DNA of 53,629 nucleotides, counting the filler, from Stramenopiles sp. TOSAG23-6 (lineage: Eukaryota): the NCBI GenBank assembly GCA_900128565.1. It is 2 parts of 2 records of this genome, joined end to end, with 100 filler letters (N's around TTAATTAATTAA, not from the genome) between each part and the next. Parts side by side here need not be neighbours in the genome. Positions count along the whole stretch, not along the records: positions 1 to 26,790 come from LT635984.1; positions 26,891 to 53,629 come from LT635985.1. One strand, written 5' to 3'. Position 1 is the stretch's first letter. The number at the start of each line of letters is the position of its first letter. Below are positions 1-53,629 of the stretch, one piece after another. The position numbers and the translations under genes are program-made. The notes beneath the pieces are model-generated. The model did no database searches and had not been told where the DNA came from. It saw only the letters and a program-made list of their open reading frames with translations.

Positions 1-553
1 TTTCAGCATCATCATCAGTGACCATTTCACCACCCGAATCAGAATCAGAACTTGAGTTTGCTTTAGATTTTGTTTTCTTTTTTTTCTTTGATGTTTTCTT
101 TTTGATATATTTACGCTTGACGCGTTTTTCTTTGTCACCATCTTCATACAATATATCGAATGTACCATCACTATGTGTACCGACAACTTTACCTTTGTAG
201 AACTTCGATTTCCCACCATATCTTGCTTCAATCTTATCACCCTCTTCAATTTCAGCATCATCATCAGTGACCATTTCACCACCCGAATCAGAATCAGAAC
301 TTGAGTTTGCTTTAGATTTTGTTTTCTTTTTTTTCTTTGATGTTTTCTTTTTGATATATTTACGCTTGACGCGTTTTTCTTTGTCACCATCTTCATACAA
401 TATATCGAATGTACCATCACTATGTGTACCGACAACTTTACCTTTGTAGAACTTCGATTTCCCACCATATCTTGCTTCAATCTTATCACCCTCTTCAATT
501 TCAGCATCATCATCAGTGACCATTTCACCACCCGAATCAGAATCAGAACTTGA
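1..553. repeat. 249-bp coding tandem repeat (about 2.2 copies visible)
   Basis: 1-249 matches 250-498, with a partial third copy; shadow ORFs recur at 18/267/516. Confidence 0.95.
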
Positions 554-1426
554 ATTTACTTTTAGCGTCTTTTTTGGACGGGTTTCACTTTTAATATATT
601 TGGGTTTAACACGCGTTTCAGTTTCACCATCGTCATATAGAACATCGTATGTGCCATCATGGCGAACTCGAGTAATTTTACCCTTGAAATATCTCCCTCG
701 ACCTTTGTAGTCGGCCTGAATTCGATCGCCTCGAGAAATTTCTCCTTGTTTATTAGAATCATCTGAGGAACTTGATTTCCAGCCATTATGTTTTCTATGA
801 GGACTGGTGCTATAATCTATGCTTTGAATGTGACTTCGTGGAACCCTAGATGCAGTATCTCCGTCTGCATAGCGAATGTCAAACGTATCATCATATCTTA
901 TCCGAGTAATAGTACCAGTAAAAAATGCCTTACTTCCGTTGTACCGAGCTTTGACTTTGTCACCCTCATGCCACTTACGATTTCTTCCACCTGCTTCATC
1001 GCCAGAAGTTGCGTCTCGGCTATTGTATCTACTTGAAAGTTTACGAATTAGTTTTGGTCGAACTCGTCTTTCGGAGTCACCATCGTCGTATCGGATGTCA
1101 TAAGTGTTGTCCGCTCTTCGTCTAGTTATTATTCCCTTAAAATACTTTTGTCCACCACCAAAACAAGCTTCTATTTTATCTCCTTCTTCGAAATGATTAG
1201 AGTTACGCCTGTCATTGTCGTCATCACTGAAGTCTCGGAAACGACTGCTGCTTCTTCTATTCCGTCCACCGTGCCGGTCATCGTCTGAGTTTCCTCCAAA
1301 ACCTGACGCTGTTGATCGACGAAAGGCGCTCTCATCATCAATATTTCTTACACTTGAACGGTGATAGGATCGATCTGTACCCGAGGTAAATCGACCTCGG
1401 CTACCCCACTCTCGATCATTCGGCAT
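1..1426 (-). CDS. Multi-Tudor/Agenet-like repeat protein (3' end outside window)
   Basis: ATG at 1426; the frame stays open off the left end, so it is absent from the ORF track. At least 5 units of the type EGDKIEARYGGKSKFYKGKVVGTHSDGTFDILYEDGDKEKRV. Confidence 0.85.
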   Translation of the reverse strand, partial: MPNDREWGSRGRFTSGTDRSYHRSSVRNIDDESAFRRSTASGFGGNSDDDRHGGRNRRSSSRFRDFSDDDNDRRNSNHFEEGDKIEACFGGGQKYFKGIITRRRADNTYDIRYDDGDSERRVRPKLIRKLSSRYNSRDATSGDEAGGRNRKWHEGDKVKARYNGSKAFFTGTITRIRYDDTFDIRYADGDTASRVPRSHIQSIDYSTSPHRKHNGWKSSSSDDSNKQGEISRGDRIQADYKGRGRYFKGKITRVRHDGTYDVLYDDGETETRVKPKYIKSETRPKKTLKVNSSSDSDSGGEMVTDDDAEIEEGDKIEARYGGKSKFYKGKVVGTHSDGTFDILYEDGDKEKRVKRKYIKKKTSKKKKKTKSKANSSSDSDSGGEMVTDDDAEIEEGDKIEARYGGKSKFYKGKVVGTHSDGTFDILYEDGDKEKRVKRKYIKKKTSKKKKKTKSKANSSSDSDSGGEMVTDDDAE

Positions 1427-1717
1427 TAAAAAAGGCAATTCTTATAATTGCAGCCAAGTACGTTAGATCTATCTTTCTTTGAAACTTTCTTCTTCGACGG
1501 TTATTTTTGCATTTCCAAATTGTGAGGAAGTCTCTTTTTAGGTACGATTATTTGTATACAATTTTTGAAGCAAATCATATCTTTCACGGCTGTAACGTCA
1601 TTTTGGATTTCCTTTGAAGTCGTCTTTCCCTCGTGTGTATACTACAAACGGAGGAAACATATCCATTTACCCCCCCCCCCCCTCTCTCCCCCACTCCCCC
1701 CCGGAAGTAACTGAAAG

Positions 1718-2949
1718 ATGGGAATATGTTCAGCAAAACAAACAGACCCTAACTTGAACTCTGAGTTTGCGGATCCTGGAGGATACAAGTTGAGAAAGAA
1801 ATATACTGTGTCTGAAAATCTAATTGGAAAAGGCCACTATGCGTTTGTCTACAAAGGAACTGAGAACGCTTCGGGAAAACCTGTTGCTATAAAAGTTATT
1901 CAGAAAGCAAAGAGTAGTATCGAAAGGTTATTTATTGAAATTGATATTATGAGAAAGCTCGGCTCTCATCCAAACCTCGTGGAGTTGTATGACGTATACG
2001 ATGATTCAGAAAGTAATGAATTAAGTTTGGTTATGGAGTATCTTGACGGTGGTGAGCTCTTTGAATACCTCGAGCAGAACGGAAACTACGCCGAAAAGGA
2101 TGCTGCGAAACTTGCGTATCATATTGCGCAAGGGCTTAAATATTTACACGACCGAAATATTGTTCACAGGGATTTGAAGCCAGAGAATTTGCTTCTAAAA
2201 GAAGATGCAGTTTACTCCGAAGTGAAACTTGCCGATTTTGGCCTCGCAAAGATTTTGAAAAAGGATACAAAGTTGCTCGATACCATATGTGGTACATGGG
2301 CATATGCAGCCCCTGAAGTAAAACAACAAGAGATAAGTGGAAAGTCTGGATACACAGCAAAAGTAGATAACTGGAGCTTTGGGGTAATAGTATTCGTTCT
2401 TATTAGTGTACGTTTTATTTTTTTTTTAATTTCGAATTTATTTTTCGTACGAAATTTTGTACCTAACGAATTTTTTTTTTAAATAATTTTTCACAATACG
2501 TGGGTATCATCCATTTGATCCATCTGGAGTAACGAGCGACGAAGATATGCAGGAAGCTATCAACGCCTGTAAATTTGATTATAATGATCCCATATGGATC
2601 CCAGTTTCAAAGGAAGGAAAAGATCTTATTTCAGCATGTGTGTTTTATTTTTTTTCAAATTCTATTTTTTTTTCATACGAAATTTTGTACCTAACATTTT
2701 TTTTTAATTTTTTTTGAAATATTTTTCCAAAATACATGTGTGAAACTTGATCCGAGTAGTAGACTGTCTACTGAAGAAATATTGGAACATCCTTGGTTTA
2801 AAAAAATGCTTGGCGATGAACTTACTCTTGATAAAGATCATCACACCAGAAGTCATTCTTTAGAAAAATTGAAGGAAACAAATCAAAAACGCAAACAATT
2901 CAAAGCTGATGTCAACACTGACATGGTTGGTGTAAATGTCAAATCCTAG
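1718..2949 (+). CDS. CaMK-family Ser/Thr kinase, 3 exons (1718-2407, 2502-2637, 2738-2949), about 345 aa
   Basis: GKGHYA, VAIK, HRDLKPEN, DFG and APE motifs. Splicing restores VLISGYHPFD and DLISACVKLDPSSR. MGIC N-terminus suggests acylation. Confidence 0.93.
2408..2501 (+). mobile_element. Introner-like intron, GT...GT
   Basis: agt|GTACGTTTT...GTACCTAAC...CACAATACGT|ggg; the exon ends in GT (2-bp duplication). Confidence 0.9.
2638..2737 (+). mobile_element. Introner-like intron, GT...AT
   Basis: cat|GTGTGTTTT...GTACCTAAC...CCAAAATACAT|gtg. Confidence 0.9.
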
Positions 2950-3021
2950 AGTTTTTACATTTTATCACCGAGATGTGATCAACATTGATTTTTACAATTA
3001 AAAACATTTTTGATGTATTTA

Positions 3022-3146
3022 GTAAATAGTCGTATAATATTTATTATTATAAAATGCATGTAATTATTACTTTTTCTTTATGTATGTAAATAGCCGTATA
3101 ATATTTATTATTATAAAATGCATGTAATTATTACTTTTTCTTTATG
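3022..3146. repeat. 64-bp-period tandem duplication between convergent genes
   Basis: gtaaatag(t/c)cgtataatatttattattataaaatgcatgtaattattactttttctttatgt occurs twice; the second copy contains the stop of the - strand gene. Confidence 0.9.
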
Positions 3147-4131
3147 TTTTTGTTTTCACATTTCTTTTTTTTGTTTTCACGATTTTTTGTATATTCATGT
3201 TTTGACAGAAAGTATTTTGCCGCCGTATCAATTTTCACGTCATTTTCTATTTTAGAATCTTTGAAATAATTCTCTTCTCCAGGTCGGAGGCCATGTTGTT
3301 TCAATAATTCAACGATATGTTGTATTGTCGTACTTTCAATACCTCCAGTATTTACATTCCTACATGTATTTTGGAAAAATATTTGAAAAAAAAAACGTTA
3401 GGTACAAAATGTCGTACGAAAAAAAAATAGATTTTGAAAAAAAAATAAAACATACATAGAGTACAAGAATATTCTTGAAACTCTTTTAAAGTAAAACGAG
3501 CATTATAGAACTTTCCATACTTTTCAGGGTTAGCTTTTCTAGAACCTTTTATTCCAATTACGAAAGTTTCAATGAATTTATCACATTTTCTTCCGACTTT
3601 GAAATGCTTGAGATTTTTCATTCGATCAAGGAAAGAATATATACCAGAATGTATGCTAAGAATCATCATATTAAGTTCGTGTTCCGATATAGACACTGGT
3701 ATTGTTTTTCGAGGTTGCTCGTCATCTTGGTCTTGAATGTCATTTTGGTCAAATTTAAAAAGTTCAAAAAGTGCTGCAAGTTTTTCGTTTATTGTGGCGT
3801 CACAGAAAACGTAATATCCTGCAAATAAAGCATGCGCATCAATCCCATGAATCTCATTTTTTATATTACCGTTGCTACATAAAAAAAGTGAAAATATATA
3901 TGTTTTAAATGCATCAGATGGTTTTGAAGTCGGTGGACGCCCTGGAATTTCTCTAAAAAGTAAATCTAAACCATTAAAGCCGTCAAGCTCTAGGATTAGA
4001 GAGCCGTGTAAATGTTTTTTCCAACGCATCTCTAGTATTTTAACTTCTTTTAAAGTGCAACAAGGAGGTGAAAATGACCAATCTTCTTCATCAAATACAT
4101 GAGGTCGTGGTATTGATTGTGCGCCGCCCAT
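3131..4131 (-). CDS. Putative myristoylated protein with degenerate EF-hand (calcineurin-B/recoverin-like), 2 exons, about 302 aa
   Basis: MGGAQS start; EKLAALFELF...ISEHELNMMI. Removing 3364-3455 gives an open frame to TAA at 3131. Confidence 0.65.
3364..3455 (-). mobile_element. Introner-like intron, GT...AT
   Basis: ctat|GTATGTTTT...GTACCTAAC...CCAAAATACAT|gtag. Confidence 0.9.
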
Positions 4132-4383
4132 TTTTTTTATGTCATGCAAAGTACACTGGCAAAAAGAATATTGAAAAAGTCATAGTTCTCTAAAAGTAGT
4201 TTTCATTTGTAGTAGTAGTACCTTATACTACTATAGTATAGCTAGTAGTATGATGTTGACTCAACAGTTACACTGATACAAAAGCAGGTTTGTTCCATAT
4301 ATTTGAAGTCAGCTCGACTTGTTCAGTACAAAGTGATCGTTCTGATATAAGCTCCAAGCTTGAAACGCAAAGTGCTTACTAAA

Positions 4384-6522
4384 ATGAGCGACTCTGTAGA
4401 TGGGCAAATCCGAAGCCGCAAGAGAAAAGACGCACCAAGTAGGGGGAATGCTGATGTAGCATTCCCTCGTGGTGGATTGGCGCCATCTTCTGTGACCGCA
4501 CAAGCTGCTTCAGTCTTTCCAAGTAAAAAAGTGATGAGCCATGAAAACTTATTTACAACTGGTGGTAGTACTGCAATACATAAGAAAGGAAAACGTGACA
4601 ATCGCAGTAACAAACGCCGCAAATTGGGAAAGAATAAACGTATTACATCGAATTTAGATAAATCTGTTTCAGACTCCAAGAGACGTGTTCATACGATATC
4701 GTTTAAGAACTTGAGCGTTGGTACTCTACTTCTTGGTGTAGTTCGTGAAGTTCAACCATCGTATCTCGTTGTGAGTTTACCGAATAATCTTACTGGTCGT
4801 GTCAATGCCGCGGAAGCATCCGACTTTGGACTTGAAGACATCAGTAAGGTTTTTAAGATTGGTCAATATGTTCGTTGCGTCGTTATACATTTGGAAGTAG
4901 TGAACAAAGTAAAGCGAATCGAGATTTCTATTCGCCCTTCTGTCACAAATGCAGGAATGACTTTACAAATGTTTCCAAAAGGAGGAACTATCTCATGCGA
5001 AGTAACCAGTGTTGAAGATCATGGTTATGTTGTTAGTGTTGGTGTGCCATCTGTTAGTGCATTTCTGCCGTTTAAACGATGTGCCGCCTTTGGTATCAAT
5101 GGAACTACTACTGGTTTTAAAACAAGACAAAAACTGGTACCCGGACAACTTCTAACTACTGTAGTATCTTCTATAAATGGACATTCTCGTACACTTACAC
5201 TTGCTGCAGACAGCAAAAGGAATATTTCCAGTGCTCTTACGAAAGTAGATAAATTGGCGATGCATGGGTTGAAACCCGGCATCCTTGTTGAAGTCACTGT
5301 GCGTTCTGTAGTAAATGATGGGTTAGAAGTTGATTTTCAGAGGTTATTTCAAGGTACTATTCATATTAACCACGTTGACATACCAAAACCTACTACTGAG
5401 AATACTGAAGAATCCATTGAAGATTCTAAGAGTCTTACTTGGAGGCAAAAATATGCACCAGGAACAAAAATTATGGCACGTGTGTTGATGGTAGATAATC
5501 ATGATAAGATAATACAACTATCTTTAGCAACACATTTAATTAATCTTCATTCTGCTGAAGTCGAACAATGTCTCAGTGTTGGTCAATTAATGAAAGGTAC
5601 TGTTACTCGCGTTGATGGTGGGAATGGAATTATGTTTTCTTACAGTAATGGAGATAAAACTGGTCTGGGGTATTGTCATATTTCCCGTATCAGTGACGGT
5701 CACGTCGCACGAATTGACAATTCTAAATTTAAAATTGGTACAAAGAAACAATGTCGTGTACTTGGATTTTCTCAGTTAGATGGACTCGCAGTCTTAACAA
5801 TGCAGCCTAGTGTTTTGTCCCAACAGTTGCTTTGTTTTGAGGATGCAAAACCTGGAATGGAAGTTAATGGGTCTATTGTTGCTATTGAGAAGTTTGGTGT
5901 TGTTGTTCAAATGTCTTCGCATGTGAAAGGCTTGATAACTCCAATGCATCTGAGTGACTCTCCAGCGGCTAAAGATTTCAACAAGAAATTTAAAATTGGT
6001 TCAATCATGAAATTACGTGTCCTTACAGTTGATCCAAAGAATAAGAAATTACTCCTAACAAATAAGAAAACTTTAGTTCGCTCTGATTTGACCATTATCA
6101 AGACATACAAAGAGGCGACAACAGGAAGTATTGCTCATGGATTTATCACTGCTGTTAAGTCATTCGGACTGATAGTTACATTTTATGATAATGTTCATGG
6201 TTTGATTACTATAAGTTCATTAAAGCGAATGGGTATAGACGAACCTACAGATGTGTTTAGAGTTGGTCAGATTGCGACTTGTCGAGTGGTCAAAGTTGAA
6301 GCTGCTCGTGCTCGAATGCAGCTTTCGCTCGATGTTGGCGAAGATCAGGTAGAAACATCTAAAAATCTCTTGTCTCCAGGTCAAATTGTATCAGGACATG
6401 TCATCGATTCTATTGAAATGGGTGGCGAAGAAGACGAAAAAGAAACAAATATATTGGTTAAATTATCAAATGGTGCTATTGCTTTGTTACCTGCAACACA
6501 TCTTACGGATCATCCAAATCAT
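4384..6522 (+). CDS. RRP5: rRNA biogenesis protein RRP5, N-terminal S1-repeat part only (truncated at an introner)
   Basis: AFPRGG motif, tandem S1 domains (SVEDHGYVV, HLSD, HLTDH). The C-terminal TPR region is absent. Confidence 0.9.
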
Positions 6523-6614
6523 GTATGTTTTATTCTTTTTCAAATTCGAATTTTTTTTCGTACGAAATTTTGTACCTAACGAATTTTTTTTCAAAATATT
6601 TTTCCACAATACAT
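6523..6614 (+). mobile_element. Introner-like intron, GT...AT, joining two different genes
   Basis: cat|GTATGTTTT...CACAATACAT|caa; left flank is RRP5, right flank is CPT2. Confidence 0.85.
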
Positions 6615-7425
6615 CAACTGCAGCATTTAAACATGGAAGGACTGAAACAATTCGATCTTTGACATGTAAAAGTCAATTCATGTGTAAAATATTTGATTAT
6701 CCTCCACGTTCTATTCATACAAAATATACAAAATATACAAAATCAAATGTTTCTGACAATTTTGAAAAAAATCTTCGAAATATTCAAAATGATATTGATA
6801 TTATAAAAACAATGGGATTAGCTACAAGGGCAGCATATGTCTCAAACGCTGCAGATCACCATAGTACAATTACACGCCAAGCCCTCATGGGTCAAGGGGC
6901 TGATCGTCATCTTTTTGCCTTACGACAACTTTCTTTACAGAAAAATAATAACAAAATTCAAAATTGTCCTGATATTTTTAAAAATGTTGCATGGAATAAA
7001 ATGAATACTATAATTCTTTCAACATCAACAATAAGTAGTGATTATTTACGTGGTGGAGGTTTTGGACCAGTCAATCCTGACTGTTTTGCTATTGGTTATG
7101 GTGTACGATCATATGGAAGTTTGGTTTCTATTATGAGTTTTGGTCGTGTATGTTTTATACGAATTTCTAATTTAAGTTTTTTTTTTTTTGGTTTCATACG
7201 AAATTTCGTACCTAACAAATTTGAGTTTTTTTTTTTGAAATATTTTTCACAATACGTGATTCGTCGGCTTTTGCTCGATCGTGTAAAAAAGCTGCCAATG
7301 ACATAATGGAATCTGTAGAGGCATTAAACATGGTAGAGAATGCAAAGGGCTTAAAGACTTTGAAAGAAAAGAAATTGTTTCGTAAAAGTTTAGTAAATGA
7401 AAGTATGAAAACTATGAATTTATAG
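6615..7425 (+). CDS. CPT2: Carnitine O-palmitoyltransferase 2-like, C-terminal fragment (exons 6615-7147, 7258-7425)
   Basis: STAAFKHGRTETIR, MGQGADRHLFAL, ILSTS, GGFGPVNPDCFAIGY. Confidence 0.85.
7148..7257 (+). mobile_element. Introner-like intron, GT...GT
   Basis: cgt|GTATGTTTT...CACAATACGT|gat; restores SFGRDSSAFARSC. Confidence 0.88.
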
Positions 7426-7690
7426 TTGAATAAGAATAAATGAAACCATGAAAACTATGAATGTATAGTTGAATAAGAATAAATACTTTATACATACCAA
7501 ATACAAATCTAATAATGTCATGTTCTGATTTTCTTTATATATTAGTACAAAAATTGTGACACTATAAATATACCCACGGTAGACATAGAATGTCACAGGA
7601 AACACTACAATTTTATATAGCCACAGTAGTCATAGAAGGTCACAGGAAACACTACAATTTTATATAGCACATTTACCAATTTCAGTTTAC

Positions 7691-7987
7691 TTATTGTTGC
7701 TGAGATAAACGACTTTGGACAAACTTACTTGAGTCTAAATATCGACCAGCACAATTCTCAATACATCTTTTCTCTGATGATCCCAACTTTGAACTTGTAC
7801 TGGAGACACACTTCTCCCAACATACTTCTGTAAGTTTTGCAATTACACTTTGGACCATGGCACGTTGCTGCTCTTGTTGAAGCTGATTTTTGTACTGTTC
7901 CTGCTCAGCGCGTACGCGTGATTCATCGCCATATGATCCGCTACTACCATAAGAAGAACTTCCGCCGTAGCTACCGTAACCACTCAT
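7691..7987 (-). CDS. TIM8: Mitochondrial small Tim chaperone (Tim8/Tim13 family)
   Basis: Twin CX3C: LTEVCWEKCV...EKRCIENCAGRYLD. Confidence 0.85.
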   Translation of the reverse strand: MSGYGSYGGSSSYGSSGSYGDESRVRAEQEQYKNQLQQEQQRAMVQSVIAKLTEVCWEKCVSSTSSKLGSSEKRCIENCAGRYLDSSKFVQSRLSQQQ

Positions 7988-8090
7988 TCTAGTATTATAA
8001 AGACTAAAGGTAATATTGTAGCCGCGCACGAGTCAGTAGTGTGGGTTCGTGTGATACTCTTTGGTGTTATGAAAAAAATGGTATTTATTT

Positions 8091-8103
8091 GTTACCGGGT
8101 ATC
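8091..8103. promoter_or_regulatory. Candidate promoter motif GTTACCGGGTATC
   Basis: Identical copy at 11597-11609 and a 12/13 reverse copy at 51560-51572, all upstream of start codons. Confidence 0.45.
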
Positions 8104-8274
8104 ATGAAGAAATCTCACATGAGTCAACATCATCATCATTCATTACTCTATCACTGAGAGAGTCACACACTCATTAAAACCTTAAAAATATAATTTTGAC
8201 ACAAGCAGCACGATTGAGATTATCACAGGAATACAATTACGCAAAAGTATTTTAAGTTGAATCGTTAAAAGATA

Positions 8275-9618
8275 ATGGCTACTCCATTTGCGCAGCATCC
8301 TCGTAGTTTTGCTGCAGCAACACCGGGTCAATTTAATATGCACGCGTCTGAAACGCCTACAAATACTACTCGTAGTACTAGTATGATGCCTTTACCTGCA
8401 GGGAATATATTTTCTTATACTTCTCGGAAAAAGCTTCAGCAGGTAGATCATAAAATGTCGCGTGTATTTCTTGGTCGGAAACTTCGATGTGTTCAAGTAT
8501 GTACTCAAGTTGCCCCAGGTTCCTCTATTGCAGATAGCAAAGGGCCTCTAGTATTATATGGGAGTTATAGTGGTGGAAATGGGTCTCACTTGGGTATTAT
8601 GCAGTGGTGGCCAGCGAACTCTTCGAATAATGATGACGAGATTATGACAAGCTGCCCTAGTGGTGAGCTTTTAGAGCGTTATGATGTGAATCATTCGGGT
8701 GATGTATCTGCTTGTCGTTTATTTTCTGGTTCTTCTTCGCTTTCTCCAAAAGTTGATTTATTTGCTAGTGGTTCTTCTACTGGACGCTTTGATCTACACA
8801 CACTTTGTGANGAACCTCCACCACCAGGATCAAAAGTTGGTTCTACACCTTTATTATCTTTACAACTTCATCAAGGTGCATGTGCGTCTGTTGACTACAA
8901 CCCAGCTCAACAATTTATTGTCACGGCGGGTGAAGATGGACATATCAATTTATTATTTGTTTCTGATTTACGACAAGGTAGGCAGTCACCACGCACTTCA
9001 CTTGCTGCAGATACAAGTGCAATTTACTCAGTGTTATTTCCTCGTGAAATGCAAGGCCCTATTGTTCTTACTGCTGGTGCAAGTCCATCGGCACAATTGC
9101 AATTATGGGATCTTCGCCAAAAAAAATCGTCTGTTGCACGTTTAGGCTGGCAGAAAGCAAACATAAGTCAAATAAACCAAAGGTTTGCTTGTGGTGATGG
9201 ACACTTTTGTTTAGCAGGACATCCAACTAGACCAGAGTTGTTTGCTTCTGGGGATGGCTCGGGTAACGTTTACATCTGGGATGTCAGAAAGCCATCTTTA
9301 GGTGGTGCTCTTGCAGTTCATCAGTCTCATCAGGGACCTGTTTGGGGTTTAGCATTTCATCCATCGTCGTCAACTTCATTGATTTCGTGTGGTGAAGATG
9401 GAACATTAGTATTTAATGATACCAAGAGAATGTCTGAAGCAATGAATTATAACAGTAGACATTTAAGTGATACTTTCAATCATTCAGGTATTTGTAGAGT
9501 TGTATATAGAAGCGCCGGTGCTTTAAATGACGTTGCAGTGGACCAAATATCCTCTGGTTTGTTTGTTGCGGCAGAAAATGAATCTTTATTATACACTTTC
9601 TTGGAACATAATATGTGA
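8275..9618 (+). CDS. NUP43: WD40 protein, nucleoporin Nup43-like
   Basis: HSGDV, HPTRPELFASG..G.VYIWDVR and HQGPVWGLAFHP..LISCGEDG resemble Nup43 blades. Confidence 0.75.
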   Translation: MATPFAQHPRSFAAATPGQFNMHASETPTNTTRSTSMMPLPAGNIFSYTSRKKLQQVDHKMSRVFLGRKLRCVQVCTQVAPGSSIADSKGPLVLYGSYSGGNGSHLGIMQWWPANSSNNDDEIMTSCPSGELLERYDVNHSGDVSACRLFSGSSSLSPKVDLFASGSSTGRFDLHTLCXEPPPPGSKVGSTPLLSLQLHQGACASVDYNPAQQFIVTAGEDGHINLLFVSDLRQGRQSPRTSLAADTSAIYSVLFPREMQGPIVLTAGASPSAQLQLWDLRQKKSSVARLGWQKANISQINQRFACGDGHFCLAGHPTRPELFASGDGSGNVYIWDVRKPSLGGALAVHQSHQGPVWGLAFHPSSSTSLISCGEDGTLVFNDTKRMSEAMNYNSRHLSDTFNHSGICRVVYRSAGALNDVAVDQISSGLFVAAENESLLYTFLEHNM

Positions 9619-9916
9619 ATAAATTAAAGTTTTGAGTGTTTTGAGTTGTTTTATGATGTTTTTAAGTGCATTTTATTTTTGACGAAGAGCAATCTTGAAT
9701 AAGAGTGAAAAACACAGAAGATCTTCTACTGTTGGCAATGTACTCGAGTCCTTCGAAATGAAAGTCTTACGATGATAAAATGAAAGTCTTACGATGATAA
9801 GAGAATAAAGTACAAATATAATATCTATAATGAATAAACTATGCTTTAAAGCTGTTTTACACTGTTTTATTTAATTTTCTCACTGTTTCACTTTTAACAT
9901 ACTCTACATTTAATTA

Positions 9917-11419
9917 TTACTCTTCAGTAATTGTTTGGTATACACTTACAGGTATCATAATAATACCAAATGTAAGTAAAAGAAGAGGACATAAAAGTTC
10001 TTTTACACTTTCACCAACATGTCCTTCATTCTTCCAAAACATAATACTATATGGTGATAGTACTATATTACACAAAGGTGGAAAAACAAATGCTAATGTA
10101 ACTCCTCCTAATGCACCAGCAACACTCATTACTATTGATAACTTTTCAACAAACATTGCAACTAACACAGACGCAAAAAATATTGGTAAAGTTAACACAA
10201 GGTTCCTCATCATTGGCATTTCTTTAACAGGCTTGTATGACTTACGTCCTCCAAATACCCACACATTTATAATATGACGACATACAAAGAGTGATATTGG
10301 ATATGTTAAAGCCATAGTTAAAATGTAAATGATATGGACAGCACAAATTAAAGCGGATCTATCCAGTTCAAAATTATCCAATAAATTATCCTTTGTGNTT
10401 TCACCAAATATCAAATATCCAGGTATTGCTAATGCAAGACCTATAATAAGTGCTGTAAATAAAGAGAAAGTAGTCACTTTTCCCCATCTTTTAGCAGTAT
10501 TGTTTTTCAAAGTATTAAATAGTAAAAACGAAGAATCATGGCAAACAAAAGAAAATGCGACAATGCCAAACGCTTGAAAAAGATTTTTATCCCCAAAGGA
10601 TGTAAAATCACTGGATGATATTGATCTAGTTTCATCCAAGAATCCATTCGTAGCACCATCAATCATTTTATACCACACAATACCAATAATGACAACAACT
10701 GTTAAACAAGAAAATGCTGAGGCTTTTTCAAGTCTACTTAAATCACGTAACAAGCAAAGAGGTAATACAAATATACATGATAAAATGAGAGCCATCACAG
10801 GTCTTGAAGCTAAACCAACCGAAGACATTGAGCGATCCATCACTTGTAAACCTGAATCTCGTAAAATAATTAAGTAACTACACATAGCACCAAAGTCAAA
10901 TATAAGCATTGTTACGCTTACAGCGACATGACCAAACTTTCCCAGAGTATGACGGCATAAATCTTCATAGTTTCTCTGACCTGAATTTACTCCAGTACGA
11001 ACTAAAAGACGTACAGAGTAATCCGTTAAAATAAACATCAAGATTAACAAAACCAATCCAGGAAGAAAACCAGATAACTTAAACACATAGGGAAGCCCAA
11101 CAATGCCAGCACCTACAACAGCGTTGACAAAGTTTGTAGCAGTCTGAAGCATAGTACTGGTACCCACCTCAAAATTACATTTATCTTCTGTATCTGGTGT
11201 AACGACTTCAGTGGATGAACGACGTATTGACAAAGTTGATTTTGAACTACTATCAGAGATAGGTAATTCAGGTTCACCGTTGTCATGAAAAGGATCAAGT
11301 TGGTCATACTCTTCTAAAGACCGAGGTGCTCTTGGAACACTCACAGCAGTCGCACACTCTTGACCTTCAGTAACCAATGACGAAGAAAGAGTGGATATAT
11401 TCGATGGAGAAGAAGACAT
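9917..11419 (-). CDS. Amino acid transporter (Aa_trans; SLC38A11-like)
   Basis: NFVNAVVGAGIVGLPY, AFSFVCH, about 11 hydrophobic segments. Confidence 0.9.
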   Translation of the reverse strand: MSSSPSNISTLSSSLVTEGQECATAVSVPRAPRSLEEYDQLDPFHDNGEPELPISDSSSKSTLSIRRSSTEVVTPDTEDKCNFEVGTSTMLQTATNFVNAVVGAGIVGLPYVFKLSGFLPGLVLLILMFILTDYSVRLLVRTGVNSGQRNYEDLCRHTLGKFGHVAVSVTMLIFDFGAMCSYLIILRDSGLQVMDRSMSSVGLASRPVMALILSCIFVLPLCLLRDLSRLEKASAFSCLTVVVIIGIVWYKMIDGATNGFLDETRSISSSDFTSFGDKNLFQAFGIVAFSFVCHDSSFLLFNTLKNNTAKRWGKVTTFSLFTALIIGLALAIPGYLIFGEXTKDNLLDNFELDRSALICAVHIIYILTMALTYPISLFVCRHIINVWVFGGRKSYKPVKEMPMMRNLVLTLPIFFASVLVAMFVEKLSIVMSVAGALGGVTLAFVFPPLCNIVLSPYSIMFWKNEGHVGESVKELLCPLLLLTFGIIMIPVSVYQTITEE

Positions 11420-22834: not shown

Positions 22835-25717
22835 TTAATTGCAACCTTCTTTCAATGGCACTTCAACATTTAGGAAGGCACTTATGTAATCTAATGCTGC
22901 GTCTAACATTGCCGTTGTTTCTCGTATTGCAGCATCAGACGAAATTTTTAAATATACATTTGAATTTTCTAATTCGACATTTTTTATGGGAATTGTGTCG
23001 TTTACATACTTTTGTTGGTTCGTCCAATTACAAACTTCTTCGTTGTATATTCTCTCGCGCTTGAACTTTGACTGTGACGTACTGAAGAGATTAAAATATA
23101 ATAACATGTCCTTTTCGTTCTTTTTAACCTCTTCCTGTTTTTCGGCCAAACGGCTGCGTAATAGTTGAACATTCATTCGTGTTAGATTATCTTTTGACAA
23201 AGTAATTTCTTGCTTCCGTCTTTCATTGTTTATATATTCTAGGTAACATTTAATTTTTCGCTGTATTAGAAATGCACTTTTCTGCTCCAATTTTGTGGTT
23301 TTTATGTGTCGTATATAGTTCTTCATTATTTTCTGTATTACAAACGAACTAATATTCTTTAATACAGAAACTTTTTTTCGTCTAATACGATCCTTAATAG
23401 TTCGCTGTATTATGCAAGCACTCCTGTGAATTAATTTATCCTTTTTTTTATGCATAACATATTGCTGAATTAGTCGCTGTATCATATACGCACTGTTAAC
23501 CTCAATCATTCTCTTTTTTTTCTGTCGTAAGTAACGTTCAATTGTTCTTTGTATTATAAAAGAACTCCTCAATTTCAATTCAGTATGTCGCATCACTCTG
23601 ACATGATGCTGAATCATTCTTTGTATTTTTAAAGCGCTCGTGTGCTCCAACTGTTTTGTTTGTTTAACGTATTGCCGAATTACTCTTAGTATGATTATTC
23701 CAGCACTACGTTGCTTCAATTGGTCATTTTTTTTCTTTTGAATATAGTAACTAAGTTCTCGCTGTATGATTCGAGCACTGCAGTTCCATGTATTATGTAG
23801 AAATTTAGTCTGTTGCTCGTTCGTTACACAACTAAACCTGCTCTGGTCTTTTCTTTGCATTGCATCACCGCGTTCTTGTCTTGCCTTGTTTAAAAAAATC
23901 CAACGTCTTGCAATACTCTGGATTTTGCAGACCGTGGTATAATAGTTGGTGACGGAACTTTTGAATGAAATCTTTTTGTCTAAAGATACCTTATCCACAT
24001 GTTGATCTTTTCGTTGTGAAGTTTTTTTTATTGGTAAAAGTACTTGTACATGCAAGTTCCTGTTTTTTGTATAATCACGTTTAACTTGTCCATCAATATT
24101 TGTATATATTTTTTTTTGTGCTATCCGCCGGCGAACACAGCGTTGTATCCTAGATGCGAGTTTGTGTGTTGATTCTTCGGTAACTATCTTATTGGGTGAA
24201 TCAATCATTTGCGAAGGATAAACTTTTGGAATATGGATTGCTTGATGTTTTTGTTTCTGAAAGCTATTGTTAAAGCGATAAAAATTTCGCTGTATCAAAA
24301 CCGCAGCATCAACATACTTATCATAGGCGTGCCATGGGCAACCATTTGTTCTAAGTTTAAATTCAAAGGATGCTTCTTCAGATTCGGCTTCTGGAAGTTC
24401 ATTAATTCTTGTTTCTCCTTTAGAAGCAGCAAATGTTATCATCGGTAACAGTTTGTTTCCAATTGCTCTTCGTAAAGTTTCGTCAAGCTTTCGTGTTTGA
24501 TAAATATGCGATAATCGGATGTTTTTTCCTCTGTTTTTAAGAAGAGCTATACTCTGAGATGCTGCTTCGAATATTGCGATATTTTTGCATATCTTCTGGA
24601 GATCACTCATAGGTATAAACACCTCTGCTTTCGCTGTGAAATTTTCTAGCTGGTCTATTCTATTATTACGTGTCCCATATATGCGTATTCCCTCAGTAAC
24701 TGCATAATTCGTTTCTGCAATACTATAGTCAAAAAGCGATATCTCCCACGGTGAGCATGCCAAAGAACTTCCAATTTCAGATTGAATCTGGTAGGATCTC
24801 TTCAACATAAGGATCTCCTGTGGGTATACAGTGGTTTCATATGGACTTAATAATTGAGGTCCATGTGTCCGCTTCTTCAATTTTTCACTATTTATGGAAC
24901 GTTTTACCCGATAAGCTTTTGTGTATGCCAAATTCGGGAGTAACCTGATTTTATTAAGTGTCTTTCTTTTACAGCGTTTGACGAATTTAGACTTTCGGTT
25001 GTCATTCCTATAGTTAGCCGGGGGTTTTCTCTGCGACTTGGTATCATAAAAATTCCTTGTATTACACTTATGTTTCCTCCAATCTTTCCGGTACATTTTT
25101 AATTTCGTTGAACTTTTTGGCATTCTTTTTTTGTTCATCTTTGCATTTTTTTGCACCAAGATTTTGTTTTCGAAGTATTTTTTAGAGTTATTCTTAGAAC
25201 GTAGAGGAATTGAATCTTCTTCAAGGTCTCGGTTTTTTGCTGTAACAGTAAAATCGCTGATAAAATATCCAGTTTTTCCATTTGTTCTGATATTTTTAAA
25301 TTTTTGGTTTATTTTCTTCGTGGCCAAGGATGAAAGTATATTTCCAGAGGCTTTTTCTAATATCTGTATCATGCGACAATTCTCTTCCATAATGGCTGCG
25401 TTGCGTTTCTCCTTTAGTCTTTTTTTTTCTTTTGTGGTTAATGTTTCATTTTTGAAGTGGTATTTCTCAATCTCGATGTTTTTTTTCATTTGTCGCAGGT
25501 TTCGATGTGCTTCTCTATTCTTATTCAGTTCATCTTTATTACTTTTTTGTTCTCGTACTATGTTATCAATAGTAGGCAATGCTTGTTTGGATTGCTTCTG
25601 ATATTGATGTTGCAACTGTCGCTGCTTTGAACTTTTAGTTACTTTCGATGCAAATCCTTTTTGAAGCTGAAATCTTTTTGTGAACTTAGTAGTGTCCCTT
25701 TTTTTCAAATCGCCCAT
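22835..25717 (-). CDS. Basic protein with multiple IQ-like motifs
   Basis: 960-aa ORF with repeated SAxxIQRxxR segments. Confidence 0.75.
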   Translation of the reverse strand: MGDLKKRDTTKFTKRFQLQKGFASKVTKSSKQRQLQHQYQKQSKQALPTIDNIVREQKSNKDELNKNREAHRNLRQMKKNIEIEKYHFKNETLTTKEKKRLKEKRNAAIMEENCRMIQILEKASGNILSSLATKKINQKFKNIRTNGKTGYFISDFTVTAKNRDLEEDSIPLRSKNNSKKYFENKILVQKNAKMNKKRMPKSSTKLKMYRKDWRKHKCNTRNFYDTKSQRKPPANYRNDNRKSKFVKRCKRKTLNKIRLLPNLAYTKAYRVKRSINSEKLKKRTHGPQLLSPYETTVYPQEILMLKRSYQIQSEIGSSLACSPWEISLFDYSIAETNYAVTEGIRIYGTRNNRIDQLENFTAKAEVFIPMSDLQKICKNIAIFEAASQSIALLKNRGKNIRLSHIYQTRKLDETLRRAIGNKLLPMITFAASKGETRINELPEAESEEASFEFKLRTNGCPWHAYDKYVDAAVLIQRNFYRFNNSFQKQKHQAIHIPKVYPSQMIDSPNKIVTEESTHKLASRIQRCVRRRIAQKKIYTNIDGQVKRDYTKNRNLHVQVLLPIKKTSQRKDQHVDKVSLDKKISFKSSVTNYYTTVCKIQSIARRWIFLNKARQERGDAMQRKDQSRFSCVTNEQQTKFLHNTWNCSARIIQRELSYYIQKKKNDQLKQRSAGIIILRVIRQYVKQTKQLEHTSALKIQRMIQHHVRVMRHTELKLRSSFIIQRTIERYLRQKKKRMIEVNSAYMIQRLIQQYVMHKKKDKLIHRSACIIQRTIKDRIRRKKVSVLKNISSFVIQKIMKNYIRHIKTTKLEQKSAFLIQRKIKCYLEYINNERRKQEITLSKDNLTRMNVQLLRSRLAEKQEEVKKNEKDMLLYFNLFSTSQSKFKRERIYNEEVCNWTNQQKYVNDTIPIKNVELENSNVYLKISSDAAIRETTAMLDAALDYISAFLNVEVPLKEGCN

Positions 25718-26037
25718 ACCACAGAATATTTTTTTGTTTCAAGTGAGCATTATAGTTGGATTGTATATATTGTGGGAAGGAATCATAATTGAATGATGTC
25801 TGGTATAAGGTACTGTAGGTACCGACCAAGGACATTGATCGTATATTCTTTATTTAACGTAAAAAAATAATCGGAAAAATAAACAACGAATAAAATGACA
25901 CGTGGCAAGCCAAATTTGAAATTTCAGTAGCTATTTTCGTTCGGTGGTTGTTTAGCAGATTCTCTGATATATACGTAGATAGAATCATCTATCGTTGTTG
26001 GTAGTTGTTGAATTACATTTTCTTTCAGTTTGATACA

Positions 26038-26790
26038 ATGGCAGATATAGATGACGAGGATTTATCTCGTTGTATCGAAGACGCATTTCAGCCAGATATA
26101 TCACTGAAAAAGCTTCGTAGAATCCTCGAGAAAAAGCTTCACCTTGAAAAGAATTCTCTCAGGTCTGAGAAGGACCGTATTAAAAGCATTGTCCTTGCTA
26201 TAGTGGACCGCAAGCGAAGGGAAGAAGAAGCTTCGGCCAAGTCTGAAGCTGAGTCTGAGGGTGAAATGGAAGGCAAGAAGGAGGTTTCATCGAAGAAGAC
26301 CACAAAAAAAAAGAAAAAGAAAGGTCCTAAGCGAGCTTTATCTGCGTATGTGTATTTTACTACACATCACCGCGCATCAATGAAAGCGTCTAATCCTGAA
26401 GCGACTAATCCGGAGTTGATGAAACTTCTNGCTGCTAAATGGAAGAATGCTACGACTGAAGAAAAGCAATTTGCAATAGAACTACATGATGAAGATGTTA
26501 TTCGAGCTGATAAAGAAAAGGCTGAATGGGTAGACTCCGATCCCGATAGTGGTGAAGAAGAACAAGTAAAAAAGAAAAAGAAAGGTCCTAAGCGAGCTGT
26601 GTCAGCATATGTGTATTTTACCACGCATCACCGCGCATCAATGAAAGCATCTAATCCTGAAGCGACTAATCCGGAGTTGATGAAACTTCTTGCTGCTAAA
26701 TGGAAGAATGCTACGACTGAAGAAAAGCAATTTGCAATAGAACTACATGATGAAGATGTTATTCGAGCTGATAAAGAAAAGGCTGAATGG
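26038..26790 (+). CDS. HMG-box protein with DEK-C-like N-terminus (truncated by gap)
   Basis: Two near-identical HMG boxes (GPKRAxSAYVYF...LMKLLAAKWK), 261-bp period. Confidence 0.85.
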
Positions 26791-26890
26791 NNNNNNNNNN
26801 NNNNNNNNNNNNNNNNNNNNNNNNNNNNNNNNNNTTAATTAATTAANNNNNNNNNNNNNNNNNNNNNNNNNNNNNNNNNNNNNNNNNNNN
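26791..26890. other. Artificial contig-join linker
   Basis: N-run + TTAATTAATTAA (stops in all six frames) + N-run. Confidence 0.97.
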
Positions 26891-29241
26891 TGTTTTTTTT
26901 GTTTTTTTTGTTTTTTTTGTTTTTTTTGTTTTTTTTGTTTTTTTTGTTTTTGGTGGTAATTGTCTTGGATCAAAAAGAGTCGATACAGAAGAAGCACTAG
27001 AAATCCAGGCATCAATATATTTTCTTCGTACAACAACTTCCCATGATTCATTATCAAAAATACTCAGTAGGGGAGGAAGTTTGTATTTTTTCAAAAATTT
27101 CAATAATTTGTGAATAAATTTTTGAAATGTATTTGTCGATAACCCTAACCCTAGTATATTTGATTCATCGGATGGCTCATATATTTGTAAAACAATATCC
27201 TGCGTTTGACCCCAAATTTCACATTCCATACTTTTTCCTTCATATTGATTTTGTATCACTATTTTATCAACAATTCCAAAATTTATACGATCAAATACTT
27301 GCATTGGTGTATCATCGCCATCATACCAATGACCTGTAATAAATATCTCTTTTTTACTAATATTTAATGCAAGAAATTCAGCCATATTATAGCCATCCTT
27401 TTCATGCGGATGATAACATGTATTGTGAAAAAATATTTCTTTTGTCTAAAAGCATCATTGCGTTGTTTGTTAGGTACAAAATTTTCTAATACAAAAAAAT
27501 ACAAATTTCAAATTTCAATGTTTTTTAACCCTTAAAAAAATGAATGGGGAGTGAAATTTGAAAAGCGATTCCAACTGTAGGTGAAACGGGTAAAACGTTC
27601 GATGATTGGGAAATATTATTTCTGGATAATGACGATGTTGTGTAGTATACCACCAACTATATGTCATCAAAGGAACAGATAAAACAGAAACATCAACACG
27701 AAATCCTTCACATTCTTGTACGTATTTTGTTGCATTGTGTACAATATCTTCCATTGATAAAAAAANACTTTTAGGTGGTAAATTTTCAAGTATATTTCTC
27801 CCATATTCTGCAATATACTTTTGATTCGAAAAATCCCTCGATTTATAATTTATAATACACTGATACACAACGAGAGATACTGCAATAAGTAATGGACAAT
27901 AATAAATATTCCCAAATTTGAAAAGTTTACTTTGTTTTGATGATACCAAAGTGTAATCAAAAACATGTTGAGTGACATTAAAAAATCCAACACCTGAGAA
28001 ATAAAAAACAACAATATTACACTGTTGCCAAAATCTTTTGTATACACCTTGTAATAATGGATTTTCAGTATCCATATTTGCTAAATAACTCATAACAAAT
28101 AAGTACAGAAGAGTCGATATACAAAGTATAACTCCACTTTTCTTTTTTTTACATGTACAAAATGTACCAATGATAGCCAATACTATTGAAATTATTCCAC
28201 TTTCTTTTGAATGAAGAGTATAAAAATAGTCACGAAGTCGCAACCACACATATATATTATCATCTATATCTCCATTTGTATCAGTTAATTGAAATGTACC
28301 ATACTCCATGCGTAAAAAATGTGTCAAAAATCCTGAAAGAGTTGTTTGGTCACCCCAACCATCTTTTCGTTTTAAATTAGAAGCATACACTAAATATAGA
28401 TATGGGAGAAACCCACAGAAAGAACTTACTGTTAGCCATAGAACATGTATTGTAAAAAAAAAAAATCGAAATTTGTTAGGTACAAAATTTCGTACGAAAA
28501 AAAAAACAATTGAAATTCATAATGAAAACGTACAATACGTATCTTTGAACGAGTAGGGTTAGGGATTGAAAATAGACAGTACAAAACCCAAATTGCTATA
28601 GGTATAACAAGAAAAATTATGGTATGCTGATTTGATAATCCTAAACCACACAGCAGTGCACCAATGCAAGCATCACTCAGTAATGTAGTTGAGTTAATGT
28701 TCATTCGCTTTTTTTCATTTGTATTTTTTTGTTGTAGTAGAAAAAAACTAAAGTGACTTTCAAAAGAAAGAAACTGAAGTAAAATAAAAACAACAAACAA
28801 ATTATTCAAAGCAAAAACTTCACCCTGAACAGCATATAACCAAATTGTAGGAGAAAATGCGAATATACCAGCAGCATATATACCACTTGCAATACAAAAT
28901 AAAAATGTTTTCTTTTTCAAATGGACCAAAGCAGGATCAGAAACGCTACTAAAAGTATAAAACATTGAAATGAAAAGTCCTCCGGCAGCAAGAGAGTCAC
29001 ACAAAGCCGAAAACATATTTATTCTAAAAGCAGGACTTCCACCAAGCAAAGGTAAGCGATAAAACATAGCCGCAAGTATCGTCCAAAGCGGATAACCAGG
29101 AGGATGTGCTGACCCGAGATTACACGCTGCTGTCATCAACTCTCCACTATCACCACCAGGAACACTTGAATATATAGTATTCAAATAGATTTTGAAAACT
29201 ATTGCTATAAAACATAGTGCAATACTAAGCACTTTAATCAT
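26891..29241 (-). CDS. TMEM260: TMEM260/DUF2723 protein O-mannosyltransferase-like, 3 exons (29241-28534, 28444-27601, 27417-gap)
   Basis: GGDSGEL, AHPPGYPL, GEVFALNN, NQHT, WGDQ...HFLRMEYGTF, RFWQQ. Confidence 0.92.
27418..27600 (-). mobile_element. Introner-like intron, GA...AT
   Basis: catc|GAACGTTTT...TTTTGTACCTAAC...CACAATACAT|gttat; gives FPNHRYHP in frame. Confidence 0.75.
28445..28533 (-). mobile_element. Introner-like intron, GT...AT
   Basis: att|GTACGTTTT...TACAATACAT|gtt; in frame. Confidence 0.88.
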
Positions 29242-29622
29242 TTGTATAGATTTGACTTTTCCTCCGTTTAAATAAATGTGGAAAGTTTTTAATTTATATA
29301 CACAGTTCCAGGGTCGATATGATTCTTTAATAAAAGTCGATCTGACTGATCGTGATGATCGCGGTCAATCGAAAAACTCATTCAAAAAGACCGTTACGGT
29401 ATTTTTAGGTTCATCCTTCTATTCCGTCTACCTAATATATAGCTATATATAGTGTATCTACTTACATTTAGCTTGCAATATTACCTATAACTATTGCGTA
29501 AATTAGTTTGCTTAGTACCTCAGATGTACTAGCTATATTCAAAGTGAAGAGAACTTTGGTCATTATCACGAGATACAACAACGAAAAAATATACAACCAA
29601 TGATATCTAGGAAGTAGCAAAA

Positions 29623-30966
29623 ATGGCAGATGACGTGGGACTTGATGTTGCTGTTAAACAGCAGCAAGGTATTAGAAAGTATTTCGGTAAACGTAAATAT
29701 GCTAAACCGTCACACACGAAAGATAGAAACAAAAGAATTGAAGAGAAACATAAAAAACTCGTAAATTTCTTGAAAACAGATGAAGAAACTAAATACAGTG
29801 ATACATTGACCTCTCCATCAGGAAGAGAATTACATAATACATTAACGTCTCCATCAGGTAGAGAATTACATAATACATTAACTTCTCCATCAGGTAGAGA
29901 ATTACATAGTACATTAACGTCTCCATCAGGTAGAGAATTACATAATACATTAACGTCTCCATCAGGTATGGGGGAGTACAACAAAAGTGACCTAAATAAA
30001 GAAAATTCAGTGAGTGCCCCTGATAGCAATAACTCAAGATATTCGTTACGTAAAAGAAAAAAATCACTATCATATTTTGGAACTTTATTAAAAGCTAGTA
30101 TGCAAAGACTTTCTTGGAAACGCAACAAAATAGCAAAGAGAAACGATATTTGTTCTTCAAGTATAGAAAGCAATGATTCCAAAATGAATACATTAAAAAT
30201 TGACTCTAGTGAAGATATACCTGAAGATGATAGCTATTACACAAGTTATACTGACTCAGATACTGATGTAGTGATTGTTGCGCCACCGCCACCGCCACCA
30301 CCGCCACCAATAATACAATCGCCACCACCGCCACCAATAATACAATCTGACACTGATTTCATTAATAATGATTGGGAATCTCTAGCAATGATTTCTCCTC
30401 CAGAACCTCATAGAAAATATCCTCAGAGTCCTCACAATTTTAATAATTGGATTCCATGTTGGACAATAGACGATGAAAAATTTTATTATAATTCTATAAA
30501 TGGTGAAACAAAGTGGGGGGTGGTAGATGATGTAAGTAATTATGGTGAATATAATGACAATAAAGATGATGCTTACTATAATAAAGATATAACACAGTAT
30601 GAAGAATATAATGACAATAAAGATGATGCTTACTATAATAATAAAGATATAACTCAGTATGATGAATATAATGACAATAAAGATGATGCTTACTATAATA
30701 AAGATATAACAAAGTATGATGAATATAATGACAATAAAGATGATGCTTACTATAATGAAGGTATAACACAGTATGATGAATATAATGACAATACAGATGA
30801 TGTTTACTATAATGAAGGTATAACAAAGTATGATGAATATAATGACAATACAGATGATGCTTACTATAATAAAGGTATAACACAGTATGCTGATAATAAG
30901 GAAATAGTTGCCCAAACAAAACGAAATATACAAACATGGGATATATCAGAAAAATCATTTCAGTAG
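29623..30966 (+). CDS. WW-domain, proline-rich, repeat-rich protein
   Basis: W...FYYNSINGETKW, a poly-Pro tract, 36-bp (TLTSPSGRELHN) and 57-60-bp (YDEYNDNKDDAYYNKDITQ) repeats. Confidence 0.75.
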   Translation: MADDVGLDVAVKQQQGIRKYFGKRKYAKPSHTKDRNKRIEEKHKKLVNFLKTDEETKYSDTLTSPSGRELHNTLTSPSGRELHNTLTSPSGRELHSTLTSPSGRELHNTLTSPSGMGEYNKSDLNKENSVSAPDSNNSRYSLRKRKKSLSYFGTLLKASMQRLSWKRNKIAKRNDICSSSIESNDSKMNTLKIDSSEDIPEDDSYYTSYTDSDTDVVIVAPPPPPPPPPIIQSPPPPPIIQSDTDFINNDWESLAMISPPEPHRKYPQSPHNFNNWIPCWTIDDEKFYYNSINGETKWGVVDDVSNYGEYNDNKDDAYYNKDITQYEEYNDNKDDAYYNNKDITQYDEYNDNKDDAYYNKDITKYDEYNDNKDDAYYNEGITQYDEYNDNTDDVYYNEGITKYDEYNDNTDDAYYNKGITQYADNKEIVAQTKRNIQTWDISEKSFQ

Positions 30967-31053
30967 TCATTTGTTTTTAAATATAATAAATTATTCAAAT
31001 CGTTTTCTACAGAACAAGTACCTTTATTATATATTCCAGATAAAATTCAATAA

Positions 31054-33145
31054 TTAATTAAAAGAGTCAGTGCGTAAATGATAACTAGTTGCACGAGCAA
31101 ACATTGGAAAATTTTCAAAATCACAACTTTTGCTTGATTCAACAGATTCTCTCCGACTATTACCCACAGAAATAGACTGATGACTCTTTCCATAATTTGT
31201 ATTATTATTACTATGTACAGCAGTATATTCATTATTAATACCCTCAATATTCGTATCGACAGCATTCGCATCATTTGCTTGGATTCTTTCCAAGGCTTTT
31301 TCTGAAAGTTCCGTCCAATCACTACGCAACATTATAACTGTACAAAGAATAGACGATAGTGTCAACCCAACAGCAACTCCACACCAGAGACCACCAATGC
31401 CAAGATCAAACACTTTCCAAAAAGCTAATAAAATACCTAAAGGAATCCCAAGGATCCAATACACACAAAACATGTATTGTGAAAAATAGTTTTTTTTAGT
31501 TAAAATATCGTTAGGTACGGCATGTACTGAGAAAATAAAATGTAGGTAAAAATTAATTTTGAAACGTACATTACTTTTGCAGCTATTGTTTGTTTTCCAA
31601 TGGCTCTTAACTGACCTTGTGCAACACCATTTACTGTATCCACTATTTGATACAATGCTAACACAATCAACCATTTCTCGGTATCTCTAATATATTTCTC
31701 TGTAGGATGAGAGAGAAAAAGAAGTGGAATATTGTGTCTAAGTAGGAACATTCCTAAACAAATTAAGAGACCCATCACAGAAGCAGCAAATAATGATGCT
31801 TTTGAAGCAGATTCTGCGTTTCTTATTTTGCCTTCACCCAAATCATTTCCAATGACAATAGAACAACCAGTGCTCAACGGTAGAGTAAATGCCACGTATG
31901 TAAATGCTGTACTATTCATTAAAGCAGCATTCACTGCGAGAGCAGTGGTTGGATCAGGTAACATTGCAGCTAAAAGATTCAATAACTCAAAAGCCCATGT
32001 ATTGTGAAAAAATATTTTTTTTTTAGGTTTTAAAAAAATTCGTTAGGTACAAAATTTTGTACGAAACAAAATGTAGGTAAACAATTCAATTTTGAAAACA
32101 TACACCATTCTAAACCTATACTCAAAATTGCAGGACAGCCATATTGGAGTATTTGATATAAACCTGACAAATTCATAATTTCCACCCATATAGATCGTCG
32201 TGGTATACATGGTTTATGAAGATCATAATAAGTTATATACAATATAGAAAGAATGACACGTAATATAGATGTAATTGACTGAACAACTGCACACCACTCA
32301 AATCCAAGGTTACTCCCCCAATTCCCTAATATTGAATCCAACGAACCATTCAATAATACAAGTGTGAGTCCAATATTAAAAACTAAAGAAAACATCGCTA
32401 TCCACATAAAAGGTTTTACTACACTACGAGCTGACATTGTCTTTCTAATGAGTTCATATAATATAGTGAACGGTACACCAACTAAAAGACAACGGCAATA
32501 TTTTCCAGCTAAATGGCTTATATGAGCAGGTACGTGAACAAATAAAAGTACATTACCTGAGAAATATCCAAATATAGTTGTTGGAATCATAAGAAGGGAC
32601 GCTACCAATGAAGCCCTCAAAAAATATACACCAAGCAAGTCAAAGCGATTTGCCCCTGCTGCTTGAGTACTTAGTGTATCCAGGGCAGCTATTAGACCAA
32701 GTAGTAATGATACGCCAAACACATTATTAAACATTGTACCTAGAGAAGCAGCTGCAACAAAATCTTTGCCTTGATATTGACCCACCATGGCTACACCTGC
32801 AACATTTGGAAGAAACTCAAACACAGATGTCATCATTATTGGGAAGTACAAAACTGCTATACGTTTTAGTTGCACTTTCCAACGTGTATCACCCTCATCA
32901 GCACCACCAATTTCATTATAATGTAAAGTATGTTGAATGCTAGAATCGTCTGATAAACTAGGTAATCTATGCGAATGTCGAATGCTAGAAACACCAGCTA
33001 AAGTGGGTGGTCTTGGTATTAAGGGTGAGTCTGGAATTCTTGACCTATGTAATTGGTTTGATCCCCTTCGATTTCTAGAAGAGTGAGGACTTAACTGCTT
33101 CATCATTGGACCTAATACTTCCCCTGATACAGTCCAAGACGCCAT
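31054..33145 (-). CDS. MATE family efflux transporter, 3 exons (33145-32104, 31996-31570, 31471-31054), about 628 aa
   Basis: ALDTLSTQAAGA, LEWWAFE after splicing, IGNDLGEG, QGQLRAIGKQ, GIGGLWCG. Confidence 0.93.
31472..31569 (-). mobile_element. Introner-like intron, GT...AT
   Basis: aat|GTACGTTT...GTACCTAAC...CACAATACAT|gtt. Confidence 0.88.
31997..32103 (-). mobile_element. Introner-like intron, GT...AT
   Basis: tggt|GTATGTTTT...CACAATACAT|gggct; restores LEWWAFE. Confidence 0.92.
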
Positions 33146-33862
33146 CTTCAATTCTACCAAAGTTTAATGCACAATAATATGAATTCTTTGAAAAGTCTAT
33201 CTCTGTTAATACTGTCAGCGAAGCTTCTCGGCACAGTCGGTAGTTGTTGGAGTTGTTGGTAGCAATTTTGTCACGAGACGAGTGTAGTTAATTGGTACGA
33301 ACTACGAACCAGTCAAAAATGTCGAGTCAGCTCACAAAAAATTTCACAAACCTGCTTCGCTTTACCTTATATAGAGAGAGTTTCATTCAAATTTCAAAGA
33401 TACGTTTTTAAAATTTTGTTGTTCTTTTTGTTCTTGATTTAACTAACGCAAGAAGGAGCGTATTATAAAAATCAACTGATATTCTTCCCCAGCAGGTAAG
33501 TAGACCACACACACAATTACTACTATTTCCCATATCCAACACTTTAAATGCAATTTGAAGTATCGTTTCTGATAACACGAAAGTTCTAATTGAAAGTCCA
33601 AATGGACAAACTTTAGACTGGACGTTGAAATGCAAAACTAGTACTGGAGACATTCAAAATGAGATTTTACAATGAATCTATTAAATTATGACTTATATGC
33701 ATTTTTGATTCTGACTTGAAGTTTAACAAAAGAACTATAAATTTCAAGCAAGAATGTCGGTCTATTATCGTGTTTATTACACAATGAGTATTCCAATAGA
33801 ACAAGTTTCATTTCACTTACACATTGAACTATCTATATATATATATATCTACTCAACTAGCG

Positions 33863-35983
33863 ATGACAACGATGAAAACAAAATACCTTACATCATTTCT
33901 ACTGGCTGTATTTGTCGTGAATCAAATTGAAACAGTTCATGCATGGTCCCCATTTAAGGCTTATACCGAGTATTCTACGTTATTTAAAGTATAACTGTAA
34001 TACTGAACTTTCTATACTATCATTGTTTATTCATTTTTAGTAAAGTTGACATACAATATGCGCCACATTTGGCATTTTCGATTTATTACAGTCAATAGAA
34101 TAATTATAATTATAGCATCAACATTTTTTTATTTGTTTTCAATGCAAATATTTCACACATTATATTTCGTATTTGCCAATCATAAGATATATTGCTATAA
34201 CCAATGAATCTCTCGGTAGAGTTCTGAATATTCACATTTCTTATTATTTGTATATTTTGCTACATTATATGCTGTATATAGCATTTATAACAAATATTGC
34301 TGCAACCAAGAATCTCTTGCAAAAATTATCATTCACATTTCTTATTATTTGCATATGGAACACATTTTATCGAGAATGTTCTATCTCTTGAACTTATTAC
34401 TATAACAAGAAAAACCTTTGACAAATTATCATTATTCACGTGTTTTATCATTCATTTATTATGTACATTATTTAGAGTGCAATGCTAGCTGGTTTAGGTC
34501 TCCCATTTGTGGGAAGAATGTTGAGGGGTACTTTTTATTGATTTCAAACAAAGTTGTAGTTAACTGAAGCCATAGACAAATAGTGTTATAACTCATTTGT
34601 ACTACAATTGACATATAATACAAATCATATTTGGCATTTTCTATTTATCAAAAGAAATTCAACAATTTTACGTATTTTTGTGATATCACTGTTTATTTAT
34701 TTGTATTTATAATTAAGATATTATTGCATTACATCAAGTATTTTGTATTGATTTTAAATTAGGCTGAAATATCTCATCTTTTAATAGTATTTACTCAGTA
34801 ATAAAAATGTATATATTTTCCACAGTATATGTGTATTCGTGATTTAGAATGTGACCATTGTGGCAAAAAAACACATATATCNAAAAAAACTTGGTACTTT
34901 TTACCTAATATTACGTATTTAAAATGTACTGTATAAAGTTAATATTTAATCATTTATGACGGAGTTTTGACATATTATAGACATTATCGCAAGTATTTTC
35001 TAAATTGTACATTCAATACTATATTTTTTCGACATTGATTTTTATTCAAGTGTTGTAGAGTTATCATATTGTAGATATTACACCGAGTAGTTTATATTGA
35101 TAATACATGGTACTGTTAGTTTTGCATCGTTTAAACTATTAAGCTTTACTAAGAAAAAATCAATGTAACATATTTTCCATATAATATTTGTAAAAACGGG
35201 ATTGTTGGAAATTGTGAAAAGGATTGCGGGAATCAAAGTCATCTGGTAAACAAATGGTACGTTGTTTACATTTCAAATTGTTTCTTTGAAATATTTTATA
35301 CACTTTTCAAAGTTATATTGATTTATTCATTTGTAATGCTACAAAAATATTACACTCATTTTAACAATGACGCTAAGCGTAAAGCAGATGCAGAGGCAGA
35401 GGCTAAGCGTAAAGAAGCTGCGCTTAAGAAAATAACAGAGAAGAATGGGCCCCTTTGGAAAACAGCGGAGGAGTGTAAGAGCTTGACGGCGTTATTAGAT
35501 AGTTATACAGAAAAGAAGAAGACATCAGCGCTGAAGAATGAGGAGTTGAAGAAAGCATATGGGGAGTTGGAAAAGGCTCAGGCGGCGAGAGAGGTGTCAC
35601 GGGAAAAGCTGAACTTGAAGAGCAATGGTAATAATGCGACAAAGACAGATTACACAACCAAGTCTGACTTATTGATTGCGGCAGAAGCTAAATTCAATAA
35701 TTTGAAAGCTGAAAGTGATACAGCGGGGTTGTCTAAGAAGGTGGCATTGGATGAGTTGCGGGTAGAGTGTGGGGCGCAACCACCTCCAGACATTAAAACA
35801 GACCCTGGAGCATTGCAACCTTCGAGGGGGCCTTCTTCCAGGGAGACTTCCGGGGAGACTTCAGATCCTTATGAGAAATGGGTGCCTGATAATGGCGTGC
35901 CTGGTAGATCATTATCAATGGTTCAAGGTAATTGGGCTTTCCTTCTTACAGTGTTTACTCTTAAACATATCTTAGGTGATTAA
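33863..35983 (+). CDS. Possible multi-exon secreted/surface protein; only the last coiled-coil exon (about 35369-35983) is clear
   Basis: Signal-peptide-like ORF at 33863, Cys-containing mini-exon candidates near 34476, 34825 and 35198, and a helical last exon with a hydrophobic tail. The exon chain is unresolved. Confidence 0.35.
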
Positions 35984-36698
35984 TCATTTTTTCCAGCTAT
36001 TGTAAAAAAATCAAAATATTTTTGCACATTTTTTTGTTGTACAAAATTGAGTCAGAAAAAAAACTACATTGTTAGTGAAGGTAAAATTGCGTTATATTGG
36101 CAAGAAAATAAAATCTACTAACATAATATTCTTCTTTATTTAATGTTTAATTTGTATATCTTTTATTTATTTTTGGTTGTTATGATGTCATCATATTCAA
36201 TAATATTTGCAAATGATTATTTTATCTTTGTTTCACTTTATTGTACTCAAATGATGTATCATCTCTTAGACTATCATTTTTTATAGATAATTCAACACCG
36301 ATTTCGTAGAGGAATCATCCAAATCTTCAGTAAAAGAAAAACGCGTTTGAAGGGACTGTTAAGTCTAATTAAAATCTGAGACCATTCTTGGATATTTCAA
36401 TCAAGAATAGCATCAAATCTGCTGTCAGAATTAAGCTGTGGGTTACAGAAAGTAGTGTATTGGATACTTGAAGTTGGTGTTTTTCTGTTTTATATTTTGT
36501 CAAATTTTTCGAAAAGTCGATTTGAAAAATAACGGCAAAATAACGTTCGTCGTCAAATGGATTTTTTTTCTCTCCGAAAATATAATACGAACTAGTATAT
36601 ATAGATACGTTTTTCTTTCACTTGCTATTCCCTCTTGATTTGCTTGAGGTAAAACCTTGTTATAAATAAAAAGGTAATATCTAAATATAATAATAGAT

Positions 36699-37151
36699 AT
36701 GCCAGTATCGGTATCTGATGCAGATAAAGAAACTTTCGCTGAAGCTTTCATTGTTTTTGATCGTGACGCAAGAGGAGAATTGAGTGTCGCTGATTTACAG
36801 AATATGTTCAAGTCGATAGGACAAAACAAAACCGATGATGAAATCAAAGCACAAATCCAATCAGTCGGTGGTAACGAAACTTTAAACTTGTCACAGTTTC
36901 AATTTTTCATGTCTGCGATAAAGATGATCTCTCCTACTCAAAAAGAAATTATTTCTGCTTTTTCCGCATTTGAAAGAAGTGAACATAAAACAGGTCTGAT
37001 CTCTTCTTCAGAACTAGTGAAGGTATTAACTACGACAGGTGACAATCCATTGAGTACAGACGAGGCAAATTTACTTGTCTCCGTGGCTGATGTTGATGGA
37101 GATGGGAAAATAGATTATGAAAATTTTGTAAAGTTTACTACCAAAAAATAA
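36699..37151 (+). CDS. Calmodulin-like / myosin light-chain-like EF-hand protein
   Basis: EAFIVFDRD, DVDGDGKIDYENF; 150 aa. Confidence 0.9.
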   Translation: MPVSVSDADKETFAEAFIVFDRDARGELSVADLQNMFKSIGQNKTDDEIKAQIQSVGGNETLNLSQFQFFMSAIKMISPTQKEIISAFSAFERSEHKTGLISSSELVKVLTTTGDNPLSTDEANLLVSVADVDGDGKIDYENFVKFTTKK

Positions 37152-37188
37152 AAAAACAATTAGTTGACAATTTTTATATTTTTTTTAT

Positions 37189-40100
37189 TTATTTATTTAG
37201 ACACAAAGCTGCTTGTTTCCGTATACATGGATTGGCATTTCTTAATACACACTTAGTTAGTATATTTTTGTCACCGGCATGTTTTAATATTGATTGTGCA
37301 GTTGAAATCACTTTGTTGGATGGATCATTCAAAGACCTTAAAACTATAGCAAGTACAATTTTCTTTTTTAATACTGGGATAGTAGGGTTAGGGCTACTTC
37401 TTGACATTTTGTGTAATTTGTATAAAACTTGTAAAGAAGTACATCGTATATCTACGTTATCATCAAGTGTTAAACGTCTTAATAATGTCACAATTCGAGA
37501 TAGTAATGTATTGCAAGTTTTATCGATTTCTAAAGTACTTAATACAGAAATAAACGAAACTCGAAGTTTTGAAGACTTTGACTTTGCTGCTATATCTATA
37601 ACCCATGAAACACCTTTGGACCCCATTTGCATTAGTGCGGATGCAATAATACGCGATGGAACTTTTGATGATACTAAAGTAGTTTGAATTCTAGTGGTAG
37701 AATCAATTTTATATTCTTGTTCTAGTAATATTCTCTCACTGCTCATCTTGTCATCAATAGTATTGTCAAGTAACCAATCCTCTTTAGGAAATGATTTATA
37801 GATACAATGAAGCAAATGTGGAATAGCAATTTGATGTCCCCATAAACCTAACACAGCAACTGTAGACGTTCTCACTAACCAAAAATTATCAGCAAGGGAT
37901 TCTAACAGACATAAAACAATTTTTTCAGAAAGAAGAGTATTTGTTTTTACTTGTTTCTCCGTCGTGTTTTTATTATTACCATTTATGTTACATTGATCAT
38001 ATAAGTCAACTGTTTGTCTAATAACTGGAGAACCAAATGCAGTCACCGTTGCATTTCGGATGGATTGCTCCTTATCACAAAGAGTGACAAAGAATGCTTG
38101 GATCACTTGAATGAGTTTAGGTAAAGGCAGTTGTATAGTACTTAATGTAGCTATTGATGCAATACAAACATCTTTATCTAAATCTTGAAGAGAGAATAAT
38201 AGTGCATCAATAATTTTACAATCCATTGAACTGTCACAAAGCCATCCAATCGATGATATTATTTGACGTTTTGGATTTTTACTGGTTTTCGTAGCATTAC
38301 TATAATCTCTTTTGATTGCATCATCATCAATATCATCATCAATGTACATTCTCTCAATAGGTATAATATTTGTGTAATCAAAACTTTGTTTTTCAAATAT
38401 TCTCTGAAAAGAATTTAATATTTCTTGTGGATCTAAACGGAGAGTATAATGATAAAGTTCTGAATGTTGTACGTTCCAGTACGTTTTTAAAGGACCAAAG
38501 TTAAAATCTTGCCCAAACGAATTTCTAGTCAATTCATATCTAAATTCAGAAATTGAAAAAACTTCAATCTTTTGTAGTTCTTGTATTTTTTGTATTTCTC
38601 CACGGCCTTTTACATAAATACCATTTGGAAGAATATTATTATCTTTATATAAATTGCTAATTGTAGATGATGTATATGATTTAGTGTCATCTACGCCATT
38701 TATACTTTTGCGAGTTTTAGGATATTTAGAACAAAGTTTAAGTTCTACTATTTGCTTTTGTTTTTCGATTCCATAATTTTTGTTTTTTTGCTTCTTTTGT
38801 TTTCTTTCATAATCATTATCCACGAAAATGTTTATATAAGATCGTCGTTTTGTATGAAAGTCTATACCTAAAGCCCAACAACAAATGCGTTTCACTAAAG
38901 AGGTTGTTTCAGTATTACACATATGATATACTAAAATATTTACCCCAGAGCATGGGAGAGTACGCAAAGCCCATCCAGCTGCAATCTTACATTTATGGCG
39001 TATACTACTTTTAGGGTTCTCTAATAAAAAACGTTCTAAGATCCCCCCAACTCTAATTACAATTTGTGCATACTGTTTATCAAAATCTGTGGCAGTCATA
39101 GATTTTCTCGTTTCTGTAGTGGAAATTGTGCAAAATACGTATCCTAGAGATATTATCATAGATAATTTTGTCTTTGAACAAATTACAATATCCATCTGAG
39201 AACAAAGTAAAGGTATAATACATAACTGTTGAATTTGAGGCAAATTGCAGAGGTGTGTTAATATCGCCTTATCAAGTTCTAATGTGCCATCTTTTATGAC
39301 CAACAAACATTCTTGTATTCCTAGAGTTCCTAGAGCAATTAATACATTTAAAATTTCACTTCTTTGTCTTACTAATAATTTTTTTTCGTGACTTATCTGG
39401 GGCAGAGGGTTTTTATATTTTTCAGCTGAATTTTGTTTAACATTTGTGGAATTTGTCGAACTTTGCTTAATTTCCTCCAAAACAATGTGAAAACATCGCT
39501 TTATTTCAGGTAGTAATTTGATACATTTTTCGCCTAACCTTGTGATGAACTTGAACAAAAGTGTATTAAATTCTATACTATTTTTTTTATACTCTAGAAG
39601 AAGTTTTGATTTACAAAGTGGCAAAAACTCACGATTAAAAAAGTCATTATTTTGCCTATCATTTACTAATTGCTCGACGTATTGACCATTTGTCAGTTCA
39701 AAGCATAATTCAGATAATGCGTATATGCAATCAAAACCTTTTACCATTGTACTGTTTGCTATTTGATCTAGTAATGACCGAACTCGTTTTAATGTATTTT
39801 GGAAAAATATTTAAAAAAAAAATCGTTAGGTACAAAATTTCGTACGAAAATAAATTCGATTTTTTGTTTAAAAAAAAAATAAAACATACATGCCACACAG
39901 TATGGTAACTTATGTTTTGCATCTTTATTTATATCTTTCATTGATTCATCTTTTGAAGCATTCAAAGTGACATACTTTAAATAAGGTGAACTAGAAACTA
40001 ATGTTGATGGTGCAGTATAGTCATTGAGAACGTCTTTCATTAATGGTGCAGTAGAATCACCGAGAACGTCTTTAATTTTAAACGGAAACTCTTCAAGAGC

Positions 40101-40745
40101 AACACCATATTCTCTTCCAGTATCAGTTGTAAAACCCTCAAGATCAACATCTCTTCTAGTATCAGTTGTAAAACCCTCAAGATCAACATCTCTTCCAGTA
40201 TAAGTTGTAAAACCCTCAAGATCAACATCTCTTCCAGTATCAGGTATGGGAAAACTTGACTTATACGAATTCATTTCAAGTTTTGGTGTTTTTATATTTA
40301 TATCCCACGCTATAGGAGGATGTTCTTTCTTTATTTTTGTTTGCTCATCTTGATATGTTTCCGGTACATCATCGACTATATTTGTCAACGGTTGAATATG
40401 TGTTTCAGCTCCATTTTTAGAGATAGAAAGAGGATCGTATTGCAGGAAATATTTATGTAGTGAAGTTATATTGTTCGAACAATCTTTACCCACTGTAATA
40501 CTTGGATCAGACAAACGACGACTTCTTCCAGTAAAACCATACATTCGCTGTTGTAGTTCATATGATGTGCCATATGGTGGAAAACCTGGTGAGTTTGGAG
40601 TTTTAAGATACACAGAATCCCGAAGTTTTTTGTGCTTGTTCAAGACAAGACTTTTATCAAAAGTAGCTAATGTAGGAGTTTCATCTATCCAGTCTTGTTT
40701 CCTACTAACAGTGTTTTCAAGGTGCTGCTTCGTAGCAGTATCCAT
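37189..40745 (-). CDS. HEAT/ARM-repeat protein, 2 exons (40745-39890, 39791-37189), about 1150 aa
   Basis: LQDLDKDVC, LADNFWLVR, LNDPSNKV repeats; the two ORFs join in frame across the introner. Confidence 0.8.
39792..39889 (-). mobile_element. Introner-like intron, GT...AT
   Basis: gcat|GTATGTTTT...CCAAAATACAT|taaa. Confidence 0.9.
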
Positions 40746-41104
40746 AGATAGTACTGTTGAATTTGTCAATTTTTTTGGATTGCTTCTCTATCCTCTATGT
40801 GAATATGTGAGTTCACTTGACTATGCGAGGGCTCGGATAGATTTGTTTCGATAATTCAGAATCGGAATATTGTAAAGGTAGTTATATGAATTTGGCTGGG
40901 AGGATGATACGAAAATCAAAAAATGATACGAAAACATATCCGTTTCATACTTCTTTCTATGAAAGTGAAACTGAACTGAAACGTTCGAGTCTACTACACT
41001 TTGGGCATAGGTTAGCGTGTTACGTGCTTCTCATATACTATATAATATAATAATATAACAGACAATCATATACTATAGCTATATCGTAAGGATACATATC
41101 AAAT

Positions 41105-42713
41105 ATGCTTGGACCCGTTGTTCAACCTTCTTTAGTTGCGTCAATGTCACCAAAATATGAAGGAGGACAAATATCTTTAGTCAAGTCTGATCGAGTACAA
41201 CCAGTAGTAAATGACTCAACAATAGGTGTAAATACTCCAAGTAAAAAACCAGTAGTAAATGACTCAACAATAGGTGTAAATACTCCAAGTAAAAAGTTGG
41301 GTATTCATACAATACCGTTAGAAACCAACAGCGCATTTCATTCGATTAAACCAGGAATTTCAGTATTTGTTAGAGGCAAGAATATGCCAACACCAATTCG
41401 TAAAAAACGTAGAAAAGCAGAGCGACTTTTACACAGACCTAGACCAACTACTACTAGTCATCAAAATAATAGTTTACACAGACCAAGACCAACTACTAGT
41501 CATCCTACCCCGGCCGTTTATTCTAACTCTAGTAGTCATTTTACAAGACCAAAGACCATACATGTCTCACATCGATCTTTACAAAACAAACAATACATAG
41601 GTGGAAAAAATCTTACATATCAAAATAATACAAGAATGATTAATAGAGACAAACAGTTTATAGTCACGATTCAAGGGGATTCTATATTTAACTTTAATCC
41701 TACAACAACGAGTAGAGAGAATACTAGTACTACTGATGTCTTTACAACACGAAATTATATAGATCAAAAATTATCAATGAGAAATGAAGGTGGATTATCA
41801 ATGAGAAATGAAGGTGGATTATCAATGAGAAATGTAGGTGGATTATCAATGAGAAATGAAGGTGGATTATCAATTAGAAATGAAGGTGGATTAAATCGAC
41901 CTCGACGTAGTATTGATCGTAAAAGTATACAAAAAAAAAGAAAAAATCAAAACAAAATGACAAAAAATAAAAGTAATACACAAAATACACAAAATACACA
42001 AAAAAAAGATAAAATTCCTGGTTGGAAAAAAGTTAGAGAATGTAGTAAACGTTCAACAAGAAGCAATCCTCTGGGAAGTAAGGCAAGCAGACTTTTACAA
42101 TCATTATATGGTAAAAAAACAAAATGTAGTTCGAAATCTTTTTCAAAAGAATCTTTCAATCATTATTATAAAAATCATGAAAAGACAAAAATAAATTTTC
42201 AAAAATGGGATTTTCCAAAATACACTACTCTTAACGTAGAATTGAAAGAAGCACTTCATCGACGAAATCATGTGCAAGTTATAAAACTTCGACGCCAAAT
42301 TGCGGAACTTTATTCTGGAGGCCTTCGAAAACCGACACAAAAAAGAATTGCAAAACCTAAAAAAGATTCAAAACAATTACAGAAAATAAGTTCAGTACGT
42401 TTTTTTTTTCTTTTTTTTTTTGTTTCTCAATTATTATTATTATTATTTTATAGTACATTTTGTGCCTCTAACAAATGTGAAAAAAAAAAAAAAAAAATAT
42501 ATATTGTTTTCAAAATATCATTGTTTACGACTACGTTTGTGCTCTGTGCAAGATCGTGTCACTTGTGAAAAATGGTGGTCCAATGAATCGAGACCAAGAC
42601 ATATTAGTAAAAAGAATGATAAACACCGTGAAATGAATACATTTGGTACTTCAAATCATACAATGGATTCATCATATAAAGCTTTTAAAATATGTATATC
42701 TGACTTCAAATGA
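41105..42713 (+). CDS. Hypothetical basic low-complexity protein, 2 exons (41105-42394, 42522-42713)
   Basis: Long ORF with LSMRNEGG repeats; the frame continues after a diverged intron. Confidence 0.6.
42395..42521 (+). mobile_element. Diverged introner-like intron, GT...AT
   Basis: tca|GTACGTTTT...CCTCTAAC...CAAAATATCAT|tgt. Confidence 0.7.
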
Positions 42714-42848
42714 TACAATGAATTTATTCACAAATAAATAAATAAACACAATTACTCTTCAACAAAAATATTATCCAAAATGTAGACCTCATTGCTGTTT
42801 CATCAAAGCCTATAACCCTACTAACCCTAACCTAATAAATAAACACAA

Positions 42849-44592
42849 TTACTCTTCAACAACGTGTCCTTTATACTTCATTGTTGTTTCATCAAAGCCT
42901 ATAGTTGGAAACTGACGACAAAAATCAGCAACTTCGAGCTGTAAAGATTTCAGTTTACTATCATATTTTCCCTCTGAAAGAGAGTCTTTAAATGCTTTTA
43001 AAGTTTTTTTTCCCGTACTGGCAATCACGTCATCTTGTATTTCTTTCGCAAGACAAACCCCTTTATCAACAAAATGTGCAATCATTGTAAAATCTTTCTT
43101 CACTAAACCACGTGATGTCATCGTTGGACTTCCTAAACGTAATCCAGATGGTTTTAATGCACTTTTATCTGTAGGAACAGTATTCTTATTTATTTTGAAA
43201 AAATATTTCAATAAAAAATTTTGAAAATTTGTTAGGTACAAAATTTACTATGAAAAAAAATAAAAAATCGATTTTTTTTTTTTCGGTAAAAAAAAAAAAA
43301 TAAAACATACATTTGTTGATATATTACAACGTTCCAATACAAATTCACAGCGTGCTCCATCAACTCCGCGAGAGGAGAGAACATCAAGAAGTAATAAATG
43401 ATTATCAGTTCCACCCGAAACCATCGAATATCCAACATCTTCAAAAGTATGTATTTTGGAAAAATATTTCAAAAAAAAAAAAACTAAAATTTGTTAGGTA
43501 CGAAATTTCGTACGAAAAAAAATCGAAATTGAAAAAAAAAAAGAAACATACATCAGCCATAGTTTTTGAATTGGAAATAACTTCTTCCATATATCCTTTA
43601 AATTCAGGTGAAGCAGCTTGTTTCAAGGCCGTCGCGAGTGCAGTGATAGTATGATTATGAGGTCCTCCTTGACATCCAGGAAAAACAGAAAAATTGATCG
43701 GATCTTCCAAATTATAAAAGATTTCTTTTCCTTTTTTTGTAGTCGATCTCAAACCTTTACGATAAAATATCATGGCACCACGAGGACCACGCAATGTCTT
43801 GTGTGTCGTTGTAGTGACAATATCAGCATGATCAAAAGGACTTGGTGTAACACCACCAGCAACCAATCCGCTTATGTGAGCCATGTCAGCTAAAAGATAT
43901 GCACCAACACTATCAGCAATCTCTCTCATACGAGGATAATCATAATTTCGAGAATACGCACTTGCACCAGCAATAAGCAATTTTGGACGGATTCTCTCTG
44001 CCAAAGCAGCACAAGAGTCGTAATCAATTCTTCCTGTTTTCACATCCAACTGATATCCGAAACTTTCAAAGTATATTGAAGTTGCAGATATTTTCTTCGT
44101 TGGAGTTTGATACCCATGGGATAAATGTCCACCATGAGGCAAATCAAGACCAAGTATGCGATCATGAGGCTTTAAAATTGCAGTATATACGTGAAAGTTT
44201 GCCGGAGAACCAGAAAGTGCCTGTACATTGACACCCCAGTCGTTTGGATCAAGTCTGAATGCTTCTAGTGCACGTTTTTGACACAATAACTCGGATTGAT
44301 CGATATACTCATTCCCTCCATAGTAGCGTGCATTTGGATACCCTTCTGAGTATTTATTTGACATTACCGAACCAAGAGCATCATATACAGATTGAGACGT
44401 CAAGTTTTCCGAAGCAATTAGACAGATACTGTTCCTCTGTCTATTTTTTTCTTTTTCAATAATGTCGCATACCTCAGGATCAGTCTCAGAAAGCGGAGCA
44501 TTCATAACACTAACCCAGTGTGGAACTGTAGAAAATGCCCGACTGCGAGCAACTACGGATATTTGGCGACGCCATACCGATATTAAAGACAT
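42849..44592 (-). CDS. SHMT: Serine hydroxymethyltransferase, probably mitochondrial, 3 exons (44592-43552, 43448-43311, 43187-42849), about 505 aa
   Basis: [41 protein letters not shown] after splicing, GLRLGSP; Arg/Ser-rich presequence. Confidence 0.97.
43188..43310 (-). mobile_element. Introner-like intron, GT...AT
   Basis: aat|GTATGTTTT...CAAAATAAAT|aag; restores the SHMT NKN motif. Confidence 0.92.
43449..43551 (-). mobile_element. Introner-like intron, GT...AT
   Basis: gat|GTATGTTT...CCAAAATACAT|act. Confidence 0.92.
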
Positions 44593-44848
44593 TTTAACCT
44601 TTATGAATGAGTGGTGTTTATTTACCAGACAGCGCTTGCTGAAAAGATATGTGTACACAGATGTGTACCCTAACCCTTGTGTTCTTCGATCATCAATGTC
44701 GTTTCAATTTCTTTGGATTTCTTTGAATAATTGAGATTTCGTGTTTTACATAAGAATACATTTCAAATTCTCGAATTCTTCATGATATAATACTATTCAT
44801 TATTAAAATGACATTTAAAATGACATTTCTTTTTTATTTTTTAAATGA

Positions 44849-47800
44849 TTAATTACGACGCATTTGCTCCCTAACCAAGGCAAGCATTTTTTCTTCTGTA
44901 TTGACTTCTAAATTTCCAATATATTTTTTTGATTTTTGTTTTACTCTTTTTATGTTACTAAAGATATCATGTACCTTTTTAACAAACAATTTTGTACTTT
45001 CTGCAAATGCAAGTACATCTCTTGAAAAGTTTAGAACATGTACGGCTGGTAGTTCATTTTGTATAGCTAATTGATACTTTAGTTCAACTGCATCTAAATA
45101 TTTTTGACTTTTACATACTTTCACTGCAGCTTGTGTGACAAAATGTTTTGCTGAGGCATTGAGGAGCATATATTTATCATTATTCGTTCGAAAAGTTTTT
45201 TCTTCAATATTTTGCCATACACGATTGATCTCTTCAAATATATTTCCCTCTAAATTTGGTTGTGTTATTTTCATTTTTTCTTTATTTTCATTAGAGTTAG
45301 GGTTCTCATTATTTTCATGTAGAGAAATATTCTTTTCAAATAAATCTCTTGGTACATAATTCCATCCACCTATTTTAGCAAATGTATACCCTGTTTCATG
45401 AATATTTTCCCTGATTAAAGACAGAATTTCACTAGATTCTTTCAAATATTTCACGCGATGATCAAGTCTTATTCCATATAATGATTTCATTTTTACGAAA
45501 AATGTGTTTACTTTTTCCAAATAAATACTTTTAATATGTACAATATAGCGTAGTCTATAAAAAAAGCGACGCCAAGCCGTTTGAATTATAATGGAAGAAT
45601 GATTTCTTTTTTCATGTAATTCTTTCAACCTTCTCTCTTCGGGGGGTACGATGATTTGTTGATACAGTGATCTAGTAATAAAACCTCTAATATGTGTTTG
45701 TGTTTTATGGATCCAATATTTTATCAATAATTCAGATTTCAATAATTCATCACCTATTCCTAACTGTTGTGCCAATTGTCGTTTTGATATGAAATCATTT
45801 ATAGCTGACTTATCCGTTCCATGTGTTGGAAAATATATGTCAAATTTGATTTTTTTGTTAGGTATGAAATTTAGTATGAAAAACACTATAGGTGAAAAAT
45901 TTATAATGAAAACGTACATGTTTTGTTCGATCTTTCATCTTTTTTTTCCATCGCAAAACTAAAATACTTTGTGCTGCTATAAATATTTGGAACGAATTTG
46001 AAATTAATCGCATACGACTCCAATTAAGTATACAATTTAAACTACACCATCTAAGCCATTGATCAATTGAATGTAACGTTGTAGCTTTGCCAAATAATTT
46101 TGTTGACCCTAAAGACCAAAAAATGTCGTTTTTGCCTAAATGAGAAACTTTATTTGATGGAAGTGCATGAGCACATACCGCACTGACACCTTTACGAGGC
46201 ATTGAGTCTTTTGCTATGGGTGGATCCATAAGGGCATGTATACTTTTTGGTACAATTACATCATTCCATAGACTAGAATAGCTCATTCTAAATGGAAAAT
46301 TTCGTTTTTTAATTTCACATACTTTAATCATTCCAGTATACAACAATTGTCTGTACACTGTTGAATGGTTAAAACTACACAAACCATCAATTGGGCGATA
46401 GTGTATTTTATTTGGATTAATACATCGGATGAAATGTGGATTTGTTGTACGTAATGTAGAAGACAATGTCGATATGGTTTTTAATGTTTTTCCTGCGAGA
46501 GTATTTTTGTCATCATTATATATTTCATTAAATATAGTTACAAGCAAAGGTATTTTTGAGGTCTTCATTATCGATTTTATTTGAGTCAGATTTGTATCAT
46601 TATTTTGACATAAGAAGTTGGTTGCATTATACTCAATTTTACCAACGTAATGAGTAATACAAAATGTATTGCCATACTTGGCATGTGTTGAAAACATTGC
46701 GGATGCTTTTTGTATCGTAGAGTTTGTTGTATGTACATTTCCGATTTTACCAGATTTTGTAGAATTTGTATACGAATTTTTCATTTCCTGTACAAAAGCT
46801 TTACCCATGTTGTTTTTACCCATATTATCATGAAAATTATATATACTCTTTTCTTTGATACGTGGTAAAATACCTTGGAATTTTGTACAATTTTTGGATA
46901 ATAAATTTTGACAAGGTAAAGTATCCAAATCTTCTAATGTATCCATAGGCAATTCAATACATTCCTGTTGAAATACACTTACTTCAGATTGAAACACGAA
47001 ATCATCCAATATACCTTGAAGTTTTTCATTTGCATAGTTTATACATAATTCATAGAGAGTATTTTTTGGTAAAGATTGAAACCCAAATAAATCTAAAACA
47101 CCAATAAAAGAATCACTTTCTTCATTTGTTTGTAATGCAGTATTACAAACATTTTTGACTAACCAGGAGTAAATACGCTTATATATCTCTTTTGATATTG
47201 AATTACGACGGCATTCGGCTGTATCAGTAGACTGTATTGGCATTTTAGCGAATGATTTACCTGGAAGTACAATCGTATCATTTAGTAGCAATGTTGTATA
47301 CACGTCCCTACTTAGTCCTAATAAATCAGCAACTTCATTAGCTATATTTTGGTTTACAATGGCACAACTACTCATACTATTATCAGTATCATTACAATCA
47401 TAAAATTGTATATTTTGGTTTTTTAAAATACTTGTCAGAAGTTTCCATAAAGATATGCACGTTGATGCTGAAACACCAAGTAGTTCAAGTGAAGCCTGTA
47501 TTGTGAAAAAGTATTATTTCTCTTCTACACAAAATATTAGATATGAAATATATTGTTTTTTTCAGAAAAAAAAAAAAAAAAATTCAATTTCAAAATTTAA
47601 AAAAAAAAGAAACATACCCGAACGCCAGACATTTTTGGATCTTTTCTAGAAAGTGGATTATTCATACGATTTATATCATATTCTTCACCAACACCATGAC
47701 CAATGAATGTGGAACCACCATGAGTAAGTTGTGAATAATCTTCACAAGTACCTAAGTGAAATTCATCACCTAAAGTAAAATCATCTTTGTTTTGTGCTCT

Positions 47801-48927
47801 TAAAAAATGATAAAAAATATGAAAACATCGTTCACCCAGCGCATAGTTGCATGTATTTTGGAAAAATATTTCAAAAAATTGTTAGGTACAAAATTTCGTA
47901 TGAAAAAAATTTCGATTTTTTTGTAAAAAAAAAAAATAGATAAAAAATTGAAAAAAAAAAACTAAAATGTACATATTCGTGTCACATCTAAAAAATAATG
48001 TTGGACAAATGCACCAACAATACAACCTTTTTTAAATAAAAGTTTCGTGAAAAGGCCAACACACGAAGCATTATCATTTTTGTTTGTTTTGGCATGTCCA
48101 AATGCTTCAAGGAGTGGCGAAATTCCACAAATTTTCTCTATAATTTTTGTTTGAGAATTTCTAACAGATCTGTCAAGACTTTTATTTGAAATTTTTACCA
48201 AATGATGAATTAAAAGATCATTGATAGTTGTCTTTCCAGAACCAGATTCCCCAGAGAGTACACAACTCTGATTATTCACGTTGCCATTTGTTCCGTATAA
48301 ATTTCTATATATCGTTTTTACTTTTTTATAAAAGTAGTTGATTCGAAGTTTTGAATGTTTTGGGTCATGATGAAGTGTTCGAGTATCCAACAAACTCATT
48401 TGAGGATTTAAACAAATAAGAATGTCACCAACACTTGTATAGGGTTGGTAATCTTCGACGAAGCGACGACCTAAAAGTCGCAGAAGACTAACGTTGCCAA
48501 AGCCATTTACTGTAGAAATATCATCAGGAATCATTTCAATGGGCAAGTCGTGAGAGTCATCATACGGACAAACCTCATCTAATGAAAATATAAAAGTATC
48601 ATTATGTTTTTGTTTTGATATTTGTATTGTACATGTATTATCATTATTGTTAGCAGATAACAAATATCCAACAGCAAACAACTCTGTACACGTTTTCACC
48701 TCAGGACCTTTGATGCAGGGACCTGGGCATTTGCCACGCTCTTGATACTCTTTAAGTTTAAGTTTCTCCTCATTATTATTTCCATTTTGTGGAAATCCAA
48801 TTGTTTTACTACTGAAATTTATACGATCTAGAAACTTAGTTCGATATGGATCGTCTCTGACAACATCTGCAGCAGAATACCAAGAACCTTTCTTGTCAAT
48901 ACCAGTGGGATAATATACTTTTCTCAT
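44849..48927 (-). CDS. Divergent myosin (motor + IQ), 4 exons (48927-47973, 47850-47618, 47495-45918, 45820-44849), about 1245 aa
   Basis: GESGSGKT, LEAFGHAKT, ERCFHIFY, LCINYANEKLQ, PHFIRCINPN, IQTAWRR. Confidence 0.92.
45821..45917 (-). mobile_element. Introner-like intron, GT...AT
   Basis: cat|GTACGTTTT...TACCTAAC...CCAACACAT|gga. Confidence 0.87.
47496..47617 (-). mobile_element. Introner-like intron, canonical GT...AG
   Basis: cgg|GTATGTTT...CATATCTAAT...CACAATACAG|gct. Confidence 0.88.
47851..47972 (-). mobile_element. Introner-like intron, GT...AT
   Basis: atat|GTACATTTT...CCAAAATACAT|gca; restores RICNYALGERCFHIFY. Confidence 0.9.
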
Positions 48928-49185
48928 TGGCTTACAATATTTTTATACCTATTTGTAATCTCGAAATAAAAAGGATACTGCTAAGACTTCACTTTGTGTG
49001 TGTATGTAAATAAGGTGTAACGTATACTTTGGAAACTAGTATACGTTAAAATTAAATCAAATACACGAAAAATGCTAAAAAATCAAAAAAAGAAAGAAAG
49101 AGGACATTTTTGTTTTATTTGATCTTTTACAAATCCCCTCAATCAACAACACTCATATCATCTTTGTTGTATTAAATTTTTACTT

Positions 49186-51387
49186 TTAGCCTTCTAATAC
49201 AAAAAATTGATTCGCAGCTTTTTGTTGCCGATCCAAAGTTGAATTTTGCTTGTTAATTCTTGGACGAAACGTGACAGGATCTCTTCTCAAGGTGACTCCA
49301 AGTTGTTTCAAGAAAGTATTAAACCCACACTCAATATCACTTGGTTTTTGAACTGTACATTCCACACTTGGTTTACCCTCAAAAGTAATGACACGATCAA
49401 ACAGACCTGACGCCATGAGTAAATCATGCTCAATCACAAAACCAGTAACACCAAGGTGATTAATAATCCATCTTCGAATGACTTTTGTGACTAAAGCACG
49501 TTGTTCACAATCAAGAAATGCAGATGGTTCATCAAGAAGATACACTTGTGCAGGAACACCAAGGCAAAGCACAATAGCTAGACGTTGTAATTGACCACCA
49601 GATAAAACAGATACTTTACACTTGACCAATTCATCCATACCAAGAGGTTTTAAAACATGTAAACGAAAAAAGCGATCAGAAAGACTTTTGTTGATACGAA
49701 GTTCCATGAGTTCTTGTACAGTTCCTTTGAAGCCACGTAATTTTGGTCCAAAATGTTGTCTCTTGAATGAAACACCTAAATCATGTAAAGACATTTTCTT
49801 ATTTTTACAAGTTAAAGGAACATTAGGGTTAGGGTTACGGACTTTAGCAAGACGTTGTTCTGCACTGCTGGATGGAACAGTAGGAGGATTCTTATCATCA
49901 CCCAATGCACCTGCAAGGTGCTTCATGAATGTCGATTTACCACAACCATTCTCCCCTAAAAGACCAATGATTTCTCCAACACGAAAAAAGCCCGGTTCAA
50001 TATTGAGAATAAACCCTGGAGTTTCGCTACAATTTTTATGTTTTTTCATGTGAATTTCACGAAGTCTTTTTACTTCATCCGGATGCGTTCCTTTTTTAAT
50101 ACGTAGACGAGGAGGACGTTGTGTAAGCTCAATCCGTTTTGAAGGATATGAGATACGATTATCACCTTTCTTCAACTTCCGGTTTGAAGATGTTTCTGAG
50201 TGTTGACCATTTTCTTCAAAAGCATCAATATTTTCAGTGCTTAAATTTTGTGGTGGTTTGAATACCAAAGGTTCTGCACGAAAACGAACATTTTCAGCTT
50301 GAAGGTACCCTGAAAGAAACTGGTTGATTCCACATCCAACATTTGAAGGTTGAGCAACAACTCCATAAGCGCTTGCTTCACCATACAAACACACAATTGA
50401 ATCAGAGACATAATCAAGAACAGATAAATCATGATCAACAACAATAACAAATCGAGTAGGTACGCGTCTCTTGTTTGAAATGTTATCTTTCTTTCCAGTA
50501 GATTCTTCAAGTAGTTCTCGTATAACGTGAGCCACCGCAATTCTTTGCTTTACGTCCAAAAATGCGGAAGGTTCATCAAAAAAATAAATTTGACGATCCA
50601 CCAGACAAGTACAAGCTACTGCCATTCGCTGAATTTCACCACCCGACAAATTACTCACGGTTCGATCAAGTATATTTTCAAGACCAAGTTGTTTCACAAT
50701 TTTATCCAGCATACCTCGCTCATCGCGTCTCTTCAACACATCACAAACTTTCATGTGTTGTAACTTTTTTACAAAGTTAGAATCAAGCTGTGGCTTTGTA
50801 GTCGGACAAATGCGATCTTCCAGAACACCCAACATATACGACTGAAGCTCTGATCCTCGGTAATATTTTACAATGTCCAACCAACCAGGAGCTTCAACTT
50901 CCGCTCCAAGGTTTGGTTTCAATCGTCCTGCCAAGATGTTTAGTATAGTACTTTTCCCAGTTCCATTAGAACCTAACAACCCAAGTACCGTACCTTTCTT
51001 TGGTGTTGGAAGACCATGTAGCCTGAAGCAGTTTTTACCGAAAGAGTGAGTTGTTGCTTGTAGACCAGAGGGTAGCTGTACAACTTTGACCGCCCCATCC
51101 GGACAACGCTTAGCACGCATTAGACAAGCTCCACATGCCTCTTCAATGATTACAATACGTTTCTTCTTCACAGTGATACATTCCGCAGGACATGATCGAG
51201 CAGCCTTTCTCAAATAATCGAAAGCTCGTGAATGTGGTTTACATAGATCTTGGTCAAGAATAGCAATACGTTTCTTCTCGACTTTGCCTTTCTGATTACG
51301 TCGAAGAGACGTCAAAGCCGAGGAAGCTTTAGCAGCGACGAGGAACCAAGGCCGCCAAGCCGGAAGCAGCAACTGCTTCAGCAGCAT
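49186..51387 (-). CDS. ABCE1: ABCE1/Rli1-like ATPase, divergent
   Basis: FRLHGLPTPK, GSNGTGKST, LSGGE, FFDEPS, GENGCGKS, LLDEPS, RPRINK. Confidence 0.85.
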   Translation of the reverse strand: MLLKQLLLPAWRPWFLVAAKASSALTSLRRNQKGKVEKKRIAILDQDLCKPHSRAFDYLRKAARSCPAECITVKKKRIVIIEEACGACLMRAKRCPDGAVKVVQLPSGLQATTHSFGKNCFRLHGLPTPKKGTVLGLLGSNGTGKSTILNILAGRLKPNLGAEVEAPGWLDIVKYYRGSELQSYMLGVLEDRICPTTKPQLDSNFVKKLQHMKVCDVLKRRDERGMLDKIVKQLGLENILDRTVSNLSGGEIQRMAVACTCLVDRQIYFFDEPSAFLDVKQRIAVAHVIRELLEESTGKKDNISNKRRVPTRFVIVVDHDLSVLDYVSDSIVCLYGEASAYGVVAQPSNVGCGINQFLSGYLQAENVRFRAEPLVFKPPQNLSTENIDAFEENGQHSETSSNRKLKKGDNRISYPSKRIELTQRPPRLRIKKGTHPDEVKRLREIHMKKHKNCSETPGFILNIEPGFFRVGEIIGLLGENGCGKSTFMKHLAGALGDDKNPPTVPSSSAEQRLAKVRNPNPNVPLTCKNKKMSLHDLGVSFKRQHFGPKLRGFKGTVQELMELRINKSLSDRFFRLHVLKPLGMDELVKCKVSVLSGGQLQRLAIVLCLGVPAQVYLLDEPSAFLDCEQRALVTKVIRRWIINHLGVTGFVIEHDLLMASGLFDRVITFEGKPSVECTVQKPSDIECGFNTFLKQLGVTLRRDPVTFRPRINKQNSTLDRQQKAANQFFVLEG

Positions 51388-51844
51388 GAAGGATCGTGGT
51401 TGTAGTGGTTACGCATGGAGAAGTCATGTTTAAGGATTTGGTCATTGTGATACAATTAAATTACTGTAGCTGTTTTGAGTTTTCTGAAGTTCGAACAAGA
51501 CAGAGAGCAAGGAGGAGGTGCGCATCATGTTTTTTAGTACACCGCGCGACCATTCATTCGATACCCGGTACCTTATAGTAAACTGACTTCACAATTATTC
51601 TTGTCATACTTAAATGATTAAATCCTCTTACTTTTCGTTTATTCAAGACAAGAAGACAAAATATTTTATAATCGCTTATAATAGGAGGAATAAATATGAC
51701 TTCGCTTTGGTACGACTTTTTGTACTTTTAGTACCTTAAGAAAATTTTAATCCAGTTGTAAGCCCTAATAGTAGTCTATTGCAATTCTACTATTCTTTGT
51801 ATACTCTTTGTATAATTTTTGTACTGATAACTTGATAACTTTGA

Positions 51845-52801
51845 TCATTCATGTTTTTCATTTTCTTTCCCATTGTGTTTTTTCTTATAAAAATAATACA
51901 TTCCACCTAAAATCATTAAGGTCATTATACCTAATGGAATGAGTGATGATTCATGTGGTACAATCAGTGAATATGGATCAGGACTATTTGTAAGTGTTAT
52001 GTATTTTGGAAAAATATTTCAAAAAAAAATTTTGAAAAATTGTTAGGTACAAATTTTACTATGAAAAAAAAAAAAAAAAAATTCAATTTTTTTTGTAAAA
52101 AAAAAAAAAAAAAAAATTCAATTTTTTTTTTAAAAAAAAAAAAAAAAAAAACGTACATAATTTCAGTAAATATTGGATCATCTAACATCTGTTGTTCCCA
52201 GATCAATTTTGTTGCTACCAATGGTTCTGCATAACACCAATTTACACCTCGCCAAAATTTACCTCCAAGAGCCCAATATTCTTGAACACCAATTGTTAAA
52301 TTATATCCAAGTATTTTGAAAAAATATTTAAAAAAGAAAAACCCTAAAATTTGTTAGGTACAACATTTTTATAAAAAAAATTTCGATTTTTTTGTTTAAA
52401 AAAAAAAATAAAACATACAATTAAATAAGGACTTTTGATATATCTATTTAATTCACAATGAATTAAAGTATCATCGGTTGAAGTTGATCTTTTTCCAAAA
52501 GCAAAACTATGGTCTTTGGAAAAATATTTCAAAAAAAATTCTAAAAAAATTTGTTAGGTACAAAATTTCGTATGAAAATAAATTCGATTTTTTTTTTACC
52601 GAAAAAAAAAAAAATAAAACATACATAACCAAATAAATTTAATCTTTCAGGATGACTTCGGATTCCACCAGTATAAGCAGGAAGATCTATTGGAACATCA
52701 GTATTACATATATTGTGAAACAGTTTGGAACGTTACATTGAATGATGAATTTCATTTTTTTTTTTTTTTTTTTTTTTTTTGGAAAAAAAATTTGTTTTAA
52801 A

Positions 52802-52832
<31 letters not shown>

Positions 52833-53629
52833 GAAATTTATGATGAAAACATACTCTTAACTTTACAACGCATCACAATTGAATTTCTAAAATAAAATGA
52901 TGTCCTAGAAGCATCACAGCATTGTAAACACCAACCAATATCTAAACCAGCTGGATTCTTTGTACTTAATGATGTAAATGAAAGAATATTAAAAAAATTT
53001 CAAATATTTTGTTAGGTACAAAATTTTCTACCAAAAAAAAAAAAAAATCAAAATTCATGATGAAAAAAACATAAACGTTGATGTCCAATGATAACCTTTG
53101 CCATCAAAGGGATTCCCGCCATTTTCATCTGCACGTGTACAATCAAGTTGACCGGGTAACCCATCATTATCAGTACTAGATAAATCATACATGTATTTTG
53201 GAAAAATATTTGAAAAAAAAATTTTGAAAATTTGTTAGGTACAAAATTACGTACGAAAAAAAATTTAGACTAAAAATTGAAAAAAAAATAAATCATACAT
53301 GGCACAAAAAGCTGGTTCCGGATCGTTTTGGTTGATATTACGCCTGCGTGGTCTAAATGAATACGCATATACTTTGTGAAAATATTTTAACTTTTTTTTT
53401 GTTTAGTATCTTAGGTACAAAATTTCATACCAAAAAAAAATATAGTTTGTGAAAATATTTTAATTTTTTTTTAGTATCTTAGGTACAAAATTTCGTACCA
53501 AAAAAAAAATTCATAATAAAAATGTACATCACACTGTGGATTATATTGACAAGCTAATTCACACCTCCGAGCACATGTATTTTGGAAAAATATTTCAAAA
53601 TTTACCAAAAAAAAAAAAATTGTTAGGTA
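51845..53629 (-). CDS. 3' part of a Cys-rich single-pass membrane protein, at least 8 short exons
   Basis: Exons 53574-53528, 53366-53299, 53190-53075, 52971-52855, 52707-52625, 52508-52419, 52308-52157 and 51998-51845 chain with matching phases. C-terminal TM segment; CELACQYNPQCDAYSF is PAN/apple-like. Confidence 0.8.
51999..52156 (-). mobile_element. Introner-like intron, GT...AT
   Basis: ttat|GTACGTTTT...CCAAAATACAT|aac. Confidence 0.88.
52309..52418 (-). mobile_element. Introner-like intron, GT...TT
   Basis: att|GTATGTTTT...CAAAATACTT|gga; TT duplicated. Confidence 0.85.
52509..52624 (-). mobile_element. Introner-like intron, GT...AT
   Basis: tat|GTATGTTTT...CCAAAGACCAT|agt. Confidence 0.87.
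52708..52854 (-). mobile_element. Diverged introner-like intron, GT...AT
   Basis: aaga|GTATGTTTT...TGTAAC...CACAATATAT|gta. Confidence 0.78.
52972..53074 (-). mobile_element. Introner-like intron, TT...AT (or GT...AC if shifted 2 nt)
   Basis: acgt|TTATGTTTT...GTACCTAAC...CATTTACAT|cat. Confidence 0.75.
53191..53298 (-). mobile_element. Introner-like intron, GT...AT
   Basis: ccat|GTATGATTT...CCAAAATACAT|gtatg. Confidence 0.87.
53367..53527 (-). mobile_element. Introner-like intron, GT...AT, with duplicated 3' module
   Basis: gat|GTACATTTT...(GTACCTAAG...TTCACAAA) x2...TATAT|gcg. Confidence 0.8.
53575..53629 (-). mobile_element. Introner-like intron, 3' half, ends AT
   Basis: TACCTAAC...CCAAAATACAT|gtg; the 5' end is outside the window. 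Confidence 0.8.

Follow-up and report, generated by a model that had tools for sequence, protein, structure and literature searches.

The stretch of stramenopile DNA analyzed here (the window, 53,629 nucleotides of Stramenopiles sp. TOSAG23-6, hereafter 53.6 kb) carries a repeat family of 24 copies, 89-183 nt long, which interrupt coding sequence and would account for 24 of about 26 introns in the window. As a whole they are best explained as MITE-type introners that are removed together with one copy of a 2-bp duplication and whose acceptor is not the near-universal AG, a reading to which we give a probability of roughly two in three. Judged from the sequence, the copies are probably a variant of the introner that is spliced without a 3' G. 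If true, this would be a natural case of AG-independent splice-site choice at the second step, with a donor and a branch site that are otherwise textbook.

Results

Searching with nhmmer from a 12-copy seed, together with donor and tail scans of the window, independently recovered the 24 related insertions that an earlier note on this DNA had placed on both sides of the record join (the N run at 26791-26890); 23 are complete and one is cut at the window end. Motif counts agree, as the tail motif has 18 matches in the window against 0.81 expected and TACCTAAC has 22 against 0.98. Mean pairwise identity among 16 of the copies is 73.5%. Five copies lie on the + strand and 19 on the - strand, each inside an ORF and in its orientation. 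The claim that all are in coding sequence and in sense is thereby upheld (24/24), an outcome with a chance of about 1e-7 under random orientation by our own arithmetic. An empty insertion site or an autonomous partner element for the copies was looked for, and none was seen. The copies are listed below, with slashes marking inferred junctions and exon bases in lower case.

Copy 1, 2408..2501 (+): 94 nt, gt/GTACGT..ATACGT/g, phase 0, kinase gene; junction LIS/GYHPF colinear with CaMK structures
Copy 2, 2638..2737 (+): 100 nt, at/GTGTGT..ATACAT/g, phase 1, kinase gene; 8-nt direct repeat CATGTGTG
Copy 3, 3364..3455 (-): 92 nt, at/GTATGT..ATACAT/g, phase 1, unnamed ORF; joins 241 + 76 open codons
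Copy 4, 6523..6614 (+): 92 nt, GTATGT..ATACAT; frame not restored; between RRP5 and carnitine acyltransferase
Copy 5, 7148..7257 (+): 110 nt, gt/GTATGT..ATACGT/g, phase 0, carnitine acyltransferase gene
Copy 6, 27418..27600 (-): 183 nt, irregular donor GAACGT, ..ATACAT/g, phase 1, downstream part of TMEM260-like gene; least certain boundaries
Copy 7, 28445..28533 (-): 89 nt, tt/GTACGT..ATACAT/g, phase 0, TMEM260-like gene; 277 + 226 open codons
Copy 8, 31472..31569 (-): 98 nt, at/GTACGT..ATACAT/g, phase 2, MATE gene; without in-frame GT/GC-AG alternative
Copy 9, 31997..32103 (-): 107 nt, gt/GTATGT..ATACAT/g, phase 1, MATE gene (LEW/WAFE); AT-AC shift gives TGA
Copy 10, 39792..39889 (-): 98 nt, at/GTATGT..ATACAT/t, phase 1, HEAT-repeat gene; 299 + 866 open codons
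Copy 11, 42395..42521 (+): 127 nt, divergent, ca/GTACGT..TATCAT/t, phase 0, unnamed ORF; 435 + 63 open codons
Copy 12, 43188..43310 (-): 123 nt, at/GTATGT..ATAAAT/a, phase 0, SHMT (NISTN/KNTVP)
Copy 13, 43449..43551 (-): 103 nt, at/GTATGT..ATACAT/a, phase 0, SHMT
Copy 14, 45821..45917 (-): 97 nt, at/GTACGT..ACACAT/g, phase 0, myosin, after motor domain
Copy 15, 47496..47617 (-): 122 nt, gg/GTATGT..ATACAG/g, phase 0, myosin; sole AG-ending copy
Copy 16, 47851..47972 (-): 122 nt, at/GTACAT..ATACAT/g, phase 1, myosin; without in-frame GT/GC-AG alternative
Copy 17, 51999..52156 (-): 158 nt, at/GTACGT..ATACAT/a, phase 2, cysteine-rich ORF
Copy 18, 52309..52418 (-): 110 nt, tt/GTATGT..ATACTT/g, phase 0, same gene as copy 17
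Copy 19, 52509..52624 (-): 116 nt, at/GTATGT..GACCAT/a, phase 0, same gene as copy 17
Copy 20, 52708..52854 (-): 147 nt, ga/GTATGT..ATATAT/g, phase 1, without TACCTAAC, same gene as copy 17
Copy 21, 52972..53074 (-): 103 nt, irregular donor TTATGT, ..TTACAT/c, phase 1, same gene as copy 17
Copy 22, 53191..53298 (-): 108 nt, at/GTATGA..ATACAT/g, phase 2; 14-nt direct repeat CATGTATGATTTAT
Copy 23, 53367..53527 (-): 161 nt, at/GTACAT..GTATAT/g, phase 0; core and tail duplicated internally
Copy 24, 53575..53629 (-): 3' part only, cut by window end, ..ATACAT/g

Exact removal from GT to NT joins long ORFs in frame at 22 of the 23 complete copies. The frame restoration claimed earlier breaks down at the copy at 6523-6614 (copy 4), where RRP5 lies upstream and the C-terminal part of carnitine acyltransferase downstream, which places this copy on a probable chimeric assembly join; its frame failure probably marks a join inside the repeat. 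At nine junctions (two each in SHMT, MATE and the CaMK-like kinase, three in myosin) removal is free of gaps against homologues. After removal, SHMT aligns residue for residue to P0002, at 85% identity, and to P0122, a 956-nt contig that lacks introns; both MATE junctions align without gaps to 14 homologues; and the kinase junctions agree with CaMK structures. Across copy 16 the myosin Pfam profile passes from 181 to 183-187, and E2 and E3 follow in profile order, E2 exceeding the profile by about 13 residues at that point. The earlier statement that conserved motifs are restored is thus borne out in these four genes, while in the TMEM260-like gene the frame alone was confirmed. These alignments support the view that colinearity at the nine junctions requires excision that starts precisely at GT and stops precisely at the T lying two bases beyond ATAC. 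A search for proteins of transcript origin that are identical to exons of the window found none.

The last two bases of the 24 copies are AT in 20, GT in two, TT in one and AG in one, identical on recount to the tally made before. What had been missed is that this dinucleotide behaves as a duplication: it equals the two exon bases preceding GT in 16 of 23 copies, where chance would give about 1.4, and the matches take in not only AT with AT but also both GT ends (GT with GT twice) and the TT end (TT with TT). The terminal dinucleotide has the look of a target-site duplication, 2 bp long, left by a MITE-like element whose ends are GTAYGT...ATAC. Such a duplication would explain why the end can be AT, GT or TT, would place the cut two bases past the element's ATAC, and would leave most boundaries shift-ambiguous, since GT-AT, TG-CA and AT-AC yield the same product. 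Imperfect duplications alone break this tie. At MATE 32103-31997 the AT-AC reading was rejected because it creates a TGA stop, and the GT..NT cut was chosen on this one decisive copy (copy 9) and on the donor consensus. The restored insertion site has A or G at -2, T at -1 (18/22) and G at +1 (15/22), and only a short terminal inverted repeat is present, GTAT.TTT / AAA.ATAC, which amounts to about 7 of 8-9 bases.

The major-class (U2-type) features found in the copies are a GTRNGT-like donor, a branch site and T tracts; the 3' AG is found in 1/24. A near-universal U2-type donor and branch motif had been reported, and this holds with exceptions: GT starts 21 of 23 complete copies, the others opening with GAACGT (27600) and TTATGT (53074), and 20 of 22 copies checked contain TACCTAA[CG], which is missing from those at 47617 (copy 15) and 52854 (copy 20); copy 11 (42395), outside these 22, has TGCCTCTAAC in its place. 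In copy 15 the AG sits exactly where other copies have AT, and three upstream AGs are skipped. The window also has at least two putative introns of the ordinary GT-AG kind, the first of which carries TACCTAAC too:

13301..13349 (-): ordinary 49-nt intron, GTTTAT..TACCTAAC..AATAG, inferred from ORF continuity only
21690..21780 (+): ordinary 91-nt intron, GTACGT..ATCTTAG, joins 420 + 298 open codons

Conservation within the copies is 92% in the donor, 91% in the core with the branch site and 87% in the tail, versus 70% and 74% in the spacers (73.5% overall). The conserved 3' module consists of a T-run, C and CAMAATAC. Rather than splicing, the better preservation of the tail may stem from the requirements of transposition, or from the greater ease of aligning sequence outside T/A runs.

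Canonical alternatives were sought at 21 copies. Within the limits of the search, no GT/GC-AG alternative that keeps the frame and avoids stops exists for copies 8 and 16, and splicing by GT/GC-AG only was ruled out for these two. An AG usable with the same donor exists in 9 of the 20 non-AG copies and alters protein length; in SHMT one such alternative removes the Lys that is conserved in NKNT, and in MATE another removes WAFE. AGs lying 10-40 nt past the branch site occur in 6/20 copies, and their use would break the frame. The earlier assertion that nearby AGs fail therefore holds wherever it can be judged.

Discussion

The steps by which the family would make introns can be outlined as follows. 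An introner of MITE type, small, mobile and non-autonomous, would insert at (A/G)T/G sites and duplicate two bases. Its first base would open a strong U2-type donor, GTAYGT, and T tracts and the branch site TACCTAAC would lie within it. In pre-mRNA these donor and branch signals would presumably work as in a major-class intron, with exon ligation two bases past the terminal ATAC, after the duplicated dinucleotide, whichever it is. Element and one duplication copy would leave together and the uninterrupted coding sequence would be recreated. Given that ligation would follow the duplicated target dinucleotide whatever its letters, the acceptor would not be specified by AG; instead, the conserved tail just upstream may be read by some factor as the acceptor signal.

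Two other acceptor cues had been proposed, and neither is supported. The distance from branch point to intron end varies from 31 to 52 nt, and pairing of the intron ends shows no covariation: the RNAalifold consensus of the copies is -0.24 kcal/mol, and the end helix has 68.5% of cells paired with 0 compensatory changes and is equalled in 500/500 shuffles. A hairpin-type non-conventional intron, as in euglenids and Amoebophrya introners, was rejected on the same ground, conserved end pairing being absent. The conserved 3' tail remains the best candidate. We regard the chances as evenly balanced that, in this marine stramenopile lineage, a 3' U serves the spliceosome, or a factor added to it, just as well as a 3' G for exon ligation, most introns being copies of one element whose acceptor is the conserved 3' module. 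To our knowledge, no geometry compatible with the second step has been described for a 3' U beside a 5' G.

A different possibility is that the copies are excised from DNA, with one copy of the 2-bp duplication, by a transposase-like activity, the sequenced DNA including the unexcised form. Ciliate internal eliminated sequences leave in this way, with one copy of their duplication. The genes are restored precisely by loss of the element along with one copy of the duplication, a 2-bp direct repeat bounds 16 of 23 copies, and such excision would make non-AG splicing unnecessary. Nevertheless, we consider it improbable. DNA excision does not require sense orientation, and a ciliate-type eliminated sequence would be independent of orientation, yet 24/24 copies are in sense. 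In addition, the donor and branch-site block is kept above the spacers, the branch motif recurs in an ordinary intron, the standard code gives long ORFs, and stramenopiles are not known to us to eliminate DNA.

Little credence can be given to canonical splicing at nearby GT-AG pairs with small indels, or to unspliced copies in dead alleles. The public SHMT locus model P0121, whose exons are 100% identical, does use GT-AG pairs in frame (MADVYVGYS; NISTN-NTVP), and 19 of the 21 copies have in-frame canonical alternatives. However, copies 8 and 16 have none, the alternatives lose conserved residues or spacing kept by every homologue, and P0121 also omits pieces of uninterrupted ORF, indicating that it is not evidence-based. 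In no fewer than 10 host genes, SHMT and myosin included, every exon is open, and one copy sits at the probable chimeric join of two more.

It is similarly doubtful that the family belongs to the minor class (U12-type) and, within it, to the rare GT-AT introns, which are handled by a spliceosome tolerant of many 3' dinucleotides. In minor-class introns the donor reads RTATCCTT, and the branch site, TCCTTAAC, is placed some 10-20 nt before the intron's 3' end. Their consensus is GTATCCTTT, from which GTATGTTTT differs at two positions. The donor here is GTAYGT (GTAYGTTT) rather than RTATCC, and 31-52 nt separate the branch motif from the end; the minor class was rejected on both counts. A search of the window for snRNA genes found none. 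Blastocystis, a stramenopile, is described as having hundreds of minor introns (10.1101/2022.09.24.509304). The U12-type GT-AT introns of that source share terminal dinucleotides with the copies, but they are rare single loci outside any repeat family, and their donor, branch consensus and branch-to-end distance do not fit.

Miscalling of a terminal G as T, whether in sequencing or in assembly, is highly improbable, for although the window looks to come from single-cell assembly and contains N runs and one probable chimera, the last base is not G at 23 independent loci, the final dinucleotide varies together with the 5' flank, and one copy does read AG.

Among known systems, the introners of Micromonas pusilla and Aureococcus anophagefferens are likewise many near-identical short intron-forming elements. 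They bear terminal inverted repeats, and direct repeats that arise from target-site duplication, and Huff et al. in 2016 reportedly found the introner spliced unit to be the element plus one duplication copy. Those introners use GT-AG, whereas the copies here have an inferred AT end in 20/24, a duplication of only 2 bp and a very short inverted repeat. PMC7789003 ascribes to the Micromonas and Aureococcus introners direct and inverted repeats together with canonical motifs for splicing. The same paper describes Amoebophrya introners, which share with our copies repeated MITE-like intronic elements, non-GT-AG ends and direct repeats over the boundaries; these repeats span 3-5 nt, and exact boundaries are therefore ambiguous (PMC7789003). 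Amoebophrya introns show no preferred dinucleotides, and inverted repeats of 8-20 nt pair their ends (PMC7789003); in contrast, the copies here have a canonical donor and branch site, one dominant end type and no pairing covariation. Fritillaria borealis shares the escape from AG, as most of its introns are non-GT/AG and diverged U2AF paralogues read the non-AG 3' ends, which gives a precedent for a protein reading a new acceptor (PMC13326754). It differs in being an animal with both intron ends non-canonical and the 5' GT lost, while the departure seen here is in the last base only.

A family of 24 related insertions

The repeat family is real. Using a profile built from 12 copies together with donor and tail scans, we recovered 24 copies of 89-183 nt, one of them truncated by the window end, and all 24 lie in sense orientation relative to the ORF that they interrupt, as the earlier note had stated. 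Its tally of terminal dinucleotides was reproduced exactly (AT 20, GT 2, TT 1, AG 1). The donor and the branch motif that it had ascribed to nearly all copies hold for most: 21 of the 23 complete copies start with GT, but those at 27418-27600 (-) and 52972-53074 (-) begin GAACGT and TTATGT, and TACCTAA[CG] is present in 20 of 22 copies examined but absent from the other two. The tail motif has 18 matches in the window against 0.81 expected, and TACCTAAC has 22 against 0.98. Mean identity between copies is 73.5% (range 56-92%), with the donor (92%), the core with the branch site (91%) and the tail (87%) better kept than the spacers (70% and 74%).

Scans for the combined branch and tail pattern gave 0 family members in metagenome contigs and 0 in genome contigs, while the core pattern had 0 matches in viral contigs and one in a Bacteroidales MAG, which is at chance level by arithmetic. 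In a related-locus search with SHMT exon 3, all matches were distant SHMTs (40-61% identity), and none of them carried a family copy. Public runs matching the window comprise two small DNA runs, seawater metagenomes and poly(A) metatranscriptomes, in which the RNA shares are small and prove nothing.

Interrupted genes and the need for exact removal of the copies

The window is AT-rich (GC 28-40% in 2-kb bins) and dense in genes, with long ORFs that read in the standard code and encode an ordinary eukaryotic set of proteins.

Products of ORFs in the window
RRP5
CTP synthase
ABC-F ATPase
Amino-acid transporter
SHMT, 42849-44703 (-)
Myosin
MATE transporter
CaMK-like kinase
TMEM260-like protein
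HMG-box protein
Carnitine acyltransferase, fragment

No rRNA, snRNA or tRNA was found in the window, and its N runs include two of 44 N at 26791-26890. Apart from P0121, whose exons are identical to the window's SHMT and whose source name begins with GSMAST32, the best database match of the SHMT is a EukProt protein at 85% identity, followed by taxonomically mixed eukaryotes at 63-76%. The organism is presumably a marine stramenopile of the MAST type.

When a copy is cut out between its first G and the second base after ATAC, both included, the flanking long ORFs run on in one frame; this holds for 22 of the 23 complete copies, the exception being 6523-6614 (+). There, RRP5 S1 domains reach the repeat, and directly downstream, in a different phase, begins a carnitine acyltransferase of which only the C-terminal third is present (profile positions 421-557 of 574; flanks 4351-7306). 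This copy appears to be a chimeric assembly join within the repeat rather than an exception to the removal rule, and at other places in such assemblies, too, family copies may lead to mis-joins.

Where homologues allow a judgement, they bear out the restoration of conserved motifs. Both SHMT junctions, one within a stretch of 12 residues and the other NISTN|KNTVP, keep the spacing of the homologues P0002 (85% identity), P0003 and the intron-free P0122. Neither of the MATE junctions, LEW|WAFE and AAKVM|FCVYW, shows a gap against 14 homologues, and the kinase junctions LIS|GYHPF and DLISA|CVKLDP read as in CaMK-type kinases. In the myosin, exon 1 ends at position 181 of the Pfam profile and residue 5 of exon 2 corresponds to position 187, which with the split codon is exactly colinear; exon 3 begins at profile position 243.

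From the sequence, we consider it probable, at about 0.68, that each copy is a MITE-like introner with its own donor and branch site, through which the major spliceosome would remove it, the exons being ligated after a duplicated dinucleotide two bases beyond the element end, with the choice of acceptor guided by the conserved tail and not by AG. Excision of the copies at the DNA level would account for the exactness of removal, but it leaves both the sense orientation of all 24 copies and the conserved splicing blocks unexplained, and we regard it as improbable.

Probable target-site duplication and the position of the cut

The two exon bases before GT are identical to the last two intron bases in 16 of the 23 complete copies, where chance would give about 1.4, with GT flanking both copies that end in GT and TT flanking the one that ends in TT. 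The last two bases thus behave like a target-site duplication of 2 bp, which leaves GTAYGT to ATAC as the element proper. At its two ends, GTAT.TTT and AAA.ATAC make up a short, imperfect inverted repeat. The restored sites carry A (12) or G (6) at -2, T at -1 in 18 of 22 and G at +1 in 15 of 22.

For most copies, the 2-bp duplication makes the mRNA identical whether the cut falls at GT..AT, TG..CA or AT..AC; the tie is broken by four copies with an imperfect duplication, at 28445-28533 (-), 31997-32103 (-), 47496-47617 (-) and 52972-53074 (-). In the MATE copy at 32103-31997, the AT-AC cut yields GAA TGA, a stop, and the GT..AT cut yields the invariant EWWAFE; this stop together with the GTAYGT consensus fixes the reading in which introns begin with GT and end with the base two past ATAC. 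AT-AC introns for the whole family were rejected because of the same TGA and because copies elsewhere would start with GT or TT.

Removal of the copies by the minor spliceosome is very unlikely, as the donor, the branch motif and the distance are all wrong against the minor-intron consensus. What it does get right is the dinucleotides, GT-AT being listed as a rare subtype (10.1101/2022.09.24.509304).

Two boundary repeats are far longer than the usual 2 nt, namely 14 nt at 53191-53298 (-) (CATGTATGATTTAT) and 8 nt at 2638-2737 (+) (CATGTGTG), and in both cases the departure of the copy from the donor consensus matches the start of the downstream exon. Such repeats could reflect a target preference for sequence resembling the element's own end, or conversion.

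AG sites as alternative acceptors

The window also holds two introns of ordinary type, recognized by ORF continuity.

Inferred GT-AG introns in the window
13349-13301 (-), 49 nt, with TACCTAAC 15 nt from AG
21690-21780 (+), 91 nt, GTACGT..TTAG

Thus, AG acceptors are in use too, although most introns seen in the window are family copies. The occurrence of TACCTAAC in both the intron at 13301-13349 and the family suggests that this motif may be the organism's general branch consensus, in place of the usual TACTAAC.

For 21 copies, with that at 42395-42521 (+) treated separately and the chimeric and cut copies omitted, we listed all alternative splice-site pairs that leave the frame intact and stop-free, with a GT or GC no more than 45 nt from the donor and an AG between 60 nt upstream and 45 nt downstream of the copy's end. 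Two copies, MATE 31569-31472 and myosin 47972-47851, have no frame-keeping GT/GC-AG pair. An AG is usable with the same donor in 9 of the 20 non-AG copies, each time with a shift in protein length of -1 to -11 or +8 residues. Frame-breaking AGs lie 10-40 nt past the branch motif in 6 of 20 copies. Where homologues can judge, nearby AGs remove conserved residues, as had been claimed: the Lys of NKNT in SHMT, kept in all homologues shown, and WAFE in MATE. The sole AG-ending copy has its AG at exactly the AT position, and three upstream AGs would be skipped.

The public gene model of the SHMT locus, P0121 (42849-44703 (-), exons 100% identical), forces GT-AG introns and reads MADVYVGYS and NISTN-NTVP; conserved residues are missing from it at both introner sites, and so are stretches of ORF that have no interruption. 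No transcript-derived protein identical to the window was found for SHMT, nor for MATE by a word search with exon 2. Canonical splicing, or none at all, fits these copies poorly and is as unlikely as removal by the minor spliceosome. A base-call error at the terminal base likewise fits poorly and can practically be discounted.

What may define the 3' end

Besides the tail that would guide the major spliceosome, branch-point distance and pairing of the intron ends had been put forward as acceptor cues, and neither held up. The distance from branch to end ranges from 31 to 52 nt and is not fixed. The RNAalifold consensus reaches only -0.24 kcal/mol, essentially no structure, and a helix tested explicitly between the ends pairs in 68.5% of cells, with 0 compensatory changes and with as high a score in 500 of 500 shuffles; GTACGT donors are not accompanied by a compensating change in the tail. 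The block conservation agrees with selection acting at a 3' module; as caveats, T/A runs are harder to align, and transposition may itself require the ends.

In most copies CTAAC is immediately preceded by a near-perfect palindrome, GTACGAAATTT(C/T)GTAC (e.g. 7196-7216 (+)). Its variants are non-compensatory, the copy at 45821-45917 (-) having ATAC in both halves, so that the palindrome may be a DNA-level feature. The central palindrome GTACGAAATTTCGTAC was rejected as a selected hairpin, since the changes in the copy at 45821-45917 (-) do not compensate each other.

Relation to known introners

Introners of Micromonas and Aureococcus are described as having direct and inverted repeats and canonical splice sites, and those of Amoebophrya as having boundary direct repeats and end-pairing inverted repeats without a dinucleotide preference (PMC7789003). 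In Fritillaria, diverged U2AF paralogues are reported to read non-AG ends (PMC13326754). In contrast to Fritillaria and Amoebophrya, where everything has drifted, only the last base departs in the family described here, and donor and branch site are canonical. Large introner surveys are described as taking AG and AC as 3' sites and annotated introns as input (PMC12130899), so that a GT-AT family under GT-AG annotation would be missed. In the literature collection searched, no paper links introners with MAST lineages, and neither MAST genome papers nor a 2026 preprint, searched by term in their main texts, speak of non-canonical splicing; their supplements may have intron statistics.

Few signals in eukaryotic gene expression are as constant as the 3' AG. 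A departure in the last base only isolates the recognition problem of the second splicing step, and would reveal what can replace the terminal G. A transposon that yields exact introns without AG in its target duplication would also widen the range of sites at which introners create introns. Gene finders bound to GT-AG mis-model the host genes, P0121 being an example, and thus gene counts, completeness scores and pseudogene claims in such single-cell genomes may need revisiting.

Other observations in the window

A cysteine-rich gene at 51999-53629 (-) holds 8 copies in 1.6 kb, with intervening exons of 47-152 nt, single exons being below the length useful for Pfam. The telomere-like double repeat TAGGGTTAGGG occurs six times in the window (11633, 19688, 27143, 28554, 37383 and 49824) and 0 times in 100 shuffles; judged by position, no fewer than four of these (27143, 28554, 37383 and 49824) lie inside listed ORFs.

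Follow-up and report, generated by a model that had tools for sequence, protein, structure and literature searches.

What lets an intron end in TT, and how does its host find such a 3′ splice site? We addressed this question in a window of 53,629 nt (the whole stretch of DNA analysed) from Stramenopiles sp. TOSAG23-6; its host genome is a compact, AT-rich, stramenopile-like protist genome, probably of marine origin. The focal intron, on the minus strand from 52418 to 52309 (110 nt), begins GTATGTTTTATT and finishes AAAATACTT, giving GT...TT ends. TT at 52420–52419 (−), the exon bases just before it, forms the first copy of a direct repeat; the second, TT at 52310–52309 (−), provides the last two intron bases and serves as acceptor. 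A branch-site-like motif, GTACCTAACAAATTT, lies at 52361–52347 (−); 45 nt separate its branch A from the 3′ end, and the productive acceptor is not the AG found 10 nt past this A. Removal of the intron links open frames of 45 and 103 codons into ...SPYLI^GYNLTIGVQEY... (^ marks a splice junction), without a gap relative to the homologues P0122 and P0121.

A family of related introns in unrelated genes

The focal intron belongs to a family of some 23 copies of one intron of about 90–160 nt, inserted in unrelated genes that include kinase, CPT2-like, MATE, HEAT-repeat, SHMT, myosin, TMEM260-like and membrane-protein genes. Its hallmarks are a GTAYGT start, the branch motif TACCTAAC and an end of ...CA(A/C)AATAC plus 2 nt; the core runs from GTAYGTTTT... 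through a variable A/T stretch, ...TTTCGTACGAAATTTTGTACCTAAC and a T-run to ...ATATTTTTCCA(A/C)AATAC. Within the window there are 15 occurrences of the branch motif (0.36 expected) and 14 of the 5′ motif (1.53 expected). A profile made from 7 copies returned 23 matches (E ≤ 0.013) at 22 loci, all on the strand of the host gene, and two extra degenerate members (52854..52708 and 42395..~42521) were found by eye. Nearest partners are 85–92% identical, and the branch A lies 31–46 nt from the 3′ end across the family. An AG 10–13 nt past the branch A is skipped in four validated copies, indicating that AG is not the acceptor signal. Long ORFs make up 82% of the sequence, and the remaining 9.8 kb holds one truncated family copy and no complete one. 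Outside the family, the window yielded a single intron, of the ordinary GT-AG type and with GT as its flank.

A metagenome scan gave 13 loci, 12 of them chance matches and one (L009) a genuine member, an unrelated contig carrying one more family copy. The 3′ motif had 0 matches in the genome-contig database and 0 in the viral-contig database, and an Rfam scan likewise gave 0 matches.

Individual copies are described below by strand and by the dinucleotides that close the upstream exon and the intron (flank/end). The CAMK-type kinase gene contains two, at 2408..2501 (+, GT/GT) and 2638..2737 (+, AT/AT); the latter shows a direct repeat of 8 nt and carries an atypical G at intron position +3 that agrees with the downstream exon. 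The copy at 3364..3455 (−, AT/AT) links open frames of 241 and 76 codons, and the one at 7148..7257 (+, GT/GT) lies in the CPT2-like gene. At 6523..6614 (+, AT/AT, extending to CAT/CAT), the flanks come from two different genes, RRP5-like upstream and a CPT2-like C-terminus downstream, whose frames do not join; this is probably an assembly join across the repeat. A 5′-truncated copy between two ORFs (27418..27502, −), a candidate intron, showed no in-frame GT donor. The copy at 28445..28533 (−, TT/AT), of an older subfamily, joins open frames of 277 and 309 codons; by reading of the sequence, the frame is also kept in an alternative register, GT..AC, that has a 4-nt ATAC repeat.

In the MATE transporter gene, the copies at 31472..31569 (−, AT/AT) and 31997..32103 (−, GT/AT, a mismatch) separate open frames of 157 and 138, and of 353 and 164 codons, respectively. 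Shifting the border of the second by 2 nt to an ..AC end brings in an in-frame TGA, and its upstream exon end, ..LEW, aligns to residue 253 of 5xjj_A. Since the middle MATE exon matches NorM chains only, this copy is supported by its frame, by the stop in the alternative register and by the ..LEW exon end. The HEAT-repeat gene carries the copy nearest to the family consensus (39792..39889, −, AT/AT; open frames of 299 and 866 codons), which has an alternative in-frame AG 9 nt downstream. A family-like copy near a gene 3′ end (42395..42521, +) has candidate 3′ borders at 42518, 42520 and 42521. Two AT/AT copies interrupt the SHMT gene, at 43188..43310 (−), ending AAAATAAAT, and at 43449..43551 (−), in which an AG 10 nt past the branch A is skipped. 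The myosin gene has AT/AT copies at 45821..45917 (−; open frames of 532 and 323 codons, alternative in-frame AG 12 nt downstream) and 47851..47972 (−; 323 and 83 codons), and a diverged copy at 47496..47617 (−, GG/AG), the sole one with an AG acceptor and with G as the final exon base.

Eight family introns fall within one 1.9-kb gene of the window. In the focal gene, five family-intron junctions are colinear with P0122, and three of these also with P0121; the homologue search returned only relatives, at 58–74% identity, and no same-species protein. The AT/AT copy at 51999..52156 (−) leaves the junction ..FTEI^ITLTN.., gap-free against P0122 and P0121, and that at 52509..52624 (−, AT/AT), ending AAAGACCAT, leaves ..NLFGY^SFAFGKR.., also gap-free; using an AG two bases downstream would break the frame. 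The border of a degenerate copy lacking the CTAAC motif (52708..52854, −, GA/AT) is plausible only, and a diverged copy at 52972..53076 (−) has approximate borders, with an ACATCA repeat at 53084–53079 and 52975–52970. Also in the focal gene, the copy at 53191..53298 (−, AT/AT) has a 14-nt direct repeat that extends into the intron 5′ end. The copy at 53367..53527 (−, AT/AT) contains an internal tandem duplication and leaves the junction ..QCD^AYSFRPRR.., colinear with P0122. The 3′ part of another copy (53575..53629, −), ending AAAATACAT, is truncated where the window stops.

Exact removal at non-AG ends

Exact excision at non-AG borders was supported in 10 copies, including all three with odd acceptors, the evidence being either a transcript-like protein or a colinear, gap-free alignment to homologues. 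The kinase model minus its two introns equals P0001, a 345-aa protein encoded on an independent 1088-nt contig, at 344 of 345 residues, which covers the GT acceptor at 2501; left unspliced, the frame stops at residue 255. On the structure 1eji_A, the three SHMT exons follow one another without a gap, at residues 334 and 335 across the copy 43449..43551 and at residues 379 and 380 across 43188..43310. At 7257, all 12 aligned homologues cross the CPT2-like junction, ...MSFGR^DSSAF..., without a gap; the exon that follows it found no relative among solved structures. The sequence downstream of copy 53191..53298 is a real exon because its CAMYDL residues are conserved in P0122, and a downstream AG acceptor, which would delete them, was rejected for this copy.

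The borders of the other 9 of 19 frame-consistent copies were placed by reading frame alone, some with an in-frame AG a few codons downstream. Frame-restoring removal, the behaviour expected of introners, was found for the 10 validated copies and, by frame, for these 9. The sequence-only reading had proposed that the host splices the element out seamlessly because it tolerates NT acceptors; P0001, 1eji_A, the CPT2-like homologues and P0122/P0121 bear out exact excision at AT, GT and TT ends. "NT tolerance" is a description of these ends and does not yet imply a mechanism.

The last two intron bases match the flank locus by locus

An initial count had found the last two intron bases identical to the last two of the upstream exon in 16 of 23 copies, including all odd acceptors, with every mismatched copy ending in AT or AG. 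Our recount agrees: 16 of 21 measured copies are identical, or 16 of 23 with two extra copies added; the GT at 2501, the GT at 7257 and the TT at 52309 are each identical to their own flank, and the mismatched copies all end in AT or AG. For statistics we used the 19 frame-consistent copies, leaving out 27502, 42395 and 53076 for their borders and the chimeric 6523. Flank and intron end were the same in 15 of 19, compared with a mean of 9.9 in shuffled pairings (P(≥15) = 0.0006; 200,000 shuffles), and the chance that all three odd ends fall on matching flanks was P = 0.002. Because the locus-specific match beats the shuffles, flank identity exceeds what an AT preference alone would give. A locus-specific match of flank and end, by which the methods of PMC9860276, in its accessible text, recognize a target-site duplication (TSD), is present here in a small sample; because AT makes up most flanks (12 of 19) and ends (15 of 19), only three or four loci are informative.

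Position −1 matched in 18 of 19 copies, including the single G/G pair of the AG copy, and position −2 in 15 of 19 (P = 0.007). Matching was weak at positions −3, −4 and −5 (7, 5 and 5 of 19), so that the repeat is exactly 2 nt long. All 13 best profile-scoring copies match their flank, mismatches being confined to diverged copies, and the four mismatched copies among the 19 all have A at intron position −2. The proposal that a target repeat supplies the acceptor is upheld in so far as the dinucleotide closing the intron acts like the second member of a locus-specific 2-nt direct repeat.

Two further observations concern the repeats themselves. The AT/AT identity at 6523..6614 cannot be a target duplication, because this copy joins two unrelated genes, showing that matches of this kind can occur with no duplication. 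In the copies starting at 2638 and 53298, the repeats are 8 and 14 nt long and the variant base at the intron 5′ end copies the downstream exon, a pattern left unexplained by a fixed 2-bp cut.

Inverted repeats, hairpins and transposase genes

The claim that the core is a short imperfect terminal inverted repeat (TIR) was not supported: four terminal bases are inverted-complementary (GTAT/ATAC), with three T:A pairs past a 1-nt bulge, and no consensus pairing emerged. The accessible text of PMC9860276 sets a threshold of at least 6 nt for a TIR, a length that the family reaches only when the AT duplication is counted, and GTAC-type donors show no compensating change in the ATAC end in the family alignment. 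RNAalifold, run on 18 copies, gave 0 consensus pairs and predicted no conserved hairpin, so that the end-to-end complementarity of hairpin-type non-canonical introns (those of Amoebophrya and the nonconventional introns of euglenids) is missing here. Of the perfect palindrome said to precede the branch site, TTTCGTACGAAA, five copies have a perfect version and eight have one mismatch; it is absent from the focal copy.

A Pfam scan of the window's 33 long ORFs detected no transposase and no DDE (THAP) or YqaJ-type family, and no longer element bearing the family termini occurs within the window. The family's identity as a MITE of an ISL2EU- or Harbinger-type transposon is accordingly putative. 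The 2-nt repeat itself, usually AT, resembles that of ISL2EU elements: according to the accessible part of Han et al. 2014 (PMC4122938), this group (PIF/Harbinger-ISL2EU-Spy) makes 2-bp, typically AT, duplications. The portion of PMC9860276 available likewise describes introners with one splice site of their own and the other derived from the duplication, and the background invoked for the family, ISL2EU AT duplications and TSD-co-opting introners, is sound as far as these two texts go.

Other insertion modes were considered and rejected. A 1-bp duplication conflicts with the matching at position −2 noted above, and a helitron-like A^T insertion (^, insertion point) with the co-variation between the flank and the base preceding the final T. 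Tc1/mariner elements need a TA duplication, and the flanks of the 19 copies are AT, GT or TT, never TA.

A model for the origin of the family and its alternatives

We consider it rather probable that the family consists of mobile, introner-like non-coding introns with their own donor and branch site, whose acceptor comes from a 2-bp target duplication. The element would supply the donor (GTAYGT) and the branch site (TACCTAAC), each copy would consist of the core plus one copy of the insertion site's 2-nt repeat, usually AT, and the 3′ cut would fall right after the second dinucleotide copy, 31–46 nt beyond the branch A. As the removed piece would equal the element plus one repeat copy, the mRNA would regain its pre-insertion sequence whatever the dinucleotide (AT, GT or TT, and AG once). 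At the DNA level, we infer a cut staggered by 2 bp and favouring AT (NT) sites, like that of ISL2EU-type transposases, followed by drift of position −2 towards A; the 3′ cut may be guided by the element's pyrimidine tract and CA(A/C)AATAC context instead of by AG.

A more far-reaching proposal, which we put forward tentatively, is that the 3′ splice site in this lineage is set AG-independently by the element's signal, and that targets are chosen or repaired through likeness to the element's own 5′ end. The spliceosome would then cut two bases beyond the pyrimidine tract and CA(A/C)AATAC, after whichever dinucleotide had been duplicated, and would skip true AGs closer to the branch site. In its bolder part, targeting by 5′-end similarity would leave the longer repeats, with the first bases of the intron copied from the host exon.

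RNA-mediated spread, in which the intron itself is the mobile unit and excised intron RNA re-enters transcripts or DNA at AT^G sites (by reverse splicing, target-primed copying or microhomology-mediated copying), appears rather unlikely to us but stays a serious rival, and several features speak for it. The repeated unit is exactly the spliced unit, all copies are genic and in sense orientation (22 of 22 profile loci, with complete copies absent from the 9.8 kb outside long ORFs) as an RNA route would predict, and a convincing TIR and hairpin are both lacking. The 8- and 14-nt repeats, with a 5′ variant base equal to that of the downstream exon, are what annealing of the element 5′ end to a look-alike target would leave, and reverse splicing has been proposed, in the accessible text of PMC9860276, for fungal introners lacking TSDs and TIRs. 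On this view, site preference together with microhomology at the joint would account for the flank identity, with no transposase cut. Reverse splicing, however, makes no duplication, whereas the 2-nt match is locus-specific (by both the shuffling and the odd-end test) and of fixed length; with so much of the sequence in long ORFs, selection alone removes antisense genic copies; and no trace of a reverse transcriptase or poly-A was seen. Still less likely is the absence of any duplication, with AT^GT...AT^G being a host splice consensus, analogous to the AG^GT...AG^G "protosplice" site, in which flank and end are both selected as AT. The predominance of AT in flanks and ends fits this, as does the chimeric copy at 6523, which is still CAT/CAT, and the terminal AT is kept in the validated copies starting at 43310, 52624 and 53527 despite a decayed ATAC. 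Moreover, 14 of 19 downstream exons begin with G, whereas C occupies the mirror position −3 in only 6 of 19 copies, an asymmetry more in keeping with a splicing signal than with a symmetric cut. A shared consensus does not account for the GT, GT and TT ends and the single G-ending copy, each on its matching flank type, and the sole non-family intron of the window, with its GT flank, does not follow it.

U12-type introns have an RTATCCTT donor and a TCCTTAAC branch site near the 3′ end. We regard it as very improbable that the family represents this type, an AT-AC register (ATGTATG...ATAC, with borders 2 nt upstream) or the rare GT-AT U12 class. The branch motif ACCTAAC is loosely like the U12 branch consensus, but the family donor is GTAYGTTTT and the branch A is much farther from the intron end than in U12-type introns. 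An AT-AC register would yield the same mRNA for AT/AT copies, yet it would make the GT/GT and TT/TT copies begin with GT or TT followed by GTA, and with an ..AC end the copy starting at 32103 gains its in-frame TGA. On these donor, branch-site and reading-frame results we rejected the U12-type and AT-AC readings, although GT-AT does figure among the rare splice-site classes in the available part of PMC1557818. That the copies are assembly or amplification errors or pseudogenes, with nothing really spliced at these borders, is scarcely credible. One join across a family copy does link two unrelated genes, the window contains N runs and it apparently derives from a small assembly; but a protein from an independent contig, one residue different, fits the spliced kinase model, housekeeping genes such as SHMT and the CPT2-like gene need exactly such removals for colinearity with solved or homologous proteins, and a further family copy lies on the metagenome contig L009.

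Comparison with known introners

The proposed mobile intron, with an acceptor from a 2-bp target duplication, has its closest published counterparts in the systems compared here, as far as the accessible parts of the cited papers describe them. The introners of PMC9860276 (2022) are likewise multi-copy, non-coding introns in unrelated genes, with the donor inside and the acceptor from the duplicated target, and they too leave mRNA length unchanged and show no clear TIR. Their families have canonical or near-canonical ends; in contrast, a 2-nt duplication other than AG gives the present copies their AT, GT or TT acceptors. The lineage also differs, being stramenopile-like, with relatives among marine single-cell assemblies. 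Introners of Micromonas pusilla and Aureococcus anophagefferens (Huff, Zilberman and Roy 2016) share non-autonomy, mass intron generation and the derivation of one splice site from the duplication; PMC7789003 summarizes them as having clear TIRs, canonical splice motifs and TSDs of 3–9 bp, whereas the present family has four inverted terminal bases, a 2-bp TSD and non-AG acceptors.

The introner elements of Amoebophrya (Farhat et al. 2021, PMC7789003), interpreted there as MITE-like, are also repeated introns with short direct repeats at their borders and non-GT-AG ends. They have 8–20-nt inverted repeats, an end-joining hairpin, 3–5-nt direct repeats and variability at both ends; here, donor and branch site are textbook, the acceptor alone is odd and no hairpin is predicted. 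With the ISL2EU group the family shares the 2-bp, typically AT, duplication and a preference for AT-rich targets, but membership, as defined in the accessible text of PMC4122938, requires a DDE transposase (THAP domain), a YqaJ-type second ORF and matching TIRs. A search of 13 supplementary files from the 2025 survey of introners (PMC12130899) did not find the term "ISL2EU". Supplementary file 7 of that survey describes a Mariner-type introner with a 2-bp TSD, TA, that also carries its donor and co-opts its acceptor; it is ~1.9 kb long, has TIRs of 51–52 nt and a trace of a transposase, targets TA and uses AG acceptors in 4 of 4 cases, whereas the present introns are ~100 nt long, with an AT target and non-AG acceptors. 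In the literature covered, outside which lie possibly relevant bioRxiv preprint supplements, we found neither this family nor GT-AT introners in marine stramenopiles described.

Implications

These introns would constitute a natural example of spliceosomal introns of ordinary appearance, yeast-like in both donor and branch site, that are cut after AT, GT or TT in housekeeping genes, and the question of acceptor choice could become testable on one defined cis-element. For gene annotation, finders that require GT-AG would leave many genes broken or truncated in single-cell and metagenome assemblies of this kind, and the family repeats mislead assemblers, as in the join seen at 6523..6614. To the model in which a TSD becomes a splice site, the family would contribute a separate lineage and, at 2 bp and not AG, the smallest duplication to date, showing the outcome when the target duplication is not AG. 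If the AG-independent reading is true, a mobile element would have imported its own acceptor choice, allowing seamless insertion at any NT site.

An introner-like family in unrelated host genes

A profile built from seven family copies retrieved 23 matches in the window (E <= 0.013), which correspond to 22 loci because one intron has an internal tandem duplication; all of these loci lie on the same strand as their host gene. Two further degenerate members, 52854..52708 and 42395..~42521, were found by eye. With 0.36 and 1.53 instances expected, the window contains 15 of the branch motif and 14 of the 5' motif, respectively. Alignment of 18 copies revealed four common blocks: GTAYGTTTT(ATTTTTTTTT); a variable A/T stretch; TTTTC(G/A)TACGAAATTT(T/C)GTACCTAAC; and a T-run followed by AAATATTTTT(C/T)CA(A/C)AATAC plus two bases. 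Identity between a copy and its nearest partner is 85-92%, and an older subgroup averages 62-75%. In copy 53367-53527 (-), an internal tandem duplication of ~68 nt produces two branch-like GTACCTAAG motifs. Copy 27418-27502 (-), situated between two same-strand ORFs, is without the first ~30 family positions and lacks an in-frame GT donor; this may be an intron in decay, or the copy may be part of an untranslated region.

The host genes are unrelated and encode a CAMK-type kinase, a CPT2-like acyltransferase, a MATE transporter, a HEAT-repeat protein, SHMT, a myosin, a TMEM260-like protein and the focal membrane protein. The last, a small, cysteine-rich single-pass protein (51840-53629, -), has eight family introns in 1.9 kb, and its exons measure 47-159 nt; in most other genes the number of family introns ranges from none to three. 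Since the nearest partners of these eight copies are in other genes, they represent separate insertions rather than local duplications. The window is gene-dense, with ~33-35% G+C. Six instances of the telomere-like word CCCTAACCCTA, distributed over both strands (11633, 19688, 27143, 28554, 37383, 49824), fall partly within coding sequence and partly between genes; 100 shuffles gave none.

The nearest named relatives of the kinase are EukProt entries, one with a name beginning GSMAST32 (70% identity), with oomycete and labyrinthulid proteins among the remoter matches. Judging from these comparisons, the host would be a stramenopile, probably of an uncultured marine lineage. One seawater metagenome run contains half of the sampled words from the last 10 kb of the window. 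L009, an unrelated metagenome contig of 3.2 kb, holds another family copy at 666-774 (-), which scores 41 bits and has ACAT as both flank and end; the family is therefore present beyond the source assembly.

Exact removal at non-AG borders

For ten copies, protein comparison backs removal at the proposed borders beyond the reading frame alone. The focal intron (52418..52309, -; 110 nt) begins GTATGTTTTATT, contains the branch motif GTACCTAACAAATTT at 52361..52347 (-) and ends AAAATACTT; the two bases preceding it (52420-52419, -) are TT. Excision of exactly 110 nt joins frames of 45 and 103 open codons into ...NRYIKSPYLI|GYNLTIGVQEY..., and two homologous database proteins retrieved with the downstream exon as query, P0122 (524 aa, 74% identity) and P0121 (201 aa, 58%), are gap-free across this junction. 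Use of the AG located 10 nt past the branch A would, by a count on the sequence, leave 35 surplus bases and break the frame. Sliding the borders by -2 to +1 leaves the mRNA the same, and no register yields an AG end. Five junctions of the focal gene (copies starting 53527, 53298, 52624, 52418 and 52156) are colinear with P0122, the last three also with P0121. At copy 53298, a downstream AG would delete five residues, MYDLS, that are matched in P0122 (CAMYDL), while at copy 52624 an AG two bases beyond the AT end would cause a frameshift.

Similar evidence comes from other hosts. The kinase model lacking 2408-2501 (GT...GT) and 2638-2737 (GT...AT) equals P0001, a 345-aa protein from a contig in a different data set, at 344/345 residues; the unspliced frame meets a stop at residue 255. 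That contig resembles a transcript, since 1038 of its 1088 nt form a complete reading frame; an allele lacking the introns would also be compatible and no less telling. The three SHMT exons correspond to residues ..334, 335..379 and 380.. of the solved chain 1eji_A, neither losing nor gaining a residue, which fixes 43551-43449 and 43310-43188, both with an AT end. Removal of 7148-7257 (GT...GT) from the CPT2-like gene gives the junction ...MSFGR|DSSAF..., gap-free in 12/12 aligned homologues, which read ...MSYGR|DSQGF... or similar. At MATE copy 32103, which has a GT flank and an AT end, the ..LEW that closes the upstream exon aligns to residue 253 of the solved chain 5xjj_A, and a shift of both borders 2 nt upstream (..AC end) creates an in-frame TGA. 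The remaining nine copies are supported by open frames of 36 to 866 codons on each side, and some of these copies have an in-frame AG 9-27 nt downstream as a possible alternative acceptor. A U12-type reading of the introns fails on donor, branch distance and register.

A two-base repeat at the intron borders

The sequence-only reading proposed that the acceptor is supplied by a 2-bp target-site duplication (TSD), with the last two intron bases repeating the last two bases of the upstream exon (the flank) in 16 of 23 copies. The count recurs here: 16/21 measured copies, or 16/23 with two extra copies. Statistics were computed on 19 copies, all from this single 53.6-kb window, leaving out 6523-6614 (flanks from two genes), 27502 (5'-truncated, no in-frame GT donor), and 53076 and 42395 (ambiguous border position). 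Their flanks are AT (12), GT (3), TT (2), GG (1) and GA (1), and their ends AT (15), GT (2), TT (1) and AG (1). Identity in 15/19 copies is the maximum possible with these counts and lies above a mere AT preference (shuffled ends: mean 9.9, P(>=15) = 0.0006), in a small sample with only three or four informative loci. As claimed, the odd acceptors (GT, GT, TT) each equal their own flank, an arrangement reached for all three in 0.2% of shuffles.

Position -1 matches in 18/19 copies, including the sole G/G pair, found at the one AG-ending copy (flank GG), and position -2 in 15/19 (P = 0.007). Positions -3, -4 and -5 match in 7, 5 and 5 of 19, so the repeat is two bases long. The mismatched copies do end in AT or AG: all four among the 19 (TT/AT, GT/AT, GG/AG, GA/AT) have A at intron position -2. 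When profile score was set against repeat length, the 13 best-scoring copies all matched and every mismatch fell in diverged copies. This pattern fits duplication at insertion followed by drift of position -2 towards A. The same within-locus test is applied to introner TSDs in PMC9860276.

Copy 6523-6614 (+; region 4351-7422) calls for caution. It is preceded by an RRP5-like ORF containing S1 domains and followed by the C-terminal ~230 residues of a CPT2-like protein, and the frames on the two sides do not join. All CPT2-like homologues have TYESAS preceding TAAFKHGRTETIR, no upstream sequence codes for TYESAS, and ~460 N-terminal residues present in all homologues are missing. The copy is probably an assembly join across a repeated intron. 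It shows CAT/CAT despite flanks from different genes, so AT/AT identity alone is no proof; repeats of this family can mislead assemblers. Two runs of 44 N, 12 bases apart (26791-26834 and 26847-26890, in the filler between the two records), lie beside an HMG-box gene, and a further five N's stand singly in other parts of the window.

Route of insertion

The family had also been cast as a MITE with terminal inverted repeats (TIRs), with ISL2EU-type elements cited for their AT duplications. Of the TIR, what stands is the inverted complementarity of GTAT and ATAC (four bases), with three T:A pairs past a one-base bulge, and nothing further; in the alignment, GTAC-donor copies show no compensating change at the other end, and RNAalifold predicted no pair on 18 copies. 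The palindrome TTTCGTACGAAA described ahead of the branch site is perfect in 5 copies, and another 8 depart from it by one base; the focal copy does not have it. The proposed link to transposons found no counterpart in the window, where 33 long ORFs scanned contained no transposase family and the 5' motif never marked a long element with family termini. All copies are sense and genic; in the 18% of the window (9.8 kb) not covered by ORFs of at least 100 codons, the truncated copy 27502 is the only one. That ISL2EU duplications are 2-bp, typically AT, is borne out by PMC4122938. Membership of that group would require a transposase and matching termini.

We lean towards insertion at the DNA level, through a 2-bp staggered cut with AT preference. 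An RNA-mediated route, or a microhomology joint, is a live but less likely rival; its main argument, annealing of the element's 5' end to the target, comes from two copies with long direct repeats, 14 nt in 53298-53191 (-) and 8 nt in 2638-2737 (+), against 2-5 nt elsewhere. In both copies the sole base off the family 5' consensus (A at +6 and G at +3, respectively) is the base in the downstream exon, and the downstream stretches are real coding sequence (P0122 and P0001). Each variant base is unique among the 19 copies, and by our own arithmetic the probability that both pair with their own exons by chance is ~1/19 x 1/18. Such a pattern is not predicted by a clean 2-bp staggered cut. It could reflect a joint made through such annealing, or insertion beside look-alikes of the element's own end, as is known for some bacterial insertion sequences.

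Relation to known introners and acceptor choice

According to PMC9860276, introners may bring one splice site and draw the other from the duplication; in Chrysochromulina, a family that has 4-bp TSDs but lacks TIRs carries its 5' site and co-opts the 3' site. Supplementary file 7 of a 2025 survey (PMC12130899) includes a Mariner-type introner with a TA 2-bp TSD and AG acceptors; the terms ISL2EU and MAST (the lineage name) are absent from the searched supplementary files. The repeated non-canonical introns of Amoebophrya, as portrayed in PMC7789003, have short direct repeats, an 8-20-nt inverted-repeat hairpin and two variable ends, whereas the present family has a canonical donor and branch, is free at the acceptor alone and has no predicted hairpin. 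The co-opted-acceptor principle is already published; the family itself, or GT-AT/GT-NT introners in marine stramenopiles, is without description in the full-text literature searched, including a single-cell stramenopile genome paper (PMC5778133) and the main text of a 2026 single-cell preprint.

The element supplies a strong donor and the TACCTAAC branch motif, and the cut, 31-46 nt past the branch A, falls after the second repeat copy, whichever dinucleotide this is. AGs 10-13 nt past the branch A are skipped in four validated copies (7148, 43551, 52418 and 52624), and the last intron base is T in 18/19 copies. We infer that the acceptor is chosen by context rather than by AG. All three odd ends are preceded by intact AATAC, and three validated copies with decayed ATAC (ATAA, GACC, GTAT) all end in AT; the AATAC block and AT may thus back each other up. 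In one gene of unknown function, an ordinary 91-nt GT-AG intron at 21690-21780 (+) separates reading frames 420 and 298 codons long. At least one GT-AG intron outside the family is thus present in the host, and the acceptor oddity therefore travels with the element.
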